IMG/VR virus record: IMGVR_UViG_3300045135_000745
Span: 15,885-79,884 of that record
Strand: one strand, 5' to 3'
DNA: 64,000 bases
DNA from: a virus
In this document: positions 1 through 64,000 of the stretch, in pieces
How positions within the stretch are numbered: the first letter of the stretch is position 1
Layout of the letters: each line of letters starts with the position of its first letter
Program-made: the position numbers and the translations under genes
The notes under the pieces: model-generated
Database searches by the model: none
What the model was told of the DNA's origin: nothing
What the model saw: the letters and a program-made list of their open reading frames with translations, nothing else

Positions 1-1359
1 TCCGTCATCTGATTTTCTGAGTCCTCGTCCGATAGATTGTAGAACTCTGATTTGAGACTTGGACGGGGATGCAAATACGATATTATGCAGATTACGAATA
101 TTAATCCCAGTGGAGAAAGTGCCAAGACTAGCAACAATAATTGCATTCTTTTGTCCTTCTACAATCTTACGAATTGCTTCACGATCACTCGTATCAGTAT
201 CTCCAGAGACAAAAAATACCTTTCTGTTTTCATGTGCTTTATCACGGATTAAATCGAATAGTGGTTTACCGTGCTTTTCTACAAAGTTAAATAGTACAAG
301 AGTATTACCATCAAGATCCAAAGCGAGATTAGAAATGAGCTTATTACGAGACTCGTTTCGAACAATGTAATCCAGTTCAGCTTGGTAATCTTGCTTACCC
401 CAGTTTTGACGTACTTCAAGAGGGTGTTTAAGTAGTAGTACGTTGATCTTAAGCTTAGCAAGGGTATCTTCATCCTGTAGCTTCTTTGTGGTTGTCACAT
501 TATATATCTTCCCAAAAAGCCCCTGTAATACGAGTTCGTGAGTTTGAGAACCGTCGAGTGTACCTGTTGTTCCCCAACGATATTCGGCTTCTTTGCACTT
601 ATCCATAATAGTGGTGAGCGACTTAGATTTGAATCCATGACATTCATCACCAACGACAGCACCAAATTGTTCAAACCATTGCGGCGGAAGTTTATAGATG
701 GATTGCCATGTTGAAATGACAATGTCCTTGTCGGTCTGCTTATCTCGTCCAGAATAAATCCTGTGGACGCAGTCTTCGACTGGCATGCCGTAGTCTGCGA
801 AGTCGTTATACATTTGCTCAACGAGCGAAGTTGTTGGTACAATAACGAGGACTTTCCGTTCTGCCTTCCTGAGAGAAAGCAAATATCTTTGTACGAGTGT
901 GTAGATGATAAGCGATTTACCAGATCCCGTCGGTGAGATAAGCACGGCTCTTTTTCTATGTAGTCCTTCACAGACCGCATCAAACTGATAGTCTCGGATT
1001 CCAATTGGTTTACCTCTTGCATGTAGTTCTAATCCATCAATAAAGCTTTTAATTTCATCAGGGTTAATGTCAACAGTAGCATCGGGTCTACCGTAGTAGT
1101 TATTATGTTCCACCTCGATTGTATAATTACGAGGTTTGGCAAACTCTGCAAGGAACGGATATAGACCAACAGGTAGTTCCATTTTTTGGATATTGAATAG
1201 GCGGATTTTACCGTCCCACACCCGGTTCTTATATGCAGGCATGAATTTATAACCGGGTACATAGAAAGAGAAGAATTCACTTAATTCATTCGCTATACCG
1301 TAGTCACACGCCACGTGCATTACAGAATGATTTTTATTTTTTATTTTTAAATTGTTCAT
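1..1359 (-). CDS. uvsW: UvsW RNA-DNA/DNA helicase (3' end runs off the window)
   Basis: Manual translation from ATG at 1359: MNNLKIKNKNHSVMHV...FFSFYVPGYKFMPAYKNRVWDGKIRLFN, Walker A ISPTGSGKS, DExH motif GDECHGF. Not in the ORF track because no stop occurs inside the window. Confidence 0.93.
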   Translation of the reverse strand, partial: MNNLKIKNKNHSVMHVACDYGIANELSEFFSFYVPGYKFMPAYKNRVWDGKIRLFNIQKMELPVGLYPFLAEFAKPRNYTIEVEHNNYYGRPDATVDINPDEIKSFIDGLELHARGKPIGIRDYQFDAVCEGLHRKRAVLISPTGSGKSLIIYTLVQRYLLSLRKAERKVLVIVPTTSLVEQMYNDFADYGMPVEDCVHRIYSGRDKQTDKDIVISTWQSIYKLPPQWFEQFGAVVGDECHGFKSKSLTTIMDKCKEAEYRWGTTGTLDGSQTHELVLQGLFGKIYNVTTTKKLQDEDTLAKLKINVLLLKHPLEVRQNWGKQDYQAELDYIVRNESRNKLISNLALDLDGNTLVLFNFVEKHGKPLFDLIRDKAHENRKVFFVSGDTDTSDREAIRKIVEGQKNAIIVASLGTFSTGINIRNLHNIVFASPSKSQIRVLQSIGRGLRKSDDG

Positions 1360-1376
1360 AATGGTATATATGGTTA

Positions 1377-1384
1377 TATAAATA
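1377..1384 (+). promoter_or_regulatory. T4-type late promoter TATAAATA
   Basis: Exact TATAAATA about 30 nt upstream of ORF 1414, with GGAGG RBS in between. Confidence 0.75.
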
Positions 1385-1413
1385 CTACTGCTGTTACATA
1401 CGGAGGATACAGT

Positions 1414-1767
1414 ATGCCTATATTAGTTCAAGATGAGTATAAAAATGAAAGCGGAACTACCTATAACACTTTAGAAGAATTTACTGATTTTTTTAATGCC
1501 AAGCGCGATTCATTTTTTACTATTGCTAATTCCTTAAATATTGAAGGATGGGATGGTGAGACTTATTCAGCTTCAGTTGCTAATATAACTACTGAGTCCT
1601 TTGATGATGAAGCACAAGTATATATTAGAGTTACAGAGTGGCCAGATCTGGATACATATAATGCCTATCGAAATGCTGTAACAGAAATGGATTTTGATAC
1701 AGGCGATCTTGCTAGCTTAAAAAACGGAACACTAGGTTTAGAAAAAGTAACCACAATTTTGGATTAA
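1414..1767 (+). CDS. Hypothetical acidic protein (117 aa)
   Basis: ORF with RBS and late promoter, opposite in orientation to flanking uvsW and uvsY. Confidence 0.75.
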   Translation: MPILVQDEYKNESGTTYNTLEEFTDFFNAKRDSFFTIANSLNIEGWDGETYSASVANITTESFDDEAQVYIRVTEWPDLDTYNAYRNAVTEMDFDTGDLASLKNGTLGLEKVTTILD

Positions 1768-2222
1768 CCACCTGCTTCAAACATACGCCACTTGATCATA
1801 TTACCTATGGTCTGATGCCGCCATTTGATATTATCGACTATTTCTATTAAAGTCTCTACTACGATCTTCCATTGCTGAATCTTAAGTTCCGATCTCTGAA
1901 TATCAGTATCCGAATCGTAGTAGTAATCCATCTCCCCTTTCAGTACACGCAGACCTTCGAACGGATCGAACTCCCATCCCCGGGATTCGATCTGTTCTTT
2001 TGTCATCTTCCCGTTATAGTAGAGCCACTTGTCTTTGAGTAGGGTCTTCTGTTCCATCTCTGCGCGCTTTAGTTGTAGCTTAGCCTCAGATAGCAGCGGT
2101 AGGTACTTTGCGTGCAACATAGGGGATTGACGAGATGCTTCGTCAAGTGAACTGTTATCGATCTTAGAATCTTTTTCCCACATCTGTAGGATGGTGTCGA
2201 GGTACTTCATACTATACTCCAA
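1764..2222 (-). CDS. uvsY: UvsY recombination mediator
   Basis: WEKDSKID...LHAKY...KWLYYNGK...IKWRHQTIGNMIKWRMFEAG signature and position next to uvsW. Confidence 0.9.
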   Translation of the reverse strand: MEYSMKYLDTILQMWEKDSKIDNSSLDEASRQSPMLHAKYLPLLSEAKLQLKRAEMEQKTLLKDKWLYYNGKMTKEQIESRGWEFDPFEGLRVLKGEMDYYYDSDTDIQRSELKIQQWKIVVETLIEIVDNIKWRHQTIGNMIKWRMFEAGG

Positions 2223-2247
2223 ATTGCTTTACTGCAATTATATCACA

Positions 2248-2760
2248 TTAATCGGTAATTGTAAATCCTGTGTAAGCGAACGTGATAGGAAAGGTCACGT
2301 ACTGTACAGCATCTGCTGTTGACTGGAAGTTTACTGTACCGATACTAATAGGGAAAGTGTCTTTATATCTGATAGTATCTATCGTGTTATTATGACTACT
2401 CAGTACCATAAGACTGATATCGTAAGTGGTTACGTCTTCATCGTTAGGATTTAGTGCACTGGGTGTTTTGTATTTGGCCTCTACAGTGCTCTTTAACCAT
2501 GTGTGCATCTCTTTGTACACGTTCATGTTCTCGTCCATGATTGCGTCAATCGTAAGTGTGCCGTACTCTAACTTATCACCAGGAAGCTGTGCGTTGGTAC
2601 CACGGAAAGGTGCAACTGCTGGTGCTACAGAGAGATCGGGATGCTGTACCGATTGTGCAAAGAATTCTAAGTTCTTAAATCTTTTTCGAAGAACTACCAC
2701 CTTAAAGCCAGTGGGCTGTAAGAAGTTCTGGGATTCTAATGTAGATTCTGTAGTAGCCAT
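2248..2760 (-). CDS. gp3: Tail completion / tail tube terminator protein
   Basis: NFLQPTGFK...FFAQSVQHP...PGDKLEYGTL...DENMNVYKEMHTW; synteny gp23-gp3-uvsY-uvsW. Confidence 0.88.
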   Translation of the reverse strand: MATTESTLESQNFLQPTGFKVVVLRKRFKNLEFFAQSVQHPDLSVAPAVAPFRGTNAQLPGDKLEYGTLTIDAIMDENMNVYKEMHTWLKSTVEAKYKTPSALNPNDEDVTTYDISLMVLSSHNNTIDTIRYKDTFPISIGTVNFQSTADAVQYVTFPITFAYTGFTITD

Positions 2761-2784
2761 GATTCATCCTCTGTTGCTTACGTG

Positions 2785-2792
2785 TATTTATA
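2785..2792 (-). promoter_or_regulatory. Late promoter TATAAATA for gp3
   Basis: TATTTATA on + strand about 25 nt upstream of the gp3 start. Confidence 0.75.
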
Positions 2793-2818
2793 TGAAAAAA
2801 ATCTGAAAAAAATGCATT

Positions 2819-2854
2819 TAGGGGGTTTACATTTCAAATGAAAAACCTTATATT
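2819..2854 (+). promoter_or_regulatory. Early sigma70-like promoter TAGGGGG-TTTACA-N17-TATATT
   Basis: GTTTACA -35 as in T4 early promoters, 17 bp spacer, A-rich UP element; the same motif recurs at 59400, 60960 and 61323. Confidence 0.75.
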
Positions 2855-2878
2855 AGTACTATCAAAAGGAGATACAAC

Positions 2879-3100
2879 ATGATGCAGTTCGAAACAACCG
2901 GCAACACCTTTACCGCTACCAACTCTATTAAACCGGTAACCATTCGTATGATGGAAGAAACAGATTTTCTTTTAGACATGCCACAAGGTGATCTCTACAA
3001 CGATTTCAAAATTGTTGATCAGTGGTTTGAAACATTCGAAGAAGCCAAACGCTGGGCAGAGACATACGTAGGCATGAAGATAAACACTAAGGACTTTTAA
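2879..3100 (+). CDS. Hypothetical protein (73 aa), stand-alone early gene
   Basis: ORF with AGGAG RBS, own promoter and downstream terminator. Confidence 0.75.
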   Translation: MMQFETTGNTFTATNSIKPVTIRMMEETDFLLDMPQGDLYNDFKIVDQWFETFEEAKRWAETYVGMKINTKDF

Positions 3101-3125
3101 ATAGAATAAGAACCGTGCACTGATT

Positions 3126-3152
3126 AAAAAAAAGAGACGCCGAAGCGTCTCT
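3126..3152 (-). terminator. Rho-independent terminator after gp23 (UUCG tetraloop)
   Basis: Minus strand AGAGACGC-TTCG-GCGTCTCT followed by a T-run. Confidence 0.9.
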
Positions 3153-3170
3153 AGTTATACTCGTTAAAGT

Positions 3171-3200
3171 GGGAGAGGTTTCATCCTCTCCCTTTTTTTT
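3171..3200 (+). terminator. Rho-independent terminator for the + strand 73-aa gene
   Basis: GGGAGAGG-tttcat-CCTCTCCC followed by T8. Confidence 0.85.
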
Positions 3201-3207
3201 ATCTGAC

Positions 3208-4521
3208 TTACGCGAGGATATTGTCCACCCGAAAGATGCGATAATACTGGTTAGTCTTAGCTGTTGCAAGACCGTCCGCAGGAGTTGAACCAACGAATGG
3301 GTTAGAAGCCATGCCGTAGCGTGTCTTGAAACCAATTTTAGGCTGGAACGTTTCCTCAGCAACGGCGCGAACCATTGTAAGCGGTACGTATGGGCAGTAG
3401 AACACACCGGCGTCATATGGGTTTGTACCCTTATAGCCAACGTTGATGTAATCTGTAGCAGCATATGGATCGATATAGATCTTCATGCGACCGTTCAGCG
3501 TACCTGCGAAGGTGTTGCCTGTATCGTCTACGTTAAGTGCTGTTGACATTGCAGGAGCATAGTCAAGCATACCTGAAGCTGCAAGTGCAGATGCTACATC
3601 TGAAGACACGATAGCAAAGTTACCTTTACCACGACGTGTTTCTTTTGCGATTACGTTAGCTTCACGCTCGAGCTGAAGGATAAGACCTTTGATCTTCTCT
3701 ACGCTCCAACGACCATCAGCGTCTGTCGAAAGATCGAAGATACCGTTGATAGCTGTGTTTGCAGTAGAAGCACCAGTCTTAGCTTGGCTGTTGATTGTGC
3801 GAATAACTTCACGGTTGATTTCCGCAAGGATCTCGGTTGAAAGAATGTTCGCAAGCTCTGTTTCAGCGTCAAGACCGTGAATCGCTTTAAGATCCTGTGC
3901 AAGCTCGAGGCTGTACTCTGCTTTCAATGCACGTGATTTCGCTGTCACAGTCGCTTTTTCGATTGTGAAGCCCATCTCGTTGAAAGTAGAAGCTGATGCG
4001 CCAAGCGCTTCTGCGTCTGCAGTTGGCATACCCGAAGCAACAGTTGGACCTGTACGGTCGTTGTCGATTGAGCTATCTGAGTTAGAGTCTGTAAGACCTG
4101 AAAGACCTGATGGACCGCCAGTTTGTGTTACAGATGAGTCACCTGAGAATGCTGTGTTTGCTTCGTTGAAGAGTGCTTCAGTCGAACCAGTTGCACCAGC
4201 ACCGTAACGTGACTTCATTGCAAAGATCAAGCCTGTTGGGCCAGTCATTGGCTGAACACCAGCAACGTCATATGCCATCATGTTCGGCATCGCGCGGCGA
4301 ACAAGTGAGATAAGAACTGGGTTCCAGTTAGCTGCTGAAGAGGTGTTGTTACCTGGAGCAGCTTCGTTAAGCATTGCTGCTTGACCGGACTGCTGAGCAA
4401 ACTCTTTTTCTTGGTTTTCAAGAACAACAGCTGTAACCGCACGCTTGTGTGCGTCTTTAATTTCAGTACCTTCGTTGAGTACTGGGGCCCATTTCTGGGT
4501 TAAACGATCATAAGTTTCCAT
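3208..4521 (-). CDS. gp23: Major capsid protein
   Basis: KWAPVL, LENQE, PVLISLVRRAMPN, GVQPMTGPTGLIFAM, KSRALKAEYSLELAQDLKAIHGLDAE, FQPKIGFKTRYG. Confidence 0.99.
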   Translation of the reverse strand: METYDRLTQKWAPVLNEGTEIKDAHKRAVTAVVLENQEKEFAQQSGQAAMLNEAAPGNNTSSAANWNPVLISLVRRAMPNMMAYDVAGVQPMTGPTGLIFAMKSRYGAGATGSTEALFNEANTAFSGDSSVTQTGGPSGLSGLTDSNSDSSIDNDRTGPTVASGMPTADAEALGASASTFNEMGFTIEKATVTAKSRALKAEYSLELAQDLKAIHGLDAETELANILSTEILAEINREVIRTINSQAKTGASTANTAINGIFDLSTDADGRWSVEKIKGLILQLEREANVIAKETRRGKGNFAIVSSDVASALAASGMLDYAPAMSTALNVDDTGNTFAGTLNGRMKIYIDPYAATDYINVGYKGTNPYDAGVFYCPYVPLTMVRAVAEETFQPKIGFKTRYGMASNPFVGSTPADGLATAKTNQYYRIFRVDNILA

Positions 4522-4544
4522 CTCTGGATCTCCTAAGTTAGTTA

Positions 4545-5486
4545 TTAGTATTGGGTTTTTCTAAGGGCTTTGAGATAGTGCTCCATTGACTCTGAAATTT
4601 CTTCTTGAACTTCGTCGCCAGTTTCTACAGTATCTTCAATGAGTGAATCAGTAGTTGCTTTTGCTCTTTTGAAATAAGCTTCTTTGATTGTAGCAACTTT
4701 GTTTGCGAATGTTTCTTCGTCAACAAAATCTACATCTTCAGAAAGCTTAACAAGCTTTTCAACTTCTGTTTCTGCAAGACCGTTTGCTGCCTCACGAATT
4801 ACTTCGTAACGCTTGAAAGATTCTAGTTCTTCTTTCATTTCGATCATTGCTTCAGTCTGAGTGTTCAGTTTTTCTTCAAGCGAAGAATTCTGTTCAGCCA
4901 GATCATCAACTAGGTCTACTTTGGAATCAGGAACTGCAATGTATGACTCGGTGAAGAGTGTTTGCAGTTTATCCATGAACTCTTCTGCGATCTCGGTACG
5001 GATACCGTTCTGGATTGCAAGTTCATTTTCTTTCATCCAATTTTCAACTACATAGTTCAGGTAACCGTCGACCTTCTCAACCATATCGGCTTTGAATGTG
5101 TCTACTTCTTCCTGAAGTGCGGTAGCATAATTTTCTTCGAGACGCTCGACCTCTTCTGACAGCTTTGATTTCATCGCTGCTTCGAAGATGATTGCGGCTT
5201 TGCCTTTAAAGCCTTCGGATAAAGTTGCTTCTTCATCCATAAGAGCTTCTAAGTCTTCTGAGAAATCCATGTCTTCAGCTTGTAAGCCAGAAGCTTTACC
5301 ACCTGTTTTAAGATCAGATTTATCAGAGTTAGACTTGTCACCCTTACGCTTTGCTGCAGTTTTACCTGCACCTTCAGCTGCTTTAGTAGCAGCTACAGAT
5401 TGCTCTTCAGCATTCTTTGGATCGTGAGCCTCAACAACATTCTCGTCATCATTGAGTTCAATATCCTGATTGGTTTGATCAGTCAT
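4545..5486 (-). CDS. gp22: Prohead core scaffold protein
   Basis: Acidic coiled coil, LSEGFKGKAAIIFEAA, VDGYLNYVVENWMKENELAI; located between gp21 and gp23. Confidence 0.95.
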   Translation of the reverse strand: MTDQTNQDIELNDDENVVEAHDPKNAEEQSVAATKAAEGAGKTAAKRKGDKSNSDKSDLKTGGKASGLQAEDMDFSEDLEALMDEEATLSEGFKGKAAIIFEAAMKSKLSEEVERLEENYATALQEEVDTFKADMVEKVDGYLNYVVENWMKENELAIQNGIRTEIAEEFMDKLQTLFTESYIAVPDSKVDLVDDLAEQNSSLEEKLNTQTEAMIEMKEELESFKRYEVIREAANGLAETEVEKLVKLSEDVDFVDEETFANKVATIKEAYFKRAKATTDSLIEDTVETGDEVQEEISESMEHYLKALRKTQY

Positions 5487-5495
5487 ATGACTCTC

Positions 5496-6152
5496 CTATT
5501 TGTTTTTCAGTAACGAGAGGAAATTCTTGAACTCGCGAACTTGTGCCTCGTAAAGGTCCGCTCTCGGAGTCGTTTTAATTTCTGTCTCTATTCTTTCAAT
5601 TTCTTGAGCTTCGATAACGCCGTTATTCCAGATCCATTCTACACCTTCCATAATCCCATTAACGAAAGCTTGAGGTGCTGATGGATCTTGAACGATATCT
5701 ACGGTGTTTAACATGAAGTCATCCTTGACATACATAACGCCGTTTCTCTGTTCAAGACTTCCCATACCACGAGTTGATACACCTAGTTGGACACCGCCCT
5801 CAAGTAAGCCCTTAACGATCTTACCCATTGGAGTTTCCAAAATACGTGCCTTACCCATCACATTATTACCTTCCATTCTTAGGTCGGTAATGAGATGGGA
5901 TACCTTATCCAAGTTAATTGTAGGTCCGTCTGGGTGGTTCAGTTCACCTACCGCACGACCGGACTTAACTTGGTCTGTTACGTACTTATCTACCGCTTGT
6001 TCCATAATAGCTTTTGGGTAGATACGTCCGTTTCTATTCTTACCTTCGGCTTGAGCAAAGACGCCTTCAATGACATGAGTCTTTGTACCGTCTTCTTTCT
6101 TCTCGACGATACATTGAACATCCGCCTCTGTAAATTCTGTGATCAGCTTCAT
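5496..6152 (-). CDS. gp21: Prohead protease
   Basis: MKLITE, NRNGRIYP, GELNHP, GVSTRGMGSL, DIVQDPSAP. Confidence 0.98.
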   Translation of the reverse strand: MKLITEFTEADVQCIVEKKEDGTKTHVIEGVFAQAEGKNRNGRIYPKAIMEQAVDKYVTDQVKSGRAVGELNHPDGPTINLDKVSHLITDLRMEGNNVMGKARILETPMGKIVKGLLEGGVQLGVSTRGMGSLEQRNGVMYVKDDFMLNTVDIVQDPSAPQAFVNGIMEGVEWIWNNGVIEAQEIERIETEIKTTPRADLYEAQVREFKNFLSLLKNK

Positions 6153-6370
6153 CGTTTGCCTCCGGCCATTTTTACGAAATCAGTTGCAGCTTTCTTTGCA
6201 TCATTAAGAGAATTGTAAGTGTCCAATTTCTCCATGTCGATGTAAGCCACAAATTTATTCTTTTCTTTATGTACCATTACATTATGCTTGCCGACTTTTG
6301 CATCATAGACATGCTCACCGGGTGGCATACCTTTTTTCATAGCTTCACGAATTTGAGCAAAAGTTTTCAT
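6149..6370 (-). CDS. Small prohead core protein candidate (gp68 position)
   Basis: MKTFAQIRE capsid-targeting-like N-terminus; synteny only. Confidence 0.6.
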   Translation of the reverse strand: MKTFAQIREAMKKGMPPGEHVYDAKVGKHNVMVHKEKNKFVAYIDMEKLDTYNSLNDAKKAATDFVKMAGGKR

Positions 6371-6400
6371 ATGTTACACTTTTATTTGTATATTCACGTT

Positions 6401-6414
6401 TATTTATATAAATA
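6401..6414. promoter_or_regulatory. Palindromic back-to-back late promoter TATTTATATAAATA
   Basis: TATAAATA on - (6401-6408) and on + (6407-6414). Confidence 0.65.
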
Positions 6415-6436
6415 AATTTTTTTAAATCAATTAAAT

Positions 6437-6751
6437 TTAAACTTCTTCTAGGTCTTCATCGGATTCTAGATCCGCCATTGCGGTCTCTAGCTCTTCATCT
6501 GATACTTCTAGATCAACGTCATCCTCGTCAACTTCCATAGTTTCGTCACCAAGATCTTCGTCATCGACGGTATCTTCTTCTGGTGAGTACATCGCTTGAG
6601 CTACTGCAATCTTCTCTTGTTCAATAGCATCGCCAACACGTTGACCAATAGCATCGTTCCAAATAACATTAGCTTTTTCGAATTCGGATTGTGTAATATA
6701 GTCAATCATATCAGAGAGTGGATTTTGTTCTGTTTGTACTTCTTCAGTCAT
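6437..6751 (-). CDS. Acidic prohead core protein (gp67 position)
   Basis: Very D/E-rich 104-aa protein directly after the portal gene. Confidence 0.65.
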   Translation of the reverse strand: MTEEVQTEQNPLSDMIDYITQSEFEKANVIWNDAIGQRVGDAIEQEKIAVAQAMYSPEEDTVDDEDLGDETMEVDEDDVDLEVSDEELETAMADLESDEDLEEV

Positions 6752-6760
6752 AATAACCCC

Positions 6761-8347
6761 TTATTTGGCCACTTTTAAGTTAATAGTATGTGATGATTTT
6801 GCCGGATTTTCTTCTTTAGAAGATTGTGCTGTTTGGGCAGCTTGATCGTTTTCGTAATCGTTAATTTCTTCTTCTGCTGGAGCTTCTTTATCTACTTGCG
6901 CAGTCATTTGTTTAATTTCATCGTCATCGAAACGAAGAATATTTTTCATAACCCATTCTTTAGAGAAGTACTCACCAACGTAGTTCTGTACTTGATCGAG
7001 CGACTGTAGCTTCTCTCTTAGCAGTTCTGCTTCTTTTAACTCGGTAAAATGATTGTCCCGAGTGAATTCAAATTTTAAATCGTTTGAAAAAGTTTCCCAA
7101 TCTTCTTCAGTAATAATGTTTTTAAGAATAAGCTGACGCTTTAGCATTTCTCTGAACATCATAGAAAAACGTAAACGAAGACGATCAATAAACTTCTGGA
7201 ACTTAAGCTCGTCACGTGTGATCTCACTCGATCTTCCCAGTGAGAACTGCGACTCTTGCTCAAGACGATTCACTGGAACGTTTAACGATCTATATAGTCT
7301 TTTTTGAAAGTAAAGAATATCGTCGATCTGACCTAAGTTCTCACCGCCGGGTAGCGTACTGATCTCTGTACCACGACCACCTTCGCGGCGGGGCAGCCAG
7401 AAGTCTTCGAGCATAGACATATGCTTGCGGTCATCTTTTACTTCACCAGTAGCAGCATCGTAGACCAGCTTGTTACGATAGCGTGCCATAATACCTTTCA
7501 TGTACTCTTCAGACTTACCCTTCGGTAAGTTACCAACATCAATGTAAAAGATACGACGCTCGGGCGCACGGGCGAGGCGGTAGATCACAAGAGAATCTTC
7601 CATCATACGCAATTGGTTAATAGGCTTAAGTGCTTTATGAAGATATGAAACTACATTCTTTTGTGTAGAATCTAAAAGACCTGATGTGGTGTAGATCACA
7701 GAATCTTTTGTAAGTTTAATACCAGAGTTCTGTTGACCCGGTTTTTCTTGATAGATGTAATACTCGTTTTGACCCTCGATAACAGTAGCACCGGTGATCG
7801 GGTCTTTCTTACGAATAACTTCTTTTACTTTACGAACCTTAGCAGCATCGACGGGACGAATATCCTGGATGCCTTTCTTAGGATTCTTTTCATCAACTAC
7901 AAGATGGTATACTCTTCTACCATCAATGTACCATGATCTAAAAATATCATGACCCATATTCCCAAATTTAAGCATATAAAGGATATCGTCAAATTCTTCT
8001 ACAATTTTATTCTTGATGGACTTAGATAACTCAGTGTCATCCAAGTTTACTTTAACTGACATTTCATCGCCGCCAGAAACTGCTTCATTAGTAATATCTT
8101 CAATTGCGGCATCAACTTCTGGATGTTGTGCAACACCACGATATTTTTGAATAAGAGAAGAATTATCTTTGGACTTATCACCATGAATATCTACGTATTG
8201 ACCATAGTGGGATCCTGATGCGGTTACATAACCTGCACCATCCTCATCCACTTTAGGAACGATAGATTTTAAGTTCTTTTCTTTTGTTTCTTGACTTTTA
8301 GATCTGCTGATTTCAAATCCAAAAAGCTTCAAAGTGTTATCGGCCAT
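6761..8347 (-). CDS. gp20: Portal protein
   Basis: LFGFEI, HPEVDAAIEDI, LRMMEDSLVIYRLARAPERRIFYIDVGNLPK, EDFWLPRREGGRGTEISTLPGG. Confidence 0.99.
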   Translation of the reverse strand: MADNTLKLFGFEISRSKSQETKEKNLKSIVPKVDEDGAGYVTASGSHYGQYVDIHGDKSKDNSSLIQKYRGVAQHPEVDAAIEDITNEAVSGGDEMSVKVNLDDTELSKSIKNKIVEEFDDILYMLKFGNMGHDIFRSWYIDGRRVYHLVVDEKNPKKGIQDIRPVDAAKVRKVKEVIRKKDPITGATVIEGQNEYYIYQEKPGQQNSGIKLTKDSVIYTTSGLLDSTQKNVVSYLHKALKPINQLRMMEDSLVIYRLARAPERRIFYIDVGNLPKGKSEEYMKGIMARYRNKLVYDAATGEVKDDRKHMSMLEDFWLPRREGGRGTEISTLPGGENLGQIDDILYFQKRLYRSLNVPVNRLEQESQFSLGRSSEITRDELKFQKFIDRLRLRFSMMFREMLKRQLILKNIITEEDWETFSNDLKFEFTRDNHFTELKEAELLREKLQSLDQVQNYVGEYFSKEWVMKNILRFDDDEIKQMTAQVDKEAPAEEEINDYENDQAAQTAQSSKEENPAKSSHTINLKVAK

Positions 8348-8411
8348 GCTTTATCCTATCGTTTGGTAGGACTGGGCGTTTCCGCCCAGCCTGATCTTAT
8401 ATATCCACTTA

Positions 8412-8936
8412 TTAAGAAGTGGTTCCTGACTCCCAGTACTGAACTTGGAACTCAACTTGGAATCTTTCGATATCGTCGTTTGCACCATAACTCAGATCAA
8501 TTGGGGAAACGTTAGTTGGGAAGCATCCACGGAATGTGTATGTCTTTAGGACTGATTCGTCTCTATCCAATTGTTCAACCAGAAGGTCTGCCTGATAATC
8601 AACCGGGTTAGTTAGACCAGTGTTAGCTGCGTGAGCATTAACACCATTCATCCAACGTTCCATTGAATTGCGTACTGCAAAGTCAGTGTCGTTGATAATT
8701 GTAGGTGTCCACGTATCAAATGTACGATCGCCTGCAATCTTTAACTGACGCCCACGGAATGGAACAGTAATTACACCCATAATTGACCCAGGAAGCTGTG
8801 CTGCTTCACAAAGGAATGACGTAACTTCTACGTCACCCCCTGCATATGCTGGGAAGTTAATAGTGGCTTTAAACAGATTAGGTCTAGCGCCACCGCCTCT
8901 TAGTTTGGCTTTAAAATCGTCTACTGCGAGAACCAT
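8412..8936 (-). CDS. gp19: Tail tube protein
   Basis: GGGARPNLF, PFRGRQLKIAGDRTFDTWT, IINDTDF. Confidence 0.97.
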   Translation of the reverse strand: MVLAVDDFKAKLRGGGARPNLFKATINFPAYAGGDVEVTSFLCEAAQLPGSIMGVITVPFRGRQLKIAGDRTFDTWTPTIINDTDFAVRNSMERWMNGVNAHAANTGLTNPVDYQADLLVEQLDRDESVLKTYTFRGCFPTNVSPIDLSYGANDDIERFQVEFQVQYWESGTTS

Positions 8937-8956
8937 TTTTTATCTCCTGCGCTTTC

Positions 8957-10696
8957 TTATACCGAACCCACGACTTCTTCGAAGTCCACACCCGTTCTAA
9001 CTGCGACAAAGTTAAGTGTCACGAAGTTAATTGAACGTGCGGGCTTGATGAAGATCGAGCATACGAATTCGTTTCTGTCTATAACTGCCGGGGTGTTGTT
9101 TGTTTCATCTGCAACAACACGGAAGTCGGTGATACCACGTCTACCTTGGATCTCTCTGAGGAAAGGTTCGACAATGTTCGTAAACTCTGCACGAGTGAAT
9201 TCATCGTTGAATTCGAAGAGTACGTTACGAGCCGCAATGGCAATTGCTCTTTCAAGAACCAGGAACAGACGGCGTACGTTAATACGATCGAATGCTGAAG
9301 GTCTTGCCATGTGAGTTTTATCACCGTAGAGCAAGATACCTTGTCCAGGAATATTTGCGATTGGGTTTACGCCATTCCTATAGAGAAGATCTCTTTCTGT
9401 TTTATTTGGGGAATAAAGTGTTTTAGTTACACCCAAATATACACCACGTCTTTGACCCGCTGGGGAATACCAAGCTGCAGTGTTATTGTCTGACGCTGCC
9501 ATAATACCTGCAGTTGAAGATGCTGCTGGGATGCTAATGTACTGGTCGTTGTACTTATCATATACTCTCAGGTAGTTGTTATCCACGAAGAGATAAGAAG
9601 AGTAAGTGAAAGTTTTAGCAGTAGTAATAACATCATTATTAACATCATTCGATGTTACGACGTCTGAACGTGCAGGTGAAGCTACAACAACACAGTCTTT
9701 ACGAGTACCTTGAGCAATAGAAACTAGGTCGTTAACGACTGTGGTTTGAGCTGCTCTAGAACCCATACCTGGAGCGATTAAGAAATCGACTTGGATATTA
9801 TCCTTGTCTTCGAATCTATCGAAACCAGTTGCGTATTCACCTTCATCAAATGCTGCGGAGTTAGCACCGCCTGCTAATGATAAGGTCTTAACTGCTGGTG
9901 TTGCAAGTTGATAATCTTTAGCATCTTCTACATCAGTACCAACGTTTGTATTCCAGTCAGAGTCTGTAAGATCACCAAAACCGGCAAGCCAAACGTAACG
10001 TGATCTGTTATTGATAACGTCCACGATATAGTTAGATGTGCCATCTGCGGATTTAGCATCTGATGCTACCGAAACGAATGGGAATGATTCAAGAATCGTC
10101 CCCTTTGTCCCGGTAAACGCGCCATCTTGGTCAATAACCACAACGTGAGCTTCATCGTTTGATGCGCCTCGGTCTGATGCGTACGTAGATGTAGTAGGCG
10201 CGCCGTCGAAGTTATCTTCGTATGTCCAACCTGTAAATGCTGGATCGTCTGCGCTGTCAACGGCTGTAAGCCATTGTACTTGTAGCGAGTTACCCAGTGT
10301 ACCTGGATATTTAGCGATGAATGTGTGTTCATCGGAATCCAATGCAGCTTGCTGGAAATCAAAAGATTCTTGCTTTTTGACTCTTGCTGCTGAAGCCGCT
10401 CTAGCGTCGTACCCGTTAAGACTTTCGCCCACGCCTTGGGTAGCTTCTCTAACCACGTAGAGTGAATTTGCATATCTTAAGAAATATGCTGCTGAGTGGA
10501 AGTCGATAGAATTTGTTTTGCTTGGGCTACCGAAAGTAGATACAAGACCCGCTTCGTCAGATACTAAAATTGGTTCATCGACTGGACCCCAATTAAAGTT
10601 ACCTACGAAAGCGCCGGTTGTTGAACCAACATTAGGAACAACACCAGTAAGGTCAATCTCTTTGACGGTAATTGCCGGAGATTCTGATACTGCCAT
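8957..10696 (-). CDS. gp18: Tail sheath protein
   Basis: SPAITVKEIDLT, FNWGP, WYSPAGQRRG, SAFDRINVRRLF, IKPARSINFVTLNFVAVRTGVDFEE. Confidence 0.98.
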   Translation of the reverse strand: MAVSESPAITVKEIDLTGVVPNVGSTTGAFVGNFNWGPVDEPILVSDEAGLVSTFGSPSKTNSIDFHSAAYFLRYANSLYVVREATQGVGESLNGYDARAASAARVKKQESFDFQQAALDSDEHTFIAKYPGTLGNSLQVQWLTAVDSADDPAFTGWTYEDNFDGAPTTSTYASDRGASNDEAHVVVIDQDGAFTGTKGTILESFPFVSVASDAKSADGTSNYIVDVINNRSRYVWLAGFGDLTDSDWNTNVGTDVEDAKDYQLATPAVKTLSLAGGANSAAFDEGEYATGFDRFEDKDNIQVDFLIAPGMGSRAAQTTVVNDLVSIAQGTRKDCVVVASPARSDVVTSNDVNNDVITTAKTFTYSSYLFVDNNYLRVYDKYNDQYISIPAASSTAGIMAASDNNTAAWYSPAGQRRGVYLGVTKTLYSPNKTERDLLYRNGVNPIANIPGQGILLYGDKTHMARPSAFDRINVRRLFLVLERAIAIAARNVLFEFNDEFTRAEFTNIVEPFLREIQGRRGITDFRVVADETNNTPAVIDRNEFVCSIFIKPARSINFVTLNFVAVRTGVDFEEVVGSV

Positions 10697-10757
10697 GACT
10701 CTTTCCCTTTGAGTTTGAATGATATGTTTTTCATGATACGATTATATTCATTACTTC

Positions 10758-10765
10758 TATTTATA
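10758..10765 (-). promoter_or_regulatory. Late promoter for gp18-gp19
   Basis: TATAAATA on the minus strand in the intergenic region. Confidence 0.75.
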
Positions 10766-10777
10766 AGAAATTATATT

Positions 10778-12394
10778 TTAGAAATGCTGATGGTCGTAGT
10801 CGATAGCCCAAGGCTTACCTCGGTCTTCTTCTTTCTGTAATTCATTAATTGCATCAGATCCATCATCAATGAATCCGAATGGTACCATATCATTTTCAAT
10901 CTGTGCCATCTTATCCTTGAACATCATTTCTTTTAAATTAATATCTGTCATATCACCAAACATTTCAGTAGTAGCAAAGTAACCAAACATAACTAAATTC
11001 ATTATCAAGTCGTCATGGTTACCATCTGACGCTTCATAGGATTGTCCTTTGGCAATAAAAGTAGAACACTCTAAGATGGTATTAGTATCGTGTATTTGAA
11101 GTTTTTCATTCTCAATAATATCTTTAATGCCAGAACACCCCAGACGCTTTACCTTACGGGTCATTTCAATACCTATACCGTCCGATTTAAGTGCAGATGA
11201 TACATGCATATTTTCATATTCTAATTCGTGATATAAGCCCCGGGTAACTAGCACACCCTGATCATTAGATTCAACAATCACATACGCTTGATTGTAAGAA
11301 GTTGCATACTTATAAATAATATCAGGGAAGAGTATTGGAGAGATAGAATTACATCGATAAACCGCGACTTGTTCAAACGGTCTACACGTTACATCGATCA
11401 CGTTAAAAGTAGAATAATCCTGTCCTCTTCCCTTACTTACATCTACACATACAATATATTCGTGGTCTTTCTGGGTCTCTTTATAGACTAGTAAGTGTCC
11501 GCCTTCAAGGATCTTAATAGGCTCGATTGATTTCATTCTCATAAGAGCTTCTGCGCCAATTAAGGTATCCCCAGTACCGAAAAACGTATTGCCAAATTCC
11601 TGGTCGAATTGAAGCTGTGATGTGTTGTTAATCGTTTCTATTTTCCAAGCTTCATCGCGACCGGGAACATCCCACCAATCCACTCTGAATGGTTTATAAG
11701 CATTGGTCCCCTGTAAAGCACCTTGCCAGATAGTATAGAATTGGTTACCGATACCATTGGCTGTTGAAGTAATAATAACCTTTGTATCTTTACCAGACGA
11801 AACAACGGGATAGGTTGATGTATAGAACTCTGTAGCATTTTCAACGAATGCAAATTCGTCGAGATATAGCAGGTTAACCGATTGGCCACGAATAGAGCTA
11901 CCAGATGTAGCAGCAGCAAAAATCTTAGAGTTATTACTAAACTCAATCGAACCTTTGTTGAGTGCCTTTGTTCCTGGCTGTAAGAAAAACGGTAAGTTTT
12001 CTAGCATCAAGGTAATACGTGAAAGCATTTCCCTCGCAGTTGCGCCTTTGTTTGCTAGAATAGCAATATTCTTTTCCGAATGGAAAATTGCATACCAAAG
12101 CAGATAAGCGACAGAGGAAATAGATTTACCGGACTGGCGACAAGCGAGAACGATAGAGAATCGATTATCATTGAAGTGCTGGAACATCTTCTCTTGATAA
12201 GGATATAGCTTAAAGTTAACTAGACCTTTATCAAGCGAGATAATCTTACAGTAAGTAACTGCAAAATATGCAGGATCGTTCATACACTTTTGGTATTCAA
12301 GGATAGTTTCTTGACTCCATCCTTGAACGATGCCATCACGTTTCACATTCGGATTACCTAAGTAACCCTCATTACCATTTACAATATTATTCAT
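10778..12394 (-). CDS. gp17: Terminase large subunit
   Basis: YLGNPNVKR, Walker A CRQSGKS, Walker B LLYLDEFAF, STANG, nuclease DVSKGRGQDYS and HDDL. Confidence 0.99.
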   Translation of the reverse strand: MNNIVNGNEGYLGNPNVKRDGIVQGWSQETILEYQKCMNDPAYFAVTYCKIISLDKGLVNFKLYPYQEKMFQHFNDNRFSIVLACRQSGKSISSVAYLLWYAIFHSEKNIAILANKGATAREMLSRITLMLENLPFFLQPGTKALNKGSIEFSNNSKIFAAATSGSSIRGQSVNLLYLDEFAFVENATEFYTSTYPVVSSGKDTKVIITSTANGIGNQFYTIWQGALQGTNAYKPFRVDWWDVPGRDEAWKIETINNTSQLQFDQEFGNTFFGTGDTLIGAEALMRMKSIEPIKILEGGHLLVYKETQKDHEYIVCVDVSKGRGQDYSTFNVIDVTCRPFEQVAVYRCNSISPILFPDIIYKYATSYNQAYVIVESNDQGVLVTRGLYHELEYENMHVSSALKSDGIGIEMTRKVKRLGCSGIKDIIENEKLQIHDTNTILECSTFIAKGQSYEASDGNHDDLIMNLVMFGYFATTEMFGDMTDINLKEMMFKDKMAQIENDMVPFGFIDDGSDAINELQKEEDRGKPWAIDYDHQHF

Positions 12395-12758
12395 CTTTTA
12401 ATCGTGGTGTAATATCCACCACGTTATTCTCCACCTGTTTAGCATTTGCATCTTGAAGCATACGCTGTAAATCTGTTGTTGAGCCAATATAAACATTATT
12501 AGTAGTTTGCCCGGCGGGTAACTGGGGTTGTTCCTTAACGTTAATATCTTTATGCTTCTTATTCAGATCCATAAGCTTATCGTTAACATCGGCGACGTTT
12601 TTAATAAGCCCAGACAATACTTCGAATGCACGCGGGTGCTCGCTTTCGCGTGCGACCTCAATCATATCTTCTAGAGCATTTCGACCTTTGTTAATTAGAT
12701 CGAATAAAGTGTCTCTCGAGTATTCATAGTCATTTTTAATTCTATCAGAATCAGACAT
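12387..12758 (-). CDS. gp16: Terminase small subunit (likely start ATG 12758)
   Basis: DYEYSRDTL...ESEHPRAFEV...TTNNVYIGSTTDLQRML. Confidence 0.93.
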   Translation of the reverse strand: MSDSDRIKNDYEYSRDTLFDLINKGRNALEDMIEVARESEHPRAFEVLSGLIKNVADVNDKLMDLNKKHKDINVKEQPQLPAGQTTNNVYIGSTTDLQRMLQDANAKQVENNVVDITPRLKDE

Positions 12759-13605
12759 AATTTGGCCATCCAGATTTATCACTATCACCATCCTCCATAC
12801 TATATATTGACGTGGTAAATCCATAGTCGCTATCGGGTGATGCATCTAATGGATTAGGTTCTACCACAATTCTAGATGAAGGGCTATAAAGGGCAAAGGC
12901 CCCATCAGAGTCAATCGTATCGTGCAGTAAAGTACCATCCGAATCCCGGGCAGCATTCGACGTATAAAGATCCACAATAGATTTTCTAATAATCGCCGTT
13001 TCAGTAATCGGACCGTAGAAGTTAGCCGTCATGGAAAAATCTAAAACGTATTGTATAATACGCCTTTGATCCAAAGACCCCTCATATGCATCCGAGTAAC
13101 TAATGCCATTAAGTGTAATGGGAACATCTTCTTTAATATCACTATAATCGGCAAAAGGCTTAATAGTCAAAGTATATTGTGGTGCAAAGTTCGGAAGGAT
13201 CTGTTCTATAATCTGCAGAGCATCGTCCTGGGTCTTTGCATATACGTTTAACTGGAACCCAATAATATATGGTGTAAATGTGTAAATTTTATTACGAGTA
13301 TTACCACTACCTTTGTTAAGGTTGTTAACTTTTTGCAACTGTCGTTGCGAGTCATACTGATAGGAAGTAATTTCAAAAGACATACGAGGTAACTTAATAG
13401 CTACTTTTGTGTCATTCTGTAGATCTGGATTCTCACGAATACGATCTAAGAAGCTAGTGCTTGGTGCATACGACAGCGGTACACGAGCTTGACTAATAAC
13501 TTTGTTTGTATTATCTGTGCGAACTACGTAGATGTTATTAAAGAGTGAGCCAAACATAGCCACGCTTTTGCGGATTCTTTCGTGATAAAAATGGCTGCCT
13601 AACAT
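12751..13605 (-). CDS. gp15: Tail sheath stabiliser / completion protein
   Basis: HFYHERIRKSVAMFGSLFNNI, VPLSYAP, LPRMSFEI, DDALQIIEQILPNFAP. Confidence 0.95.
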   Translation of the reverse strand: MLGSHFYHERIRKSVAMFGSLFNNIYVVRTDNTNKVISQARVPLSYAPSTSFLDRIRENPDLQNDTKVAIKLPRMSFEITSYQYDSQRQLQKVNNLNKGSGNTRNKIYTFTPYIIGFQLNVYAKTQDDALQIIEQILPNFAPQYTLTIKPFADYSDIKEDVPITLNGISYSDAYEGSLDQRRIIQYVLDFSMTANFYGPITETAIIRKSIVDLYTSNAARDSDGTLLHDTIDSDGAFALYSPSSRIVVEPNPLDASPDSDYGFTTSIYSMEDGDSDKSGWPNYV

Positions 13606-14522
13606 TACTGTGGATCTCCAAACGGATTGCTTTCACTGAAGTCTAAGAAACCCATGTCTGTGTCAGTGGTATCAAAGAAGTCATTCTTTTCGTTTTCTGC
13701 TAATTGATTCACTTCAGACACCGCCGTGGCAGAAGCGATAGAAAGAAGAGGGTCTACAATAGATCCTGATGAATCTTTATCTTCAGTACCGATGATCTGT
13801 CTACCGGTTACAAACGTATGATAGTTACCGTCATCTGCACCCACATGAATAAGGTGCAAGATATTATCTGAATCAGAGAACGCTGCAACTTCGCCTGATA
13901 CGATTGTTCCAGTTGACAGTGTCTGATTGACAGTCTCACCGATCGACCATCCAAACGAAGCGCTATCAAGTGTGACGAGATACTTGTAAGCATAGTCACG
14001 TTCAACCGTATCAATAGCATCTACACCGGTATCAAGATTTTCACCGCTGTACTCAAAGAGTTCACAACGTAACTTATAAGTAGGTAGGTTACTGAGCTGA
14101 TAGAAAGGTTGTTCGTGCTCTACAGCCATAATCTGGAACATAGAATTTGATAGTGGCAGATAAATTACGTCGCCCTCAAGCGGTCTAATTGCCTGAATCT
14201 CGTTGTCGTACCTTGCCACAGTTTGTGACCAGCGCTTGCGAGCTACAATGAAAGTAGCTTGGTCACGAATCTCTACCCCAAACTTAGTGAAAAGATCTCC
14301 TTCACCGTCAAAACCTTCCGTGTTCTCTATGTACATCTCTACTTTATAAGAAGAGTTGAAGCTTGATTGGATATCTTCACCGAGGATTTTATCTTCAGTT
14401 ACTAAATCTCTTGGCAGATAATAAACGTCTTGACCATAGATCTTAAGAGATTCTATGATAATATCTTCGTATAGATTTTGTTCTGATTTAACCTTTTGGC
14501 TAAAGTAGTGGTTAGTTGCCAT
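13605..14522 (-). CDS. gp14: Neck protein
   Basis: EQNLYEDIIIESLKIYGQDVYYLPR, LFTKFGVEIRD, RPLEGDVIYLP, DFSESNPFG. Confidence 0.96.
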   Translation of the reverse strand: MATNHYFSQKVKSEQNLYEDIIIESLKIYGQDVYYLPRDLVTEDKILGEDIQSSFNSSYKVEMYIENTEGFDGEGDLFTKFGVEIRDQATFIVARKRWSQTVARYDNEIQAIRPLEGDVIYLPLSNSMFQIMAVEHEQPFYQLSNLPTYKLRCELFEYSGENLDTGVDAIDTVERDYAYKYLVTLDSASFGWSIGETVNQTLSTGTIVSGEVAAFSDSDNILHLIHVGADDGNYHTFVTGRQIIGTEDKDSSGSIVDPLLSIASATAVSEVNQLAENEKNDFFDTTDTDMGFLDFSESNPFGDPQ

Positions 14523-14526
14523 TTTC

Positions 14527-15282
14527 TTATCCTACGAAGAAGTCTGCGGGCATCTCAAAGTCCATGCGAATCTTTTCTCTTAGACGCTCAATCTCTTGTA
14601 GTGCGTCTTCGAAGATCTGTCTACCGTTAAGTGTCACACCACCAGGCATCTGCATTCCTTCAAACTTAATTAGGTTTGCACCCCATTGGTGTTTAATTAA
14701 GGCGGTGGTATATTCTTTTAACCACATATCATTCCATACTTTAGAGTGTGCACTAGAATCTACAGTCTTAAATGCTTCATATACAATATAATCTCCCGCC
14801 TCTACGTCTTTATCATTAAAGTCGCCATGAAGATATAATCGGTTCATTTTACGGGAATAGGTAGTCTGTGGTTCTCCATTAAGCTTCATATCCAGAAGTG
14901 AAAGGTATTGGTTAAGCTGCTCATAGTACGCCAAGTCACCCGAAAAGTTTTGCATATCTGCAATATCATTTAACATCATCTGATATTTAATATCAAAGAA
15001 GTTAAATGAAGTATTAAAACTCGATGAAATACGGAACATCCTACTTACGTAGATCACATCATTTGGAACAGTGACATATTCATTCGATACGTCACTGTCA
15101 CCTACAAGCTGTGATACATATGTTCTATATGTTGCATCACTATGAAACTCTTGCCAGTACTGTAGGGCTTCATCGACACGGTCCTCTAGTTGATCAATAT
15201 CCACATTGATCTCGATAACCGGATCACCAAGTCTTCTTAAACAGTAATCAATGAGACCTTGTCTGCTAGATGGATTCGCCAT
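14527..15282 (-). CDS. gp13: Neck protein
   Basis: LIDYCLRRLGDPVIEINVD, WLKEYTTALIKHQWGANLIKF, PGGVTLNG. Confidence 0.97.
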   Translation of the reverse strand: MANPSSRQGLIDYCLRRLGDPVIEINVDIDQLEDRVDEALQYWQEFHSDATYRTYVSQLVGDSDVSNEYVTVPNDVIYVSRMFRISSSFNTSFNFFDIKYQMMLNDIADMQNFSGDLAYYEQLNQYLSLLDMKLNGEPQTTYSRKMNRLYLHGDFNDKDVEAGDYIVYEAFKTVDSSAHSKVWNDMWLKEYTTALIKHQWGANLIKFEGMQMPGGVTLNGRQIFEDALQEIERLREKIRMDFEMPADFFVG

Positions 15283-15303
15283 GGTTTGTTTCCTATTTTA
15301 TAC

Positions 15304-15311
15304 TATTTATA
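15304..15311 (-). promoter_or_regulatory. Late promoter for gp13-gp17
   Basis: TATAAATA on the minus strand about 22 nt upstream of gp13. Confidence 0.75.
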
Positions 15312-15312
15312 T

Positions 15313-15768
15313 TTATACCGGTTTAGTTGGCCAGTTAACAGTAGTGGGAAATCCTTCTTGCTGCGGTACATCTCGAAGCGCTTGACAATAATCAATCCAT
15401 TCTTGGGATGGATTCATATCACTTCTAAATCTCCAATCAGTTTCAGCTAAAAAAGCATCCCGCTGACCTCTGACAGCTTCCCCGGCAGCTTCGTTTCTTA
15501 TAACTAATTCTTCTGCTGAAAGATCTGTTACGGTCCAACCTAGTTCCCATACCTCATCATTTAATGTAGGTAAATCATTTTCTTTTATTTTTTGAGTATT
15601 AGGATTATAAGAAGGTTGGTTTAATATTGTAACCGGAAATACGTTAAATTCAGCTAATGCTTCATTAGTAGGTTCCGGGGGAAATGAGGTATTAGGATAA
15701 TCTGCTTTAAGATCTTTCAATGTATAAGGATATACAGTTTCTTCAGCAGTATGTTTTACATAAGTCAT
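15313..15768 (-). CDS. Tail fibre assembly chaperone
   Basis: C-terminal RGQRDAFLAETDW...WIDYCQALRDVPQQEGFP...WPTKP, typical of phage tail assembly chaperone domains. Confidence 0.85.
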   Translation of the reverse strand: MTYVKHTAEETVYPYTLKDLKADYPNTSFPPEPTNEALAEFNVFPVTILNQPSYNPNTQKIKENDLPTLNDEVWELGWTVTDLSAEELVIRNEAAGEAVRGQRDAFLAETDWRFRSDMNPSQEWIDYCQALRDVPQQEGFPTTVNWPTKPV

Positions 15769-15783
15769 TTGTGTCCCTATCGA

Positions 15784-16431
15784 TTAAAAGGATAAAGTTA
15801 TAATATTCCATGCGTTTGCTTCATTAAATAATACACTTGCAGATGTAACTGTATAGTTACCCGTATAACCAGTATTCTCTGTATTTAATGTTGCAGCGCA
15901 ATGTATATAATTTAAATCTAAATTAAAATCTTGATAGCTTAAATTCATATTTGAAGTTCGTGCCTGATAAGCGCCTTGTCCAGCCATTACTATATGAGGT
16001 AATGTGGAATTTACTGGGATAGTAGTAGAAAATGTTTGAGTGCTATTTCCGGTATAAACATTTGTAACCCCAGTAACTTTTTTATTAAATCTATACAATG
16101 CATTACATTGTCTTCGGTCAAAATTACCTGAGCCTATAGCATTAAAAGCTTGTGCTTCTGTACCATTACAAATTCTATATCCAAGTTTAATGGTTTCTAT
16201 ATAAGAACCGCTCCAAGGACTACCTGTACGAGCATTTATCTGTGTGATACCAGATGCAAATGTGCAGTTAAACGCATAACCACCTATAAAAGAGATTAAT
16301 AAATCCCCATCTTGTGGGGCTTCAGATAATGTGGGTGCAGTAGAAGTTCCTATAACTGCACTTACAAGACTACCAGTTATAGCGCCACCACCAACACCCC
16401 CGGCGCCTGCAGCTTTTTTATATAAAAACAT
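15784..16431 (-). CDS. Putative fibre tip / receptor-binding protein
   Basis: G/T/S/N-rich beta-type protein between fibre genes and the chaperone. Confidence 0.55.
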   Translation of the reverse strand: MFLYKKAAGAGGVGGGAITGSLVSAVIGTSTAPTLSEAPQDGDLLISFIGGYAFNCTFASGITQINARTGSPWSGSYIETIKLGYRICNGTEAQAFNAIGSGNFDRRQCNALYRFNKKVTGVTNVYTGNSTQTFSTTIPVNSTLPHIVMAGQGAYQARTSNMNLSYQDFNLDLNYIHCAATLNTENTGYTGNYTVTSASVLFNEANAWNIITLSF

Positions 16432-16904
16432 TATCCATTTCCTACTAATACACCATAATAGGTATTATCCATTTTCCACATCGATATAGCAGTATATCCA
16501 GTCGCAGCCATATCAGGAGCTGTTCCACCATTATTTAACCAAGTCATAGTTGGCCAAGTTACGGTATATGCACCCGCATTTAGTAGCAATAATATCGACT
16601 GCCCATTATCCCATAATAAAGGCGAAATCGTAGTGTTAGCATTCAAGGTATATCGGTGTATCCCTCCTTGATCGGGGTTAACTGAGAGTGTTCCTCCCCA
16701 TGTGAATCCAAATACTGTTTCAGTTAAATAAGTAACAGTATCACCGCTGCTGAGGATTCCTGCGGGTAAATGATCGGCGATGTTTGCAGTCGTTACAGCA
16801 CTAGTAGGTAAGCTATTCGCAATATTTTCAGTGGTAATAATTGATTGAGGCAAAATTGCCGTAGAAAAAGTTTGACTAAATCTATCTGATAATCTTCGTG
16901 GCAT
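16431..16904 (-). CDS. Putative fibre-associated virion protein
   Basis: C-terminal GQSILLLL...YTVTWP..TW..GG.AP module common in phage fibre proteins. Confidence 0.55.
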   Translation of the reverse strand: MPRRLSDRFSQTFSTAILPQSIITTENIANSLPTSAVTTANIADHLPAGILSSGDTVTYLTETVFGFTWGGTLSVNPDQGGIHRYTLNANTTISPLLWDNGQSILLLLNAGAYTVTWPTMTWLNNGGTAPDMAATGYTAISMWKMDNTYYGVLVGNG

Positions 16905-16914
16905 ATTCTACCCC

Positions 16915-18372
16915 TTATGCGCTATAGATCGTTTTTAGTGCGGTACCGCTTGAATTGTAAATTATTAAACTGTCGTTGCTATGTACAATACCAGGATTTG
17001 AGTATACTTGCCATGTAGTACCATCGTATATGAATTGAACTTGTGCACCAGAAATGTCTAAAAGATAATCATCAGCAACCGATTCGATAGTTTGTCCATT
17101 TCTTGCTACTGTCAAATTATTTGATGCCCAACTTCCGCCATCTCCCACAATAACCTGATCACCAGTACTTGGTGTGGCTGGAAGAGTTAATGTCCATGCA
17201 CCACCAGTAGTATCTGCAATAATACCTTCACCGGCAGCAGCAGTATATGTTGTAGTTTTTTTGGTAAAAGTAATACCGCCACCACCACCACCACCAGAGC
17301 CCCAACTAAATGAACCATCACCGTCAGAAAGAAGTGCTTGACCTGCTGTACCATTACCCGAAACATTTAGTTCATTAGCACCAACTACATTAGCCGCAAT
17401 CTGAGCATTAATAGAGGTAGTACCAGAACCAGTTAAATCACCAGATAATGTAATTGTCTGGTTTCCGGTCAAATATGATCCTGCTGGTTGAATTCCTGCT
17501 TCAGCTAATGTATTATTAACCCAAGCGCTTCCATTCCATTTTAAAATTTCACCAGACGTATTGCTTGTAATAGTAGTATTCGATAAACCGTCTAATGTGT
17601 GGTTATGAGATGTTTGAGAGAAAGAGCTTGCCTGAATACCATCCAATGTATCGGCATCAAGACCTGAACCTGAACCATCTACCGTTTTTATAAGTGTTAG
17701 GATTTCAGAAGCTGTTTGATCGCCAGTTGCCCCGGCTTCGATACCTGCAAGCTTAGAAGCTTCAGTCGATGTATATCCCTGATAGCCGGTAGCATAGGTA
17801 ATTGCTAATGTGCCGCTAGTTGTAACAGGACTTCCTGATATTGCAAACCCGGTTGGAACAGTTGCCGAGACGGAGGTAACCGTGCCTGTATTTGTTGTAT
17901 AACCACTAGGATTTGTTGCAAGATAAAAAGCGGTTGCATGATTTCCATCAAGCAAGTCAGCATCAAGACCAGAAGCAGCACCATCAACAGTTTTGATCGC
18001 AGTAAGGATTTCTGAGGCAGTCTGATCGGCAGTAGCACCTGCTTCAATACCCGCTAATTTAGAAGCTTCAGTGGATGTATATCCCTGATAGCCTGCTGAA
18101 TATGTAATAGAAAAAGTACCGCTTGTAGTAATCGGGCTTCCTGATATTGCAAAGCCAGTCGGAACAGTAGTTGCTACTGATGTAACTGTACCGGTATTTG
18201 TTGTATAACCCGCGCCGTTTGTTAATTGATTATTGTTTGTCGGAATTGTAGGGGTATTAGTAAAGTTATTATAATCTAAGTAGTATGAAGAAGCTTGCCC
18301 ATTAAGCTTCACGGCACCAGTAGAATCTATGTAATTATTAATTTGGGATAAGTCAAAAGATCTTGAACTCAT
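16915..18372 (-). CDS. Tail fibre-like protein with internal duplication
   Basis: SGLDADLLDG fibre repeats, GEILKWNGSAWVN, C-terminal DTTGGAWTLTLPATPSTGD domain. Confidence 0.8.
   Translation of the reverse strand: MSSRSFDLSQINNYIDSTGAVKLNGQASSYYLDYNNFTNTPTIPTNNNQLTNGAGYTTNTGTVTSVATTVPTGFAISGSPITTSGTFSITYSAGYQGYTSTEASKLAGIEAGATADQTASEILTAIKTVDGAASGLDADLLDGNHATAFYLATNPSGYTTNTGTVTSVSATVPTGFAISGSPVTTSGTLAITYATGYQGYTSTEASKLAGIEAGATGDQTASEILTLIKTVDGSGSGLDADTLDGIQASSFSQTSHNHTLDGLSNTTITSNTSGEILKWNGSAWVNNTLAEAGIQPAGSYLTGNQTITLSGDLTGSGTTSINAQIAANVVGANELNVSGNGTAGQALLSDGDGSFSWGSGGGGGGGITFTKKTTTYTAAAGEGIIADTTGGAWTLTLPATPSTGDQVIVGDGGSWASNNLTVARNGQTIESVADDYLLDISGAQVQFIYDGTTWQVYSNPGIVHSNDSLIIYNSSGTALKTIYSA
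17638..18210 (-). repeat. Two diverged tandem copies, period 306 nt (102 aa), in the fibre gene
   Basis: GYTTNTGTVTSV...KLAGIEAGAT.DQTASEILT.IKTVDG..SGLDAD.LDG occurs twice. Confidence 0.9.
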
Positions 18373-18382
18373 TTTCTATACC

Positions 18383-19036
18383 TTATGTTGTCGGGCTGTA
18401 CATAGTTTTTAAAGCTGTACCACTAGAATTATAAATCGTTAAAGTTTGAACCCCAGCAAAATTAGAACTAGTAATATCATTATAAGTTGCAACATTAAAT
18501 GTTGTAAATGCTATAACTTGTAAGTCATCTCCAGCAGTTGCGCCACTATTTAAAACAATACTAGTTCCGTTTGATGCTGTATAATCATCCCCAGGTCTTA
18601 AAACAATACCGTTTAAAGAAACTATAATACTACCAACGGTATAACTTAACGTAGCGGCATTATCATCAGCCCCGGTAAAAGTAGTTTGTCCCCCGGTAGC
18701 AGTATATTCATATATTGTTAATGTCTGACTTGCTGCGTCAGCAAATGATAAATTACCAGCACCGTCAGTTTTTATAACTTGACCGTTAGAACCATCTGAG
18801 GTGGGTAATGTAAATGTATTAACGAATGAGGTAAGATTTGCATCATATGCTTGAATAGTAGACCCAATCTTATTATCAATAAGATCTGAATCTACAAAAT
18901 TCTTAATTATGTTTGAGGAATTTTTATAGTAAAGTCTACCATCAGCATAGTTGAGGGCAACTTCGCCATATTCTAGATCACCAGTTCCTGGTGCATTACT
19001 AGATACAGATGATTTTTTAAGTAGGACTTTTGCCAT
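18383..19036 (-). CDS. Fibre / virion structural protein
   Basis: N-terminal LLKKSS...GEVALNYADGRLYYK anchor module, TLPTSDGSNGQVIKTDGAGNLSF linker, YTATGGQTTF...LNG..L...DYTA.NG domain. Confidence 0.75.
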   Translation of the reverse strand: MAKVLLKKSSVSSNAPGTGDLEYGEVALNYADGRLYYKNSSNIIKNFVDSDLIDNKIGSTIQAYDANLTSFVNTFTLPTSDGSNGQVIKTDGAGNLSFADAASQTLTIYEYTATGGQTTFTGADDNAATLSYTVGSIIVSLNGIVLRPGDDYTASNGTSIVLNSGATAGDDLQVIAFTTFNVATYNDITSSNFAGVQTLTIYNSSGTALKTMYSPTT

Positions 19037-19100
19037 AGTAATTCCTTAAAAAAGGGTTTAGTTTAGAGTCTGGAATATAAAAATATCCCAGACTTTCAGT

Positions 19101-19108
19101 TATTTATA
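19101..19108 (-). promoter_or_regulatory. Late promoter
   Basis: TATAAATA on the minus strand between the 19110 and 18383 genes. Confidence 0.7.
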
Positions 19109-19109
19109 A

Positions 19110-20693
19110 TTAGAATGTGCCGCCATCAATAGTGGCAAGAGCAACTGCACCAGCGGTAACTGTAAACTCATTTGCATCAAAACTTGCAACACCCTTGTTA
19201 GAAGAGCTAGCAAGCTCTGCTGCAAAAGTGATTGTACCAGCGCCATCGTCATATGTAATGTCGAGACCTTCGCCTTCGGCAAAAGTGCTGCTAACAAGGT
19301 GATCTTCAAGAACTTCTTTCCAATCAACCCCAGCAAACTCAAGTGATGTAGAACCTGTCATATTCAGGGTCTTGTTCATCTCCCATTCATCGTTTGCACC
19401 GTTGAATGTAAAGGTAGCTTTCGTGCCTGAGTAAAGCGCTCCACCGATTGTAATACCAGCACCATCCGCTGCGGCAGCGTTACCAGCTGAATCGGCAAGA
19501 ACCATATTTAAATCATTGATGGAAACTGTAGTTGAGTTAACTGTTGTCGTAGTACCTTGTACTGTAAGACTACCACGAATAATAACGTCACCGCCATCAG
19601 AATCAATTGGGTTTGGATCGAGGTAAAGAACGCCAGTTGTAGATGCGACAGTATTATCAAGGATCCTAATATTATCAACATCAATCTGGGTTAAGCCAGC
19701 AATAGTTGTTGATGTTGCACCTAAAGCAATATTAGTAGAACCAATAGTTAAACTGGAGTTAGCGAGTTCAGCGTTAGCAACACCGCCATTTTTAATCGTA
19801 ACTAAACCAGATGAAACCGCAAAGTTATCTGAGCTAAATTGTGCAATACCTTTTGCCGAGGTAGAAGCATTATCACCAGCAACTGTAACAGTATTATCAG
19901 TTACCGTTGTAGTAATACCAGAGCCACCTGTGAAGGTCAGAGTATCCGAAGAGGTAACAGTGTCTGTACCAGTATCACCAGCAATAGCTAAATCCGTGGA
20001 GATCGAAGCTGTGCCCGCTGCTGTTAAACGACCTTGCTGATCAACCGTAAATGTCGGAATAGCAGTTGAAGAACCATAAGACCCAGCAGTTACTGCTGTA
20101 TTATCCAGGTCAATAGTAATAGTGTTATTAGTAACTGTAGTTGTAATACCAGTATCACCGGAGAATGTGACAGTCTCTTGACCGGCAACTGCATCAGGTG
20201 TACCACCATCTGCTGCTAAAGTAAAGATGGTTGAGCCACCAGCAAACTGGTCGTCAACATATTTTTTAGTAGCAGCATCCTGATTTGATGTAGGATCAAC
20301 CACGTTAGTAATTTTAGAAGTAGCAACGTCTACTGCCCCGGAACCATTAGGGCTAAGTACGATATTACCATTCGTATCTGTTGAGCTGATCGTATTACCA
20401 TTCAGATCAAGGTTATCGACTTTTAAGTTATCGATCTTACTTGATGCATCGACGATAATTGCACTGGAGGCTGTAAGCGTACCAGCGACATGATCAAGCA
20501 TATTAGTAAAATATTCACCGCCGACTACGACGATTGATGTTGCGTTACCTGAGCCATCGTCACCCTTACCAAAAAACAGGCGGTCGCCTGAATTGGCCTG
20601 AGTGCCTGTTCCCATTGCATAGGCTATCTCGGCCGTTTTCAGGGAGCCTGGTGCCGAGGTGCCCGTAGATCTTTTGATTCTAATTACGGCCAT
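19110..20693 (-). CDS. Fibre-like virion structural protein (527 aa)
   Basis: IRIKRSTG..AP anchor, DAATKKYVD, AGSYGSSTAIPTFTVDQQGRLTAAG, GSLTVQGTTTTVNSTTV fibre motifs, C-terminal IDGGTF. Confidence 0.8.
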   Translation of the reverse strand: MAVIRIKRSTGTSAPGSLKTAEIAYAMGTGTQANSGDRLFFGKGDDGSGNATSIVVVGGEYFTNMLDHVAGTLTASSAIIVDASSKIDNLKVDNLDLNGNTISSTDTNGNIVLSPNGSGAVDVATSKITNVVDPTSNQDAATKKYVDDQFAGGSTIFTLAADGGTPDAVAGQETVTFSGDTGITTTVTNNTITIDLDNTAVTAGSYGSSTAIPTFTVDQQGRLTAAGTASISTDLAIAGDTGTDTVTSSDTLTFTGGSGITTTVTDNTVTVAGDNASTSAKGIAQFSSDNFAVSSGLVTIKNGGVANAELANSSLTIGSTNIALGATSTTIAGLTQIDVDNIRILDNTVASTTGVLYLDPNPIDSDGGDVIIRGSLTVQGTTTTVNSTTVSINDLNMVLADSAGNAAAADGAGITIGGALYSGTKATFTFNGANDEWEMNKTLNMTGSTSLEFAGVDWKEVLEDHLVSSTFAEGEGLDITYDDGAGTITFAAELASSSNKGVASFDANEFTVTAGAVALATIDGGTF

Positions 20694-20965
20694 TAGAAGT
20701 TGCCTCCGTTAAATGTAGTATTCGTATTTGTTAATTCAACTTTGGATTCAAAGTTTTGTGTTCCATCATTATATACTAGTAACGCGCCATCGGTAACGCC
20801 TGTGATATCGATACCAGCAAGAGAACCGAGTTCAATATCTCCAGAGGTGACTCTTCGCACAATTCTAACCGGCGTACCCACGGTAACTTTTTTAATGGTA
20901 GTTTGACTACCGGTAACAGCTGTACGACTAACACTGCTTTGACCTGTAGTAATTCTAATTGCCAT
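20693..20965 (-). CDS. Small virion structural protein (90 aa)
   Basis: DGALLVYND motif and C-terminal NGGNF; coupled to neighbours. Confidence 0.65.
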   Translation of the reverse strand: MAIRITTGQSSVSRTAVTGSQTTIKKVTVGTPVRIVRRVTSGDIELGSLAGIDITGVTDGALLVYNDGTQNFESKVELTNTNTTFNGGNF

Positions 20966-20967
20966 TC

Positions 20968-21324
20968 TTACCTCGTGACCGACGGTGTTACTTCAAGATT
21001 TCCTTCCAATACTCTTTCAATGATAGTGTTTCCGGCACTATCATTATAAGAGATTTCCACATCATAAACCCAACGTCCAGGCTTCATAGCATCCGTCTGG
21101 GCGTTGGTTAATTCTAAAACTAATTTTCCGAGGGGTCTATTAACTTCTGTAAGGGTAGCAGTGAAATTTACCGTATTATCGCTATCTGCGTTATACGATC
21201 TTTTCGCCTTAGCTGCTGCACTAAAGCCATTCAAATTTTTTACAGATCCATCTTTATCGAGTAGTTCTAACTCGATTGCTACATCGGCGCCTTGGTCGAT
21301 AGTGAATTCTTCGAATTGAGCCAT
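20968..21324 (-). CDS. Virion structural protein (BppU-like N-terminal fold)
   Basis: IDQGAD...LNGFSAAA...LELTNAQT..MKPGRWVYDVEI...RVLEG...VTPSVTR family common in T4-like aquatic phages. Confidence 0.75.
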   Translation of the reverse strand: MAQFEEFTIDQGADVAIELELLDKDGSVKNLNGFSAAAKAKRSYNADSDNTVNFTATLTEVNRPLGKLVLELTNAQTDAMKPGRWVYDVEISYNDSAGNTIIERVLEGNLEVTPSVTR

Positions 21325-21349
21325 AGTATCCTCTTGAATATCTTACCAT

Positions 21350-21357
21350 TATTTATA
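21350..21357 (-). promoter_or_regulatory. Late promoter
   Basis: TATAAATA on the minus strand about 26 nt upstream of the 21324 start. Confidence 0.75.
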
Positions 21358-21386
21358 ATAGTTTTCATTTGAAGATTTAGATATAT

Positions 21387-21422
21387 TAGGGGGATTTACA
21401 AACTAATGTTTATTGGTATAAT
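21387..21422 (+). promoter_or_regulatory. Early-type promoter antisense to the radical SAM operon
   Basis: TAGGGGGA-TTTACA-N16-TATAAT with extended -10 TG; no + strand gene downstream. Confidence 0.5.
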
Positions 21423-21431
21423 AGAATAGGC

Positions 21432-22445
21432 TTATTCGGAGGGGGTTATATAACTATCAAGTAACCAAGTAGAAATCTGATTGTTAATCAGATGATCAAT
21501 CTTATCATAATTGTAGTTTGACCGAGGTAATCTATCTAATTCTTCTTTTAGCGTATTGTAGATCTTTTTCAACTTTTCTAATGATAGATTCCAAATAGCA
21601 CAGTGCTCCGGATATCGAATAGTATTGTACCAAAGCTTGACGTGGTGCTTGTGAGTCCATCTCGCAAACTCTACCATCTCATCCCAATTTTGTCGCATTG
21701 GATTAACCATAATGGAAAGATCCCGGTTACCCTCTTTACAGTACTTATTAAAGATCTCGAAGTTTTTAAATAACATCTGTAGATCGCCGTTAATACGGAT
21801 CTCAGCATAACGTTCAGGAATAAGACTATCAATGGAGATGTTGATATGGATGTTGCACATATCTAGGATTTTCTGAACACGCTTATTATACACTGTGCCA
21901 TTTGTAGCGATATTAACTTTTAATCCTGGATTTAGTTCAGCAACATCTTCACAGATATCAAGAACAATCTTCTGTGCAAATGGTTCACCACCATTGAATC
22001 GTAATTCTTCCAGGTGTGGTATAAACTCTCTTAGCTGCTCACGGAATGATTCATCATAGATCTGTGGTAAAGGCGGTAGCTTATCACGATTCTTACGAAT
22101 GCCAGAAGATAGTACACCAGAACACATAACACATTCTAGGTTACATTGGTTACTCAGTTCCAGTTCCATGAGACTGGGATATTCTTTTACAGTAAACTGA
22201 TCGTAAGCCTTTGCAAGCGGCCAAACGCCATTGTCAATATCTTTCTTACACTCTGCACACTTACCGAGAAACACGTCATTAGCAATATTATCTCTGATTC
22301 GTTGATAGTGCTCGCCAAACCAAATATCACGAATAGATCTTTCTGGTGACCAACGATCAATAGCACCAACAGTAAGCCAGCAAGGTGCAACTGTACCAAA
22401 TACAGTAAAGTACATGTTATTGACTGGTGCTTTACATATAGGCAT
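21432..22445 (-). CDS. Radical SAM enzyme with N-terminal twitch/SPASM domain
   Basis: N-terminal C..P...GTVAPC...CAEC; core CNLECVMC (CxxxCxxC), GGEPF, TNGT, ISIDS. Confidence 0.92.
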   Translation of the reverse strand: MPICKAPVNNMYFTVFGTVAPCWLTVGAIDRWSPERSIRDIWFGEHYQRIRDNIANDVFLGKCAECKKDIDNGVWPLAKAYDQFTVKEYPSLMELELSNQCNLECVMCSGVLSSGIRKNRDKLPPLPQIYDESFREQLREFIPHLEELRFNGGEPFAQKIVLDICEDVAELNPGLKVNIATNGTVYNKRVQKILDMCNIHINISIDSLIPERYAEIRINGDLQMLFKNFEIFNKYCKEGNRDLSIMVNPMRQNWDEMVEFARWTHKHHVKLWYNTIRYPEHCAIWNLSLEKLKKIYNTLKEELDRLPRSNYNYDKIDHLINNQISTWLLDSYITPSE

Positions 22446-23565
22446 AAATTAATTCACTCCATGCAGGATAAACTTCTTTAAAATCCTCTTGTCTGATTTT
22501 ATCTAAGAATTCGGTTTCTTTTATAAAATTTTGATCCCATGATATATCACTCATCATGAAAAGAATGATTGCTTTGAATCTAGGATCTGACCCGTGTTTA
22601 TTTAAGATTTCAATTTTAATCTTGGAATGTAGATTCTTAATACAAAGCCATCCAGGACCATGGAGTATATTGTTTACTGTCAGAATATCATTATCATCTG
22701 CCCAATCGAATAATTCGTGAAGATCCCATATATTATAATTGTTAATTGTTGGATGTAGTTTCAAATCAATATCATCATACGATCTAAGTTTTAAAATATT
22801 TTTTTCAATAGTTTTCCAATTAGCCGCGTGACGTTGATATTCTAATCTTTCTCCTATATCGTCAATACTGACTAATACCTTTACCTCTTTAAACTTTAGT
22901 AAACCATTAATCATGGATTGATTTAAAATGCTACCGTTCGTAGTAATAAGAACTGTAATATTTTTTGCATATTCTGATTGAGAAATTATCTCTATCATTC
23001 TTTTTGATTCAGGACTTACGAATGGTTCACCGCCAGTGAATTCAATCTGTTCTAAATGTGGTAATACTTTATCGAAGAAATACTTTTCGTTTTTAGTACC
23101 AAGAATCTTATTTGACAAATAATAATCTTCATCTTCTCTAACAAATCCGCGGAAAACTTTATCCTCTTTTAGTATTAAACTACTGTAAGAGTAATCACAC
23201 ATTCTACATTTAAAATTACAGACATTACTCAATTTCAAATCAAAAAATTTGGGCGTATCTGCTTCTAATGTATATTTTTTTTCTTCCAAATAAACATCAT
23301 TATAGATTTGTCTTAAACTTCTAAATCCGGCTTTCTCTTCTTCCCAGCAAGATGAACATTCTGCGATCTTTTTATTATCTAAAAATGCTTGCCTGATCTT
23401 CTTGAAATCGTTACCGTTCCAGATCCCTTCATAAGTGTCGTCTTTCAAAGATCCGGTGGGGTAATTGAATTGACTACGCTTTTCTGCAAACTTACAGCAT
23501 GGACGCACCAATCCTTCATTATCAGATGTGATACCAATCCATGGCATTACACAAAAATTATTCAT
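22432..23565 (-). CDS. Radical SAM enzyme with N-terminal twitch/SPASM domain (likely start 23565)
   Basis: FCVMPW...GLVRPCC...CSSCW; core CNFKCRMC, GGEPF, TTNGS, VSIDD. Confidence 0.92.
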   Translation of the reverse strand: MNNFCVMPWIGITSDNEGLVRPCCKFAEKRSQFNYPTGSLKDDTYEGIWNGNDFKKIRQAFLDNKKIAECSSCWEEEKAGFRSLRQIYNDVYLEEKKYTLEADTPKFFDLKLSNVCNFKCRMCDYSYSSLILKEDKVFRGFVREDEDYYLSNKILGTKNEKYFFDKVLPHLEQIEFTGGEPFVSPESKRMIEIISQSEYAKNITVLITTNGSILNQSMINGLLKFKEVKVLVSIDDIGERLEYQRHAANWKTIEKNILKLRSYDDIDLKLHPTINNYNIWDLHELFDWADDNDILTVNNILHGPGWLCIKNLHSKIKIEILNKHGSDPRFKAIILFMMSDISWDQNFIKETEFLDKIRQEDFKEVYPAWSELIYAYM

Positions 23566-23956
23566 CGTTTTTCTTTGTACAGTATTTCTCACATTGTCTT
23601 ATAATCCGGTTAGGACTATCCCAAGATTCTGGCAACGTTTTTGTAAACCATTCACTTCCTATAATTTCCTCTAACCCCACGTTATGGATATTATATTTTT
23701 CTTTATTGGTATAATATTGCATTAGTGTATTATCTGCAAAAGTTTCATGCTGGATGATATTACGATCCCCGATTTGATTGCTGATATTATTTTCTCTTAC
23801 CGGTCTATCTTCTGGCACATCAAGTTTATCGAACATATAAATCACGTTTGCTAAATAACAGCATGGTAATACTTGTCCATCGGGATTAATTAGCAATCTT
23901 TTCGATTCCATCCACTGGCATCTGACGTTCATCTTATTTTCATTCAGTTGCTTCAT
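23558..23956 (-). CDS. Stand-alone SPASM/twitch Fe-S domain protein (likely start 23956)
   Basis: RCQW...INPDGQVLPCCY...LEEII.SEWF..LPESWD...QCEKYC; no radical SAM core. Confidence 0.8.
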   Translation of the reverse strand: MKQLNENKMNVRCQWMESKRLLINPDGQVLPCCYLANVIYMFDKLDVPEDRPVRENNISNQIGDRNIIQHETFADNTLMQYYTNKEKYNIHNVGLEEIIGSEWFTKTLPESWDSPNRIIRQCEKYCTKKNDE

Positions 23957-24377
23957 TTTTTCTCGGCCTGGATTTGTTAGGATGGTAATGTTCCGCATTA
24001 ACCGAACAATATTTTTTACAAAGTCTATGTGTTAGATTTTCATCGTCCCAAGATTCTGGCAATGTCTTAGTAAACCATTCGTGATTTAAAATATCTTCTA
24101 ATGAATTATTGTGAAGATTTAATTTATCTTTATCCTTAAAATATTCTATAGCCAGATATGGATTTCTACTTTTATCGTTTCTAACAGCATCTTTTTTAAA
24201 TTTCCCGCCACCATATACCATTTCATCTGGAAAATCTTTTTCAAGATCCGGACCGAAAAAATTCACCATTGAAAAAGAATTAGCAAGATAGCAACATGGA
24301 TACACTTGACCATCGATGTTTACTAATGCATTATTCTTTGCCATCCATTCACAGCGTATTTTTTGTCGATTCTTCAT
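23940..24377 (-). CDS. Stand-alone SPASM/twitch Fe-S domain protein, paralog of 23558-23956
   Basis: RCEW...VNIDGQVYPCCY...LEDILNHEWFTKTLPESWD...LCKKYC. Confidence 0.8.
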   Translation of the reverse strand: MKNRQKIRCEWMAKNNALVNIDGQVYPCCYLANSFSMVNFFGPDLEKDFPDEMVYGGGKFKKDAVRNDKSRNPYLAIEYFKDKDKLNLHNNSLEDILNHEWFTKTLPESWDDENLTHRLCKKYCSVNAEHYHPNKSRPRKNEATE

Positions 24378-25134
24378 ATATAATCCTCATATGTTCATCG
24401 TCATATAGATGCCAAGTCTTCCAATAGAAATCGCTGTTTTTTAGACTCGTCTTTTCTAAGACCTTTTCCATTCCAGTTTTATCGATGAATTTAAACTGTT
24501 GATTTTTATAGAATCTATTCGATTGAACATAGAAGATATCTTCAGCCCCATAGTCTTTAACCATCTGAGCAATATTGTAAAGATCTTTTTCGTTGTGTTT
24601 AAAAGTTACTGTAAACACCTGACTTAAACCACCTGCTGCTGAGAAGGTTTCCATATTCTCTAATATCAAATCCAAATTAGTATCTTGACGATATAAAGAA
24701 TGCTGGTCCTGTGTAATACCTTCGACTGCCCACATAACGGTAATTCTTTTTTTACCTAATAAACCAAACTCCCACCACCAATCCGGATTTCTAAAACTTC
24801 CGTTTGTATTAACCAATACGTTGGCTGATGAATAATCCATGATATATTTAACAATTTCAAATATATCTTTATTCATAATGGGATCACCCCAAGTACCACA
24901 TATGTCAAAATGGTTAATGTGCTGGAGAGTCTTTCTAGGAAACATCTTCTTAAATTCTTCAAAAGACCATTGCACTAAAGGTAACCAATCTGCTTTAACT
25001 AATCCGTTTGCATTTGTTCTATGACACTGCGGACATTTCGCATTACAATATGTAGAAAGATCCAACCACATCCCCAATTTCTTTTTTTCGTACTGGGTAT
25101 TATAATTTTCAATCTGTGGTAATAAATCTTCCAT
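24349..25134 (-). CDS. Radical SAM core protein lacking an attached SPASM domain (likely start 25134)
   Basis: DLSTYCNAKCPQCHR, CGTWGDP, TNGS, AVEG, FKHNE. Confidence 0.9.
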   Translation of the reverse strand: MEDLLPQIENYNTQYEKKKLGMWLDLSTYCNAKCPQCHRTNANGLVKADWLPLVQWSFEEFKKMFPRKTLQHINHFDICGTWGDPIMNKDIFEIVKYIMDYSSANVLVNTNGSFRNPDWWWEFGLLGKKRITVMWAVEGITQDQHSLYRQDTNLDLILENMETFSAAGGLSQVFTVTFKHNEKDLYNIAQMVKDYGAEDIFYVQSNRFYKNQQFKFIDKTGMEKVLEKTSLKNSDFYWKTWHLYDDEHMRIIYEESTKNTL

Positions 25135-25795
25135 AATCTTTCCATTCATGTGGCTTATTCGTACTTCGAGTAAAGTGAACCATCTTTATATCTTGATGAA
25201 AGTCATTACCGTCGTAAAGTTTGTTCCCGGTAATTTCGAAATATTTATCCTCGATTTTTTGAGTGCTAATATCTGGATCACTTATCCATCGGGTAAACCA
25301 AGCATCTGGCATAAGTGTTACGTCCATTCCGTATAGACTATCCTGGACAAACATGAATTCACCATTCACTGGGCCAATGGTTAAACCAGCTTTAATATAG
25401 TAGTTTGTATAGTATGGAATATCGCTCATAAACTTTTCATAAATGTGTCGAGTTCTACTTGGCCAAAACTTATAAAATCCACCAGCCATTTTAAATGGTG
25501 TTCCATTAAAGTTCCACCAATATGGAATAGAAACAAATTCATTCTTTGCACATGGATAATTAATCACTTCATGGTAGTCGTGAATCAGTAGCTTATCGAT
25601 ATCCATTACAATTACAGGTTCGTCGATATCCATACCGAAGACTTGTAACTTATTCCATTGCAGCGGAACCCACTTATGAAAAGGTTCACGAATCCAATGG
25701 ACGTCGTGACCTTCTAATTTACTGTTAATATAATCTTCATATTCAGGACCGTACTTTGTTCCGATCCTCACACAGAATACTTTCAAAGGAACCAT
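25109..25795 (-). CDS. Putative GT-A glycosyltransferase
   Basis: VFCVRIGTKYGPEY, WNKL, DxD (MDID), C-terminal MVHF...KPH; paralog of 27250-27897. Confidence 0.78.
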   Translation of the reverse strand: MVPLKVFCVRIGTKYGPEYEDYINSKLEGHDVHWIREPFHKWVPLQWNKLQVFGMDIDEPVIVMDIDKLLIHDYHEVINYPCAKNEFVSIPYWWNFNGTPFKMAGGFYKFWPSRTRHIYEKFMSDIPYYTNYYIKAGLTIGPVNGEFMFVQDSLYGMDVTLMPDAWFTRWISDPDISTQKIEDKYFEITGNKLYDGNDFHQDIKMVHFTRSTNKPHEWKDYGRFITTD

Positions 25796-26655
25796 TCCAT
25801 TTTTTTATTAATGCAGTGATATAGCTTTGCGTGCGGATCACAAGCATTTACATTCTTTTTCTTTTCGTCTACAATATAATGCCATGGACCATTTAGATAT
25901 TCAATTGGGATATCTTTCGAATGAACAAGATAAGAGAACAAAGTTTCATTATCATAACCGAATACGCGCCGAATGTTGTATGGGTACATGGAATCTTCGT
26001 CGGTCTTTAGCTCTGTCATAAGATCCAAATTCTCACGGAAGTTCTCGAAGTAACCTAGCTTCTTGATAGTCTCGGATGATGCAACCATAATACCCGTATT
26101 AAACACATCGTTATCTGGTTCATATCCTTCTTCCAATAGCATTGCATGAGCATTCCAATACTTAGTGGAAGGATTACGAATACACGTATTATAGTTTTTA
26201 GGATCTACAGTCTTACCCCAGTGCGCAAGCGCATTCGAGTTCGCGCACCCGAACTTATTCTCAATATCATGAGCTGCAAAGATACAATCAGTGGTATTCG
26301 GTACAACGTCAAAATCCAAATAACATACAGCATCGTACTCGGCTGCCATATTACGCATTGTCCAATGCTTATAAAAGTTCACGATATCGTAATGTGAAAC
26401 CTCTGGATAGTCAGTCTCAAACATTTCTATAAAGTCTTGATATTCTTTATCCCATTCGTATAAACGATAATCAGCACCAATAGCTTTAGCATACTGTTTA
26501 TGACGTTCTATGATCTTATCATAGTTATTTAATAAAGCCAACTTTGTCTGCAGGCTTTTATCTGTCTGAACCTGTACATCGTTTTCAAACCAACCGGGAT
26601 TATCTAACTTATCTTCGGGAATGTCTATGAATACGCTATAAACTATTTTCTTCAT
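25783..26655 (-). CDS. Putative GT-A glycosyltransferase (GT8/GT34-like)
   Basis: YAKAIGADY, FYKH, YLDFDVV (DxD), FNTGIMV, DNET, LYHCINK. Confidence 0.8.
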   Translation of the reverse strand: MKKIVYSVFIDIPEDKLDNPGWFENDVQVQTDKSLQTKLALLNNYDKIIERHKQYAKAIGADYRLYEWDKEYQDFIEMFETDYPEVSHYDIVNFYKHWTMRNMAAEYDAVCYLDFDVVPNTTDCIFAAHDIENKFGCANSNALAHWGKTVDPKNYNTCIRNPSTKYWNAHAMLLEEGYEPDNDVFNTGIMVASSETIKKLGYFENFRENLDLMTELKTDEDSMYPYNIRRVFGYDNETLFSYLVHSKDIPIEYLNGPWHYIVDEKKKNVNACDPHAKLYHCINKKMEWFL

Positions 26656-27275
26656 TTGCCGATTACCATATGTCTATTAAAGTCGCCTAAATTTAATGTG
26701 CCAGTATAAGCAACATAATCTAGATTTAAATCAACAGCAAACAATTCTGCATCTGGCCAACAATTAATATGTGCATCTAAAGCAGTATAGTCATTTGTCT
26801 GAAAACAAATCCACGTGTCTTTCGGCTTATTCTTGATAATGCTTATAAGATCTTCCTGCTCCATATGCTCACAACTTGTATTAATAATAGCCGTGTATGG
26901 AGAGTAATCAGGCTTTTCATTTACATCTAATGTTTCGAATGCAATATCCTGATCATGGAATAGTTCCCAGCCGTAGAAGTCACACATTGGGTCCATATCG
27001 CTAGATGTAATATTCATACTGGCATTCGGCCATAGCTTTCGCAGCTGATAAGCCATCATACCGTACCAACCACCTACTACAAGAAGATTACCATTTGGGT
27101 TGTTATAATGCTTATAGAATTCTTTCGCTAGCCACTCTTTACCTTCCCAGTGATTCTTATCCACTGAGTGCACAAGATCTTTAATACGAAATAGATCGTC
27201 GACCCCGTACATAGATTCATCATAAACTTTTTCGCAGAGCTTAAGAACTCTATTTAAGATCGTCGAGTCCAACAT
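26652..27275 (-). CDS. Class I SAM-dependent methyltransferase
   Basis: KEWL, motif I LLVVGGWYG, SDMDP, INTSCEHM, QTNDY...HINC, RHMVIG. Confidence 0.8.
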   Translation of the reverse strand: MLDSTILNRVLKLCEKVYDESMYGVDDLFRIKDLVHSVDKNHWEGKEWLAKEFYKHYNNPNGNLLVVGGWYGMMAYQLRKLWPNASMNITSSDMDPMCDFYGWELFHDQDIAFETLDVNEKPDYSPYTAIINTSCEHMEQEDLISIIKNKPKDTWICFQTNDYTALDAHINCWPDAELFAVDLNLDYVAYTGTLNLGDFNRHMVIGK

Positions 27276-27897
27276 TAATCTCCTCGAATGTCAATACACA
27301 TGGGTCATAATCTACTTCAGGCTGATACTTCTTGGATTGAATGTATTTTTTATCGAAGACAAAATTATTTACACTAAAATCTTCATGTACCAGATATCGG
27401 TCGATCCCCACATATTTACGCATGAAATAATCACGGAAACCTGACTCGTTAAAGTGTGTCCAGTATTCTTGCATAGCTTCATTTGAAGCGTCCCAAGTCA
27501 TTACTGAGCTGTTAATACGTACATCGTAGTTAGCTAGTCGATCGTATAACTTACCTTGCTTCCAGTGTGAATGCACAAGGGTAAGTTTTTCCCAATCACG
27601 TGGATCATCGTGAATGAGCGGATCCTTTAAAATCTTCACATCTAAGTCAAAGAAATATGTTTTACCTTTAAACGGCATCTCCAGATCAAATAAACGTAGT
27701 TTGTTCCACACGCCTTTTAAAGTTGGCCGCCCCAGAGGCGGTATAATGTTTACCTCAGGGTCAATATCTGTTGGATCGTCGGTATAACAGAAGAATTGGA
27801 ATTCTGCTTTTGTTAATCTTTTAATATCATGATAAAGCTTGTTTACGAAGTCTGCACTATACTTCGGGCCAAACTTCACACAGATCACATTATACAT
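27250..27897 (-). CDS. Putative GT-A glycosyltransferase
   Basis: NVICVKFGPKYSADFVNKLY, FFCYTDDP, WNKLRLF, FFDLDV (DxD), INSSVMTW, GIDRYL. Confidence 0.82.
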   Translation of the reverse strand: MYNVICVKFGPKYSADFVNKLYHDIKRLTKAEFQFFCYTDDPTDIDPEVNIIPPLGRPTLKGVWNKLRLFDLEMPFKGKTYFFDLDVKILKDPLIHDDPRDWEKLTLVHSHWKQGKLYDRLANYDVRINSSVMTWDASNEAMQEYWTHFNESGFRDYFMRKYVGIDRYLVHEDFSVNNFVFDKKYIQSKKYQPEVDYDPCVLTFEEINVGLDDLK

Positions 27898-27899
27898 TA

Positions 27900-28538
27900 T
27901 TATTCCCTTGCAGAGATATAGATCTTAAATAATTCCCATAAAGATTTTGATTTTCTAACTGATAACTTAAGCTGTTTATCTTTAGATTTACCGATAATAG
28001 GATCTTCAAGAATAGCAATCTTAGCATTAAATACAAAATCATCATCTCGATCTTTGGAATCTATAATTGATAAAAGATCTTTAGCATTAATCTCAGAGGA
28101 TTTTGGACCGGCTGTAACGAATTTATCCTGAAGCTTTTTTCTAAGTTCAGAAAATTCTTCTTGAACTTCTTCAAACTTTTTCAGTTTTTCTTGCTCTGCA
28201 TATTGGTCTAAGTCACGATATCTTTTTTCTGCATAAGAATCGATATCTTCGTAGGCTTTTTGAATTTTAGATTGTTCAGCGGCCCAACGACGATCGATTT
28301 CATCATTAATCATTTTTTCAAATACATCAGACTCAACCTTTAAAGCTGCTTGAGTATTTTTCTCAATCTCTTCTAAGGTTAATTCCTGTAATAGATCGTT
28401 AAAATCGTTTGATGTGAAATCGACTTCTAAAATATAAGGAATTACTTTATCTTCTTCCTGATAAAGTAATTCAATAATCATATTATTCGGTAGATCTATA
28501 AATTTTGCGGAAATAATTCTTTCGCTAAAAATAGCCAT
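27900..28538 (-). CDS. Hypothetical coiled-coil protein heading the modification operon
   Basis: 212-aa ORF, E/K-rich central helix, 2 nt from the next gene. Confidence 0.7.
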   Translation of the reverse strand: MAIFSERIISAKFIDLPNNMIIELLYQEEDKVIPYILEVDFTSNDFNDLLQELTLEEIEKNTQAALKVESDVFEKMINDEIDRRWAAEQSKIQKAYEDIDSYAEKRYRDLDQYAEQEKLKKFEEVQEEFSELRKKLQDKFVTAGPKSSEINAKDLLSIIDSKDRDDDFVFNAKIAILEDPIIGKSKDKQLKLSVRKSKSLWELFKIYISARE

Positions 28539-28558
28539 AATAAATTCACGTCCTTATA

Positions 28559-29488
28559 TTAAACTTGTGTAACTCTCAAATAGTATGTAGAGATTGTAGT
28601 TGCAGTACCGCTGGGAACTTCTTGCGTGCGGTAATCATCCGTATTTACAAATCTAGTAAGATAGGTAGAACTATTTAGTTTAGTATCGGTCATAGCTGTA
28701 CCGCGGTTATTACCTGTACCATTTATATTATATGAAATTTTAGTACCAGTAATTTCTGCAGCATAATAACGCATCATACTTTGTAATGCTGTTTCAAACG
28801 TTGCCGAAGGGGTTTGATAAAGATTTGTACCAGATTTGGTATAACAAATAGGAAGCTGATGTCCTGCAGCGGCGGCAGAATTAACTCTATGTAAATAATA
28901 GTTTGTAATAGTAGTTGGCTGATCTTGAGTTTCCGGAATACCGGAAGCTGTATATGCCGCAGCATTTGCTCGAGTATCGGTAAACACCGGCGTTGCTGAT
29001 ACTAATGTAGCTCCAGCAACTGAAGAGGATGTTGAAATAAAATATGTGCCGGCTTGCGCTGTTCCTGTTGACCCTGTTGTAAGACTATCGATTGCTGGAT
29101 AAATGAATGTGTCTGCAAAATCTGTTGCAGTCATTTCCCTTAAATCACCAGCATCATAGTATAATGGGTAGGAATAAGATGCGTCAGTCCACGATACTTC
29201 AGATGTATCATATGTTTGATTCATTTTAGAATAATTAACGGTTACAGTAGATACATCAGGGGTTTCAGCTGGTGTATCATAATCAACTGGATCAGTCGTG
29301 CCTGCCCCAGCTTGTAAACGAGTATCGGATATTGTCCCTAAAGAACCACCAGAAGCTACAACCGATAATGTTACAGATGGATTTAAACCGTAAAGTCTGA
29401 TTGCCTCGGTTTGGATTGCAGTGATTTCTCCAGCTGACATTTCTTTTAAATTGCTGCCGTCAAGTTTTAAAGGAGTTCTAACCGCCAT
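28559..29488 (-). CDS. Virion structural protein (309 aa)
   Basis: T/S/A/G-rich, repeated L.EM(S/T) and DTR motifs; located among fibre genes. Confidence 0.65.
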   Translation of the reverse strand: MAVRTPLKLDGSNLKEMSAGEITAIQTEAIRLYGLNPSVTLSVVASGGSLGTISDTRLQAGAGTTDPVDYDTPAETPDVSTVTVNYSKMNQTYDTSEVSWTDASYSYPLYYDAGDLREMTATDFADTFIYPAIDSLTTGSTGTAQAGTYFISTSSSVAGATLVSATPVFTDTRANAAAYTASGIPETQDQPTTITNYYLHRVNSAAAAGHQLPICYTKSGTNLYQTPSATFETALQSMMRYYAAEITGTKISYNINGTGNNRGTAMTDTKLNSSTYLTRFVNTDDYRTQEVPSGTATTISTYYLRVTQV

Positions 29489-29490
29489 AA

Positions 29491-30108
29491 TTAACTTCCT
29501 GCACCGTACAATGTTTTAAGAGCTGTTCCGCTACTGTTATATATTACTAGCGCTACCTCGTCTTTTAAGTTTGCGCGTGCAACGCCATCATTAGCAATTG
29601 ATACCGCACCACCTGAAACTGTAAAATTAGTAGAGCTAAAGCTAGCAATACCTTTATTCGCAGTTGTTGCATCTTCTCCAGATATTACACCCGATGTAAT
29701 ATCTATACCTTCACCGGCACTAAAGTGTGCTCTTACCTCAGAAGCGCTTGGACCAGTATATGTAATTATCCCAGTTGCTGAACTATATGATAATGATCCA
29801 TCACCTCCAGCATCTGTTACACTGATATGTGCTCTTACCTCAGAAGCGCTTGGACCAGTATATGTAATTATCCCAGTTGCTGAACTATATGATAATGATC
29901 CATCACCTCCAGCATCTGTTACTGAGATTTTACTTCTAACATCCAAATCGGAATCGATTAATGCATATACAGAATTAATAGCGCCCACAATATCAGAATC
30001 TACTGTGGTATTTAATGCTGTTAAATCTCCAACCTCTAATGATAGTTGATTAAACTTATTAACCATTTCATTAAAGTTATCGGAGATATTAAGATGTTGT
30101 TTCGCCAT
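29491..30108 (-). CDS. Fibre / fibritin-like virion protein
   Basis: N-terminal DNFNEMVNKFN...VGDLTALNT...DIVGAINS coiled anchor, then fibre repeats. Confidence 0.7.
   Translation of the reverse strand: MAKQHLNISDNFNEMVNKFNQLSLEVGDLTALNTTVDSDIVGAINSVYALIDSDLDVRSKISVTDAGGDGSLSYSSATGIITYTGPSASEVRAHISVTDAGGDGSLSYSSATGIITYTGPSASEVRAHFSAGEGIDITSGVISGEDATTANKGIASFSSTNFTVSGGAVSIANDGVARANLKDEVALVIYNSSGTALKTLYGAGS
29726..29922 (-). repeat. Perfect 95-nt direct repeat, period 102 nt (34 aa)
   Basis: 29726-29820 is identical to 29828-29922; encodes VTDAGGDGSLSYSSATGIITYTGPSASEVRAH twice. Confidence 0.95.
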
Positions 30109-30311
30109 TATAGTTTCTCTATGATCTGGGTTAGCATGGATTTGATATCATTAACATCTTGTTTCAACTGTTCAATTTCCTGCTTCTGCCTGTTACGATT
30201 CTCTTTTGCTTTCCTAGCCATATTAATTTCAGAGGTATTTATATTAATAATTGCACCGGTTTTCGGATCTCTTCCAAATCCCGGCGCGTTATCAGCTTTT
30301 AGTATTTTCAT
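30108..30311 (-). CDS. Small conserved hypothetical protein (67 aa)
   Basis: RDPKTGAIININ...LKQDVNDIKSML family that follows VrlC-like genes in T4-like phages. Confidence 0.75.
   Translation of the reverse strand: MKILKADNAPGFGRDPKTGAIININTSEINMARKAKENRNRQKQEIEQLKQDVNDIKSMLTQIIEKL
30236..30243 (-). promoter_or_regulatory. Candidate internal late promoter for fibre genes plus the modification operon
   Basis: TATAAATA on the minus strand inside the 67-aa gene. Confidence 0.45.
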
Positions 30312-33300
30312 TATACTGCCAATGCGATTGTTCTAATATCCTTAAACACTGGCACCTTCGCTTGATTTTCTGAAACCATAACAATTTTTATTTGTAATTG
30401 ATTGAAAGCATCCAGTGTACCAGTATTACCTCCAATCAGATATTCATATTCTCTGAATACTTCCGGATTTTCATCACTGATTAGTCCTGACGTAGAAGTA
30501 ATTGCTGTCCATGAAAGGTCGGAGATATTATCATCACCGGAAGCTACTCTATAATACACGTCGAATGAAGCTGCATTAGGCTTATTAGCAGTAATGAATA
30601 ACTTCATACCAACAGCATCTTGCGCTAGAGTAATAACTTTACTTATATGCTTAGCAACTGATGAACCACCCTTCGGATCTGTTTCTGCTACGTAGTTAAT
30701 TGGTACGTTAAATCCTGCAGCAGGTGAAGCTGCCGGCTTATCAATAATATTATTAATAGCAAGAACCGAAGCTCTTTGCATATCAATAACTGGTGAAACT
30801 TTTTTATCTGTTGTCTGAAGACCTATTTTCAGATTAAAGCTTTTTGCGCCGCTGAGATATGTAGTTTCATTATTACCATTTGCGATCATCTGAGGAGCAT
30901 CGAATGCAATATTTTTACCAATAGTCATAGGCGTATAAGTTGAAGCTTGCTGATAAGCAGTTTCTGTACCAGCAATCGATTGTGCCGTAGTGGTTTTAAT
31001 CGATGCAGTAATAGATGTTTCAGTAGGTCTTAAAGTTGCAAGACTGATATTAGCAATATCCATCAAAATGTTTTGGTCTGCTAAGATAGCTGATCCGCCA
31101 CCAATTTCTGCAGAAGTAGCATCAGAATCTGCTTCAAATTGATAACCAGTTGCATCTACTACTGTAATAGTTCTAGCGCCATTAATGGAAGAAGCACTAA
31201 TGCCAGCCATGTCTGTTGCGCCTGAGATATTAACCGTATCGCCAACTGCAAATCCATGATTAGGTTGATACACCGAGATTGTTGCATCAGCAGAATCAAC
31301 TGATAATGGATCTTCAGTTAATAGTTTCTGTGGAACAGAAGCGTTGTTAAGAACAACCTCACCGTAACTGGTATTGAATGCTGCAGTGTAGATATGTATT
31401 TTCATATCTTCCCACTGAGTAGCTGTCCAAGTTGAGTTATTCTGAGATTTAAACAAGGAGCCTAAGAATGGCTGCTTAACAACTTTCTTATCTGTTGTAC
31501 CTAATACATAATCACCAACTTTAGAAATAAAGACTCTATACGTCGGAACAGAAGAAATAAGAACGAAGCAGTATTCCTTATTAGGATTCAAATAAACCGG
31601 TTCTTCGAATTCGAATGTAGTTGCTACGCTCGCATCATCCGATACTGTAATTTCAGATGGGAATTTAAATACTGTTGAACCTCCGATAACCTCAGAAGTC
31701 GGATACCCGTTTTCAATAGCACGAATTTGACCCCAAACTGGAGCAGTGCCAGTATCTTTTTCTGCAAAATACACATCAACTTTTGTAGCAAATACGCCAT
31801 TAGTATTAGAAATAAAGAATGATTGTGCTAATGGATCCGATCTATTGTGGGCCAGTAATCCATTCGCAAAATATGTATTGTTACCATCTAAGATAAAGTT
31901 ATAGACTGTCTGTTCTGGCTCATCAGAGAATACCTCTAATGATTCAACCAGCATCCAAGAACCGTCTTCCATAAGGATTTCATCACCAACCTGAAGATCT
32001 TTAACATCTAAGAAACCCATTTCAGGGAACTGATACGCAAAAGTTTCAGCAGAGTATGATCTCCAGCCATTCTTGGTAAAGAGCGGGTGTTCGGGGGTCA
32101 TGAATGGACCATTACCATTAATACCAATGAAATCTCTTCCATCTAATGCTGGATGGTCAAATTCAAGAACAGTATTGATAGCGCCATCTTGACCCAGAAG
32201 TTTTTCACCGATCTCAACATCTTCAATCTTTTTCTTAGTGCCATCAGCCATAGTGATAAGAGTCCCGGCAATAAAGCAAGAACGTTCAATAGGAGGCGCT
32301 GGCGGTCTTGGTGGTGGCGGGGGCGGAGTAACCACTGGCGGCGGTGGCGGATTAGTTGTAGTTCCAATAACCCTACTAGACGAACTACTAGTAGTTCTTT
32401 GGCTACTAACAACCTCCAATACTCTAGTGCTTAAAACATCTCTTTGTCTTGTCTGTAGCGTACCAGCAGCAGTAAAAACTTGTCTTCCATAGGAGGTAGA
32501 AAATTCGATATTATTAAGATCAGTTATGTCAATTAGTTCAAAGTCTCTGCTACCAGTTCTAAATCTAAAGTTAGCTGTCGACGGAATAAAGAATGAACCT
32601 TCTATATTGCCATTAGCATCAGCAATTAAAGATGAAGAACCTTCTGGATGGCCAAGTGCAGTATTTTCAGTATTACCGAATGTAGTCGTATCATCAGAAG
32701 CACGAGTAAAGGTTTCTGCCCTACACCAATCTGATACATCAATACCGTCAAAGAATGGGAATACTTCAGTATCAGGTCTAAACCCTTGGCCTCTGAAATA
32801 TACTTTTCTCGATCTCATGAATGGGATAGAAACTCCTTGGACTAATCTATCACCGACGATCTCTGTGATAGTAGTTTCACCTACAATTCTATTATTACCG
32901 GTGGTGGTAGAAGACCATGAGTTTCGAATAGTTTCTGTACCACCAGTACCGAAATCTCCAGCAGTATTATTAACAGAAGTGCTAGAACCACCGCTAGAAC
33001 TTAATGTGATGGTGTTTGTAACCGACCCAACTTGCAATTGATCTAGCGGAGTACCTCCCCAATTCCACTGATGGGCATTCCAAAGGTTTGCCCCGGAAGT
33101 ATCTAATTGAGTTTGATTTACAATCGCATCTGGTTGATACTCTTGTTCAATCCAGTTATCGCTCGCTGGTGAAAGTGCAATATTACCGTCGAATCTAATA
33201 GTCCAATATGGAAGAACATTTTCTGTGCCACTGGCCTGCGATTGATTGATATATGACTCGTGGGCATATTTAAGGTAAATATTATCACCCTTTTTAATCA

Positions 33301-35956
33301 CGCCAGAGTTCTCGCTATTATCAGAATCATAAAGAAGATCTATAGCATCTGTATTACCACGCGGACGCATAGCTTTATTTTCTGGATCGATTGCAGCAGC
33401 GTAATCTAGATCATCTGTTGCAGAAAAGAAGTGATTAGAAAAGTTATCTACGAAAAATCCAGATTTGGTTCGATTATTACCATCAGAATCCAATACCGCT
33501 AAATTAGCCGTATCAAGCTCGAGCAAACTTAATGAGGTGACTTCTTCTAAAGAATTAAGTCTTTTTTCTAACAAACCGATATCAGCCATAGTATAATGCT
33601 TATGTTCGATTTGTTTCGAAACTAGATCTTTATTATCTAGTACATAAGGATTAAACTGAATTCTATATAATTCAAGCGAGTTATCTGGATGCGGAACGAA
33701 TTCAGGCGTTAAAGATTCATCGCCATTTATAACAAAAAGATTTGCTTTAGTATCAATTACTAGCTTAGAATACACCTTATTATAATAAGAAATATCAGCC
33801 TGAATAGCATCATTTGGCTGAGGAAGCTCGTGAACGATAGCTCCTGATCCGAAAGTACCAGAAGAATTTACTACCGGTCTAAAGTCAAGTACGTTTCTAA
33901 GAGGGATTGTAGATCCTACGGCATTAATATGGGATGGGATATCAGTATAATCTACTTGACCGGTATATGAGTTAACTGAGAAGAAATCACCAGAAACCCC
34001 ATGTGAGAAATAATCGTATTTAACAACAACATCGTAGGTTGGAACAGATTGGCCTGACTTAAGAACAAGACGACCTAAACCATAATAGTTATCTCTCTGT
34101 CCATTATCGAGAATAAATCTAGATCTCACACTATTACCGCTGACGCTATCTCTTGTTACCGATGTAAATGAATATACGTCTGGCTTAGATAAATTAGCGA
34201 AGATTGTGCCATTACCATCAGAATCCCAATCACCTGTACCGATAGTGTCTGTCTGGTCTTCATTTAAGGTTTTAGAACGGATTGAACCATTAGCTTTATT
34301 GACGTATGCCATAACTTCAATACTAGAAGCACCGCCAAGTCCTGAAATAGTAGCGTTTGTAGTACCAACGCCAGTAATAGTAGCACCAGTTACTACCGCA
34401 CCACTATCGGCAGAAATAACCCAGTCGTTTGTATTTGCAAACGTTTCGCCGGATGCTGAAAGGGTTAATGTTGCACTACCTGCAGTAACTGACGCCGTGA
34501 ATCGTCTTTGCGTTGAAAGAGAGATATCAGTCATATTAGACGGACGAATTCTAGGAAGTGCGAATAATAACGAATTAGTTTTAGGATCCTTTAGAACCGC
34601 TTGACCTAATTCTAAAACCAAGTTCATAAAGTCTGTACCGCTTGTGCCGATACTTCTTACGCTTCTAAAGTTCTGCCCAGAGTTCATAGAAATTTGAAAC
34701 AGGTGAAGTCTATGGTAACCTGAGTTATCTTCATCAACTGCTCTAACACGAGCCGTACCAATAGTACTTCCCCCATAATCTACAGCATTACGAAGATTGA
34801 CGGTTGAGAAGTCATTAATATTCGGAAGGCCTTCACTGGTTGAACCATCTACAAGAACATAGTTACCTAAAGTAAATGCAGCTACTTCGTTATTAACTGT
34901 TGTGGTGGTTCTAGGTTTATCAACAGTAATAGTTCTAGAACTATGGGTTTCTACTCTATAACCATCAATATAAGCTAAACCTGGTTGTACGGAAATATCA
35001 ATTTTGCTAGTATCATCGGTATTGTCAGAGAAGTTTAATTTAAAGGGTTTTACAATATAATCACCAGACTCTTCAGAAGTTCTGGTTGCCAGCATTTCTG
35101 CGATTATATTATAGTTTTCTTCTTGGGCCGGTTTTTTAACCTCTAAAATATCATCACCATTAAGTACCCCAACGAAAACAAAATTATCCGCTGAGTCTAT
35201 CGTGGAATCTAAAGTCAATGTTAAATTGATTTTAAATCTATCAGCGCCGGGAGAAGAGGTGTTAGGTAATGGACCTGAGTTATCGTATAATGTGTTATCG
35301 TCGTTTGCGGTAACAATAGATTCGGTTACTTTAAATCCAAAATTATCTGTATTAGTATCTGAGTTTTCGTATTTCTTAGCAAGGATAGTTTGTTTTGGGG
35401 AAAATACGAATCTACCATCTACGTAGTATACCCCTTCATTATTGGTAAGGAATACGCCTTCCCCTAAAGCTGGGTTTGCTGTAGTATTGGTAGTCTGTAC
35501 TGTTAAAGTAACAGCACCATTTGTAATATTTTCACCTGGAGTAAATCTTAAATTAGATCCATTTGCGTTAATATATCTTACGTAAATTGTTCCAGGGTCA
35601 GATGCTGTGGCTTCCTCAACGTGAGTAACAACAGCGGTCACGCCACTTGTAGAACCGGTAAACGTGGTATTTAAAATAGTAGATGTATCAGCCGGGAGAG
35701 CATTAATTGTCTGATTTAATTTTGCAAATTGGGAACCTGATGCAATAAATCCACCAGACTGAACAATAGCACCTTCTTTAAAGATGTTATCCCCGAACCG
35801 AGTAATCTCTTTTTGAATAATAGTTTGTAGCTGTGTAAGCTCTCGTGCTTGAACCGCTCTACCATTATTAAATAAGATTCTATGAAACCCAGCACTGTCA
35901 GAGAAATCATCTCTGTATGTTTCTAGGAAAGTATTCTGAATTACTTGATCTACCAT
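30311..35956 (-). CDS. Large VrlC/DUF4815-like virion structural protein with internal Hint domain
   Basis: YRDDF...HRILF..GRAVQARELTQLQ, PGADRFKI, RTSEESGDYIV, YTMADIG.LEKR, KSGFFVDNF, DPLAQSF, GSLFKSQN.STW. Confidence 0.88.
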   Translation of the reverse strand: MVDQVIQNTFLETYRDDFSDSAGFHRILFNNGRAVQARELTQLQTIIQKEITRFGDNIFKEGAIVQSGGFIASGSQFAKLNQTINALPADTSTILNTTFTGSTSGVTAVVTHVEEATASDPGTIYVRYINANGSNLRFTPGENITNGAVTLTVQTTNTTANPALGEGVFLTNNEGVYYVDGRFVFSPKQTILAKKYENSDTNTDNFGFKVTESIVTANDDNTLYDNSGPLPNTSSPGADRFKINLTLTLDSTIDSADNFVFVGVLNGDDILEVKKPAQEENYNIIAEMLATRTSEESGDYIVKPFKLNFSDNTDDTSKIDISVQPGLAYIDGYRVETHSSRTITVDKPRTTTTVNNEVAAFTLGNYVLVDGSTSEGLPNINDFSTVNLRNAVDYGGSTIGTARVRAVDEDNSGYHRLHLFQISMNSGQNFRSVRSIGTSGTDFMNLVLELGQAVLKDPKTNSLLFALPRIRPSNMTDISLSTQRRFTASVTAGSATLTLSASGETFANTNDWVISADSGAVVTGATITGVGTTNATISGLGGASSIEVMAYVNKANGSIRSKTLNEDQTDTIGTGDWDSDGNGTIFANLSKPDVYSFTSVTRDSVSGNSVRSRFILDNGQRDNYYGLGRLVLKSGQSVPTYDVVVKYDYFSHGVSGDFFSVNSYTGQVDYTDIPSHINAVGSTIPLRNVLDFRPVVNSSGTFGSGAIVHELPQPNDAIQADISYYNKVYSKLVIDTKANLFVINGDESLTPEFVPHPDNSLELYRIQFNPYVLDNKDLVSKQIEHKHYTMADIGLLEKRLNSLEEVTSLSLLELDTANLAVLDSDGNNRTKSGFFVDNFSNHFFSATDDLDYAAAIDPENKAMRPRGNTDAIDLLYDSDNSENSGVIKKGDNIYLKYAHESYINQSQASGTENVLPYWTIRFDGNIALSPASDNWIEQEYQPDAIVNQTQLDTSGANLWNAHQWNWGGTPLDQLQVGSVTNTITLSSSGGSSTSVNNTAGDFGTGGTETIRNSWSSTTTGNNRIVGETTITEIVGDRLVQGVSIPFMRSRKVYFRGQGFRPDTEVFPFFDGIDVSDWCRAETFTRASDDTTTFGNTENTALGHPEGSSSLIADANGNIEGSFFIPSTANFRFRTGSRDFELIDITDLNNIEFSTSYGRQVFTAAGTLQTRQRDVLSTRVLEVVSSQRTTSSSSSRVIGTTTNPPPPPVVTPPPPPPRPPAPPIERSCFIAGTLITMADGTKKKIEDVEIGEKLLGQDGAINTVLEFDHPALDGRDFIGINGNGPFMTPEHPLFTKNGWRSYSAETFAYQFPEMGFLDVKDLQVGDEILMEDGSWMLVESLEVFSDEPEQTVYNFILDGNNTYFANGLLAHNRSDPLAQSFFISNTNGVFATKVDVYFAEKDTGTAPVWGQIRAIENGYPTSEVIGGSTVFKFPSEITVSDDASVATTFEFEEPVYLNPNKEYCFVLISSVPTYRVFISKVGDYVLGTTDKKVVKQPFLGSLFKSQNNSTWTATQWEDMKIHIYTAAFNTSYGEVVLNNASVPQKLLTEDPLSVDSADATISVYQPNHGFAVGDTVNISGATDMAGISASSINGARTITVVDATGYQFEADSDATSAEIGGGSAILADQNILMDIANISLATLRPTETSITASIKTTTAQSIAGTETAYQQASTYTPMTIGKNIAFDAPQMIANGNNETTYLSGAKSFNLKIGLQTTDKKVSPVIDMQRASVLAINNIIDKPAASPAAGFNVPINYVAETDPKGGSSVAKHISKVITLAQDAVGMKLFITANKPNAASFDVYYRVASGDDNISDLSWTAITSTSGLISDENPEVFREYEYLIGGNTGTLDAFNQLQIKIVMVSENQAKVPVFKDIRTIALAV
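31844..32278 (-). other. Hint (intein-like) domain, 145 aa, no homing endonuclease
   Basis: CFIAGTLITMADG...IEDVEIGE, block B TPEHP, VYNF...NNTYFANGLLAHN; next residue is Arg. Confidence 0.92.
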
Positions 35957-35972
35957 TCGTTAATCCGTTTTC

Positions 35973-37316
35973 TTATAATTGTATGATAACTTTCAGATCT
36001 TCAGTTTGTGCTGATGATCTTTCAATTGCGGCTCTGTTATCGATGTAAAATATTTCACCTTTGAACTTATTTATATCACCAGAATTGGCTGTAGTTCCGA
36101 TAACACCCGAACCAGAGCCATTAGTTTCTGAAACTGCTTCACCAGCTTGGAACGCTGTGAATCCGGTATCAACTGTTTGGTGATAATAAATGGTATCCGA
36201 ATCAAATTTATCCACATAAGCTAATGCACCGGATGTACCACCTTCAATAATTTTATCAGCGGTAAATCCAGTAGCTACAGAAGAAAGAACCATATAATTT
36301 AGAGCTGAACCGGTTTCGGTTGTAAGCTTGGCATCAGCTGAGTCCAGAGGATTACGAATAATACCAACTTGTCTAAAGTCTTGACCGATAATAAAGTCTT
36401 CATTTTCTGCACCGGATGGCTTAGAGTTAAACATAATTGCTGTTGACTTAAGATCTAAAATAGGATTAGCGCCAAAGCCGGAAGGAGTAGAAAGATTTAC
36501 TCTTGCCGCCGCGCCTGTGCCACCACCGCCAGTGAATACCACATTTGCTTGATTGTAATCATGACCTGGTCGATATAGTAAACTAGCAGCAGAATCTTTC
36601 ATTTCTACCTTAACAACTGCACCGCCGCTAATAGTGGCAATTGCTTGAGCGCTGTCGCCGTCACCGACAATAGAAACAGATGGGGTAGAAGTATAACCTG
36701 TACCACCAGAAGTTACTGTAATATTTGCGATTGTTCCAAATACTGCTGCATTCTGGATACCGTATTGTTCTTGATCAACAGCAGGATCAGTTGGTCCAGC
36801 CGAATCAACTAAACGTACCGGCATATAGTTTGCTGAAAGGTAATTATTTGCAAGTGAAGCACCGACTGTATAAAGAAATTTCCAAACATAACCATCGGCA
36901 GTTTTAAATGGAGTGGTAAGAACACCAGATGGCTTAACTGTAGACTGTACGGCTGCACCGGTAGAATTCTTACCTTGTTCCAGACAAATATAAACTTGGT
37001 TTTCATCCGTAATAACATAATAGGCATTAGTAGGATAAGCCACTTGATTGTTATTCCATCCACTATAAATTGTACCAGAAGTCCAGTTATATCTTGGTAC
37101 CACGTATGAAACATCTTCAGCTCTTTTTACAGATTGTAAATTTAATCTAAAGTTTCTTTCTTCAAGAGCACTATTAACAGGATTTGGCGCGGCATCCGCT
37201 GAATCCCATTGTTGAGATCTACCGATACCAATATAATAATGTTGAGCAGAATCTGCAACATCATTTAGGATTTCTTGAATAAATCTTCTTTTGAAGCTAT
37301 CTGTGATAATTGCCAT
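35973..37316 (-). CDS. gp8: Baseplate wedge subunit
   Basis: AIITDSFK, YIGIGRSQ.W, VVPRYNWTSG, DGYVWKFLY, DFRQVGII.NP, GEIFYIDNR...EDLKVIIQL. Confidence 0.93.
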   Translation of the reverse strand: MAIITDSFKRRFIQEILNDVADSAQHYYIGIGRSQQWDSADAAPNPVNSALEERNFRLNLQSVKRAEDVSYVVPRYNWTSGTIYSGWNNNQVAYPTNAYYVITDENQVYICLEQGKNSTGAAVQSTVKPSGVLTTPFKTADGYVWKFLYTVGASLANNYLSANYMPVRLVDSAGPTDPAVDQEQYGIQNAAVFGTIANITVTSGGTGYTSTPSVSIVGDGDSAQAIATISGGAVVKVEMKDSAASLLYRPGHDYNQANVVFTGGGGTGAAARVNLSTPSGFGANPILDLKSTAIMFNSKPSGAENEDFIIGQDFRQVGIIRNPLDSADAKLTTETGSALNYMVLSSVATGFTADKIIEGGTSGALAYVDKFDSDTIYYHQTVDTGFTAFQAGEAVSETNGSGSGVIGTTANSGDINKFKGEIFYIDNRAAIERSSAQTEDLKVIIQL

Positions 37317-37328
37317 ATTTTTATCCTA

Positions 37329-38330
37329 TTATGCTACTGTTACTTCGCCTTGGTTACCAATCAGATACCAGTTAGTGCCGTCCCAAACGACCTGACATCC
37401 ATCATATTGTGCTAAGGCAAACGTAGTACCCTGAGCGAAATTTGCGGGAGTAACAGTTGCCGTACCCGCTCCTTTATTTGTAAAAATCTTGTATTCGCCA
37501 ACTACCGTACCATTAGCAAGAGAAACTGCTAAAGCTGATCCGCTGTTACAGATTATATATGTTGCTGAAGTTGATGCTGCACCCGATGTAGTAATAGTTG
37601 AAGAAGTGTAAGCTGCTTTTGCAATCTCAACTGAACCAGTACCTTTACCAGCTAATTTCATTGTTACATTAGTATCAGTACCAGATGCAGTAATAGTTGG
37701 TTTACCGGATGCCGCCGCATTTGCTAAACTAATTTCATTAGCGGCGGAAGCTGTTGCAGTAACTTTAATTAATTCAGCACCATTTGTATCATTAATTGAT
37801 GTTGTAATACGTGGGGCTGTAATAGCAGGAGTAGTAAGGGTTTTATTCGTTAATGTCGCAGCATGGTCAGCAAATACAATAGTATCACTATCTAAAAGAT
37901 CTGGGAAGTTAATAATTAAATCTGTACCAGAATCAACTACACCTTCATAATGGAAGTGATAATAACCAGTTCCTTCAACGCCGTGTAATCTTAAATCACC
38001 ATCAATTTTTGTATCATGTAAATGCTTTTTATAAAGACTCTGTTCTGCAGTCGTCGTGACGACCTCACCGGATGAATCTGGGAAATTAATGGTATTATCT
38101 TTTGTAGGATTAGTAACGGTAATCACTGTTTCGAAGTCATCAGCTGATGTGCCTTCAAATACAATATTATTATTTGTAAGGGTAATACCAGTAGAAAGAA
38201 CATCGCTGTCGCCACCAAGCTTGCGATAGATCTCTACGAAATTTTCATTGATCTTCTGTCCAGCACTACGTAGTGTATCGCCAGTTCCATCGTTAGCTGT
38301 CGTACCAGTACTAATGTTCTGTCTTGTCAT
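37329..38330 (-). CDS. Baseplate wedge / fibre connector (gp9/gp10-like N-terminus)
   Basis: RQNISTGTTANDGTGDTLRSAGQKINENFVEIY. Confidence 0.8.
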   Translation of the reverse strand: MTRQNISTGTTANDGTGDTLRSAGQKINENFVEIYRKLGGDSDVLSTGITLTNNNIVFEGTSADDFETVITVTNPTKDNTINFPDSSGEVVTTTAEQSLYKKHLHDTKIDGDLRLHGVEGTGYYHFHYEGVVDSGTDLIINFPDLLDSDTIVFADHAATLTNKTLTTPAITAPRITTSINDTNGAELIKVTATASAANEISLANAAASGKPTITASGTDTNVTMKLAGKGTGSVEIAKAAYTSSTITTSGAASTSATYIICNSGSALAVSLANGTVVGEYKIFTNKGAGTATVTPANFAQGTTFALAQYDGCQVVWDGTNWYLIGNQGEVTVA

Positions 38331-38354
38331 GATTAATTCCTGTTGAGTTTAATC

Positions 38355-38362
38355 TATTTATA
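38355..38362 (-). promoter_or_regulatory. Late promoter
   Basis: TATAAATA on the minus strand about 25 nt upstream of 38330. Confidence 0.75.
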
Positions 38363-38369
38363 TAAAAAG

Positions 38370-39353
38370 TTAGGGCAAATCTAAATACTGAAAGGTATTA
38401 TTAGTAGAATCCAAGTAGTCGAAATTGGACTGATCCATCGTTTCGACTGAGTTAGAGAAGTCGACTGATACGATAATACCATCAGAATCCTGATCGAATC
38501 TTGAGGAGTTTTCATCTTGGAATTCAATGAAGCTATTATACTGATCATCAAACTGTGCCAGTGTGACAGATCCACCAAGATCTGATATAGATTTATATGG
38601 ATCAATTCTTTCAGAATAAAGATCTGAATCGGCATCATCGGCAATAATAAGTGATAGAGGTTCGAATGTCAACGAAGCAATGGATGCGGTATTTTCGAAC
38701 GAAACCACGCCAGCATTTGAATCCAAAATTGAAATCGGCATATCACCGATACCAAGATTAACTGTACCTTCTACAACAATATCGCCAGCAAGATAAAAAC
38801 CTGACGGATGAACGAATCTTTTAAATAGGGTTTCCCATTTAGCTAAAGAAACCCCGGATCGAATCAAAATAGAATGAATCTGATATCTTTTATCATCCTG
38901 AATATATTTCAATGAGTCTGGGCCAAGTCTAGATTCATTAACAATAAACATATTGTTTTTAGGATATACAATATCTACTTCTTCGTCGAAAAATCCTCGG
39001 AAGAATAGTTTTGCAGAATTAGCGCTGCCTTTTTCTCTATAAAAATTGGCAAATAGTTTGGCAATCAATCTTGGGTTAATATTAAAGTCAGTTGAGTTTA
39101 ATCCGAGGCCGATCTCATCAAAGATCTTATCTAACTGGGAAAGTAAAGTAGTATTTAGATCTCTGGCTTGATATAATGAATTTAGTAAGTATGTAAACCC
39201 TTGGTCATCTTTTTCCATATAGTCATAATATGATTCCAGAAATTCTACAAGATTTGGATACTCCGTAGGAAAGTGTTCGGGTAAAACTTCTCTTACCTTA
39301 CTCGTATGGAAATTAACTGGAACGCGATTTAAATGACTTATATTATGAGACAT
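38370..39353 (-). CDS. gp7: Compact baseplate wedge initiator (gp7-like)
   Basis: LPEHF..EYP.LVEFLESYYDYME, FYREKGS..S.KLFFR.FF.EEV, FVHPSGF; follows gp6. Confidence 0.75.
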   Translation of the reverse strand: MSHNISHLNRVPVNFHTSKVREVLPEHFPTEYPNLVEFLESYYDYMEKDDQGFTYLLNSLYQARDLNTTLLSQLDKIFDEIGLGLNSTDFNINPRLIAKLFANFYREKGSANSAKLFFRGFFDEEVDIVYPKNNMFIVNESRLGPDSLKYIQDDKRYQIHSILIRSGVSLAKWETLFKRFVHPSGFYLAGDIVVEGTVNLGIGDMPISILDSNAGVVSFENTASIASLTFEPLSLIIADDADSDLYSERIDPYKSISDLGGSVTLAQFDDQYNSFIEFQDENSSRFDQDSDGIIVSVDFSNSVETMDQSNFDYLDSTNNTFQYLDLP

Positions 39354-41188
39354 TAGAGAGAAACCTCGATACGTTCATAATCGATCTGTGCTGAAGAGAA
39401 TGAATTCACTGTATCTAAACTTAATTTAAAATTTCTCAGAGGACGAACAGTACTTTGGTTTGCAGGGATTGCTGAAATCTTAATAAATGTATCTGAACCG
39501 ACAATAGCTACTGGTGCAAATCCAATAATACTAACTTTACCAGCAGTAGCATTGTAAGATCCTGCATTCGTAACCAATACCAGACCTTCGCCTTGGGTAA
39601 CAACCTGTAATGTATTTGTTCCTAATTTATTGCGAAGAATACAAGTTCTACCTTGATAGGTAAATGCATTCGAAGTAATAACATATTGTGTCGTAGAAGG
39701 AGCAGATAGTGCAACTGGGAAATTCACAGTATATGGATTTGATTGTGCTAAAATTGGAGTAAATCTTCTTTGTACTTTTACATCCATTCTTGAGTTTAGA
39801 ATAGCTTCAGATAAGTCATCGATATCAGCAATAATAGCAGATCTTCTAAAGATCTTATTAAATTCATTAAGATTAGTAGTAAAGTAATTTGATACTAATG
39901 TGTTTACTTGATTTTCAATAGAAGCTACGGTAGTGCTGGTCTTTGACGGGTTAAAGTTAAAGAACGTAGATGTTTCGATATAACATGTTTGGGCTTCTTC
40001 GAAAACTGGATCGATTGACATAATGCCACGGTTAGCAGATAGATCATTTGTAATATCATCCTGAACCGCAGTCTTAACTGCTGCAGTTGTACCAGTCTTA
40101 TAATCGAGAGCAACGTAAACTTTACCATAGTTTGGTGGTTCATTATCTTCGCCACCCCATGCGGTAACGTCATTCAAATAGTTACCATAGTTTGCTGTGA
40201 TAAGAGCAATGTAATCTTCTGCAGTAACTAATCTGTTTTGTGCAGCAAATTTAATAGGTGCATTTTGTTTGATCGAAGAAATTGATTCTTTATCAGCACC
40301 GCCAGCTGATCTAGTAACTGTAAGAGATGTAAGAGGATAAGACGAAGAACCTACCGTTACATCTGACTGAGGAACAAACAATCTTGCGTTGTTAGCTGCA
40401 GTAGAATTAGTTGAAAGATAGGTAACTACGATATATTGTCCTGCTGAAGGTTTTTCACCAATAATACTTCCATCACCAAAGTATAATTCGTAATATCCAT
40501 TTGGCGCTTCTCTTAAACCATAAAACTTAGAAGTAGCATCAATTGACAAAGCCGAAGAATATGGTAGATATGTATTGTATACGCTAGAATTTCTATTAGC
40601 ATATACCCTAACTACTGCAGTAGAAGTATCCATGTTTTCATCAGGAATAACATAAATTGGATTGTCTACCGAACTAACAGCAAATGATTTTGTTTTTAAT
40701 GTGCCTTCATAGATTGGAATATCTGTACTACCTGAAGCAGTTTCAAATCTGTAAATGCCATTACCATCGTCTGTAGCAATATAAGAATTAGTTGTGTAAA
40801 AAGTATAAGCAACGTCATCTACAGTAGTATTAAATCTTGTATTCGAAGGCAGTGTAACGGAAACTGGACGGACCGCATCACTAATGTTTAAAGATAAGTT
40901 AACAACCGCTGATGCAGCAGTTTTAGATCTCGGTGTATAACCAAGACTTTCTGCAATTGCTAGTACAGAACCTCTTAACTGAGCAGTGTTTAAAAATGAT
41001 TCGTTTAAAGCAAAGTTAGCAAGTAAACCATTATAGTGAGTGTTGTAAGCTAACACATCTAAGATAGTATCAAGAGCAGAAGCATCGAAGTCGTAGTCGG
41101 CAAAAGCATCAGTCGATACAAAGTGCGTTCTTAAAGCTTCTTTGATTCTAGCAAAATCGAGTTGAGTGGATTCTATACTAGTTGCCAT
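39353..41188 (-). CDS. gp6: Baseplate wedge subunit
   Basis: LDFARIK, LDVLAYNTHYN, ESFLNTAQLRGS, LGYTPRS, YFGDG, AQNRLVTAEDY, WGGEDNEPP.YGKV. Confidence 0.97.
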   Translation of the reverse strand: MATSIESTQLDFARIKEALRTHFVSTDAFADYDFDASALDTILDVLAYNTHYNGLLANFALNESFLNTAQLRGSVLAIAESLGYTPRSKTAASAVVNLSLNISDAVRPVSVTLPSNTRFNTTVDDVAYTFYTTNSYIATDDGNGIYRFETASGSTDIPIYEGTLKTKSFAVSSVDNPIYVIPDENMDTSTAVVRVYANRNSSVYNTYLPYSSALSIDATSKFYGLREAPNGYYELYFGDGSIIGEKPSAGQYIVVTYLSTNSTAANNARLFVPQSDVTVGSSSYPLTSLTVTRSAGGADKESISSIKQNAPIKFAAQNRLVTAEDYIALITANYGNYLNDVTAWGGEDNEPPNYGKVYVALDYKTGTTAAVKTAVQDDITNDLSANRGIMSIDPVFEEAQTCYIETSTFFNFNPSKTSTTVASIENQVNTLVSNYFTTNLNEFNKIFRRSAIIADIDDLSEAILNSRMDVKVQRRFTPILAQSNPYTVNFPVALSAPSTTQYVITSNAFTYQGRTCILRNKLGTNTLQVVTQGEGLVLVTNAGSYNATAGKVSIIGFAPVAIVGSDTFIKISAIPANQSTVRPLRNFKLSLDTVNSFSSAQIDYERIEVSL

Positions 41189-41189
41189 A

Positions 41190-41633
41190 TTATCTTAGCC
41201 TTACTACTGTTGTTTCGAATGTAACGATCTCTGAGGTGTTAACTATTTGGAACTCGACTTTTACACGAGCCGTATTATTATCTGGTTGTACATCCGGTTT
41301 AATTGATATGAGCTTTGCTCTTGGTTCAAAGTTTTCGATAGCAGCAGTGATATATTCTGTTAATACAAAATTCGTTTCATCATTTGCTAGTTCAAACAAA
41401 AGATCATTTAGGCCACCACCGAAATAAGGATTAAATGGTTTCTCGCCTGGAGTAGTTAACAAAAGATTCTTCACTGCTTGTTTAACAGCTGCTGCATCGG
41501 TTTTCTTATATACGTCACCATTTGGCTTTTTCGTAAATGTAAGATCGAGATCTGAATAGACTTTATTTCTAGAAGTCGTAAGACTCCTAGTTTGTAGATC
41601 TCCGTCTTCTGCAGCGAAATACTTTCTAACCAT
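41190..41633 (-). CDS. gp25: Baseplate wedge subunit / sheath initiator
   Basis: YSDLDL.F, AVKQAVKNLLLT.PGEKPFNPYFG, IENFEPR. Confidence 0.95.
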   Translation of the reverse strand: MVRKYFAAEDGDLQTRSLTTSRNKVYSDLDLTFTKKPNGDVYKKTDAAAVKQAVKNLLLTTPGEKPFNPYFGGGLNDLLFELANDETNFVLTEYITAAIENFEPRAKLISIKPDVQPDNNTARVKVEFQIVNTSEIVTFETTVVRLR

Positions 41634-41654
41634 TTTCTTTCCTAGAGTTTAGTA

Positions 41655-41662
41655 TATTTATA
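41655..41662 (-). promoter_or_regulatory. Late promoter
   Basis: TATAAATA on the minus strand upstream of gp25. Confidence 0.7.
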
Positions 41663-41670
41663 CTAGTTTC

Positions 41671-44400
41671 TTACCATAATCCATCTGCATATGCTTGTTT
41701 ACCTAATTCACTACGACCACCCACTGGACCATATAGATCTTGGTCTTCTTTAAACAATGCATATGATTTAGAAATATACATAGCCTCTTCTTTATTTGCA
41801 AGAGTCTTTAATTCCACTGGATTGACTGTTACCCAGAACTGTTTGCCGTTAAATACGAAACTATATCCATTTGATTCCGCGTTCAGTTTATTATTACGTA
41901 AGAAGCTTTCTACTTCTGCATCGCTCTTGAACTTACCATCAAGGATTTCTGGATTACCTGTATATTTTGCAACAGGTGCTTCTTCTGCCGGTGGTACTTC
42001 TGGTTCAGGTCGTACTTCCGCCGGCGGTTCACCACCAGTTGCCGCAGATGGTTGCGTAGGGGTTCCTGGTGATGGTTCCACCGGATCTACGCCACCAGTT
42101 GCCGGATCACGCGGTGCTGGTATGGTTCTTAATTCGTCTTCACCATCTGTCACTTCCAGATCAGTTGGATCAACACCATCAAGTTTAACTGGAGATTTCT
42201 TATCACCAAACTTAATAAACTCTTTACCTTGATTCGTATTGTTAAACTGTGTACTAGTTTTCATTTTAAAGTCTGCAGTAAAGTCTTCTTTTACTACTGG
42301 CATAATAACAATAATTTGGACATTGTGATCTTCGCCTTGTCCACGAGGATCTAATTCATCGTAGTCTAAAATAATTTCATCATAACGAATATTTGCTGAT
42401 AACCATACTGCTAAATCGAATGTTTTATCTTTATCGATAAGACCATTTGGTCCAATTACTTCATACACAACTGCACGACCTTGTGTTCGAAGATCGAGAA
42501 TACCATCTGGGGTAATCTTTTCTGTCGGTTCTTTTACATAAACGCCTTCGATGATTTCAATATTGTAACCTTTGAACATATCTTGGTTATCACGAATCCT
42601 TTGAACCATGTTAGCATGAGGAATAAGGTTACGAACAAGTTGTTTCTTTTCTTCGAGTCTTAGATTCGGATCTAACTTACCAGGATCACCTTTACCGTAA
42701 ACAAATTGTGATAGTGTGATACTACGAGTAAGTTTCGTAGTAGTTAGAATCTGGTCTGCACCGGCTGGATTAAATCTTGGATCAACTGAGATTGGGGCTT
42801 TTAGGTTTTGTTCGGGTTTAACTCTTGCCTTAGTATCCTTCGCACCAACCGCTGGGTTTCTACCTGTTACGGTTACCTTTTTAGGGTCTACCACCATTTT
42901 CACAGATGCTGGAACAGGATTATTATACTTTGGATTGATTGTACCGGCTGAAGCTTGATATTGCGCAAACTTGCCATTTTCCCTGTGCCCGACGTCACGC
43001 ATCCGCGCACGAACTTCATTTGTATTTAAGATGCGTTTAGTGACGCTGCCTGTATCACGAGTTTTATCGTATGCACCTTTTAAATGGTCTCCTTTATCAA
43101 CAAAGATCTTTTGGATACCATATCCACCCTTATAAAGATATTCTGCCATAACATCAGTAGTTGCTCTATTGGTTTGACCTTTGGTGTCAAAAGTTGCATC
43201 AGTTGAAGAAGTCTGAGATGCGCCACCGCCGCCAGAAGCTGCGGCAACGTTAGCTGCCAATGCCGAAGACGCTGTACCAAATAGGTCACCATGGAATGAA
43301 ATGGCGTTCATTGTTTTAGTTGCCGTAACAGTTTTCGTATTAACAGTTTCTTCTGCCCAGATACTATGACCGGTAAACATATTATAGTTGTGCATAATCA
43401 CACCGTCACCACCAATATTACCTGTAGCACCGAATACCGAAATATCTTCGGCGGCAATGTTAATATCAGGAGCTGATTGCGTGATTTGAACTTCAGACGA
43501 CATAGCAATGCCACCTTTCATTGCCATAGTACCGCCACCTTCTGCAACGGTCTTATGATCACCTTTTGTGTATACATCTCTAAATCCTAGAGCAGCACTT
43601 GAATAGTTTTCTGTCATAAAGTCTTGACGACTGCCAACAATAGAAGTATATTTGTTACCAAAGTAAAGATCTCTTGACGGACCGTTAATAGTTTTAGTTT
43701 CATCTTTTGCTTGAACGTTAAATGAACCGCCAACGTTTACGTTAAAATCTCCACCAACGTTTAATGTAAGATCCCCACTAAAATGTAATTGACCGTCACC
43801 AGTAACTACCAGTTTATGTCCACCGTGGTTAACTTCTACTTTACCGTCACCATGAGAAGATACGACAATTGTCCCATCAGGTCTCATATCAATGCCAGAT
43901 CCGGTATTGTGTTTAATTAGGATTCGAGAAGATTCTGGCGTATCGTTATATTCGATAACGTGACCGGATACAGTTTCGATAACTTGATTTAATGGATACT
44001 TAGCTGAAATGCCAGTTGTATATTGTGCAACATCAATACCACCAACTGTACCAGCAATATCGAGATAATGACTTGTATAATTTTGTTTGGCACTAAAGTT
44101 AATAGAAGTAGAATTTTCATATTCTGCCCTTGGCATCTGACCAGATAAGTCACCGAATGTCAAAGGCTTTTTCGGATAAGTTGTTTTACTTTCTTCCTCT
44201 TCTTCGCGAGCAGCTTCTTTTTTAGCTTCTCTTAAGATAGCGTCATCATATACTTCGATGTAACCTTTTTCAATAGAGTAAGCTCTTTCAGCATCAGTAA
44301 GTTTTGCACTTGCAGATGTACCTTCAGCTAAATCACGAAGATCCTCGACTGCCTTTTCATCGGCGTCCGTCCAAGATCCGTATATATTCTTTCCTGCCAT
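41671..44400 (-). CDS. gp5 C-terminal part (beta-helix spike) with degenerate peptidase-M15-like region
   Basis: YPLNQVIETVSGHVIEYNDTP...RI.IKH.TGS.I.M.PDG and VGGDFNVNVGG beta-helix repeats. Confidence 0.8.
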   Translation of the reverse strand: MAGKNIYGSWTDADEKAVEDLRDLAEGTSASAKLTDAERAYSIEKGYIEVYDDAILREAKKEAAREEEEESKTTYPKKPLTFGDLSGQMPRAEYENSTSINFSAKQNYTSHYLDIAGTVGGIDVAQYTTGISAKYPLNQVIETVSGHVIEYNDTPESSRILIKHNTGSGIDMRPDGTIVVSSHGDGKVEVNHGGHKLVVTGDGQLHFSGDLTLNVGGDFNVNVGGSFNVQAKDETKTINGPSRDLYFGNKYTSIVGSRQDFMTENYSSAALGFRDVYTKGDHKTVAEGGGTMAMKGGIAMSSEVQITQSAPDINIAAEDISVFGATGNIGGDGVIMHNYNMFTGHSIWAEETVNTKTVTATKTMNAISFHGDLFGTASSALAANVAAASGGGGASQTSSTDATFDTKGQTNRATTDVMAEYLYKGGYGIQKIFVDKGDHLKGAYDKTRDTGSVTKRILNTNEVRARMRDVGHRENGKFAQYQASAGTINPKYNNPVPASVKMVVDPKKVTVTGRNPAVGAKDTKARVKPEQNLKAPISVDPRFNPAGADQILTTTKLTRSITLSQFVYGKGDPGKLDPNLRLEEKKQLVRNLIPHANMVQRIRDNQDMFKGYNIEIIEGVYVKEPTEKITPDGILDLRTQGRAVVYEVIGPNGLIDKDKTFDLAVWLSANIRYDEIILDYDELDPRGQGEDHNVQIIVIMPVVKEDFTADFKMKTSTQFNNTNQGKEFIKFGDKKSPVKLDGVDPTDLEVTDGEDELRTIPAPRDPATGGVDPVEPSPGTPTQPSAATGGEPPAEVRPEPEVPPAEEAPVAKYTGNPEILDGKFKSDAEVESFLRNNKLNAESNGYSFVFNGKQFWVTVNPVELKTLANKEEAMYISKSYALFKEDQDLYGPVGGRSELGKQAYADGLW

Positions 44401-44420
44401 TTTTTACTCCGTTACCTCTA

Positions 44421-46817
44421 TCAAACTGCTGCTAACCAACTAGGAATGGCTGCACCTTTTTTAGCCCATTTACCACCTTGAGGTGTAATATCGATATGAA
44501 TACCACTGCCATTCATATAGTTTGGACCGACTCCAATACCTGTTGCACCAAGAGCCTTACATGCTCTTATATATTGTAGTGCTTTAGCTGGTGGATTCTT
44601 ACTAACGCCGGGAACGAGTCTGTCCTTACGATCCGCATCAGTATAAAGCCAAATATCTGCAGCGTATCCGTTATCATGTCTTACTGATCCAGTTCTTACC
44701 GCTTTTACAACATTTGGTAAAAACCAATCATCGCCTTCTTGGATACCGCCTTTAGCAATAGCTTCTGCTTTTGACATTTGACCGCCAGAATGAATGGTAA
44801 CATATAGACCAGTTTCTTTTGCAGCTTGGTCTAGAATTTTCATCAGCGATTGTTGGATAAGCTGATTACGAATTTTATTTGCTGTAAACCAATCCATACC
44901 ACCCTGATAAACTACCCGATCACTAATTGGTTTACCTAACTCATCACCTCTTGGCGTAGTTTGTGGAATAATATTTTCCACTTCGGATCTACCGTTAAGA
45001 CTCTTAACTAGCTTTTCGACGTCAATACCTGGTTCTTCGGGATTACCGCCTGCACCTCTTTCTTGTTGTGCAGTTAATTGACCTTTACCGTAAATGTTAA
45101 TACCAGGAAGGATTTCGATAAATTGCTTACAAAGCTTTCTTAATCCTTTGGCTTGTTCGACCGTAATTGAATCGGCAGTCAAAACCCCCGGCTCATTTCT
45201 AAAGACATTATATCCCCCAACGATAGCAACCTTTAAAGTAGTGTCTGTGCCAACTGGTTTGGATCTTTGGATTGTACCCATTGGCAAAATAATATAATGA
45301 TAATAGTTTTGTGGAATAATTGTATCTTTGTTTACTAAATCATCTTTGTAAGTTTCAGTCCAGCTAACTTCAATTTGTATAGGTTGTACTAGGGCACTAG
45401 ATACTTCTGCACTGGCTTCTTCCAAATTATTCAGGATAGGGAATTTTTCTGATAGCTCTGCAATACCTGCTACGACATTAGTTGAAACAATCTGATTACC
45501 AGCAACTGCTAAACTACTTCCTAAAGCAGTGCTAATATTTAATGCACCGATATCGGGAAGACCTGGTAAACTCGGTAATCCTGGTAAACCGGAAGTCAAA
45601 TCACTAAGAGCCCCACTAACTGCTCCACCAATTGCACCACTAACTGCAGAAGATAACCCACCGCTTAGCATAGAACTTACGCTACCAAAGCGCCCTTGTA
45701 AATCTGTAAGTTTACTTTCAAATCCACCAATATTGATGCCAATATCAAGACCCAAATTCGGTGTGGATTGTAAAAGATCCAAGGCGTCACCAACTGGCCC
45801 GTCAGTAAATTTTTTAACAAGTCCCCCCGCAATGTTATCGATACCAGGAATAGAAGGAAGACCTAAACTTCCTTTTACTACATCAAGAGTTCCGTTTGCT
45901 TTATGTAAAATATCTGATATTGGACCACCTGTAATTGACGGGATCATATCACTAAAGTTTCCTGTTAAATTATCAGCAAGACCGCCTAATTTGTCACCAA
46001 CAATATCACCAAGGTTCGGGATCTTAAGATCTGGAATTTTCATTCCAGCTAAAACACCTCCAAGATTTGCGGTAGCCCCGCCGAGATCGCCTTTAATACC
46101 GTTTAGAGCAGCTACCATTGTACCTTGAACTTCTTTCGAGGTTACTACTTCAACAGTTGGGATTACCTTTTTAGTTGCCTCTGAAATAGCTGAAACTGTT
46201 TCTGCCATAGCTGCTGGCGTAGGTAATGTTAATGCAATATTATTAAAATTAGCTTGTACATTAGAACCTACAATTGCATTTGCAATATCATTTGATGCAC
46301 TTTCCAGCGCTGGCTTAACCTTTGCAGCAGCAATAGGAAGACCGTCTCCAACTTCAGATAAAGATTTTTGTAATCCTGGCATTGCCGCTTGGAGGTTTGT
46401 CTGAACAGTAGTAGCAGCTTTTAAAGAACTACGAACAGTTGGTTCAATATCTTTTGGAAAGTCGTTTAATGCAGATGCCATTCCCTTCAAGCCATTATTT
46501 AATTCTTCACCTGCTCTAGGGAGTGACGACTTTAAAGTGTCTAACTTTAATTCTAAGTCCGGTAGACTCGGTAGCTCGATATCACCCAAAGAAGGAACTC
46601 TAGGTAAAGCAAGCGCACCTAAATCTGGAATACGTGGCTTTTGTTTTTCAAGAATCTTTGATACATCATTTAAAGCCGGAGCTGCTCGACCGACAAGATC
46701 CATATTCAAAGCTTTAAATTCATCTGCAGCTTTTGATATATTTAGTTCAATATCTGGTGTAGAGATCTTGGAGGCTAAACCTTCTAATTCTCTCGTTAAT
46801 CCCGCTGTATCGATCAT
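44421..46817 (-). CDS. Baseplate-associated peptidoglycan hydrolase (degenerate amidase plus peptidase M15 domain)
   Basis: Long G/L/S-rich N-terminus; amidase-like YHYII...GTIQRS.P; C-terminal SGGQ...SVRHDNGYAADI...IHID zinc motif. Confidence 0.65.
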   Translation of the reverse strand: MIDTAGLTRELEGLASKISTPDIELNISKAADEFKALNMDLVGRAAPALNDVSKILEKQKPRIPDLGALALPRVPSLGDIELPSLPDLELKLDTLKSSLPRAGEELNNGLKGMASALNDFPKDIEPTVRSSLKAATTVQTNLQAAMPGLQKSLSEVGDGLPIAAAKVKPALESASNDIANAIVGSNVQANFNNIALTLPTPAAMAETVSAISEATKKVIPTVEVVTSKEVQGTMVAALNGIKGDLGGATANLGGVLAGMKIPDLKIPNLGDIVGDKLGGLADNLTGNFSDMIPSITGGPISDILHKANGTLDVVKGSLGLPSIPGIDNIAGGLVKKFTDGPVGDALDLLQSTPNLGLDIGINIGGFESKLTDLQGRFGSVSSMLSGGLSSAVSGAIGGAVSGALSDLTSGLPGLPSLPGLPDIGALNISTALGSSLAVAGNQIVSTNVVAGIAELSEKFPILNNLEEASAEVSSALVQPIQIEVSWTETYKDDLVNKDTIIPQNYYHYIILPMGTIQRSKPVGTDTTLKVAIVGGYNVFRNEPGVLTADSITVEQAKGLRKLCKQFIEILPGINIYGKGQLTAQQERGAGGNPEEPGIDVEKLVKSLNGRSEVENIIPQTTPRGDELGKPISDRVVYQGGMDWFTANKIRNQLIQQSLMKILDQAAKETGLYVTIHSGGQMSKAEAIAKGGIQEGDDWFLPNVVKAVRTGSVRHDNGYAADIWLYTDADRKDRLVPGVSKNPPAKALQYIRACKALGATGIGVGPNYMNGSGIHIDITPQGGKWAKKGAAIPSWLAAV

Positions 46818-47944
46818 ACTGTTACCCCAGTTGTTGCAAGCTGATTGTAAACATCTTCAGCATAAAATAATCTTTTCCCGTAAGCGCCAACACTATCTCT
46901 GCCACTTTGTCTTCTTGTTTCGTATGGTGCAAATTTCCATAATACTTTTTTACCAGTTTGGTCCTTTTTCCATTCTGCTACTGAGAATTCTGAAATCTCA
47001 TAGTAAGCTTCGATCCGGTCTGCTGCCATAGCTGCAGTTGAAGCTTTCGGCCCCCAATCATCAAATTTAAGCCAACCTAATGTTTGTAATTCATGTACCA
47101 CAAACGAAAGCTGACCCTTTAAATCTGGAACGTAATGTCCACCTTTGCTTGTCAAGAATAATTGCATACCGTTATTTTCTGCATACTTTCTTAAGGCGGT
47201 TCTTCTTTCGCCTAACCATTGGGCAATACCAACAGCACCAATAGAATTCTCAACATCATATTGTAGCTTTGTACCAGACTCGGTCATGAAGTTACCAACA
47301 AATCCTGCGGCTAATTCCTTTGAGTTCGGTAAACCCATATCAGATCTAAAAACGTTTTCTAAGAAGTTGTATGCTTTTTCTGCATTACTACCACCCTCAA
47401 GTACATATGAATCATATGACTTACCACCGTGTGATGTAGTACCGCCCGTATCTCTTGGCGGGATACCAGGGTCTGGGGTTGGATTAGTACGTGCTGCTTC
47501 AGCTCTAGGATCAGCTGCATCCGGGTCCACCATTCTCGCACCAGCTGATTCCAAGTTTACTTCACCAGCCACGGCAAGTCTTGTCTCCCCACCAGCACCT
47601 GTCACCAAATCAGGTTTCTTACCATCGACTCTTGGAATAGATCCAAGGACGAGAGGGAGCTGTGAGTGTTTGCCGTCTAAGAAAATACCAAATACTTGAG
47701 CATATGGTTGAATACCAACTGGCGTACCATTAATGCCGGATGTGCCACCCTGCGTTACGGGCGCGACCACCTGCGCCCACGGGAGAGCGCTCGGGGGAAT
47801 GTCACTAGGGCTTGCAGAGTGAATACCATAGATTCGAACTCTAACTCGACCTTGTTTAATTGGATCATTTATCGATTCTACGACACCAACCCACCAACGG
47901 GTTTCATCGCCATAGAAATCGTTATAAAGTGTTTTTATGCTCAT
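46814..47944 (-). CDS. gp5: gp5 N-terminal OB-fold fused to phage tail lysozyme
   Basis: WWVGVVE..NDP...GRVRVRIYGIH...LPWA...VFGIFLDG...QLPLVLGSI; then AAGFVGNFMTESG...GIAQW...R...QLSFVVHEL. Confidence 0.85.
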   Translation of the reverse strand: MSIKTLYNDFYGDETRWWVGVVESINDPIKQGRVRVRIYGIHSASPSDIPPSALPWAQVVAPVTQGGTSGINGTPVGIQPYAQVFGIFLDGKHSQLPLVLGSIPRVDGKKPDLVTGAGGETRLAVAGEVNLESAGARMVDPDAADPRAEAARTNPTPDPGIPPRDTGGTTSHGGKSYDSYVLEGGSNAEKAYNFLENVFRSDMGLPNSKELAAGFVGNFMTESGTKLQYDVENSIGAVGIAQWLGERRTALRKYAENNGMQLFLTSKGGHYVPDLKGQLSFVVHELQTLGWLKFDDWGPKASTAAMAADRIEAYYEISEFSVAEWKKDQTGKKVLWKFAPYETRRQSGRDSVGAYGKRLFYAEDVYNQLATTGVTV

Positions 47945-49233
47945 TCGAGATTCTCTAATTTAACACAAGTTAAAGTAACATCATATCTTTCAATTCTGAT
48001 ATTATGTCTTACCGCATAGATCATATGTTTGCCTGATTTAACTTTATCTGTAATATCATCTATTGAAGCGGACGGGGTAGGCGTTACGTTATTCAAAAAT
48101 CTTAATTTAATTGTATTACCTAAAGTTCTATTTTTCTTTTCTATAGCAAAAGTTCTACCAGATACTGCAATATCTAATGCGCCAGTTACTAGAATATTGC
48201 GAAGGGCTTTTGCAGTCAAGGATCTATTTAAGTTTTCTAATTCTCTAAACGAAACCTTATCAGGATAGGAATATGAAGAATGAATAGCATATTGTTTTCT
48301 GGATTTAATTGTATTCAGGGATTTACCCAAATGCTGATAGGAGTTTTTAAACTTAAAATTGTCCCTATTAAATCCTTGAACTAATCCTAATACATTTTCA
48401 ATTTCAAATTGAGTAGAAGTGTCGAATGATGTAGATGTATCCCAATAACCTTGAACAGAACTAATTAAACCTTGATCAATAAGATCGCTAATTTCTAATG
48501 GGACTTGATTGTAGTTTTTAATATCATAATACTGCGCTTCACCATCCTTTGATGTAGTCGATTCCTGTGTGCTACTTTGCGAATATCTGTATTCACGTTT
48601 AGAAACTGGTGGTGCACTGATCATCGTAGACAGCGGAAGAAAATGTAAAATGTTTGGTTGGGTTAAAACTGAGAACAAATAATAAGGTGTTCCCGAAGTA
48701 GACGTAGTACGATCTTTAATCCAATTAGCTGCTTCAAGCGGAGTCATGTTAGGCACTACGATTTGCATATCGTATTTTGCCTCATCTTCATCAGCCTTTG
48801 AAAGGGTTATCCCTGAAAAATTCTCCATTATAATCTTTTGAATGATTTCTCTCGATGAACCGCTATAAGCACGGTTTACATTCAAAAATGAAGATACAAA
48901 TCCAATCTCTTCGATAAAGTGTAAAGTAACTAATTCACTATTATCGTTATTTTTAGATGTATCAACTACGGCGTCAATAATAAATTTTCTATTAATTGTA
49001 GGTGAAACATCTTCTGGATATTTCGCAGCAAAAATAAATTGTTCGAGACCTTTAAATTTAACTTGATCTAAAACACCAATTGTATCTAAGAAAGATACTG
49101 AACCAGTTAAATAAGGTTTATCGATATGCTCATAAATTACCACATCGGTAATAGCTGCCGAAATATCGAATTTCGTAGCTCCATCACCAGCTGTAATTGT
49201 GGCTTTTTCTATAATTAAACGATCGATTGACAT
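47941..49233 (-). CDS. Baseplate hub / tail protein (gp27-like)
   Basis: IYEHIDKPYLTGS...D..G, VPNMTPLEAANWI, SGKHMIYAVRH; between gp53 and gp5. Confidence 0.7.
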   Translation of the reverse strand: MSIDRLIIEKATITAGDGATKFDISAAITDVVIYEHIDKPYLTGSVSFLDTIGVLDQVKFKGLEQFIFAAKYPEDVSPTINRKFIIDAVVDTSKNNDNSELVTLHFIEEIGFVSSFLNVNRAYSGSSREIIQKIIMENFSGITLSKADEDEAKYDMQIVVPNMTPLEAANWIKDRTTSTSGTPYYLFSVLTQPNILHFLPLSTMISAPPVSKREYRYSQSSTQESTTSKDGEAQYYDIKNYNQVPLEISDLIDQGLISSVQGYWDTSTSFDTSTQFEIENVLGLVQGFNRDNFKFKNSYQHLGKSLNTIKSRKQYAIHSSYSYPDKVSFRELENLNRSLTAKALRNILVTGALDIAVSGRTFAIEKKNRTLGNTIKLRFLNNVTPTPSASIDDITDKVKSGKHMIYAVRHNIRIERYDVTLTCVKLENLE

Positions 49234-49943
49234 TATTGGCTACGCAATGCTTCTCTAAATGCAGAAACAACACCATTAATTGCTTCTGGTTTTATAACTT
49301 TAATTTTTCTTAACTTATCGTTTTCATCTGCCAGATATTCGGAATAAGTTACTGGGGTATATTCTGCACCTGGACCGGAAGTGGGATCGATATCTACAAA
49401 TTCACCGTCTGCATCAAGGTAGTGTTTAACAGCATTATATTCTGGCACTGAAGAATGGACTGTAAGTGAATTACCGCTTTGATCTACAATAACTTCCCCA
49501 TCGGTAAAAGATTTTGTACCAGCAATAAAAATCTGTCCGAGATCTTCTACCCGTTTAGTAATAGTGCCAGTTTCTGCAGAAGAAAGACCTTCGATAGTAT
49601 CCCCAACCATGAATGTTTCAAGTAGTTCATTTCTTGTAGTAATCACTGTATGATCTAAACGTTTCTGAGTCCATGCTTCTAATTCACCGGCATTAATCGG
49701 CCAACCACTTCTACGGATATGATCATTTAACAAATAAAATGTCCAATAAAAAGATACATCGTCATATAATTTAAAAGATAACTGATCGGGTCTTTCGTCA
49801 TACAAATCATAGTATTGATAGAAGTCAATTTGATCTTTTATATCATCAAAGACATCAACATATGCTGAAATGTTTTGGGCTATGACTGACTGGGTCTCAT
49901 TGCCAAACTTGTAAGAAGTTGCGGGAAAGCTTTTAAAAAACAT
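49233..49943 (-). CDS. gp53: Baseplate wedge subunit
   Basis: FFKSFP...Y, ERPDQLSFKLY....YW...LLN...WP, YSEY..ENDKLRKIKVIKP. Confidence 0.92.
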   Translation of the reverse strand: MFFKSFPATSYKFGNETQSVIAQNISAYVDVFDDIKDQIDFYQYYDLYDERPDQLSFKLYDDVSFYWTFYLLNDHIRRSGWPINAGELEAWTQKRLDHTVITTRNELLETFMVGDTIEGLSSAETGTITKRVEDLGQIFIAGTKSFTDGEVIVDQSGNSLTVHSSVPEYNAVKHYLDADGEFVDIDPTSGPGAEYTPVTYSEYLADENDKLRKIKVIKPEAINGVVSAFREALRSQ

Positions 49944-50857
49944 TAGTAACCTGCCTTGATATCTTTCTTGCTTAGCGTTCTTGGTTCGCCGAAGCTTAAG
50001 GTGAGATCCACTTCAGAAGGTTTACCATCTGCGTGCCACCCCATGCTACTGGGATTGTATACCACATTAACTGATTTAAGATGTGCTGGTAAAAACTTAG
50101 TAGCGACCTCTCTACCGGCATAAGTCATATTGATCTTAAATTTATTTGGATAGTAATAGCCCAGAGGAATATTATTATCCTCGATGATTTCTGGATATAG
50201 TTCTGTTCTAAAAGTTTTCACGATCTGTTCAATTGCATTTGCTTCTGCCGCAGACGAGGCAATCATTTTAAATGAAAATGAAAACTCTCTAAGATTAACT
50301 GATTTAAACAGCGCTCTTGTATTCGGATTAACAGCTACACCAAATGCTGATCCAGCTACACCTCTTGTAGTTTCACCACCTTTGTTAGCCAAGCGTACTG
50401 CAGCCAAACCTGCTAATTGAGATGCCATGCCTGATCTATTGCTAATAAAATCGATCATGCTACTACCAGCATTTTCAATAGTAGCAAATGCTGCTGATTT
50501 AATATCTGCACCGGATTGTAAAGCTTGGAGTCCAACAGCACCAATAGTTCCAAGATTTAATGTGTCGTATTGTACACCATCTTGAATAGTAATAGCTTGT
50601 GGTAAATATAAAGTAACTGCACCACTACCGCTTTTGCCGTAGGTAGTTAAAGGCGCTTGGATTTTTCTTGTAACAGTTTCCCCAATTCCACCAAAGTCAA
50701 CTAATCCAGTTGCTTCATCGAAATTTTCAACTGAATTCGAAATACTGGACAATGATTCAGTAACGGTCTTTGCTGCATCAATATACTTTTCTACAATAGG
50801 TAAGAACTGAATCTTACCTGCATATTGATCGGTATTGTCGTCTAAAGGATATTGCAT
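49943..50857 (-). CDS. gp48: Baseplate tail tube cap
   Basis: LYLPQ, NPNTRALFKSVNLREFSFSFKM, YP.KF.I, L.SV.V.YNP, P.EV.LTLSF.E. Confidence 0.9.
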   Translation of the reverse strand: MQYPLDDNTDQYAGKIQFLPIVEKYIDAAKTVTESLSSISNSVENFDEATGLVDFGGIGETVTRKIQAPLTTYGKSGSGAVTLYLPQAITIQDGVQYDTLNLGTIGAVGLQALQSGADIKSAAFATIENAGSSMIDFISNRSGMASQLAGLAAVRLANKGGETTRGVAGSAFGVAVNPNTRALFKSVNLREFSFSFKMIASSAAEANAIEQIVKTFRTELYPEIIEDNNIPLGYYYPNKFKINMTYAGREVATKFLPAHLKSVNVVYNPSSMGWHADGKPSEVDLTLSFGEPRTLSKKDIKAGY

Positions 50858-50865
50858 TATAGACC

Positions 50866-50898
50866 TATAAATAAAGTGAATTCTTATCGTTATTTATA
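50866..50898. promoter_or_regulatory. Face-to-face late promoters for gp4 (+, 50866-50873) and gp48 (-, 50891-50898)
   Basis: Two exact TATAAATA boxes on opposite strands in a 50-nt divergent intergenic gap. Confidence 0.75.
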
Positions 50899-50907
50899 TG
50901 GAAAACT

Positions 50908-51393
50908 ATGGCTTATTCTGGCAAATACAAAGTTAAAAACCCAAAGAAATATAAAGGGGATCATACCAACGTGGTCTATCGATCTCTCTGGGAGAAATAT
51001 TGTTTTAAGTGGTGTGATGAATCATCTGAAGTAAAAGAGTGGTCTAGCGAAGAAGTCGTTATCCCATATTTCTATGAGGTAGATAAGAAATACCATCGAT
51101 ACTTTATGGATCTGAAGATCACATACACAAATGGCAAAACAGTACTTGTAGAGATTAAACCGGACAAAGAAACGAAGCCTCCGGCATTCACAGGGCGTAA
51201 GACGAAGCGTTATATTACTGAAGGCCTGACTTACGTTAAGAACATGAATAAATGGGCTGCAGCACAGAATTACGCAGCTGATCGCGGGTGGGGATTTCAG
51301 ATCTGGACTGAAGATACATTGCACAAAATGGGTATTAAACCCAAATCAACTAAACCACTCAAGCCGTATAAAAAGCGTAAGAAATCAACATAA
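50908..51393 (+). CDS. gp4: Head completion nuclease
   Basis: NPKKYKGD...YRSLWE...WCD...WSSEE..IPY...HRYF.D...VEIKP...KW.AA. Confidence 0.96.
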   Translation: MAYSGKYKVKNPKKYKGDHTNVVYRSLWEKYCFKWCDESSEVKEWSSEEVVIPYFYEVDKKYHRYFMDLKITYTNGKTVLVEIKPDKETKPPAFTGRKTKRYITEGLTYVKNMNKWAAAQNYAADRGWGFQIWTEDTLHKMGIKPKSTKPLKPYKKRKKST

Positions 51394-51401
51394 ATAGCTG
51401 T

Positions 51402-51989
51402 ATGTCAAATTTATTTTACAACCTAGAAATTGAAGCCTTTCGTAAAGGCATTACTCTCAGATCAAAGGAATCACGCGAGTGGTTCCGCAAGAGAGTAGCG
51501 AACCTACGACCAAACCGCAGTGCGCTGATGAAGGAAGAACCTGTTCAGTTAAAGAATCGCAGTGTGGTTGGTAACATGTACATGTTTTTCTACGATCCGA
51601 AGCACAAAGACACACTACCATTTTATGATTCTTTCCCACTTGTGATTGTGGTTGGTCCGGCAGAAGGTGGTTTTTATGGACTGAACCTACACTACCTTCC
51701 GCCGACCCTCCGCGCTAAGTTTTTGGATTCACTGTTAGAAATCACGAACAACAGGCTGTATGATGAATCTACCAAGTTCGATCTTTCCTACAAGATGCTC
51801 ATGCGTGCATCGAAGATGAAGTACTTTAAGCCGTGCTTTAAGCACTACCTCAACAAACATGTGCGTTCACGCTTTGCTATGGTCGAAGCACCGGAGTGGG
51901 AAATTGCAACATTCTTACCAACAGCAGACTTCCAGAAGGCAAGCCGAGCACAAGTCTACGCTGATTCCAAGAGGAAGATAAATGGCTAG
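51402..51989 (+). CDS. gp2: DNA end protector protein
   Basis: GNMYMFFYDPKHKDTLPFYD.FPL, GLNLHYLPP.LRA, PCFKHYL. Confidence 0.96.
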   Translation: MSNLFYNLEIEAFRKGITLRSKESREWFRKRVANLRPNRSALMKEEPVQLKNRSVVGNMYMFFYDPKHKDTLPFYDSFPLVIVVGPAEGGFYGLNLHYLPPTLRAKFLDSLLEITNNRLYDESTKFDLSYKMLMRASKMKYFKPCFKHYLNKHVRSRFAMVEAPEWEIATFLPTADFQKASRAQVYADSKRKING

Positions 51990-52578
51990 TATAGAAGAAT
52001 TAAAAGGTATGGTAAATGCTGGGAAGGGCTTTGCTCTTCCTAACCAATATATGGTTGAATTTCCTCAGATCCCTGGCTCAAACCTATCTGCCAGAGAAAG
52101 AAATGTTCTTTGCAGAACTACCAGATTACCTGGAAGACAAATCCTGACAGCTTCGAGGGAAGTTGGGTTAATGAAACAAGGTGTTGCTACTGGCTATGCC
52201 ACCACCGATGTTACTATGTCTTTCCATGTTTTAAATGATTATAAAACGAGAGATTATTTTGATAAGTGGCAAAATCTTATTGTCGATCAAAATAGCCAAC
52301 AGATTCGATATGCCAATGAATATAAAAAGACTGTAAAGGTATATCAATTAGAAAAAGGTAGAGCCTATGACGTAGGCGGTTTAAACTTTAATGTTTTTGG
52401 TATCGGAATCAATTTAGATTTCGATTTAAGGACATCAGATAAAATTATTTATGGAGTCGAGTTAGAAAGTGCTTTCCCTGTAACAGTAAACGGTATTGAT
52501 CTTGCAGATGGTTCGACAGACCAAACAATTGAGGTGTCAGTGAGTCTGTCTTATAAAAATTGGAAACGTATAAAATAA
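51982..52578 (+). CDS. gp54: Baseplate tail tube initiator (gp19-like fold)
   Basis: GFALPNQY.V, LC..T.LPGR, YFDKWQ, AFP..V..I.L; between gp2 and gp26. Confidence 0.75.
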   Translation: MASIEELKGMVNAGKGFALPNQYMVEFPQIPGSNLSARERNVLCRTTRLPGRQILTASREVGLMKQGVATGYATTDVTMSFHVLNDYKTRDYFDKWQNLIVDQNSQQIRYANEYKKTVKVYQLEKGRAYDVGGLNFNVFGIGINLDFDLRTSDKIIYGVELESAFPVTVNGIDLADGSTDQTIEVSVSLSYKNWKRIK

Positions 52579-52593
52579 AAATGGAGTTATATC

Positions 52594-53304
52594 ATGGCTT
52601 TGCCAAGAATTAATGAATCGCCTAAGCACAAATTGAAAGTCCCGTCGACGGGCAAAGAGGTTTTCTTTAGACCTTTCTATGTAAAAGAACAAAAAGTTTT
52701 ATTGATGGCTATGGAAGCCCAAGATCAAGAATTGATTTTGAAAGCTATGGTAGACACTATTGTATCATGTGTAGAAGATCGCATCGATCCGAATGCACTT
52801 TCTACATTCGACGTCGAATATATGTTTACCAAAATCCGTGCTAAATCTGTTGGCGAAACCGCAGACATCTTTTTAGAATGTACAGAATGTAAACATAAGA
52901 ATGAGATTCATTTGAATCTGGATATCGTTGAAATGGATGTTCCAACGAAGATTCCTGAGATCCAATTGAACGACAAATATACTTTGGTTATGAGATTCCC
53001 GAGATATAACAGCATGTTAGAATCATTTAAAGGTAAAGAAAAACTAACCTTTACTGATTTGATGTTTAACATGGCTTTGGGATCACTTGATAAACTGTTA
53101 ACTGAAGACGAAGCTATTTCTTTTGATGAAGAATCCATTGAAGAAAAAGTTCAGTTCTTAGATAATCTGAATTCCGATCAGTTCGGAAAAATTATGGAAT
53201 TTGTGCAAAGCTTGCCTAAACTAGAACATGATATTGATTTTACGTGTGAATCCTGTGGTCATGAGAACAAACAGACGCTGAGTGGTATCCAGGATTTTTT
53301 CTGA
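52594..53304 (+). CDS. gp26: Baseplate hub assembly chaperone
   Basis: MALPRI...PSTGK...RPF.VKEQKVLL, FDVEY.F..IRAKSVGE, two CxxC pairs, ends GIQDFF. Confidence 0.93.
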   Translation: MALPRINESPKHKLKVPSTGKEVFFRPFYVKEQKVLLMAMEAQDQELILKAMVDTIVSCVEDRIDPNALSTFDVEYMFTKIRAKSVGETADIFLECTECKHKNEIHLNLDIVEMDVPTKIPEIQLNDKYTLVMRFPRYNSMLESFKGKEKLTFTDLMFNMALGSLDKLLTEDEAISFDEESIEEKVQFLDNLNSDQFGKIMEFVQSLPKLEHDIDFTCESCGHENKQTLSGIQDFF

Positions 53305-53483
53305 TTAATCTCTCTCATGAAACACTTGTGAACTATTATCAGACAAACTATCAGCTAATGGAAAACCACAATTATTCATTAGCTGATCTGGATCTGATGA
53401 TACCTTGGGAGAGAGAAATTTACGTAACTATGTTAATTGAAGATATGAAGCAGCGTGAAGAGGCAAGAAAAAGTAAACTATAA
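53295..53483 (+). CDS. gp51: Baseplate hub assembly catalyst, in the -1 frame of gp26
   Basis: Manual translation ...LSHETLVNYYQTNYQLMENHNYSLADLDLMIPWEREIYVTML...KSKL*. The first possible starts (GTG 53328, ATG 53358) lie inside the conserved region. Confidence 0.85.
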   Translation, partial: FFLINLSHETLVNYYQTNYQLMENHNYSLADLDLMIPWEREIYVTMLIEDMKQREEARKSKL

Positions 53484-53505
53484 AGTAGGTCAAGGATAAG
53501 AATAT

Positions 53506-55914
53506 ATGGCTACTACAACCCTGACAGAGGTCAATGCAACTCTCGTAGAAATTCGAGACGAGCAACACGAAACTACAACGGCGGTAAGATCTCTTACTGA
53601 CAAGATCTCTGCGCAGATGGAGGCAGCCGAGATTAATCGGCTAAAAGACTTAAATTCAAAAGGTCGTGGTAGTGTAATAAAAGGTAAAGGACCGGCGGCA
53701 AGAGTAAAAGCTAAACCAGTTGCTGCTGATGATAGTGGCTCATCTTCTGGTACTATGATAGGTGCCGGCTTAGGTTTAGGTATGCTTGGCAAAGGCATGA
53801 TGAAGTCAGCTGCTGGTCTTACTGCTATGGGTCTCGCTATCCCAGCTTTCTTTGGTGGTTTATTAGCTGGTAGTGAAGGACTAAGCTGGTTACAAGATGT
53901 AGCTGGAATGGACTACGATGGACTAAAGAAAGCTGCCTTAGGATTCTCTGATATTATTTTAGAAATGGATCCAAAAGCATTCGTGGTCCTTGGCGGTATT
54001 ATGGGTATTTCCGCAATTGCTAAACCTGGTGCTGCTAAAAGCTTAGCTTCAATGGGTCTTGCTATTAGTGGGTTCCTTGGCGGGCTGATGGCTGGTAGCA
54101 CTTTACTAGAAGGTGCATACAAAGTTGCAGATATATTTGGCGGCACTATTGACTTTGGTGGCATGAAAAAAGCTATGACCGGCTTTAGTGATATGGTCGT
54201 GAGTCTTGATCCAAAAGCATTAACTGTAATGGGGTCTTTATTAGGTCTTGGCGCAATCACAGGATTAGCAAATAAAGATCCATTAGCAGCTGCTAAAGGT
54301 ATGGCAGGTATGGCTGCTGGAATCGTAGGATTCCTCGGCGGTATTATGCTTGGTAATACATTATTCGAAGGCGCTAATTGGATGGGTGCTGATTTAGACT
54401 TTGGGGCTTTAGGGAAAGCTTTAGGTGGCTTTTCTGCAGCGGTCGGTCAACTTTCTCCTGAAGCAGCTACGGCCTTAGCAGGCATTATTGCGGGATCTGC
54501 TGGTCTGGCAGTATTTGGCGCAGACGCTAAAACAGCATTAGGAACTGCCGCTATCATGACTGGCATTGGTGCTGGTATCGCTGGCTTAATGATCGGTTTA
54601 ACAGCAGGTGATGCTGGTATTAGCTGGCTTGATAAGATTGCGGGAGCTAATGGTAGCGGTCTTGTAGGCGCATTTAAAATGTTCAATGATTCAGTTGGGG
54701 CATTAGACGGTACTGCATTAACGGCATTCGCAACTATTCTTGGCGCTGGTACTGCACTTGGCGCATTCCTCGGTGCTGCTACGACACCTGCTGGCGCTGC
54801 AATGGCAGCCGTAGGTATTTTTGCTATCATGACTGGTATTGGTGCTGGTATTTCTGGTTTAATGGTCGGTCTTGCTGCTGGTGGTAAAATTGCAGATTTG
54901 ATTGCAATGTTGCCAGGTGATGGTGGTGGATTAGTACCAGTATTTAAAATGTTCAACGATTCTATTCTAGCCCTTTCGTCTGATGCCATTAAAAAATTAG
55001 GCGAACTATCTAATATGGGCTTTACTGGATTAGCTGGTACAATGACAGGTCTTGCTGCAGGTATAACAGCTTTATTTGGTGCTGGTGGTTTAATGCAATT
55101 AACAGACACCTTAAAGAAAGGTGCGTTAGAAGCTTTCGATTGGTTATTTGGTACTGACACTGCTACCAAAACCAAAACCCCTATCGAAACTATGCTAGAA
55201 TCATTAGAGCCGCTTGTCAATGTCGACCCAGCAATGTTCGATAAGATGGATGAATTTGGTGGTGCTATCGATCGCTTTGCCACTTCCTTTAGCGGATTAC
55301 AAGATTTAGATACTAAGAAGACATCGACCAATCTAACAAAAATGATTGCTGATATGGGTGGGGTTCTTCAGCTGATGGATCCGCTTATTAATGGTGGTGA
55401 ATTCGATCCGAACGCAGGAAGCTTTAAAGGCTTTATGCAAGGTGTATTCGGTAATGATAGAGAAGTCATTAAGTTTGGTAAAGGTTTAAAAGGTCTTGAT
55501 GTTGCAAACCTCGATGCTCTTGCACAAGGTGTTAATGCATTAAGATCAGCTCTTGGTGGTGAAGCAGCTCCTGTTACTAGCCCTGTTATTGGATTAGATG
55601 CATTTGGTGGTGCCGGTGATCCTGTAAGCACTGGCAGTTCGGTAACAATCGATGAAGTTACCTCACAAGTTGCACGTGAAGTTTCAATTGTTAAAATGTC
55701 AGATGAAGTACTTAAGGCATTAACAGCTACCTTAATGCAGCAAGACTATGGTGAAAGAGTTGCTCAGACCGCTGGCGGTAACACTACAGTTATTAATGAA
55801 GGTAATACCACGAATAACTCAACCTCACAAGGTATTATTACACCTCCAGCAGGTACAAATGACTCACTGGATGCAGGCTTTGCTACTCGTCCAAGACGTG
55901 GTCACCATCCATAA
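53506..55914 (+). CDS. Probable tape measure protein (gp29 position)
   Basis: 802 aa, helical G/A/L-rich with 80-90 aa repeats, C-terminal NTTNN tail; directly after gp26-gp51. Confidence 0.7.
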   Translation: MATTTLTEVNATLVEIRDEQHETTTAVRSLTDKISAQMEAAEINRLKDLNSKGRGSVIKGKGPAARVKAKPVAADDSGSSSGTMIGAGLGLGMLGKGMMKSAAGLTAMGLAIPAFFGGLLAGSEGLSWLQDVAGMDYDGLKKAALGFSDIILEMDPKAFVVLGGIMGISAIAKPGAAKSLASMGLAISGFLGGLMAGSTLLEGAYKVADIFGGTIDFGGMKKAMTGFSDMVVSLDPKALTVMGSLLGLGAITGLANKDPLAAAKGMAGMAAGIVGFLGGIMLGNTLFEGANWMGADLDFGALGKALGGFSAAVGQLSPEAATALAGIIAGSAGLAVFGADAKTALGTAAIMTGIGAGIAGLMIGLTAGDAGISWLDKIAGANGSGLVGAFKMFNDSVGALDGTALTAFATILGAGTALGAFLGAATTPAGAAMAAVGIFAIMTGIGAGISGLMVGLAAGGKIADLIAMLPGDGGGLVPVFKMFNDSILALSSDAIKKLGELSNMGFTGLAGTMTGLAAGITALFGAGGLMQLTDTLKKGALEAFDWLFGTDTATKTKTPIETMLESLEPLVNVDPAMFDKMDEFGGAIDRFATSFSGLQDLDTKKTSTNLTKMIADMGGVLQLMDPLINGGEFDPNAGSFKGFMQGVFGNDREVIKFGKGLKGLDVANLDALAQGVNALRSALGGEAAPVTSPVIGLDAFGGAGDPVSTGSSVTIDEVTSQVAREVSIVKMSDEVLKALTATLMQQDYGERVAQTAGGNTTVINEGNTTNNSTSQGIITPPAGTNDSLDAGFATRPRRGHHP

Positions 55915-55941
55915 AAAAAGAGCGACCGAAGCCGCTCTTTT
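55913..55941. terminator. Bidirectional terminator between tape measure and gp32 (UUCG loop on - strand)
   Basis: AAAAAAAGAGCG-accgaagc-CGCTCTTTT. Confidence 0.85.
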
Positions 55942-55962
55942 GATTCATAAAGTTGGAGTCTA

Positions 55963-56877
55963 TTAATCGCCGTTTGCTAGCTTAGCAAAGTAGCTCATAG
56001 TATCTTCTTCCTCTTCAGTATCGTCGGACGCAGTAGTCATCTCTTCGATAGTCTGAGGTGGGGTCTCACGCATGACTGGTGCAGGTGATTCTGCATTCAT
56101 CATAGCCTGTTGTGCCATTGGCATCTCAGACTGAAGACCAAGTACGTCATTCATCTTCTTCTCAAGCTCAGCATAGCTCTTATAGAACTTAGGATCAGTG
56201 AACTCGCTAAGCGGATGTAGTGTGTTGTACACACCTTCGAGGTACGTTTCGTCTGCTGATAGCTCAGTTGGACCATCGAACTCCGACTTATCGTAGTTTA
56301 CCCAACCATCAACCTTACGGATCTTAATCTTAAAGTTAGCACCTTCCCAGAAGTCGAATGGGTTCATAGGAGTCTCGTCAGCATATTGTGGCTGCATTGC
56401 ATCCATGATCTTATCAAAGATCTTTTTACCAAACTGATACATGAAGACCTTGCCTTCGTTATCAGGGTTAGCAGGATCGGATACCACGAGTACGTTTGCT
56501 ACATGATGTAGACGACGCTTCTGATCGCGTGCTTGTTTACGTGTCGGAGACTTGTCATCGTCACTCATGTTCCAGAGCTTGCTGTTAAGCGCACCTACTG
56601 GATCATCTTGACCAATCGACGTCAACGAACGCTCGATGTACCATTTACCTGTTGGGCCCTTGAATCCGTGATCCCAGTAGCGTACCCATGGAAGATCTTG
56701 ACCTTCCGCTGCTGGTAGGAAACGTACTACCGCATAGCCGTTGCCCATCTTATCGATGGTTGGCTTCCACATACGTTCGTCTTTGTAGGAGGATTTTTCA
56801 CCACCGCTAGTAGCTTCTGCTGCAGCTACGAGTTTATCGATGGAGTTACGGTTACGTTTTAGATTTGCAAAAGACAT
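55963..56877 (-). CDS. gp32: Single-stranded DNA binding protein
   Basis: DERMWKPT.DK.GNGYAV.RFLP, HGFKGPTGKWYIE.SL, FGKKIFDKI, PFDFWEGANFK.KIR, acidic tail ending YFAKLA. Confidence 0.97.
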   Translation of the reverse strand: MSFANLKRNRNSIDKLVAAAEATSGGEKSSYKDERMWKPTIDKMGNGYAVVRFLPAAEGQDLPWVRYWDHGFKGPTGKWYIERSLTSIGQDDPVGALNSKLWNMSDDDKSPTRKQARDQKRRLHHVANVLVVSDPANPDNEGKVFMYQFGKKIFDKIMDAMQPQYADETPMNPFDFWEGANFKIKIRKVDGWVNYDKSEFDGPTELSADETYLEGVYNTLHPLSEFTDPKFYKSYAELEKKMNDVLGLQSEMPMAQQAMMNAESPAPVMRETPPQTIEEMTTASDDTEEEEDTMSYFAKLANGD

Positions 56878-56912
56878 TGTATTTCCTTATGTTGCGTTGT
56901 ATGAGCTGAATT

Positions 56913-56941
56913 ATTATAGCATATATTTGTACCGAAGTACA
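56913..56941 (-). promoter_or_regulatory. Promoter TGTACT-N17-TATAAT for gp32
   Basis: GATGTACTTC -35 region shared with the 58343-58371 promoter. Confidence 0.6.
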
Positions 56942-56954
56942 TCTTATATATGTA

Positions 56955-57182
56955 TTATTCGAAGAAAAGTTCGTTAGTGCGCGGAATTAAATTCAAGCGC
57001 ATAGCTTCACCTTCAATCTTCTCTTGAATAGGTGCAGAGACAAACTTACGTACGTCTTCTGGATCGATGCCGTGATCCTCACAGACCATTAGTACGGCAT
57101 CCATATATCCTAGCTTATTCTCAAGCACGGTCTTTTCGACAAGCTTCGAGAATTCGGATTTGGTTAGAAATTTACTATTCAT
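56955..57182 (-). CDS. gp33: Late transcription co-activator
   Basis: FS..VE..V......YMDAV...CE..GID.E.V.K.VS..I.EKIE.EA..LN. Confidence 0.9.
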   Translation of the reverse strand: MNSKFLTKSEFSKLVEKTVLENKLGYMDAVLMVCEDHGIDPEDVRKFVSAPIQEKIEGEAMRLNLIPRTNELFFE

Positions 57183-58318
57183 TTATCTAGTGCTCTCAAT
57201 AGTATTGTATCCTTGTTAATACGACCTTTCACATCTGTGATTGTCTTGGTGGTAAACGTGGCCCAGAACTTATTAATAGCAGTGGGGGTCTTGGTAAGGA
57301 ACGTGCTTAGCTGCTCCTCAGGCTTACGTAGGCGCACCGCACGCGAGCGCTCGAGGTCAATACCATAGATTGTACTACCACGAACTTCGAAGCCCTTAGG
57401 CGACTCTGTGACGTACTCTGTAATTATACGCTCTTTTACGTGGAATGTATACAGTCTATTTGCACCAACAATCGATGTTGGATTAATCGAGGTAAGCTTG
57501 TGCTCCGTAGAATCCACTGCATAGTTGAGCTTAGAGACTTGCTTGTCTGCAGTCTTAACTTTAGGCTTCGAAGGCTTACGTGTCGCCTTCTTCGATAGCA
57601 CATAACGCTCAGCATCAGCCACGATCGATTGAACAAGCTTAAGATTCTTTTTGCGCTGAGGGATAGACATATGGCTATATCCTTCCACAAGCTCAGGTGT
57701 TTTATCGTTCACCAGCTCTTGTAATTCAGCGAGTAGTGGCTGATAGAACTTTAGAACGTTGCTGGCAGAGAATAAGTTAAGGTCAGCCTTAATCATTTCA
57801 TTGTACACAGAGTAGTTTTCGACGTCTTGGTATACACCATTATAAAAGTCATCAAGTACGGCTTCAACTTCGCAAATAAAGTCAGACGTACGCTCTTTGA
57901 CGATATCCATGGGCGATTTAACTACCTTAGCCGGCTTAGTATTTTCTTCGCTCTGTGCTTCGGCTTTCTTTTCCGCCCAGTATCGAACATTCTCGATATA
58001 AAGCTCTGCAGCCTTTTCACCATTGTACTTCTCTGGCCAATCATAGCCAAGATTCTTCCACTGAATACCGGATGCTGGTCCATAGTGAGTCGAGTACACG
58101 TGTTCCGGACCAGATAGAAGAAGCTTACGCTCTTCACCGGTATAGTTATCGCGAATGTACGTCTTAAGTACACCAGCAACTTCTTTCCGATCAAGGTCCA
58201 ACCGGAAGTATTCTCGGAATGCATGAAAAGATTTAGTGGGTGCAGCTGCAAGACCTGTACGAGTCTTGCGTGGAAGCGGTGCTGCTTTTTTACGCTTCTG
58301 GGTCTTACGTGCTACCAT
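57179..58318 (-). CDS. Conserved hypothetical basic protein of T4-like phages (379 aa)
   Basis: L.EGYSH, SINP..IVGA..L, GF.V.GST, LRKP, GRIN..TILLR; upstream of gp33. Confidence 0.75.
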   Translation of the reverse strand: MVARKTQKRKKAAPLPRKTRTGLAAAPTKSFHAFREYFRLDLDRKEVAGVLKTYIRDNYTGEERKLLLSGPEHVYSTHYGPASGIQWKNLGYDWPEKYNGEKAAELYIENVRYWAEKKAEAQSEENTKPAKVVKSPMDIVKERTSDFICEVEAVLDDFYNGVYQDVENYSVYNEMIKADLNLFSASNVLKFYQPLLAELQELVNDKTPELVEGYSHMSIPQRKKNLKLVQSIVADAERYVLSKKATRKPSKPKVKTADKQVSKLNYAVDSTEHKLTSINPTSIVGANRLYTFHVKERIITEYVTESPKGFEVRGSTIYGIDLERSRAVRLRKPEEQLSTFLTKTPTAINKFWATFTTKTITDVKGRINKDTILLRALDK

Positions 58319-58342
58319 AATATATCTCCATAATGTAAGTGT

Positions 58343-58371
58343 ACTGTATCACAGATAGCTAAAGAAGTACA
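58343..58371 (-). promoter_or_regulatory. Promoter TGTACT-N17-TACAGT
   Basis: Preceded by TAGGGGA; upstream of the 379-aa gene. Confidence 0.55.
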
Positions 58372-58375
58372 TCCC

Positions 58376-58588
58376 CTATTTCGGGAGATCGTCATTCAAT
58401 TTAACAAGCTCAAGCTCACCATTTTCATTCTCAAAAGATTTTACAAATCCTTCTTGTGCTAAGTATGTAATGGTATCAGCAATAGTTTCTTCACTACGTC
58501 CACGACCGAGGTAGTATCCAATCATTCCGGCGCATCCGGAAACAGCGCTGATAAGAATCCAGTTAAACATAATGGGATCAATGTACAT
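58376..58588 (-). CDS. Small membrane protein (70 aa)
   Basis: N-terminal hydrophobic helix, AAGGAG RBS. Confidence 0.7.
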   Translation of the reverse strand: MYIDPIMFNWILISAVSGCAGMIGYYLGRGRSEETIADTITYLAQEGFVKSFENENGELELVKLNDDLPK

Positions 58589-58610
58589 AGTAATCTCCTT
58601 ATTGTTTATA

Positions 58611-58733
58611 CTATTTATCGTTATCGAGATCTTGCTCGTAGATATAAACAGGGCCAGGCTTATCCTCTTTTTTACGGAACAGGGTGTTCCACTTGAGGAT
58701 AAGCATGTACTTCATATAGGTAAACCAATTCAT
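58611..58733 (-). CDS. Small hypothetical protein (40 aa)
   Basis: Manual: MNWFTYMKYMLILKWNTLFRKKEDKPGPVYIYEQDLDNDK*, ATGA-coupled to the upstream gene. Confidence 0.55.
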   Translation of the reverse strand: MNWFTYMKYMLILKWNTLFRKKEDKPGPVYIYEQDLDNDK

Positions 58734-59077
58734 TCGAATGAAACCACACTATCGATACGGAATGAACGCCAGCCATTAGCATTAACATCCCAAACAGGAA
58801 GCACTTCTTCATTTACAGCCTTAGATGATTTTGCAACATCTTCACGAACATCTTCTGTAATAAGATTTGCATCCAATGTGCATGTCATCACACGCTTTTC
58901 GCCATTTACTTTTGTAAATGTCACAACCTTTGTACCTGTCTGTAGCTCTTTAATCATTTCACTTCGAATTTGTTTGCGAATATCTGTCGCAAGCAATTCC
59001 AATTCTTCCATGGATTCTGGGATATTCATATCTTGTGCCATCTTATTCAATTCCTTTGCTGATTTCAAATTTTTCAT
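58730..59077 (-). CDS. WYL-like / Sm-like SH3 beta-barrel protein (likely start 59077)
   Basis: VTFTKVNGEKRVMTCTL...VWDVNANGWRSFRIDSV. Confidence 0.8.
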   Translation of the reverse strand: MKNLKSAKELNKMAQDMNIPESMEELELLATDIRKQIRSEMIKELQTGTKVVTFTKVNGEKRVMTCTLDANLITEDVREDVAKSSKAVNEEVLPVWDVNANGWRSFRIDSVVSFE

Positions 59078-59078
59078 A

Positions 59079-59342
59079 TTAGTAGTCGCCCCAGTCTGCG
59101 TCGTGACGTGTTGTTTCATAGAATGTTTCACCGTAGTACTGCTGAGCGTACTTGCTAGCGTCAGTGTAGTAGTTAGGGTTCTTGGAAGTATCTTCCGGCG
59201 TGTCCATGAAGGTACGAGCGGGTTTAGGAGCCTTACGCATAACGGTTTTGGTTTGAGTTTTGATCCGAGCCATTTTCTTCTTGCGCTCTGCGATCTGTTT
59301 GATAAGAGCAAGACGTTCGGATTGTGTGGTTGCGATTGTCAT
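59079..59342 (-). CDS. Hypothetical early protein (87 aa)
   Basis: GGAG RBS and early promoter upstream of ATG 59342. Confidence 0.7.
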   Translation of the reverse strand: MTIATTQSERLALIKQIAERKKKMARIKTQTKTVMRKAPKPARTFMDTPEDTSKNPNYYTDASKYAQQYYGETFYETTRHDADWGDY

Positions 59343-59375
59343 AATGTAAGTCTCCGTGATTTTGTTTATATGAGC

Positions 59376-59412
59376 ACTATACCGCAAGTGAATAGGGGAT
59401 GTAAACCCCCTA
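59376..59412 (-). promoter_or_regulatory. Early promoter TAGGGGG-TTTACA-N18-TATAGT
   Basis: Shares TGCATTTAGGGGGTTTACAT with the 2819 promoter. Confidence 0.75.
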
Positions 59413-59429
59413 AATGCACTTTTTTCATT

Positions 59430-59657
59430 TTATTTAAAAAAAGTTCTATAGGTGCCTTCAGTGGTACGCATAGCAGCTAGAAATTCGTAGAACATCTTAT
59501 GTGTCATTACAATAAGATCGTACTTGTCGGTGTTCTCGTTGAACTGTCGAATGAATACCCCACCGTCGTCAATGTGTACTTGCACATCATCATGGTCACC
59601 ATTTTCATCAAGTATTGTGGTTACCGTGGCATCGAATTCAAACTCATTCGTGAACAT
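59430..59657 (-). CDS. Hypothetical protein (75 aa)
   Basis: MFTNEFEFDATVTTILDE...DVQV......VFIRQF; AGGAG RBS. Confidence 0.7.
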   Translation of the reverse strand: MFTNEFEFDATVTTILDENGDHDDVQVHIDDGGVFIRQFNENTDKYDLIVMTHKMFYEFLAAMRTTEGTYRTFFK

Positions 59658-59819
59658 CAATCTCCTCCTCGTCTTCCATTATCCCCAATCCTTTCGGTCT
59701 AGTTCATTGTCATATCCATAGGTATATTCTTCGATCTGTTCTTTGGTCATATCCGCCATTTCTACACGGATACCTTTACCAGGAGTTGAAGTCGCCTTCA
59801 TATTCTTTCCACGCGTTAT

Positions 59820-60302
59820 TCATTCCATGTCCTCATACATTTGAAGAATTTCCCATCCATATTCAGTTAGCGTTAAGAACCCAGTACCACCTCGCTCTGA
59901 AGCTGTCAATAGCCCTTGACTGATAGCCTCCCTCCACATGGCGGCGCAGTTGGCAACGGATTCATAGCCCAGGATGTCTGCCACTAGCCGGGCCTCGGTT
60001 TCGTGCGGGCAATCGTGCAGGTATAGGTCCAGTGTTGCTTGGTTGGGATCTGGTGTGGTGTGGTGTTCCTTGGTGTCCTTCCATGCGCAGCCGCCTTCAT
60101 CAGCCACGAGACGCACGCCAGTCATGATCGCTTTGTCGAAGCGGAAGCCCTCGATAAGGATTGGTCGGTTGAGGCTGTCTAAGTGTCCTTCCTTGCGACT
60201 GAGGTCCAGGACCGCCCCGTGAAGGGCTGACTCCATGGCTGGTGTTGGTGCGGGGTGTGAGTAGATTGGGATGGGTGGTGGACGGGTGCCGCTGTCAGTC
60301 AT
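59820..60302 (-). CDS. Hypothetical protein within the insertion (160 aa)
   Basis: ORF with GGAG RBS, overlapping the upstream insertion gene. Confidence 0.6.
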   Translation of the reverse strand: MTDSGTRPPPIPIYSHPAPTPAMESALHGAVLDLSRKEGHLDSLNRPILIEGFRFDKAIMTGVRLVADEGGCAWKDTKEHHTTPDPNQATLDLYLHDCPHETEARLVADILGYESVANCAAMWREAISQGLLTASERGGTGFLTLTEYGWEILQMYEDME

Positions 60303-60486
60303 CGGAGGTCTCCTTGAGGGCTCGGTAATTGGATAGTGCCTCCCCCGCTATGTTCTCTGGGTTCTGCCGCAGGATCTCGGGCAGCGCGGCAAGGATGTCC
60401 TTCGCAGCCCCCATTGCTTGATGACTTTTGCAATCAGTGTTTCGCCACACTATGTCCGCAATCGTCTCTCTTGCTGTGTTAGTCAT
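60295..60486 (-). CDS. Hypothetical protein within the insertion
   Basis: AAGGAG RBS, MTNTARETIADIVW...AAKDILAALP. Confidence 0.6.
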   Translation of the reverse strand: MTNTARETIADIVWRNTDCKSHQAMGAAKDILAALPEILRQNPENIAGEALSNYRALKETSDD

Positions 60487-60652
60487 AACACGCACTCCTT
60501 TACATTAAACTTCTCGATAAGCTCAGCGCCCTTGATGGTGCGAAGCCGTTGACTTCCAGTTCCTTCTGGCCACCAATGAGGATCGAACCTACGACTGTAA
60601 TAGGCATCTGCACTGCCCCGATCTTGAGGTGAGCCGTGTTTAGGAAGATCCA

Positions 60653-60727
60653 TTATATATTCTCCACGATAAGAGTTAATCCACAAAGGGCGATAAAGAA
60701 CACCCCAATAAAAATAAAGAAGCTCAT
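60653..60727 (-). CDS. Putative 24-aa membrane peptide
   Basis: MSFFIFIGVFFIALCGLTLIVENI*, TAATG-coupled at both ends. Confidence 0.5.
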   Translation of the reverse strand: MSFFIFIGVFFIALCGLTLIVENI

Positions 60728-60909
60728 TATGCGTTCTCCATCATCTTCTCTTCCATAGCGTCGATGGATTTATCGATATCCTCGACTAGAAATTGCAGTT
60801 CCATCAGAATCGATTCACGATCTTTTTCGAAGTTTTTCGAACGACGAACGAGGCTCTCGATTACATGTTTAACGGTGAAGGCATCTTGTACAGAATCGCG
60901 AAGTAGCAT
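60727..60909 (-). CDS. Hypothetical early protein (60 aa)
   Basis: AAGGAG RBS, ATG 60909, early promoter upstream. Confidence 0.7.
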   Translation of the reverse strand: MLLRDSVQDAFTVKHVIESLVRRSKNFEKDRESILMELQFLVEDIDKSIDAMEEKMMENA

Positions 60910-60935
60910 AGTGGTATCTCCTTGTTTACATATAG

Positions 60936-60972
60936 AGTATACCATAAAAAAATAGGAGATGTAAACCCCCTA
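60936..60972 (-). promoter_or_regulatory. Early promoter TAGGGGG-TTTACA-N18-TATACT
   Basis: Same motif family, extended -10 TG. Confidence 0.75.
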
Positions 60973-60980
60973 TTTTCATT

Positions 60981-61130
60981 TTATTTGGAATTATTTTCAC
61001 GCTCTTCTCTCAGCTTGCGCCTGATCCACTCGTGGTATCGTTCTTGTTCGTGATACCCAATCGCCACATCGCCAGAGCGGTGTAAGTCACTCGGATCTCT
61101 ATTTTTTTGGTATTCTTCGGCCATCGCCAT
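60981..61130 (-). CDS. Hypothetical protein (about 49 aa)
   Basis: GGGAG RBS before MAMAEEYQK. Confidence 0.55.
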   Translation of the reverse strand: MAMAEEYQKNRDPSDLHRSGDVAIGYHEQERYHEWIRRKLREERENNSK

Positions 61131-61299
61131 CGTACTCCCAGTTGCGTTTATCAGGATCAAGATGCATATCAAACTTAAACTGTCGATCGTCGTCTATGAT
61201 CTTCTCAAGAGTCTTTAGTCGTAGTTTCAGGGACTCTAGCTCTAGTTCTTTCTTCTTGATTTCATGTTGTAAATTTTCTACTTCGCCGCACATACTCAT
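61099..61299 (-). CDS. Hypothetical protein (66 aa)
   Basis: Coiled-coil ORF starting immediately after a -10 box (possibly leaderless). Confidence 0.6.
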   Translation of the reverse strand: MSMCGEVENLQHEIKKKELELESLKLRLKTLEKIIDDDRQFKFDMHLDPDKRNWEYDGDGRRIPKK

Positions 61300-61335
61300 A
61301 TTATACCCCTTATTTTATTATATGTAAACACCCTA
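61300..61335 (-). promoter_or_regulatory. Early promoter TAGGGTG-TTTACA-N17-TATAAT
   Basis: Same motif family. Confidence 0.7.
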
Positions 61336-61548
61336 AAGCGGAATACCTTTTTTATTTTCCCAATCAAAACATTGATAATCCATAACTGACCAGCCTTGAT
61401 TGTCCACCTCAGCTATACCAACCTGCAACGCTTGCATACACTGGTCTTCATTCTCCCAAATATAAGGGGAAACGAATCCCCGACAGTTATTCGGATTTGA
61501 AGTTCCATCTGTGTTTAATACACAGGCTAATACCATTGCTGAAAACAT
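61333..61548 (-). CDS. Hypothetical Cys-containing protein (71 aa)
   Basis: MFSAMVLAC...C...C...C; AAGGAG RBS. Confidence 0.65.
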   Translation of the reverse strand: MFSAMVLACVLNTDGTSNPNNCRGFVSPYIWENEDQCMQALQVGIAEVDNQGWSVMDYQCFDWENKKGIPL

Positions 61549-61549
61549 C

Positions 61550-61813
61550 TCATTCTCCTTTATATATTTTCTGGAGTTGAGTCTCAAACTCCTCTACCTT
61601 AGTAAGCCTATTTGGCCAAAAGATGTATTCTTTCTCTGGATTCTTCTTTAAATTATTTAAAAGAGGTATAACAGCATTATATAACCTGTCAAGGCGTTCT
61701 TGTGTAGTGTGCGCCTGTTCCTCAACTATTTTAGCTGCAGACGTCGCTTCCTGTACGGACGTCAGCTCTTCCTCGTCGACAGCTGTAAATCCGAAGTCAA
61801 ATATATCGTCCAT
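61550..61813 (-). CDS. Conserved hypothetical phage protein (87 aa)
   Basis: DFGFTAVDEEEL...PLLNNLKKNPEKEYIFWPNR. Confidence 0.75.
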   Translation of the reverse strand: MDDIFDFGFTAVDEEELTSVQEATSAAKIVEEQAHTTQERLDRLYNAVIPLLNNLKKNPEKEYIFWPNRLTKVEEFETQLQKIYKGE

Positions 61814-62300
61814 TAGTAATCTCCGTTAGTGATATATGTACAGGTGATTTAATTATAAATTCCACCACATCCGCAACATCTCGTACATTCATTTTTTCTC
61901 TGTGTGTGATGCTATTTACCATTGGGGTATCAATAATCGTCGGACGAATTGTGGCTACCCTACACAAAGAAGAACGAGATGCCTCTTCAAGTAGGATTTT
62001 GTTCTTTGAATATTCAGTATTTTTCTTTAGGGTGACTGCATATGAGGATATGTTTACAATCAGCTTATTTGGGTCTGCCCAAGCTTCATCTACTACTTTA
62101 AATAAAGATGCTTGATACGTACCACTATAAGCATTGTTAATGAATACATTACAATCAGATATTGCTTCTACAATCGGACTCGGGTGGGCGATATCAAATC
62201 CGTTTTTTAAATCAAATCCTACAGAGTTGAACCTAAAATATAATTCTTTGCCTAATCCAGAACAATGGCCGGTAATCCCAACTTTCAATGCCGACATCAT
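61797..62300 (-). CDS. Short-chain dehydrogenase/reductase (compact)
   Basis: GITGHCSGLG (TGxxxGxG), FINNA, VNISS, YSKNK (YxxxK), IDTPMV. Confidence 0.82.
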   Translation of the reverse strand: MMSALKVGITGHCSGLGKELYFRFNSVGFDLKNGFDIAHPSPIVEAISDCNVFINNAYSGTYQASLFKVVDEAWADPNKLIVNISSYAVTLKKNTEYSKNKILLEEASRSSLCRVATIRPTIIDTPMVNSITHREKMNVRDVADVVEFIIKSPVHISLTEITNGRYI

Positions 62301-62347
62301 AAATTCCTTTCTAATTTATATATAATGTAAACTACACGCTATAAACG

Positions 62348-62383
62348 AAAAAAGGCACCAAGACCGAAGTCAAGGTGCCTTTA
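62348..62383 (-). terminator. Terminator at the end of the tRNA array (UUCG loop)
   Basis: AGGCACC-tt-GAC-TTCG-GTC-tt-GGTGCCT followed by a T-run. Confidence 0.85.
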
Positions 62384-62386
62384 TTA

Positions 62387-62462
62387 TGGTGCCGCCACGA
62401 GGAATCGAACCCCGGGCATCCTGATTACAAATCAGGCGCTCTACCATCTGAGCTATAGCGGC
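62387..62462 (-). tRNA. tRNA-Thr(UGU)
   Basis: Cloverleaf, CCTGA-TT-TGT-AA-TCAGG, encoded CCA. Confidence 0.95.
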
Positions 62463-62478
62463 TTAAACTTTTCGTGTA

Positions 62479-62570
62479 TGGCGGAAAGTAAGGGATTCGA
62501 ACCCTTGATAGAGCTTTCGCCCTATGACGGTTTAGCAAACCGCTGATTTAAACCACTCATCCAACTTTCC
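62479..62570 (-). tRNA. tRNA-Ser(GCU)
   Basis: GCGGT-TT-GCT-AA-ACCGT, long variable arm, CCA. Confidence 0.95.
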
Positions 62571-62576
62571 ATTATT

Positions 62577-62659
62577 TGGTACCTCTGGAGGGACTCGAAC
62601 CCCCACTCTTGCGAACTGCATTCTAAGTGCAGCGTGTCTACCAATTCCACCACAGAGGC
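62577..62659 (-). tRNA. tRNA-Leu(UAG)
   Basis: CTGCA-CT-TAG-AA-TGCAG, variable arm, CCA. Confidence 0.95.
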
Positions 62660-62665
62660 ATATTC

Positions 62666-62741
62666 TGGTGCAAGATGTAGGGCTCGAACCTACGACCTGA
62701 GGTATGTAAAACCCCTGCTCTCCCATCTGAGCTAATCTTGC
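62666..62741 (-). tRNA. tRNA-Val(UAC)
   Basis: GGGGT-TT-TAC-AT-ACCTC, CCA. Confidence 0.93.
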
Positions 62742-62742
62742 A

Positions 62743-62818
62743 TGGCGGACTTGACGGGTTTCGATCCCGCTGCCTTCGGCGTGACAGGCCGACGCTCTCC
62801 CGATTGAGCTACAAGTCC
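62743..62818 (-). tRNA. tRNA-Asp(GUC)
   Basis: TCGGC-CT-GTC-AC-GCCGA, T-loop ATCGAAA, CCA. Confidence 0.93.
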
Positions 62819-62827
62819 ATTAAACTT

Positions 62828-62955
62828 TAAAGCAGGAATGTGGCTATACACAAGGAGGAGCCGAAGCCTGTCCTAGTTCCCTAAATTCCCTTGACAGCGA
62901 TCAACCTGCCTCAACACGTAAACATCCGTGTATCCTATCAAAGATAGTGGTCTAC
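62828..62955 (-). ncRNA. Putative structured ncRNA between tRNA-Gly and tRNA-Asp
   Basis: Several stems including GAGGCAGG/CCTGCTTT, CAAGG/CCTTG and a GGC-UUCG-GCU hairpin; no ORF. Confidence 0.45.
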
Positions 62956-62959
62956 TTTT

Positions 62960-63034
62960 TGGAGCGGATAGAGAATTTCGAAATCTCGACACTCTGGTTG
63001 GAAACCAGATGCTCTGCCTCTGAGCTATACCCGC
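62960..63034 (-). tRNA. tRNA-Gly(UCC)
   Basis: TCTGG-TT-TCC-AA-CCAGA, CCA; atypical T-stem GAGAT/TTCTC. Confidence 0.9.
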
Positions 63035-63038
63035 AATT

Positions 63039-63060
63039 TGGTGGAAGATATCGGACTCGA
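63039..63060 (-). pseudogene. 3' fragment of a disrupted tRNA-Ala
   Basis: TCGAGTCCGATATCTTCCACCA = T-loop, T-stem, acceptor 3' strand with U70, ACCA. Confidence 0.75.
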
Positions 63061-63069
63061 TATAAACTC

Positions 63070-63651
63070 CTAATCTATGGTGGAGGATAAGGGAGTTGAA
63101 CCCTTGACTCTGCCTTGCAAGGGCAGCGTGTTCCCATTAGCACCAATCCCCCATTTTTCTTTTACTAATTCCTCAATCAAAGGAACTACTTCGTCTGACC
63201 ATTTACTATGAACCATTTCGTGATGATTTGGACATAAAGGTATCAAGTTTTTTGGTTCATTGTTATAATGATTTTCATCAACATGATGAACAGCAACTAC
63301 TTTATCAAATCCACAAATTGCACATTCGCATTTCCAATGTTGAAATGCTATAGTTCTATAGTGTGTAGCATTATCATTCCACCATTCTTGCCTATTATTT
63401 GCACAAGACCTAGAACAATAATACTTATCTTTTTGAGGATAAAGTTTTTCTCGTTCTTTTACTAAAAACTTATTAGAACAACATAAACATTCAACTTCAA
63501 ACTCCTTCAGTTCACCGAACTTACTGATAGTTCCTTGGGCTTTATTCCAATTATTCCTTTTAGGGTTATGGTCGCACCAACGACTATGATTAGCCTTTTC
63601 TGAAGTAGTTGAGAAATTAAACTCTGTTTTGCAATGTTTGCATTTCCACAT
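63070..63651 (-). CDS. HNH homing endonuclease with zinc-finger N-terminus
   Basis: CKHC...H...C, CLCC...YCSRSC, CAICG....AVHHVDENHYNN..KNLIPLCPNHHEMVH. Confidence 0.9.
   Translation of the reverse strand: MWKCKHCKTEFNFSTTSEKANHSRWCDHNPKRNNWNKAQGTISKFGELKEFEVECLCCSNKFLVKEREKLYPQKDKYYCSRSCANNRQEWWNDNATHYRTIAFQHWKCECAICGFDKVVAVHHVDENHYNNEPKNLIPLCPNHHEMVHSKWSDEVVPLIEELVKEKWGIGANGNTLPLQGRVKGSTPLSSTID
63078..63152 (-). tRNA. tRNA-Ala(UGC), nested in the 3' end of the HNH ORF
   Basis: Acceptor GGGGGAT/ATCCTCC with G3:U70, CTGCC-CT-TGC-AA-GGCAG, CCA. Confidence 0.9.
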
Positions 63652-63652
63652 T

Positions 63653-63687
63653 CGAATTACCTCCTATTATGGAGTATTTATAATTCG
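63653..63687 (-). promoter_or_regulatory. Late promoter (63675-63682) inside an RBS-sequestering hairpin for the HNH gene
   Basis: CGAATTA-taaata-CTCC-ataata-GGAG-g-TAATTCG-a-ATG. Confidence 0.8.
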
Positions 63688-63696
63688 CACATTTTC

Positions 63697-63732
63697 TGCA
63701 AAGCAATTGCTCTCCAGACGAGCTAATTCCCC
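63697..63732 (-). pseudogene. 5' half of a disrupted tRNA-Ala(UGC)
   Basis: GGGGAATTAGCTCGTCTGGAGAGCAATTGCTTTGCA: acceptor 5' strand, D arm and anticodon TGC, then an abrupt break. Confidence 0.8.
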
Positions 63733-63739
63733 GAATAAG

Positions 63740-63869
63740 TGTGGTAGATTTGCCACGCTGGTTCTACCACGAACCTCGACTGCTCCCAAACCTTTGGTAA
63801 AGGAGTCATAAACTTGGCAGTCAAACATGCATTCTTTTAACCTATCCGCCTTATGATAGGTACCAAGTT
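63740..63869 (-). ncRNA. Putative structured ncRNA downstream of tRNA-Ser(UGA)
   Basis: Stems AACTTGGTA/TGCCAAGTT, ACCTATC/GATAGGT, CCTTT/AAAGG, TTGACTGC/GCAGTCGA, GTGGTAGA/TCTACCAC. Confidence 0.55.
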
Positions 63870-63873
63870 ATTA

Positions 63874-63967
63874 TGGCGGAAGCGTAGGGATTCGAACCCT
63901 AGGACGACATCACTGCCGTCGCTGCTTTTCAAGAGCAGTGCAATAAACCTGACTCTGCCACGCTTCC
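63874..63967 (-). tRNA. tRNA-Ser(UGA)
   Basis: CTGCT-CT-TGA-AA-AGCAG, long variable arm, CCA. Confidence 0.95.
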
Positions 63968-63972
63968 ATTAT

Positions 63973-64000
63973 TGGCGCTCCCGGAAGGACTCGAACCCTC
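63973..64000 (-). tRNA. 3' end of a further tRNA (truncated by the window; identity unknown)
   Basis: GAGGG-TTCGAGT-CCTTC-CGGGAGC-GCCA. Confidence 0.8.

Follow-up and report, generated by a model that had tools for sequence, protein, structure and literature searches.

A D-S-[D/A] tripeptide enriched in sheath, neck, baseplate and fibre proteins of marine T4-like phages as a putative modification sequon

What could lead one short tripeptide to recur across a dozen unrelated virion proteins of a single phage? In the window analysed here, a stretch of 64,000 nucleotides from IMG/VR virus record IMGVR_UViG_3300045135_000745 (positions 15,885 to 79,884), D-S-[D/A] (hereafter DS[DA]) had been singled out from the sequence alone as enriched in outer virion proteins and absent from buried ones. 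Our recount reproduced exactly every per-protein hand count of DSD and DSA in this original prediction. Overall, 35 of the 37 DS[DA] tripeptides fall within 12 virion proteins (5474 aa; 6.3 expected), and TerS (gp16) and UvsY carry one apiece. The relevant structural features are:

4069-4140, minus strand: major capsid variable loop (residues 128-151), holding all three DS dipeptides of that protein (DSS, DSN, DSS)
8957-10696, minus strand: tail sheath (gp18-like; PHROG 23, E 5e-116, plus segment matches), three DS[DA]
12751-13605, minus strand: gp15-like sheath stabiliser (PHROG 227), four DSD
13605-14522, minus strand: gp14-like neck protein (PHROG 460), two DS[DA]
14527-15282, minus strand: gp13-like neck protein (PHROG 211), one DSD
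18383-21324, minus strand: three fibre-region proteins (PHROG tail-fibre/wedge-like matches) with one (18383-19036), two (19110-20693) and two (20968-21324) DS[DA]; a 90-aa ORF among them (20693-20965) has none
29491-30108, minus strand: small fibre-region protein, two DSD
30311-35956, minus strand: 1881-aa VrlC-like virion protein (PHROG 358; orthologues annotated VrlC in HTVC008M, Mosig and S-SSM5), seven DS[DA]
35973-37316, minus strand: gp8-like baseplate wedge protein (PHROG 438; PF09215 in homologues; AF2 model), seven DS[DA] (residues 22, 38, 171, 221, 241, 325, 372)
37329-38330, minus strand: gp9/10-like connector (PHROG match), two DS[DA]
38370-39353, minus strand: gp7-like wedge protein (PHROG match), two DS[DA]

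Within the window, no DS[DA] was counted in the tube, gp3, gp6, gp25, gp53, gp48, gp54, the hub, the gp5 parts, the tape measure, portal, scaffold, protease or major capsid protein. The division into outer and buried proteins is borne out as a class-specific enrichment but is approximate: the major capsid protein is exposed and yet lacks the motif. The complete lack of DS that had been pointed out in gp6 (0 in 611 aa; 3.6 expected) holds in the window but is not conserved in relatives, which have 0-4 DS.

The predicted enrichment over shuffled sequences was recovered, with 37 DS[DA] against 14.9 expected from per-protein shuffles of all 59 ORFs (z 5.9), while DS followed by any other residue was depleted (47 vs 84 expected, z -4.3). 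Of all 8000 tripeptides, DSD showed the strongest enrichment (24 vs 7.1, Poisson 5e-7, about 0.004 after Bonferroni correction), DSA on its own was not significant in the window (13 vs 7.7), and DSE did not occur there (5.6 expected). The non-target class held 2 DS[DA] against ~8.6 expected (P ~0.009, a Poisson estimate). Among 76,000 X-Y-[ZW] patterns DS[AD] ranked first (p 9e-7), which becomes ~0.07 once corrected, and TV[NT] was almost as strong; after full multiple-testing correction the window-only statistic is borderline. These figures leave room for an origin by chance or composition, namely a tripeptide chosen post hoc in D/S-rich proteins, and internal repeats in other phages do produce tripeptide excesses that are much larger. 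However, DS[DA] sites lie outside repeats, and they use diverse codons, which places the signal at the protein level.

Replication in relatives is decisive evidence that the enrichment is real. Across ~95 related metagenomic loci, with gp8 33-78% identical, the protein classes enriched in the window again exceed expectation 4- to 9-fold, and the motif is nearly absent from gp6, gp25, hub and gp5. The gp9/10-like orthologues hold 13 DS[DA] (1.8 expected) and gp7-like ones 46 (5.7 expected). In a 152-kb relative (G011), for which protein classes were defined by position and set in advance, the outer baseplate and fibres carry 53 DS[DA] against 9.8 expected (P 5e-22), the inner baseplate and hub none (2.6 expected), and the non-structural arms 7 (12.7 expected). 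The region of its major capsid protein matching the variable loop of the window, by a gapped alignment, contains DSD, DSA and DSA. In a further locus (L026), DSA and DSD rank second and third among enriched tripeptides. Replication down to 33% gp8 identity refutes a chance or compositional origin, which we consider scarcely credible. The motif extends across a large clade of T4-like, pelagimyophage-like marine phages that are uncultured.

Residue preferences across 320 target-class proteins, a set of related sequences, were narrow. At the third position, observed-to-expected ratios were highest for D (6.9) and A (5.8), followed by S (2.4), N (1.7) and G (1.6); T reached 0.9, and hydrophobic and basic residues, Q, M and P 0.1-0.7. 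In the same proteins Thr did not replace Ser (DT[DA] 0.5), and neither E-S nor N-S was enriched in place of D-S. The residue at -1 is hydrophobic and Gly at +3 is enriched 2.6-fold; the fuller motif reads hydrophobic/aromatic, D, S, [D/A, less often S/N/G], often then Gly.

The expectation that sites would map to exposed loops was confirmed on the AF2 model of gp8 (pLDDT 87), where all seven occupy loops or turns that immediately follow a strand or helix. Sites in the sheath, gp15 and gp14 lie within lineage-specific insertions or extensions, such as the variable middle of the sheath (residues 120, 147 and 245, between conserved 1-90 and 321-561) and the C-terminal extension of the gp15-like protein (DSD at residues 221-274, past the conserved domain, 1-221). 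Motif position slides within gp8 loops: motif-bearing alignment columns number 25 among 121 gp8 sequences and 46 among 81 wider clade sequences, and the exact tripeptide at site 325 is kept in 25% of homologues, with a DS[DA] within 4 residues in 83%. Conservation is higher for motif tripeptides (0.42) than for the rest of the loop tripeptides (0.28; P 0.017). Taken together, these patterns identify D-S-[D/A] as a real short linear motif under selection in surface loops.

Orthologues from outgroup phages bear on what this selection might act upon. HTVC008M, Mosig and S-SSM5 show no DS[DA] enrichment, and C48C1 lacks it in gp8 and VrlC, with some in other proteins; in these outgroups, from the same marine habitat, the same loops are polar but without the motif. 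Pelagibacter phage Mosig has 6 DS[DA] against 10.9 expected over 30 proteins, none in its 1245-aa fibre protein (1.2 expected) and 1 in four target classes (2.2 expected). A clade-specific tight turn (Asx- or ST-type) or Ca2+/Mg2+ site ending beta-strands, without covalent modification, would account for sites that follow a strand or helix, for the hydrophobic -1 residue and for the +3 Gly; Asp-rich loops are also typical of cation sites, and residue 578 of the VrlC-like protein (DSDGNGT) fits DxDxDG. Yet this is the only one of 37 sites to do so, DSA offers a single carboxylate, the motif has no fixed position, and the outgroup loops manage without it. A turn preference also leaves the exclusion of Thr, Glu and Asn and the under-representation in non-targets unexplained, and we view this explanation as doubtful, if a serious contender. 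Non-enzymatic recognition, whether as a docking site for a virion component or decoration protein or as a charge, hydration or protease-resistance feature in seawater, would suit an exposed, acidic motif confined to certain virion proteins. It seems very improbable, as three sliding residues on a dozen unrelated folds make a poor docking site, and selection for charge would tolerate Glu and Thr.

A modification sequon is the most likely reading, in which we have moderate confidence, both the modification and the enzyme being inferred. An enzyme in the infected cell would recognise D-S-[D/A] and covalently modify its Ser on sheath, neck, outer-baseplate and fibre proteins, and on a capsid loop in some relatives, while proteins that need to stay unmodified would avoid the tripeptide. 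The writer would probably be phage-encoded, with the genes at 21432-28538, among the fibre genes, as candidates. Three of the cassette products are GT-A/GT8-like transferases, one is methyltransferase-like and three are radical SAM enzymes:

21432-23592, minus strand: two radical SAM enzymes with N-terminal twitch/SPASM domain and CxxxCxxC (Pfam, NCBIfam); 22432-23592 is an NF033640 member (308.6 bits; NCBIfam cut-off 170), and 21432-22445 is related but under the cut-off (138.2 bits)
23558-25149, minus strand: radical SAM core without auxiliary domain (24349-25149), then two paralogous stand-alone twitch-like Cys-rich proteins (23940-24377, 23558-23998) (Pfam/NCBIfam; sequences)
25109-25795, minus strand: DxD protein (DID), putative GT-A glycosyltransferase, paralogue of 27250-27897 (alignment with an invariant DxD; family HMM)
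25783-26655, minus strand: GT8-like glycosyltransferase (DFD); many homologues (57-80% identity) carry PF01501, the window protein itself having no Pfam match
26652-27275, minus strand: methyltransferase-like protein, by a GxGxG-type segment (VVGGWYG) only, read from sequence; no Pfam match
27250-27897, minus strand: GT-A fold, retaining-type glycosyltransferase-like protein with invariant DLD (PHROG 1962, Atlas lead; AF2 model with pLDDT 71, pTM 0.75; Foldseek matches to GT6 and GT8 enzymes, E 4e-8, TM ~0.55)
27900-28538, minus strand: acidic coiled-coil-like small protein (family HMM; weak PHROG 4697 match), adjoining fibre genes in 28 loci, including outgroups Mosig and C48C1, and probably a fibre chaperone rather than an enzyme

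The cassette had been proposed as a whole to encode the modifying enzymes; glycosyltransferase-like genes are indeed present, but half of it consists of radical SAM and twitch proteins. Candidate chemistries on the Ser would be O-glycosylation and a radical-SAM reaction. We saw no gene of the oligosaccharyltransferase type, and for NF033640, an uncharacterised N-terminal-twitch family, we found no paper on function.

Loss of the motif in phages without the glycosyltransferase operon had been anticipated, and HTVC008M and S-SSM5 indeed have neither cassette nor motif. Mosig departs from this pattern: at the same genomic position it encodes a GT8-like homologue (37% identity), a GT-A-like one (HMM E 2e-28) and homologues of the methyltransferase-like and adjacent small proteins, plus other radical SAM genes, and since it lacks the motif, the transferases do not predict it. 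Among cassette genes only the N-twitch radical SAM genes track the motif. They occur in G000, G005, G001 and G011, the largest four of the clade contigs examined, and G008 has a weak match; the complete Mosig and S-SSM5 genomes yielded none, HTVC008M only a 12-bit match (E 0.003) and C48C1 a 24-bit one. Neither an NF033640 match above the cut-off nor a PF01501 match turned up in five clade contigs of 38-57 kb, which are only 21-27% complete. As the contigs share ancestry, the co-occurrence of radical SAM genes and motif could reflect a single ancestral gain.

The sequon could also be real with its writer elsewhere, as a host enzyme or another phage gene, and with the cassette serving host-envelope remodelling or sugar synthesis. 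Such an arrangement would fit the motif-free Mosig transferases, cassette content that differs between clade members, radical SAM genes lying 27 kb from gp8 in G011, and the published view that such cassettes modify the host O-chain (PMC7029224). Against it, when G000 was compared with G011 and Mosig, the only enzymes common to G000 and G011 and absent from Mosig were the cassette's N-twitch radical SAM proteins and its twitch-only proteins. Other clade-specific genes in this comparison were a MazG-like protein and a primase-like match that is weak (E 0.0025) and falls short of the Pfam cut-off; an upstream Asp/Asn beta-hydroxylase-like gene is found in Mosig too. We judge a writer outside the cassette unlikely. 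Covalent Ser modification at D-S-[D/A] in the infected cell, by a writer that is probably phage-encoded and for which the cassette genes are candidates, remains tentative, at a little short of an even chance. The motif behaves as predicted for a sequon in its loop placement, sliding, Asp/Ser specificity and under-representation in non-targets, but the proposed link to the cassette is supported only in part. In one locus (L017) the cassette is retained, yet most of the gp8 and gp7-like sites are gone; this, Mosig, the DS[DA]-free capsid and the published O-chain role count against the sequon reading.

Several known systems offer parallels. In the pelagimyophage host recognition cluster described by Zaragoza-Solas et al. 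2020, GT8-type glycosyltransferases and radical SAM cassettes are likewise interspersed among the VrlC and tail-fibre genes, and the relevant passages assign the transferases to host O-chain modification and do not mention a virion-protein motif (PMC7029224). Unlike the present clade, the cultured pelagimyophages HTVC008M and Mosig lack the motif. The general O-glycosylation sequon of Bacteroidota, D-(S/T)-(A/I/L/V/M/T), extended to S/G/F/C at the third position, resembles D-S-[D/A] in its three residues, its leading Asp, its central acceptor Ser (putative here) and its absence from protein classes meant to stay unmodified, and DSA fits it (PMC8729774, PMC8550257). The analogy drawn in the original prediction nevertheless fails, since the phage motif does not use Thr, favours Asp at the third position and is depleted in I/L/V/M there (T 0.9), and since that system acts in the periplasm (PMC8729774) whereas phage virion proteins fold in the cytoplasm.

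In mycobacteriophages, glycosyltransferase genes lie beside structural genes, as they do here, and their proposed role is to O-glycosylate virion proteins that are exposed. The acceptors in that system are Ser/Thr-rich C-terminal tails of capsid and tube subunits, and it is not known to use a three-residue sequon; here the motifs are scattered over loops of tail, neck and baseplate proteins, and radical SAM enzymes accompany the transferases. Radical SAM maturases provide the remaining comparison: in the His-Xaa-Ser system, an HxS-repeat effector is described as matured by a radical SAM enzyme, and anaerobic sulfatase-maturating enzymes oxidise Ser or Cys and prefer Ser over Thr. While the cassette enzymes differ in belonging to NF033640 and in having large folded virion proteins, rather than peptides or sulfatases, as putative targets, the activity proposed for them would resemble that of these SPASM/twitch radical SAM enzymes, which act on a specific residue in a short sequence context.

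A tripeptide consisting of serine preceded by aspartate and followed by aspartate or alanine (D-S-[D/A], hereafter DS[DA]) had been proposed as a modification sequon of outer virion proteins from hand counts in the window, every one of which was reproduced exactly on recounting. Across 12 virion proteins (5474 aa), 35 DS[DA] were found vs 6.3 expected. The two non-virion occurrences lie, as originally counted, in TerS and UvsY (one each), and the 45 other ORFs of the 59 counted contain none. PHROG profiles likewise bore out the gene names used in this count, namely sheath, TerL/TerS, gp15, gp14, gp13, fibre-region proteins, the 1881-aa VrlC-like protein, gp8, gp9/10-like, gp7-like, gp6, gp25, gp5/hub parts, gp48, gp53, head genes, and UvsY. 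In the suggested shuffle test (per-protein shuffles, 59 ORFs), DS[DA] was enriched (37 vs 14.9, z 5.9) and DS followed by any other residue depleted (47 vs 84, z -4.3), so that D or A follows 44% of DS dipeptides where composition predicts ~15%. DSD was the top-ranked of 8000 tripeptides in the window (24 vs 7.1, P 5e-7), while the enrichment of DSA alone was not significant. DSE and DSR were absent (0 vs 5.6 and 0 vs 3.5), a deficit exceeding the general depletion of DS with non-D/A residues, and none of the 14 related loci L001-L014 contains a DSE either.

These figures do not settle the matter by themselves. DS[AD] ranks first among 76,000 X-Y-[ZW] patterns in the window, but with a marginal Bonferroni-corrected value of ~0.07; the second pattern, TV[NT], is nearly as strong (39 vs 16.3, P 1.3e-6), and far lower tripeptide P values are obtained in other phages from tripeptides within internal repeats, so that the window alone is inconclusive. 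The most enriched dipeptide in the window is SG (156 vs 110), and both this and the TV[NT] excess probably reflect fibre beta-structure composition. The motif sites of the window lie outside repeats. Their codons are diverse, and a DNA-level cause was rejected on this ground.

The source contig is a 79.9-kb viral contig from a T4-like myophage with no near cultured relative: its sheath is 49% identical to that of Phage C48C1 and ~45% to those of the Pelagibacter phages HTVC008M and Mosig, and the closest isolate to its gp8 (35973-37316) reaches at most 35% identity. Chance is excluded because the motif replicates across related metagenomic loci. The 120 gp8 homologues (51-95% identity) carry a mean of 4.7 DS[DA] each vs ~0.4 expected, distributed over 25 alignment columns. 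An IMG/VR scan with the gp8 alignment as query yielded 80 further loci, while the gp8 of one divergent locus (L026) used as a single-sequence query returned only itself. In ~95 loci whose gp8 is 33-78% identical to that of the window, gp8, VrlC-like, gp7-like, and gp9-like proteins jointly contain ~4-9 times the expected number of DS[DA]; gp6, gp25, the hub, and the 28559-type protein have essentially none, and DS itself is scarce in the hub (5 vs 18.9) and the 28559-type protein (3 vs 14.2). In L026 (gp8 37%), a ranking of tripeptides by enrichment puts DSA second and DSD third. The VrlC-like gene (30311-35956 in the window) is split in several loci (L018, L019, L084, and L108), and in L108 (11403-17730) its two pieces (1331 and 523 aa) flank a 256-aa ORF that encodes a fatty-acid desaturase domain (PF00487, E 4e-13).

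The same distribution was observed in G011, a 152-kb relative (gp8 54%, 83% complete) in which protein classes were set beforehand by map position. DS[DA] occurs 53 times vs 9.8 expected in its outer baseplate and fibres (P 5e-22), 10 vs 4.5 in neck, sheath, and head, 0 vs 2.6 in the inner baseplate and hub, and 7 vs 12.7 in the non-structural arms. Orthologues from outgroup phages lack the enrichment, as originally predicted for phages without the cassette (HTVC008M and S-SSM5), with 13 DS[DA] vs 14.2 in HTVC008M (two regions), 6 vs 10.9 in 30 Mosig proteins plus 0 vs 1.2 in the Mosig 1245-aa fibre protein, and 5 vs 7.0 in cyanophage S-SSM5. In C48C1, gp8, the VrlC-like protein, and the giant protein have no DS[DA], but its sheath (2 vs 0.55) and one of its fibre proteins (5 vs 0.8) do show an excess, and some sites occur in a repeat-rich connector. 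An unbiased tripeptide scan of Mosig gave no alternative sequon candidate; its top tripeptides, LSG and TVT, look like ordinary fibre composition. Judged from these sequence comparisons, the motif is genuine, is under selection, is specific to one clade, and formally behaves as a sequon does.

Within 320 target-class proteins, whose sequences are related and hence not independent, observed/expected ratios for the residue after D-S were 6.9 for D, 5.8 for A, 2.4 for S, 1.7 for N, 1.6 for G, 0.9 for T, and 0.1-0.7 for hydrophobic (L, I, V, M, F) and basic residues, Q, and P. In the same proteins, neither E-S nor N-S showed a comparable enrichment with any third residue, and DTD and DTA were each at 0.5; in the window, too, the Thr version is depleted (DTD 4 vs 7.5, DTA 3 vs 8.7). 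W, Y, L, and A are preferred at the preceding position, where D, E, and P are disfavoured, and Gly is favoured at position +3 (same 320 proteins). One gp8 column has DSS in some sequences and DSA in others, so that D-S-S may represent a weaker variant of the motif.

Mapping the sites onto a predicted gp8 structure (AF2 model, pLDDT 87), another suggested check, placed all seven in loops or in turns of two residues immediately following a strand or helix, as judged from the secondary structure of the model. Sheath sites fall in the variable middle part of the protein, and gp15 sites (gene 12751-13605) in a C-terminal extension past the conserved domain. Conservation is higher for motif tripeptides than for the other tripeptides in loops (0.42 vs 0.28, P 0.017). 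The motif also shifts position within its loops: at gp8 site 325, 25% of homologues retain the exact tripeptide, whereas 83% have a DS[DA] within 4 residues. In the gp8 alignment, outgroups keep the same loops with other polar residues, DGDSA corresponding to DGTGA or DGSSG, and DSD to VDT, NST, DSV, or NAT. The major capsid protein of the window has no DS[DA], and its three DS dipeptides (DSS, DSN, DSS) all lie in one variable loop (residues 128-151, window 4069-4140); the same region of the G011 capsid (gapped alignment) carries DSD, DSA, and DSA, and the capsid may thus join the target set in some relatives. The G011 capsid gene itself seems interrupted (contig 110764-112720), with a 236-aa N-terminal ORF (66% over 238 residues, blastp) whose match ends near residue 225 of the window protein (pairwise MAFFT).

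Such a placement raises the question of whether the motif is purely a structural or ion-binding turn. We consider this rather unlikely: the signature of a DxDxDG calcium loop (D-x-[DN]-x-[DN]-G from the motif Asp) fits only 1 of 37 sites. Even without any modification, it would be unusual for convergent selection to act proteome-wide and give a dozen unrelated folds of a single clade the same strict Asp-Ser loop motif. The reading we favour, tentatively, is that the motif serine is covalently modified by a phage-encoded enzyme, through either O-glycosylation or radical-SAM chemistry.

Candidate enzymes are encoded at 21432-28538 (minus strand), between fibre genes. This cassette had been described as a glycosyltransferase operon, and GT8-like and GT-A-like genes are indeed present, but three of its ORFs encode radical SAM proteins. 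The principal features are:

21432-22445, minus strand: radical SAM protein related to NF033640 but not a member (138.2 bits vs cut-off 170), with CxxxCxxC
22432-23592, minus strand: NF033640 member, N-terminal twitch radical SAM protein (308.6 bits vs cut-off 170), with CxxxCxxC
24349-25149, minus strand: radical SAM core without auxiliary(-cluster) domain (NF033640 39.9 bits, below cut-off 170), with CxxxCxxC
25783-26655, minus strand: GT8-like protein, many homologues of which (57-80% identity) carry PF01501; DxD at D114-F115-D116
27250-27897, minus strand: putative retaining-type GT-A fold (model pLDDT 71, pTM 0.75; Foldseek GT6/GT8)

After the core ORF 24349-25149 come two stand-alone twitch-like paralogues of ~145 aa (window 23558-25149) that share PDGQV.PCCYLAN and C.KYC segments; both have homologues in G011, and none was found in Mosig (tblastn, E 1e-3). 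The DFD of the GT8-like protein is invariant in 18 aligned homologues, the window protein itself having no Pfam match at E 0.01. The best Foldseek matches of 27250-27897 are GT6 (BoGT6a) and GT8 (LgtC) enzymes (E 4e-8, TM ~0.55), and with its paralogue 25109-25795 it shares a DxD (D84, D86) invariant in 13 sequences; both are putative GT-A transferases, the fold being predicted for 27250-27897. From a glycine-rich segment only, 26652-27275 looks like a methyltransferase, and 27900-28538, a small acidic protein adjoining fibre genes in 28 loci, outgroups included, is probably a chaperone. Five cassette ORFs have no Pfam or NCBIfam match, and only two of them have PHROG matches, both weak (phrog_1962, E 8.6e-5, for 27250-27897; phrog_4697, E 0.0075, for 27900-28538). 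Neither 27250-27897 nor 22432-23592 gave a useful match in PDB sequence searches, the cassette DNA matched no isolated phage, and a literature search turned up nothing on what NF033640 does. An ORF after the fibre genes of three loci (L108, L021, L047), considered as a GT-A enzyme for its "YIDAD" segment, is not supported as one, with no Pfam match, hhalign probabilities of 3-7% against the GT8-like and GT-A-like alignments, and an empty PDB profile search.

The evidence on whether the cassette enzymes write the motif is mixed. Close relatives share a syntenic, well-conserved cassette (up to 91% identity), and in a deep relative (L018/L033, gp8 47%) GT8-like, GT-A-like, and N-terminal twitch radical SAM genes lie beside the same fibre gene. 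Mosig, however, the genome of which is complete, encodes at the same place a GT8-like protein (37% identity), a GT-A-like protein (HMM E 2e-28), a methyltransferase-like protein, and the small adjacent protein, along with a sugar aminotransferase, a carbamoyltransferase, an epimerase, and three MoaA-like radical SAM genes. Such homologous transferases in a phage without the motif argue against the transferases as its writer, and favour a real sequon written from outside 21432-28538, an explanation we regard as unlikely. Against it, the N-terminal twitch radical SAM and twitch-only proteins are the only enzymes common to the clade members G000 and G011 and missing from the outgroup Mosig in a comparison of these three genomes. 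The NF033640 profile matches in four larger contigs (G000, G005, G001, G011) and weakly in G008 (31-bit), with no match in Mosig or S-SSM5, only a 12-bit one in HTVC008M (E 0.003), and a 24-bit one in C48C1 next to a GT-A-like gene. The C48C1 gene belongs to a small cassette apart from the fibre genes (98839-101350, or L125:8840-11351), composed of a carbamoyltransferase, the weak N-terminal twitch ORF (24 bits), and a GT-A-like glycosyltransferase. Five further clade contigs, G008 among them, have no NF033640 match over cut-off and no PF01501, negatives that are uninformative because these contigs are 21-27% complete.

This co-occurrence of N-terminal twitch radical SAM and motif is suggestive, although a single gain could explain it as the contigs are related. 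One locus, L017 (IMGVR_UViG_3300040751_002148), retains the GT-A-like, methyltransferase-like, and GT8-like genes though its gp8 and gp7-like sites are mostly lost (1 and 0, respectively, with 0 in the 29491-like protein and 6 kept in the VrlC-like protein); motif loss also marks the lineages of three other gp8 homologues, P0029 and P0041 (both low in motif) and P0065. An upstream Asp/Asn beta-hydroxylase-like gene (PF05118) was rejected as a motif-specific writer: it does not follow the motif, since homologues are also present in Mosig, and the family has been described as core to pelagimyophages (PMC7029224). HTVC008M (L016:9956-12829) and Mosig (L037:39650-44735) carry arrays of 4-5 2OG-Fe(II)/phytanoyl-CoA dioxygenase genes between fibre and neck genes, together with ferrochelatase and, in Mosig, heme oxygenase; these represent a different set of possible protein-modifying enzymes.

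Overall, the sequon idea and the expectation for orthologues stand, while the assignment to glycosyltransferases and the analogy with Bacteroidota do not. A more specific version, in which N-terminal twitch radical SAM enzymes would act directly on the D-S-[D/A] serine of virion proteins, yielding e.g. an aldehyde or cross-link, with glycosyltransferases building thereon or unrelated, is in our view improbable; if it were true, phage structural proteins would undergo post-translational radical-SAM chemistry guided by a code of only three residues. Should the motif act as a modification tag, tails and fibres would be coated with a phage-specified modification, with bearing on host recognition, protease or grazer resistance, and particle persistence in seawater, and the modified sites of hundreds of metagenomic genomes could be predicted from their sequences.

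Eukaryotic viruses and a few phages are known to have virion surfaces modified at sequons; in tailed phages, assembly of the virion proteins takes place in the cytoplasm. For the T4-like myophages, which are abundant in the ocean, we know of no description of such a short code. Cassettes of GT8 and radical SAM genes adjoin VrlC and fibre genes in pelagimyophage host recognition clusters, where they were attributed to host O-chain modification, with no mention of a motif on virion proteins in the parts of that study available to us (PMC7029224). A modification tag would provide a first substrate hypothesis for these cassettes, and for the uncharacterised NF033640 family. The Bacteroidota O-glycosylation sequon, D-(S/T)-(A/I/L/V/M/T) extended to S/G/F/C, acts on exported proteins in the periplasm and is avoided by proteins that should stay unmodified (PMC8550257, PMC8729774). 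The compartment would be one difference, and the proposed analogy fails on the acceptor, which is Ser or Thr in Bacteroidota whereas the phage motif excludes Thr (DT[DA] at 0.5), and on the third residue, which is aliphatic or small and never Asp in Bacteroidota (PMC8729774) whereas Asp is the most enriched in the phage motif (6.9). Both systems nonetheless require an Asp directly before the acceptor and include DSA, and the avoidance of the motif in non-target proteins offers a useful parallel between them.

What the first reader, a model, noticed from the sequence alone, without database searches (positions are those of the whole stretch)
21432..28538. Glycosyltransferase / methyltransferase / radical-SAM operon inside the virion genes: candidate virion glycosylation and glycan-tailoring system
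Seen: ten tightly coupled, mostly overlapping genes (coiled-coil protein, GT-A, class I MTase, GT-A, GT-A, rSAM core, SPASM, SPASM, twitch-rSAM, twitch-rSAM). They lie on the same strand as, and between, fibre genes. I saw no promoter of their own, so they would be read from upstream TATAAATA late promoters (38355, possibly 30236). Known: twitch/SPASM rSAM enzymes include sugar-acting oxidases such as BtrN, and some mycobacteriophages glycosylate their virions with GTs encoded among structural genes. DNA-modifying enzymes in T4-like phages are normally prereplicative and lie with replication genes. Inference: this operon builds and then chemically tailors (oxidises, epimerises or methylates) a glycan on virion proteins. 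See the linked D-S-[D/A] finding for the candidate acceptor site.
Basis: partly seen in the sequence, partly recalled or inferred. Interest (0 to 1): 0.92.

Follow-up and report, generated by a model that had tools for sequence, protein, structure and literature searches.

The report
Phage tail glycosylation gene module
An uncultured marine T4-like phage carries, among its tail-fibre genes, three sugar-transferring enzymes, a SAM-dependent transferase and five radical-SAM genes; phages with these sugar transferases mostly also have a D-S-[D/A] tripeptide enriched across their outer tail proteins, which suggests but does not prove that the phage glycosylates its own tail.

Summary
Ten overlapping minus-strand genes lie at 21432-28538, between fibre-type genes, with no promoter motif of their own.

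- **Glycosyltransferases:** p2, p4 and p5 are retaining GT-A enzymes with invariant DxD motifs.
- **p3:** a class I SAM-fold transferase.
- **Radical SAM genes:** p9 and p10 have an N-terminal twitch domain (NF033640). p6 plus p7/p8 is a split core and twitch enzyme. Eight relatives encode it as one ORF.

Across about 200 related viral contigs, s309-p1-p2-p3-p4(-p5) is a stable part of the structural module behind VrlC. The radical SAM cassettes are optional add-ons.

Of 71 contigs with a callable state:

| | D-S-[D/A] enriched in VrlC | not enriched |
|---|---|---|
| GT-positive | 35 | 3 |
| GT-negative | 0 | 33 |

- The enrichment is at protein level and spans non-homologous outer tail, neck and baseplate proteins.
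- It spares capsid, tube, hub and the enzymes.
- The contrasts reduce to few independent events.
- The cultured GT-positive phage Mosig, not among the 71, also lacks the motif.

Virion glycosylation is the best reading (about 0.5). Host-envelope modification, the published view of such clusters, remains a live rival. The radical SAM substrate is unknown.

The parts
27900..28538 (-). p1, 212 aa, fast-evolving protein that always precedes the glycosyltransferases; function unknown
   Evidence: ORF. No Pfam or NCBIfam hit. Weak PHROG match to a tail assembly chaperone, E 0.0075. Position conserved in relatives at 24-54% identity.
27250..27897 (-). p2, 215 aa, retaining-type GT-A glycosyltransferase
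   Evidence: AF2 pLDDT 92, pTM 0.90. Foldseek matches BoGT6a, GTA/GTB, glycogenin-1 and UGGT, E down to 4e-9, TMq 0.55-0.63. D84 and D86 invariant. PHROG glycosyltransferase hit, E 8.6e-5.
26652..27275 (-). p3, 207 aa, class I SAM-fold transferase (methyl, or possibly aminopropyl/aminocarboxypropyl)
   Evidence: Family profile A5 hits PDB 3dtn methyltransferase at 4e-7, then CntL and spermidine synthases. 637 representative homologues. The Mosig homologue is annotated as a methyltransferase.
25783..26655 (-). p4, 290 aa, GT8-like retaining GT-A glycosyltransferase
   Evidence: AF2 pLDDT 88. Foldseek matches XXYLT1, LARGE1, XXT1, LgtC, GT6 enzymes and PBCV-1 A64R. Many homologues carry PF01501. 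D114 and D116 invariant.
25109..25795 (-). p5, 228 aa, GT-A glycosyltransferase of the same family as p2
   Evidence: hhalign of the p5 family against the p2 family: 95.7%, E 1e-8, 155 columns, with DxD in register. D65 and D67 invariant. Nearest Atlas clusters are named nucleotide-diphospho-sugar transferase.
24349..25149 (-). p6, 266 aa, radical SAM core without an auxiliary-cluster domain; first half of a split enzyme
   Evidence: CX3CX2C at C35/C39/C42. Pfam Radical_SAM 27.9 bits. Matches only positions 103-332 of NF033640. Fused p6+twitch ORFs of 357-392 aa occur in eight relatives.
23940..24377 (-). p7, 145 aa, stand-alone twitch/SPASM domain protein
   Evidence: PF13186, 28.1 bits. Five Cys in a C...CC...CxxxC pattern. 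40% identical to p8. Aligns to the C-terminal part of the fused homologues.
23558..23998 (-). p8, 146 aa (perhaps 132 aa from an internal ATG), second stand-alone twitch/SPASM protein
   Evidence: PF13186, 27 bits. Five Cys. Junction sequence read.
22432..23592 (-). p9, 386 aa, radical SAM enzyme with an N-terminal twitch domain
   Evidence: NF033640, 308.6 bits against a cut-off of 170. SPASM at 14-83 and Radical_SAM at 121-297. All eight cluster Cys are invariant in the family alignment.
21432..22445 (-). p10, 337 aa, second radical SAM enzyme with an N-terminal twitch domain, divergent
   Evidence: NF033640, 138.2 bits, below the cut-off. SPASM at 4-67 and Radical_SAM at 96-263. 25% identical to p9.
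28559..29488 (-). s309, 309-aa Ser/Thr/Ala-rich protein of unknown fold that nearly always lies directly upstream of p1
   Evidence: Synteny over about 60 loci. No PHROG, Pfam or PDB hit.
30236..30243 (-). Nearest upstream TATAAATA late-promoter-like motif, inside the 67-aa ORF behind VrlC
21350..21357 (-). TATAAATA motif in the 107-nt gap after p10; likely start of the next late unit
20968..21324 (-). s118, tail-fibre-assembly-like protein that closes the module in most relatives
   Evidence: phrog_3304, E 1e-15. Synteny.
30311..37316 (-). VrlC-like 1881-aa protein and gp8-like baseplate wedge; the richest D-S-[D/A] carriers and so the candidate acceptors
   Evidence: 7 sites against 1.6 expected in VrlC, and 7 against 0.4 in gp8-like. 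PHROG assignments.
8957..15282 (-). gp18 sheath, gp15, gp14 and gp13, further D-S-[D/A] carriers (the span also covers the terminase genes gp17 and gp16: gp17 has no site, gp16 has one)
   Evidence: Site list. PHROG assignments. The three sheath sites lie in the non-conserved stretch 88-271, which takes the place of T4 gp18 residues 87-337. The four gp15 sites lie in a C-terminal extension beyond the conserved 1-221.

Best explanation
The core of the cluster is p2, p3, p4 and p5, probably working with p1 and the upstream s309. I read it as a soluble, cytoplasmic glycosylation module, co-transcribed late with the tail-fibre and baseplate genes. The retaining GT-A enzymes would take host nucleotide sugars and build a short O-linked glycan on serine in D-S-[D/A] sites. 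Those sites lie on outward-facing parts of the sheath, neck, baseplate wedge, VrlC and fibres. The SAM-fold enzyme p3 would then decorate the glycan.

The five radical SAM genes are two N-twitch enzymes (p9, p10) and one split core with two alternative twitch partners (p6 with p7 or p8). They are an exchangeable accessory cassette that would further tailor the product.

Shown here:
- the enzyme folds and their catalytic motifs;
- solubility of all ten proteins;
- the conserved position inside the structural module;
- the absence of a promoter motif of the cluster's own;
- protein-level enrichment of D-S-[D/A] restricted to outer tail proteins;
- co-occurrence of that enrichment with the GT module.

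Inferred only:
- that the motif is the acceptor;
- that serine is the modified atom;
- which GT initiates;
- what the radical SAM enzymes act on.
For: Enzyme identity:
- GT-A folds with invariant DxD motifs.
- SAM fold for p3.
- No hydrophobic segment reaches a 19-residue Kyte-Doolittle mean of 1.6 in p1-p10.

Position and transcription:
- Over 80 loci the order is gp8-like, VrlC, s67, s205, s309, p1, p2, p3, p4, (p5), 0-6 radical SAM genes, then a Tfa-like gene and fibres. It is mostly on the structural strand.
- TATAAATA is enriched in the window and absent inside the unit.
- In Mosig the cluster is inverted, and TATAAATA lies 5 nt ahead of its first gene.

The motif in the window:
- Outer tail, neck, baseplate and fibre proteins: 35 sites against 7.2 expected.
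- Head, tube, terminase and portal: 1 against 1.6.
- The ten enzymes: 0 against 1.1.
- gp6 and hub proteins: 0 against 2.7.
- The 35 sites use 22 distinct 9-mers and all six Ser codons, so this is not a DNA motif.

The motif in relatives:
- DSD is the most enriched tripeptide in 37 GT-positive VrlC proteins (150 against 27.6). DSA gives 111 against 28.6. DSG, DSS, DST, DTD, ESD and NSD are not enriched.
- In 37 GT-negative VrlC proteins DSD and DSA are depleted.
- The sites occupy 40 alignment columns, with D, A or N alternating at the third position. GT-negative orthologues have unrelated residues in those columns.
- 71 contigs with a callable state: 35 GT-positive enriched, 3 GT-positive not, 0 GT-negative enriched, 33 GT-negative not.
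- gp8-like proteins: GT-positive 34 against 5.6; GT-negative 7 against 11.2.

Exposure:
- The sheath sites lie in the variable region that takes the place of the T4 gp18 stretch holding its protruding domains (domain roles from my own knowledge).

Precedent:
- PBCV-1 A64R appears among the fold matches for p4.
- Cytoplasmic retaining GT-A enzymes that glycosylate proteins include glycogenin (matched), and Lgt1 and TcdB (my own knowledge).
- A D-(S/T)-x O-glycosylation motif operates in Bacteroidetes (PMC8729774).
Against: - There are no mass or glycan data of any kind.
- On the VrlC tree the GT state needs only 4 changes and the motif state 3. Only about one well-supported concordant contrast exists, so no sign test is possible. 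Shared ancestry could produce much of the 2x2 table.
- Four GT-positive genomes or contigs lack the enrichment: Mosig, L140, L207, and L093, whose VrlC is a recombinant.
- No single GT family is present in all motif-rich genomes. L104 has only p4. L259-L262 and L268 have only p2/p5-type genes.
- Soluble GT8 enzymes also build LPS cores, LgtC being an example. The literature reads these clusters as host O-chain modifiers (PMC7029224).
- Late timing rests on a consensus motif only.
Confidence: 0.5

Rival explanations
1. Host-envelope modification. In this reading the GT-A enzymes and the SAM-fold enzyme alter the host's LPS core, O-chain or capsule during infection. The effect would be to block superinfection, or to stop progeny phage from adsorbing to debris. 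The D-S-[D/A] enrichment would then be an unrelated trait of the same phage lineage.
For: - This is the published interpretation of GT8-rich 'host recognition clusters' in pelagimyophages (PMC7029224) and of similar cyanophage genes (PMC12801897).
- p4 resembles LgtC and other GT8 enzymes that act on lipo-oligosaccharide.
- The Mosig cluster also carries a DegT-type aminotransferase, a carbamoyltransferase and an epimerase, which are typical of surface-polysaccharide pathways, and Mosig has no motif enrichment.
- Bacterial N-twitch radical SAM genes sit near GT2, acyltransferase_3, epimerase and GDP-mannose dehydratase genes.
Against: - There is no membrane protein, flippase or GT2/Gtr-type component.
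- The genes sit in a late structural unit rather than among early genes.
- This reading does not explain why motif enrichment in non-homologous outer tail proteins follows the module.
Confidence: 0.25
2. The radical SAM half acts on protein, not on sugar. In this reading p9, p10 and p6 with p7/p8 introduce cross-links, epimerisations or oxidations into virion proteins or into another phage or host protein. They would work independently of the glycosyltransferases.
For: - The best solved relatives by sequence include the peptide maturases TvgB (8vpo, 4.9e-8), SkfB and CteB, alongside viperin and MoaA.
- The NCBIfam hit lists mix RiPP maturases with MoaA, viperin and BlsE.
- The cassettes come and go independently of the GT core, and sometimes sit upstream of p2.
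- G+C is lower over 22-26 kb (0.34) than in the flanks, as expected for a mobile cassette.
Against: - No precursor-peptide ORF fits: the ten genes overlap one another and only 20 nt separate p1 from s309, so no coding-free gap remains in 21432-28559.
- No RRE domain was found.
- The cassettes are nearly always adjacent to the GT genes, and bacterial family members neighbour glycan genes.
- The D-S-[D/A] enrichment is equally strong in relatives without any radical SAM gene (L104-L116).
Confidence: 0.3
3. DNA hypermodification. In this reading the transferases glycosylate or otherwise decorate phage DNA to evade restriction.
For: - Phage glycosyltransferases classically act on DNA.
- PMC12801897 raises this possibility for cyanophage glycosyltransferases.
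Against: - The folds are GT-A, whereas the T4 alpha- and beta-glucosyltransferases are GT-B (my own knowledge).
- The location is among late fibre genes.
- No ThyA-like hydroxymethylase lies in the 79.9-kb record. That record is only 48% complete, so this point is weak.
Confidence: 0.04
4. The D-S-[D/A] pattern is a structural or lineage-specific sequence habit with no modification behind it, for example metal binding or turn formation. The enzymes would then make a product unrelated to the virion.
For: - About a dozen VrlC sites are semi-conserved columns.
- The association has few independent contrasts.
Against: - The motif is enriched in many non-homologous proteins of one genome and only in outward-facing ones.
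- The third position alternates between D, A and N while D-S is kept.
- Closely similar tripeptides are not enriched.
Confidence: 0.15

Closest known systems
Chlorovirus PBCV-1 capsid glycosylation (A64R and partner enzymes)
   Same: A virus-encoded, cytoplasmic, GT-A-based machinery glycosylates a virion protein at an unusual short sequon. Methyltransferase activity decorates the glycan. The A64R domain is among the fold matches of p4. The remaining details are from my own knowledge.
   Different: PBCV-1 is a eukaryotic virus. Its glycans are N-linked and sit on the major capsid protein. Here the capsid protein carries no motif and the candidates are tail, neck and baseplate proteins. PBCV-1 has no radical SAM genes.
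Mycobacteriophage virion glycosylation (Freeman et al. 2023, cited in PMC12801897)
   Same: Glycosyltransferase genes lie among phage structural genes and are thought or shown to O-glycosylate virion proteins.
   Different: Those are actinobacteriophage siphoviruses. Per my own knowledge, their acceptors are C-terminal regions of capsid and tail-tube proteins. No three-residue motif, SAM-fold partner or radical SAM cassette is described for them.
Pelagimyophage 'host recognition cluster' (Zaragoza-Solas et al. 2020, PMC7029224)
   Same: It is the same genomic place, between VrlC and gp14. It has the same content, GT8-type transferases plus radical SAM cassettes that differ between close relatives. 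Mosig has p3, p4 and p5 homologues in the same order.
   Different: That paper attributes the genes to host O-chain modification and does not report a virion motif. The window's clade differs from the cultured Pelagibacter phages, which lack the enrichment.
NF033640 N-terminal-twitch radical SAM family
   Same: p9 scores 308.6 bits against a cut-off of 170, with every cluster cysteine conserved.
   Different: I found no characterised member. p10 falls below the cut-off. p6 with p7/p8 has the opposite domain order, core then twitch, and is split into separate genes.
Bacteroidetes general O-glycosylation motif D-(S/T)-(A/I/L/V/M/T/...) (PMC8729774)
   Same: It is a three-residue D-S-x acceptor motif that evolves easily by point mutation. 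DSA fits both motifs.
   Different: That system is periplasmic and transfers a glycan en bloc. D at the third position is not in its list. In the phage proteins Thr is not enriched at the second position.

Membership tests
GT-A retaining glycosyltransferase, GT8-like (p4) | GT-A Rossmann-like fold | tested here: met
   AF2 pLDDT 88. 167 PDB matches at E<=0.001, led by GT8, GT34 and GT6 enzymes.
GT-A retaining glycosyltransferase, GT8-like (p4) | DxD metal/nucleotide-sugar motif | tested here: met
   D114 and D116 are invariant in 17 sequences.
GT-A retaining glycosyltransferase, GT8-like (p4) | Pfam PF01501 match | tested here: inconclusive
   The window protein gives no Pfam hit at E<=0.01. 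Many homologues at 57-80% identity carry a precomputed PF01501 hit.
GT-A glycosyltransferase (p2 and p5) | GT-A fold and DxD motif | tested here: met
   The p2 model has pLDDT 92 and matches GT6, GT8 and GT24 enzymes. D84/D86 and D65/D67 are invariant. p5 is linked to p2 by hhalign at 95.7%. p5 itself was not folded.
GT-A glycosyltransferase (p2 and p5) | Membership of a curated CAZy or Pfam family | tested here: not met
   No Pfam or NCBIfam hit. Profiles against PDB sequences find nothing. hhalign against the p4 family is not significant.
Class I SAM-dependent methyltransferase (p3) | Rossmann-type SAM-binding core, with a Gly-rich motif I and an acidic residue after strand 2 | tested here: met
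   The profile hits 3dtn at 4e-7 over motif I to post-IV. W70, G72, D93 and D95 are conserved.
Class I SAM-dependent methyltransferase (p3) | Transfers methyl rather than aminopropyl or aminocarboxypropyl | not testable with these tools
   CntL and spermidine synthases score nearly as well as methyltransferases.
NF033640 N_Twi_rSAM | Score over the curated cut-off of 170 bits | tested here: met
   p9 scores 308.6 bits. p10 scores 138.2 bits and so does not meet it. p6 scores 39.9 bits over the core only.
NF033640 N_Twi_rSAM | CX3CX2C motif plus an N-terminal Cys cluster | tested here: met
   In p9, C125/C129/C132 and C14/C32/C33/C79/C82 are invariant. In p10 the corresponding residues are C101/C105/C108 and C4/C22/C63/C66.
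Radical SAM/SPASM-twitch enzyme, split form (p6 + p7/p8) | Core and auxiliary domain belong to one enzyme | tested here: met
   Eight uninterrupted ORFs of 357-392 aa in relatives align to p6 at the N-terminus and to p7/p8 at the C-terminus. Physical association of the split products was not tested.
Gtr-type seroconversion system | Membrane proteins GtrA and GtrC with a GT2 GtrB | tested here: not met
   No transmembrane-grade hydrophobic segment. No such Pfam families.
RiPP biosynthetic cluster | Adjacent precursor-peptide gene and an RRE domain | tested here: not met
   The ten genes overlap one another and only 20 nt separate p1 from s309. No RRE family hit. ORFs under 50 aa nested in other frames were not examined.
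T4-type DNA glucosylation | GT-B alpha/beta-glucosyltransferase plus a hydroxymethylase | tested here: not met
   The folds are GT-A. No PF00303 match in the record, which is only 48% complete.
Phage virion glycosylation system | Glycan covalently bound to virion proteins | not testable with these tools
   Only indirect evidence exists: the motif enrichment and its co-occurrence with the module.

The most novel reading that the evidence does not exclude
An abundant clade of uncultured marine T4-like phages runs its own cytoplasmic, sequon-directed O-glycosylation system. Retaining GT-A enzymes would modify serine in D-S-[D/A] on the exposed surfaces of sheath, neck, baseplate and fibres. A SAM-fold enzyme and swappable radical SAM cassettes, including a previously uncharacterised N-terminal-twitch family and a split core/twitch enzyme, would diversify the glycan. 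The phage tail would then carry a variable sugar coat.
Probability: 0.4. Interest if true: 0.88.

Novelty: new variant of a known kind. Interest (0 to 1): 0.75.

Why it matters
- **Scope of virion glycosylation.** It is documented for chloroviruses and some actinobacteriophages. I found no report of it for T4-like phages of marine Gram-negative hosts.
- **A predictive rule.** A short acceptor motif would let glycosites be predicted from sequence across hundreds of uncultured phages.
- **A different function for the cluster.** The published 'host recognition cluster' genes would act on the phage's own adsorption apparatus rather than on the host surface. That bears on host range, grazing, particle stickiness and antibody or lectin recognition.
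- **An entry point for enzymology.** The N-terminal-twitch radical SAM family (NF033640) has no characterised member that I found. This cluster gives it a concrete biological context and a set of candidate substrates.

Tried and rejected
- blastn of the whole cluster against 50,697 phage records found no match.
- Sequence profiles of the p4, p2 and p5 families against PDB sequences found nothing useful. Structure prediction was needed instead.
- hhalign of p2 against p4 and of p5 against p4 was not significant. I therefore do not claim that p4 shares a family with p2/p5, only the fold class.
- s309 has no PHROG, Pfam or PDB relative. Its role stays open.
- tblastn of p5 against cultured phages found no match. 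p2 found only lone distant copies in C48C1, Mosig and Xoo-sp13. No cultured model of the motif-rich clade was found.
- The independent-pairs test on the VrlC tree had too few contrasts for any statistic.
Bacterial context was taken from genome contigs instead.
- No RNA holder was listed among the public runs.
- PF00303 was not found in the half-complete record.
- Complex prediction was not used. Enzyme-substrate pairs are a poor case for it, and the fused homologues already answer the split-enzyme question.
- A DNA-level origin of the motif was considered and rejected on codon diversity.
- A classic RiPP reading was considered and rejected, because no space exists for a precursor gene.

Full report
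**Setting**

The window is 64 kb of a 79.9-kb IMG/VR virus record judged 48% complete. PHROG assignments give a T4-like map, almost all on the minus strand:
- UvsW and UvsY;
- gp23, gp22, gp21 and gp20;
- gp19 and gp18;
- gp17 and gp16;
- gp15, gp14 and gp13;
- a fibre-assembly gene and fibre-type genes;
- the cluster under study;
- two unknown structural-type genes;
- a 1881-aa VrlC-like protein, then gp8-like, wedge connectors, gp6, gp25 and gp5-like hub proteins.

The closest cultured relatives by gp6 are Phage C48C1 (42% identity) and the Melnitz, HTVC008M and Mosig phages (32-34%). All are filed under Kyanoviridae.

**The observation**

Ten minus-strand ORFs lie at the coordinates given. 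Every junction overlaps by 4 to 59 nt, and p1 starts 20 nt after the upstream gene.

TATAAATA, the T4-type late promoter core, occurs 17 times against 7.6 expected, and no shuffle of 100 reached that count. Minus-strand copies lie at 38355, 36068, 30236 and 21350, and there is none between 21358 and 30235. Sigma-70-like and terminator-like patterns do not exceed shuffles.

**What the proteins are**

Pfam and NCBIfam are silent on p1 to p5, so these needed other evidence.

p4:
- It has hundreds of metagenomic homologues, many carrying PF01501.
- Its AF2 model has pLDDT 88.
- The model matches retaining GT-A enzymes: XXYLT1, LARGE1, XXT1, LgtC, the GT6 blood-group transferases and the PBCV-1 A64R capsid glycosyltransferase.
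- D114 and D116 are invariant.

p2:
- Its model has pLDDT 92.
- It matches BoGT6a, GTA/GTB, glycogenin-1 and the UGGT catalytic domain.
- D84 and D86 are invariant.

p5:
- Its family is homologous to the p2 family (hhalign 95.7%, E 1e-8), with the DxD motifs in register.
- Atlas neighbours are named nucleotide-diphospho-sugar transferases.

p3:
- It has 637 representative homologues.
- Its family profile hits class I SAM-fold structures: 3dtn at 4e-7, then CntL and spermidine synthases.
- The fold is secure. The group it transfers is not.

p9 and p10:
- p9 is a full member of NF033640 (308.6 bits against a cut-off of 170). This is a radical SAM family whose twitch domain sits at the N-terminus. 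p10 is a divergent relative at 138 bits.
- All cluster cysteines are invariant in the family alignment.

p6, p7 and p8:
- p6 is a radical SAM core without an auxiliary domain.
- p7 and p8 are 40% identical stand-alone twitch proteins with five cysteines each.
- Eight relatives encode p6-like and p7/p8-like parts as one uninterrupted ORF of 357-392 aa. The window therefore carries a split enzyme: one core with two alternative twitch partners.

None of the ten proteins has a transmembrane-grade hydrophobic segment.

**Comparative anatomy**

Eighty IMG/VR loci found with the p4 family share one order: gp8-like, VrlC, a 67-aa gene, s205, s309, p1, p2, p3, p4, often p5, then zero to six radical SAM or twitch genes, then a tail-fibre-assembly-like gene and fibres.

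- The core s309-p1-p2-p3-p4 is stable from 30% to 90% identity.
- The radical SAM genes are optional. They vary in number and sometimes lie upstream of p2.
- In a few loci, and in Pelagibacter phage Mosig, the enzyme genes lie on the opposite strand.
- In Mosig a TATAAATA lies 5 nt before the first gene of that inverted unit.
- G+C dips to 0.34 over the radical SAM part.
- Zaragoza-Solas et al. already described this place as a 'host recognition cluster' holding GT8 enzymes and radical SAM cassettes. They attributed it to host O-chain modification (PMC7029224).

Bacterial members of the N-twitch family are widespread. Among 74 neighbouring genes sampled, 14 are further radical SAM genes and 7 carry SPASM. 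Several are GT2 enzymes, methyltransferases, PhyH dioxygenases, acyltransferase_3, an epimerase and a GDP-mannose dehydratase. This fits glycan chemistry but does not prove it.

**The acceptor question**

In the window there are 37 sites against 14.4 expected. By protein group:

| Group | Observed | Expected |
|---|---|---|
| Outer tail, neck, baseplate and fibre proteins | 35 | 7.2 |
| Head, tube, terminase, portal | 1 | 1.6 |
| The ten enzymes | 0 | 1.1 |
| gp6 and hub proteins | 0 | 2.7 |

- The sites use 22 different 9-mers and all six serine codons, so selection acts on the protein.
- The three sheath sites fall in residues 88-271. That is the non-conserved stretch taking the place of T4 gp18 residues 87-337, which form the protruding domains (the domain roles are from my own knowledge).
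- The four gp15 sites lie in a C-terminal extension beyond the conserved domain.

Across relatives:
- In 37 VrlC proteins from GT-bearing contigs, DSD is the single most enriched tripeptide (150 against 27.6), and DSA gives 111 against 28.6. DSG, DSS, DST, DSE, DTD, DTA, ESD and NSD are not enriched.
- In 37 VrlC proteins of the HTVC008M clade, DSD and DSA are depleted.
- The 261 sites fall in 40 alignment columns. D-S is kept and the third residue alternates between D, A and N. GT-negative orthologues show unrelated residues there.
- I added 44 HTVC008M-like and 76 C48C1-like loci, giving 71 dereplicated contigs in which the GT state can be called. Of these, 35 are GT-positive and enriched, 3 are GT-positive and not enriched, none is GT-negative and enriched, and 33 are GT-negative and not enriched.
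- gp8-like proteins behave the same way: 34 against 5.6 in GT-positive contigs, and 7 against 11.2 in GT-negative ones.

**Limits of that test**

- On a VrlC tree the GT state needs only four changes and the motif state three. The C48C1-like GT-negative clade sits beside the GT-positive lineages and gives one good contrast. No statistic is possible.
- Several GT-positive genomes lack the enrichment. Mosig has p3, p4 and three p2/p5-type genes but shows 1 site against 1.7 expected in VrlC and 0 against 0.5 in gp8. L140 and L207 also lack it.
- L093 lacks it too. Its enzymes are 82-92% identical to the window's, but its VrlC is only 35% identical, a recombinant.
- No single GT family is universal among motif-rich genomes. 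L104 has only p4. L259-L262 and L268 have only p2/p5-type genes.
- The link is therefore strong as a pattern but not established as cause.

**Mechanism proposed**

My best reading, at about 0.5, has these steps:
- The module is transcribed late with the fibre genes.
- Its soluble retaining GT-A enzymes use host nucleotide sugars to O-glycosylate serine in D-S-[D/A] on exposed tail, neck and baseplate surfaces before or during assembly.
- p3 decorates the glycan.
- The radical SAM cassettes add lineage-specific tailoring.

Cytoplasmic protein glycosylation by retaining GT-A enzymes has precedents in glycogenin (matched) and in bacterial effector glucosyltransferases (my own knowledge). Virus-encoded GT-A plus methyltransferase chemistry on a virion protein has a precedent in PBCV-1 A64R (and my own knowledge). 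A D-(S/T)-x O-glycosylation motif operates in Bacteroidetes (PMC8729774), although by a periplasmic route.

**Rivals**

- Host-envelope modification stays plausible at about 0.25. It is the published view and fits Mosig. It does not explain the motif pattern or the lack of membrane components.
- The radical SAM enzymes could act on proteins instead of sugars. Their nearest solved relatives include TvgB, SkfB and CteB as well as viperin and MoaA.
- DNA modification is unlikely, given the GT-A folds, the late position and the absence of a hydroxymethylase in the partial record.

**Novelty and value**

The gene cluster as such has been seen before in pelagimyophages. New here:
- fold-level assignment of all three transferases and of the SAM enzyme;
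- recognition that the radical SAM part combines an uncharacterised N-terminal-twitch family with a split core/twitch enzyme that is fused in relatives;
- the finding that a protein-level tripeptide enrichment on outer tail proteins tracks the transferase module across about 70 contigs.

If the glycosylation reading is right, it extends phage virion glycosylation to marine T4-like phages and supplies a predictive acceptor motif. No cultured member of the motif-rich clade was found, so heterologous reconstitution is the practical test.

**Earlier notes of this scan**

First-stage notes on the same genome had already listed three things: the D-S-[D/A] pattern, the cassette, and the split radical SAM enzyme with A-runs at its junctions. 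I tested the first two here. For the third:
- I confirmed the A6 runs at the p6/p7 and p7/p8 junctions. The p8/p9 junction has only five A.
- p7 lies in the +1 frame relative to p6.
- The split is conserved in relatives at 54-70% identity, so it is not a sequencing error.

Noticed in passing
window 24349-24377, 23940-23998 and 23558-23592 (minus strand): The p6/p7 and p7/p8 junctions each hold a run of six A, and the p8/p9 junction holds five. p7 is in the +1 frame relative to p6. Loss of one A in the mRNA would therefore fuse core and twitch, as in the naturally fused homologues. Whether slippage occurs is unknown.
   Followed up: partly
L093 (IMGVR_UViG_3300045135_002159), 1-6256 compared with 7182-20482: This is a mosaic relative. 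Its enzymes and downstream fibre genes are 82-96% identical to the window's, but its VrlC is only 35% identical and carries few D-S-[D/A] sites. That points to recent replacement of VrlC by recombination.
   Followed up: partly
window 12751-13605 (gp15), residues about 221-284: gp15 has a C-terminal extension beyond the conserved domain. It carries four DSD sites within about 55 residues, the densest cluster in the window.
   Followed up: partly
window 29491-30108 (s205): The 205-aa protein holds an exact tandem duplication of a 34-residue segment. Related segments recur many times in the long fibre proteins of relatives, seen as multiple s205 hits downstream of s118 in L103-L116.
   Followed up: no
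window 22000-26000: G+C falls to 0.34 over the radical SAM genes, against 0.37-0.40 in the flanks. This fits a cassette that moves between phages.
   Followed up: no
L001 (Mosig) 1641-1677: A 35-nt divergent intergenic region holds three overlapping TATAAATA motifs, one on the plus strand and two on the minus strand. It lies ahead of the inverted enzyme cluster and of its divergent neighbour.
   Followed up: partly
window 15304-15317 and 6401-6414: There are pairs of overlapping or back-to-back TATAAATA motifs in intergenic regions ahead of gp13 and near the portal and protease genes.
   Followed up: no
L171 (HTVC008M) 15453-16028: HTVC008M encodes a 'spermidine synthase-like protein (methyltransferase domain)' outside the fibre cluster. 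The p3 family profile did not match it at E<=0.001.
   Followed up: partly
L260 8622-16607: This is a variant architecture. A minus-strand block of five small genes includes p5-like and p2-like transferases. It faces a plus-strand array of four p9-like radical SAM genes of 375-480 aa, and no p4 homologue is present. VrlC is still motif-rich.
   Followed up: partly

Follow-up and report, generated by a model that had tools for sequence, protein, structure and literature searches.

We find that a 64,000-nt stretch of marine phage DNA (the window) carries what is probably a free-standing, intron-less HNH homing cassette of about 620-630 bp, which brings along a linked rescue tRNA-Ala and is lodged in the anticodon loop of a former tRNA-Ala gene. 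The cassette comprises a leader hairpin, in which lies a late-promoter motif of the T4 type, an HNH endonuclease gene, and an intact tRNA-Ala(UGC) gene that begins within the 3' end of the HNH gene. The former canonical tRNA-Ala persists as two decaying halves that flank the cassette. Our search of the literature found no description of an HNH-plus-tRNA cassette.

All features of the locus lie on the minus strand, in the order 5' half of tRNA-Ala(UGC), TATAAATA hairpin, HNH ORF, nested tRNA-Ala(UGC) and decayed 3' half. About 45 nt separate the 5' half from the start of the ORF, and at most 3 nt lie between the nested tRNA and the 3' half. The mobile block, as delimited by comparison, spans 63065..63696 and takes in the leader, the HNH gene, the nested tRNA and a short, possibly co-converted stretch. 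ARAGORN identifies tRNA-Gly(UCC) (62960..63034) and tRNA-Ser(UGA) (63874..63967) as the flanking genes, also on the minus strand. The window ends where its contig ends, inside a repetitive tRNA array. Such a terminus could favor an assembly chimera, and chance resemblance might be considered with it, but an artefact of assembly is excluded because contigs identical to the window over 63012-64000 occur in an estuary run from a different study. Many independent assemblies also repeat the layout, as does a cultured phage, and shuffle tests gave p <= 0.003. We therefore regard chimerism or chance as extremely improbable.

The 5' half (63697..63732) corresponds to positions 1-37 of the canonical tRNA-Ala(UGC) that was resident here. 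Its 36 nt, running from 63732 to 63697 and reading GGGGAAT-TA-GCTC...TTTGCA, are the first 36 nt of the gene, and the break falls right after the anticodon. None of 300 shuffled sequences reached its local alignment score against the tRNA-Ala reference. The 3' remnant terminates at 63039 with CTTCCACCA, and its alignment to tRNA positions 38-75 had p about 0.003 in shuffle tests. A sequence-only reading of this DNA had called both fragments, and these alignments bear it out; the same reading had held that about 17 nt of the original gene (positions 38-54) were missing, which proved incorrect. Those nucleotides are present: the 17 nt at 63077-63061 can be aligned with the split tRNA-Ala of a related locus, L003, at its positions 37-53. 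This makes the 3' half nearly complete in length (63039..63074, positions about 38-76, from the reference and L003 alignments), though decayed. Its T arm has a 2-nt gap and the anticodon stem of the outer halves is unpaired (ATTGC versus TTAGG), while 6 of 7 acceptor-stem pairs form between the two halves. The first 10 nt of the 3' half (ATTAGGAGTT) are identical to L003, and this stretch may have been co-converted along with the cassette. Because the two halves in the window mismatch each other in the anticodon stem, our interpretation needs the extra assumption of co-conversion from an L003-like donor.

The insert sits beside the anticodon, the classic position for a tRNA intron, and the L003 halves (36 + 39 nt) are complete and give a complete tRNA-Ala(UGC) by ARAGORN when they are joined. 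The outer halves might thus still yield a working tRNA, with the 640-nt insert representing a new kind of tRNA intron, akin to the "enigmatic" tRNA-in-tRNA introns of Lak megaphages, that tRNA-processing enzymes excise before a phage RNA ligase rejoins the halves, or with the halves forming a split tRNA. The window itself argues against this: its joined halves were never recognized as a tRNA by ARAGORN, and both the T arm and the anticodon stem are broken, in keeping with the earlier proposal that splicing could not restore the outer gene. Other relatives have lost at least 10 nt, or entire halves. Run in its intron mode, ARAGORN detected no tRNA with an intron, either in the window or in nine relatives, and Rfam ribozyme models, including those for group I and group II introns, gave no match at E <= 10 over 62300-64000. 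Moreover, nothing needs to keep the outer halves functional because an intact isoacceptor is present. A functional outer tRNA is therefore highly improbable. The HNH gene lies outside any self-splicing intron or intein and has its own Shine-Dalgarno sequence and ATG, which is the arrangement of a free-standing endonuclease. A group I intron inserted in the anticodon loop of a tRNA would have a ribozyme core capable of splicing; no such core was found at this locus (no Intron_gpI match).

The intact isoacceptor is the nested tRNA-Ala(UGC) at 63078..63152, which lies wholly within the HNH ORF and which we interpret as a rescue copy travelling with the nuclease gene. Read from 63152 to 63078, it is called Ala(tgc) by ARAGORN and scores 56.4 bits against Infernal model RF00005, for which the gathering score is 29. 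All seven acceptor-stem pairs form, and the gene has G3:U70 and A73-CCA. The combination expected of an alanine tRNA (cloverleaf, G3:U70, A73 and a UGC anticodon) is present in the nested gene and absent from the joined outer halves. That the last part of the HNH gene contains an intact but divergent tRNA-Ala(UGC) had been proposed from the sequence, and the ARAGORN and Infernal results confirm it. Its description as a recoded replacement goes too far, since its anticodon and T arms are a near-match to the HNH-free tRNA-Ala of Vibrio phage CZ01. In every relative examined, the HNH stop codon falls inside or just past the tRNA.

The HNH ORF (63070..63651) encodes 193 amino acids and ends with a TAG stop codon at 63072-63070. 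The predicted protein matches PHROG HNH families, with values down to 8.5e-17 for PHROG 1271, and its zinc-HNH motif is intact, so the initial assignment of this gene was sound. The Pfam HNH_2 match is weak (16.3 bits, under the 21-bit curated cutoff), and NCBIfam gave only a sub-threshold match to the IscB HNH. Foldseek returned no match against the PDB at E <= 0.001; the best PDB matches were weak and fell on the HNH domains of IscB and McrA, and structure and sequence matches as a whole were limited to HNH domains (IscB, McrA, Cap5 and Cas9). The motifs CxxC, CSRSC, CxxC, HH, N, CPNHH and H are invariant in 12 homologues, with HH122-123, N131/N135, H144/H148, CxxC 110-113 and CxxH 140-143 as the invariant positions. 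A catalytic His-(Asn)-His set with flanking zinc-binding Cys pairs is characteristic of the HNH (beta-beta-alpha-metal) superfamily, and the invariance of the catalytic and zinc residues suggests that the nuclease is active. The conserved protein stops near residue 167, and residues from about 168 to 193 represent read-through of the tRNA. This tRNA-encoded tail is missing in 7 of 12 aligned homologues and partial in an eighth. AlphaFold assigned pLDDT values of 86-92 to the HNH core (residues 101-160) and below 50 to residues 170-193. Absent or partial in most homologues and modelled as disordered, the tail is, by these predictions, incidental.

A leader hairpin at 63648..63692 precedes the gene, as predicted from the RNA fold and from analogues in five relatives. 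The TATAAATA motif (63682-63675) occupies the 5' arm of this hairpin, 24 nt ahead of the ATG, and occurs 17 times in the window versus 7.6 expected. CUCC pairs with the GGAGG Shine-Dalgarno sequence (63664-63660), and the AUG (63651-63649) is paired as well. The leader folds at -14.2 kcal/mol (z = -3.6), a value matched by none of 200 shuffled sequences. The analogous hairpins in the five relatives include a compensatory change between loci L013 (ATCGCAT/ATGCGAT) and L024 (ATTGCAT/ATGCAAT). The placement of a conserved motif within the hairpin supports the late promoter that had been called at this site. T4 I-TevI is expressed from a late promoter in the company of a hairpin that sequesters the ribosome-binding site. 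As with I-TevI, TATAAATA here lies within a hairpin that pairs both the Shine-Dalgarno sequence and the AUG, and translation should be confined to late transcripts whose start lies inside the hairpin. I-TevI resides in a self-splicing intron of a protein gene, whereas the putative device described here would protect maturation of a tRNA operon.

Comparisons between genomes indicate that the cassette is mobile. The block of leader, HNH gene and nested tRNA has about 95-97% identity in three phage contexts that cannot otherwise be aligned, and in these contexts its edges fall at the same place to within about one base, at the anticodon (C36/A37). Between the window and L003, identity is about 95% inside the block (63696-63065) and about 65% in the tRNA halves outside it; the rest is unalignable, and no alignment extends past the 5' half or the next tRNA-Gly. 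In run X5, an algae metagenome, a 5.9-kb contig matches positions 63058-63702 only, with 16 differences in 645 nt. High identity extends into the 3' half by 10 nt (L003) to 16 nt (X5) and into the 5' half by at most 6 nt, reflecting either co-conversion or conservation. At the level of these alignments, the HNH gene travels with the nested tRNA-Ala as a single block, and the outer tRNA halves belong to different resident genes. A 43-mer from the 5' end of the cassette was found only in L003's own phage.

The association also recurs across the family. Considering distinct IMG/VR homologues of the HNH protein whose 3' ends lie on the contig (12 loci, 49-93% amino-acid identity), in all 12 the 3' end of the HNH gene overlaps a tRNA-Ala(UGC), as it does in the cultured Vibrio phage nt-1. 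The tRNAs that adjoin the cassette vary among these loci. Fragments of canonical tRNA-Ala flank both sides of the cassette in the window, L003, L004, L011 and L013, and one side in L009 and L022. The acceptor strands of the fragments form 7/7 pairs in L003, L011 and L013 and 6/7 pairs in L004 and the window. Clear flank fragments are absent from six relatives, and more distant HNH homologues adjoin tRNA-Pro rather than tRNA-Ala genes. Both observations would suit a mobile HNH that targets another site, either another tRNA gene or an intergenic one, with tRNA-Ala as a hitch-hiker and the halves left by recombination between paralogues in a shuffling array. Arrays of tRNA genes are prone to recombination, and T4 SegB cuts a tRNA-Asn gene and drags neighboring tRNA genes with it (PMC2330249). 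We consider a different target unlikely: two different resident tRNA-Ala genes, one in the window and one in L003, are broken at the same junction to within about one base, the flank fragments are always tRNA-Ala with acceptor strands that pair with each other, and the overlap of HNH and tRNA-Ala is maintained at 44-93% protein identity.

A pair of cultured phages provides the counterpart without the nuclease. The flanks of nt-1 and CZ01 are identical on both sides of the aligned junction, where CZ01 lacks the HNH gene and carries a different tRNA-Ala exactly there. This pair of family members thus has the presence/absence polymorphism with conserved flanks that marks a mobile element, and on nucleotide comparison it shows that HNH plus tRNA-Ala exactly replaces the resident tRNA-Ala. 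The idea that the HNH and nested tRNA form one unit that replaces tRNA-Ala, put forward from the window alone, gains support from the identity of the block, its recurrence and this pair. In nt-1, the HNH-linked tRNA is of the canonical type and the one replaced is of the phage type. This arrangement is the reverse of that in the window, and therefore no single sequence type is resistant across the family.

In more than 120 viral contigs the canonical tRNA-Ala allele runs uninterrupted across the insertion point. Of these contigs, 80 were examined; none contains an HNH homologue, which is indirectly in line with this allele being the target, and none is syntenic with the window or L003. Searches of viral and metagenome contigs found no HNH-less relative of the window's own phage, and an exact-pattern search of both sets for an intact GGGGAAT-type allele gave no match. 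A neighboring 167-aa protein has no relatives in viral contigs, and relatives identified through gp32 (93-97% identity) either have no tRNA array within reach or lie on contigs that are cut. Assembled contigs of four runs contained no joint that skips the cassette, an absence that proves nothing for assembled contigs. One candidate joint in run X5, from 63046 to 63874, has 27 nt on its shorter side and was assigned to another organism, as it lies on a high-depth contig with tandem tRNA-Gly genes.

The nuclease might instead persist mainly because the phage gains from it, for instance through a remodelled or amplified tRNA array that counters host defenses directed at tRNAs, with selfish spread as a secondary effect. 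In a 2026 paper, anti-defense loci are reported to undergo segmental amplification, promoted by SegB, when the Septu defense cleaves tRNA-Tyr (PMC13096335). This explanation is very unlikely for the present locus, where no amplification is seen and the broken halves are the only duplicated tRNA-Ala sequence; the presence/absence pattern and the sharp borders of identity are what selfish homing predicts.

Under the homing interpretation, the HNH enzyme would cut or nick the uninterrupted canonical tRNA-Ala gene of a cassette-less phage during mixed infection. The break would then be repaired from the cassette-bearing genome, probably with the tRNA halves and wider homology as recombination arms, and the HNH gene and nested tRNA would be copied in together, as expected from their mobility as one block. 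The inserted copy would destroy the target site, and the divergent nested tRNA-Ala would keep alanine decoding supplied while presumably escaping cleavage. On transcripts that read through the tRNA operon, the hairpin would hide the ribosome-binding site and AUG. The 5' arm would be missing from transcripts that start at the TATAAATA motif, and these could be translated late, as in T4 I-TevI. Because the stop lies inside or just beyond the tRNA in all members examined, RNase P would deprive the HNH message of its stop codon, and such processing may hold the nuclease low. One could speculate further that the element is a portable, natural cleave-and-rescue drive that uses the target halves as universal arms and homes into any phage with a canonical tRNA-Ala. 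Homing would be possible whatever the surrounding genome because the cassette carries both halves of the target tRNA as homology arms. In this tentative extension, the late-promoter hairpin and tRNA-buried stop codon would tie nuclease output to operon processing, and loss of the HNH gene could give rise to the as yet unexplained tRNA-inside-tRNA introns of huge phages.

Several known systems share parts of this organization. Synthetic cleave-and-rescue drives pair a nuclease directed against an essential gene with a tightly linked, sequence-divergent rescue copy. The cassette would follow the same logic of nuclease and linked rescue copy, but it occurs naturally in a phage, is guided by protein and lies within the target gene. 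Bacterial tRNA anticodon loops are a site of group I introns with homing endonucleases (PMC3984707), and these introns resemble the cassette in their site beside the anticodon and in their use of a homing nuclease as the engine of mobility. The cassette differs in having no ribozyme, and function is restored by a second gene copy rather than by RNA splicing.

T4 SegB is a free-standing GIY-YIG enzyme that recognizes a shared T-psi-C motif and sits between genes (PMC2330249); intronless homing is also described for the free-standing endonucleases SegF, SegG and MobE (PMC2330249, PMC2790892). Like SegB, the HNH is encoded by a free-standing gene in a T4-like tRNA cluster that is present or absent among close relatives. 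We propose that, as for SegB, its target would be a tRNA gene of nuclease-less phages, with neighboring tRNAs co-inherited through break repair. In contrast to SegB, the nuclease here is a small zinc-HNH, and a second copy of the same isoacceptor overlaps its ORF; the pair is lodged within the broken target gene at the anticodon, so that the two halves form built-in homology arms. The Lak megaphages carry "enigmatic" tRNA introns, one of which, in a tRNA-Thr, may encode a tRNA (Devoto et al. 2019, PMC6784885). The likeness lies in a tRNA interrupted at the anticodon by an insert with a tRNA-like gene that is present or absent among related genomes. The Lak tRNAs are presented as otherwise intact and the part of the account consulted mentions no nuclease, whereas the insert described here has a length of about 640 nt and an HNH gene, and in the window the outer gene is dead. 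Set against the Lak type, a non-coding insert in an otherwise intact tRNA, the window, with a protein-coding insert and degenerate outer halves, offers a resemblance only.

Homing endonucleases are known to reside inside self-splicing introns or inteins, or beside their targets. The cassette would represent a third way to occupy a gene, inside an RNA gene without splicing, with the cost paid by a spare copy. It would provide a natural precedent that matches the logic of synthetic cleave-and-rescue drives, and a testable origin for the nested-tRNA inserts of huge phages. The small nuclease family, putatively directed at tRNA genes, would be a new source of site-specific enzymes, and nt-1 and CZ01, a cultured pair on Vibrio natriegens, offer a tractable system. 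If the proposed mechanism is true, it would explain the exchange and reordering of genes among the tRNA arrays of unrelated phages.

The window covers the final 64 kb of an IMG/VR phage contig that measures 79.9 kb and has an estimated completeness of 48%. It encodes gp32 (55963-56877) and is enriched for TATAAATA late-promoter motifs, which point to a T4-like phage. Runs containing the sequence come from seawater and estuary metagenomes. A tRNA array at the end of the minus strand carries Ser(UGA), a broken tRNA-Ala with the HNH cassette, Gly(UCC), Asp, Val, Leu, Ser and Thr. A 130-nt non-tRNA spacer (63740-63869), not found in the related locus L003, separates tRNA-Ser(UGA) from the tRNA-Ala 5' half, and a 141-nt spacer with no tRNA call (62819-62959) lies between tRNA-Gly(UCC) and tRNA-Asp in the otherwise tightly packed array.

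The five-part layout described in the sequence-only reading was borne out on the minus strand. A 36-nt 5' portion of a canonical tRNA-Ala (63732-63697), with TTTGCA at its end, is followed by a 45-nt leader with TATAAATA at 63682-63675, an HNH ORF of 193 codons (63651-63070), an intact tRNA-Ala(UGC) nested within the final 26 codons of that ORF (63152-63078), and the degenerate 3' half of the resident tRNA-Ala (63074-63039). The nested tRNA was called by ARAGORN and by Infernal (56.4 bits; gathering score, 29) and contains G3:U70. When the halves were aligned to a tRNA-Ala reference, the score of the 5' half was matched by none of 300 shuffles and that of the 3' half by approximately 1 of 300. 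Contigs identical to 63012-64000 were also found in an estuary sample belonging to a different study, which excludes an assembly artefact. Only one detail of the original observation failed: 17 nt described as missing are present at 63077-63061, where they align with positions 37-53 of the split tRNA-Ala of L003, and therefore the 3' half is degenerate rather than truncated. The L003 halves (36 + 39 nt) join to form a 75-nt tRNA-Ala(UGC). No joining of the window halves that we tried produced a tRNA, which rules out a working split tRNA in the window. Group I and group II introns were also ruled out, as there is neither a ribozyme match nor room for one.

The window and L003 share one 788-nt alignment, beyond which only tRNA-level similarity is found. 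Identity is approximately 95% over 63696-63065, from just past TTTGC[A/T]G to ...CCACCATA[G/A]ATTAGGAGTT, and falls to about 65% in the outer portions of the tRNA halves. The 5' halves are unlike, with acceptor strands of GGGGAAT in the window and GGGCTCT in L003, and their D loops and anticodon stems also differ. They belong to two different resident tRNA-Ala genes, both broken at one shared site, C36/A37 (to within about one base). In an algae-metagenome run, a 5.9-kb contig matches the window only over 63058-63702 (645 nt, 16 differences), diverges beyond these limits and provides a third context with the same cassette edges. Together, these alignments show that the HNH cassette is a single, mobile unit.

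A search for related loci recovered 23 with HNH homologues, approximately 13 of them distinct. A tRNA-Ala(UGC) overlaps the HNH 3' end in all 12 distinct loci in which that end is on the contig; L022, which is cut by its contig end, lies outside this count. Depending on the locus, the neighbouring upstream tRNA is Pro, Leu, Asp, Thr, Gly or Ser, and the downstream one is Met, Gly or another. The window, L003, L004, L011 and L013 each have fragments of a canonical tRNA-Ala at both ends of the cassette; L009 and L022 (where the contig ends) have one at a single end, and L006 retains just a 10-nt stub. The acceptor strands of the 5' and 3' fragments form 7/7 pairs in L003 (GGGCTCT/AGGGTCC), L011 (GGGGATA/TATCTCC) and L013 (GGGGGTG/TACCTCC), and 6/7 pairs in L004 and the window. 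Because the strands are complementary within a locus, the fragments derive from a single earlier gene, now split in two. Where fragments are absent, deletion between direct repeats formed by the nested tRNA and the remnants could be the explanation. L013 also has a second intact tRNA-Ala(UGC) (3738-3812), 300 nt downstream of its cassette and 3' remnant. In L003, ARAGORN called a tRNA with a four-base anticodon (gaac) at 1641-1715, either a pseudo-tRNA or a frameshift-suppressor-like tRNA.

The presumed target was sought with a 28-nt pattern (GGGAGAGCGCCTGATTTGCnnTYAGGAG) that represents the uninterrupted canonical allele across the insertion point. At least 120 viral contigs matched; the 80 loci examined contain intact canonical tRNA-Ala genes, and none of the 80 has an HNH homologue. 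The nested tRNA belongs to another sequence type, with a D arm of T-G-GTGC-TAATGGGA-ACAC. The HNH-free tRNA-Ala of Vibrio phage CZ01 has almost the same anticodon and T arms as the nested tRNA, which is an ordinary phage tRNA-Ala variant, not the recoded replacement first proposed. In all five loci with both fragments, target halves and nested tRNAs have dissimilar D arms, and this arm is a candidate site for telling the two apart. Vibrio phage nt-1, a cultured phage, shows the opposite assignment of the two sequence types, and therefore any specificity must differ between sub-families.

The nt-1 HNH (VPFG_00366) shows 44% identity, and its ORF overlaps a tRNA-Ala(UGC) by 42 nt. Over the matched parts of this region CZ01 and nt-1 share 99.4% identity, but CZ01 has no HNH, and a different tRNA-Ala occupies precisely the HNH and tRNA site. 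In a three-way alignment the two phages are identical on either side of the junction, and the exchange is bordered by the position directly after the upstream ORF stop codon and by the CCACCA end of the tRNA. This is the presence/absence pattern expected of homing, with HNH and tRNA exchanged jointly. Vibrio phage KVP40 has a pseudo-tRNA alone at the equivalent position; this 'tRNA-Pseudo-1' (L029 1003-1077), with no ARAGORN call, is a degenerate counterpart of the intact CZ01 and HNH-linked nt-1 genes. Upstream of the nt-1 HNH, in a segment absent from CZ01, a decayed piece (L026 1395-1425, GGTGGAATCTACTCAGTTAGCATGAG) resembles the 5' part of canonical tRNA-Ala, suggesting that a 5' fragment can travel along with the cassette.

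The ORF matches HNH PHROGs (best 8.5e-17) and, weakly and under the curated cutoff, Pfam HNH_2. Residues invariant in 12 homologues (CxxC, CSRSC, CxxC, HH, N, CPNHH, H) make up a zinc ribbon and, after it, a zinc-HNH active site; among solved structures, the HNH domains of IscB, McrA, Cap5 and Cas9 are the nearest relatives. An additional N-terminal CxxC...HxxxC zinc-finger-like extension (residues 1-43, 63523-63651) is confined to the window, L003 and L010, and the remaining homologues begin at the equivalent of residue ~44, with MNNGKY. Conservation of the protein stops near residue 167 (...KEKW). The full tRNA-encoded tail is restricted to the window, L003, L004 and L009 and has a disordered model (pLDDT < 50), and it is therefore incidental read-through; its amino-acid similarity mirrors tRNA conservation. 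More distant homologues (39% identity) in the jumbo phages Serratia phage BF (L027 1084-1905) and Xanthomonas phage XbC2 (L028 1019-1884) directly follow duplicated tRNA-Pro(UGG) genes, one annotated as a pseudogene, and may reflect an analogous nuclease/tRNA relationship with another isoacceptor.

Eight loci have the HNH stop codon at tRNA positions 8-14, one has it in mid-tRNA, and four have it 5-8 nt past CCA. In every member the stop is within the tRNA or beyond it, which is compatible with the proposal that RNase P cutting would remove it and limit the nuclease. The leader is predicted to fold as a hairpin (-14.2 kcal/mol, z = -3.6) whose stem joins CUCC to the Shine-Dalgarno GGAGG and CGAAUUAU to GUAAUUCG, with the AUG paired as well. 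TATAAATA sits in the 5' arm, and a T4-type late transcript starting ~6 nt downstream of it would lack the sequestering arm. Analogous hairpins surround ATAAATA motifs in five relatives, with a compensatory pair between L013 (ATCGCAT/ATGCGAT) and L024 (ATTGCAT/ATGCAAT). T4 I-TevI is subject to late-translation control, which the predicted leader hairpin and late-promoter motif resemble. Read-through tRNA-operon transcripts would remain untranslated and yield the processed nested tRNA, and late transcripts would yield the nuclease.

The cassette resembles the "enigmatic" tRNA introns of Lak phages (PMC6784885) in its nested-tRNA geometry, but it is not a member of that group. The closest described system is T4 SegB, a free-standing GIY-YIG nuclease within a tRNA cluster (PMC2330249). 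By comparison, the nuclease here belongs to the HNH family and its gene overlaps a spare copy of its apparent target; moreover, the HNH and tRNA pair interrupts the target gene at the anticodon, and the two target halves remain as flanking repeats. Full-text literature searches turned up no published description of the HNH-plus-tRNA arrangement. The cut-and-replace interpretation, in which the HNH would cut the target tRNA-Ala gene, is well supported by comparative evidence from the mobile block, the paired halves and the nt-1/CZ01 exchange. The cassette is probably a variant of intronless homing.
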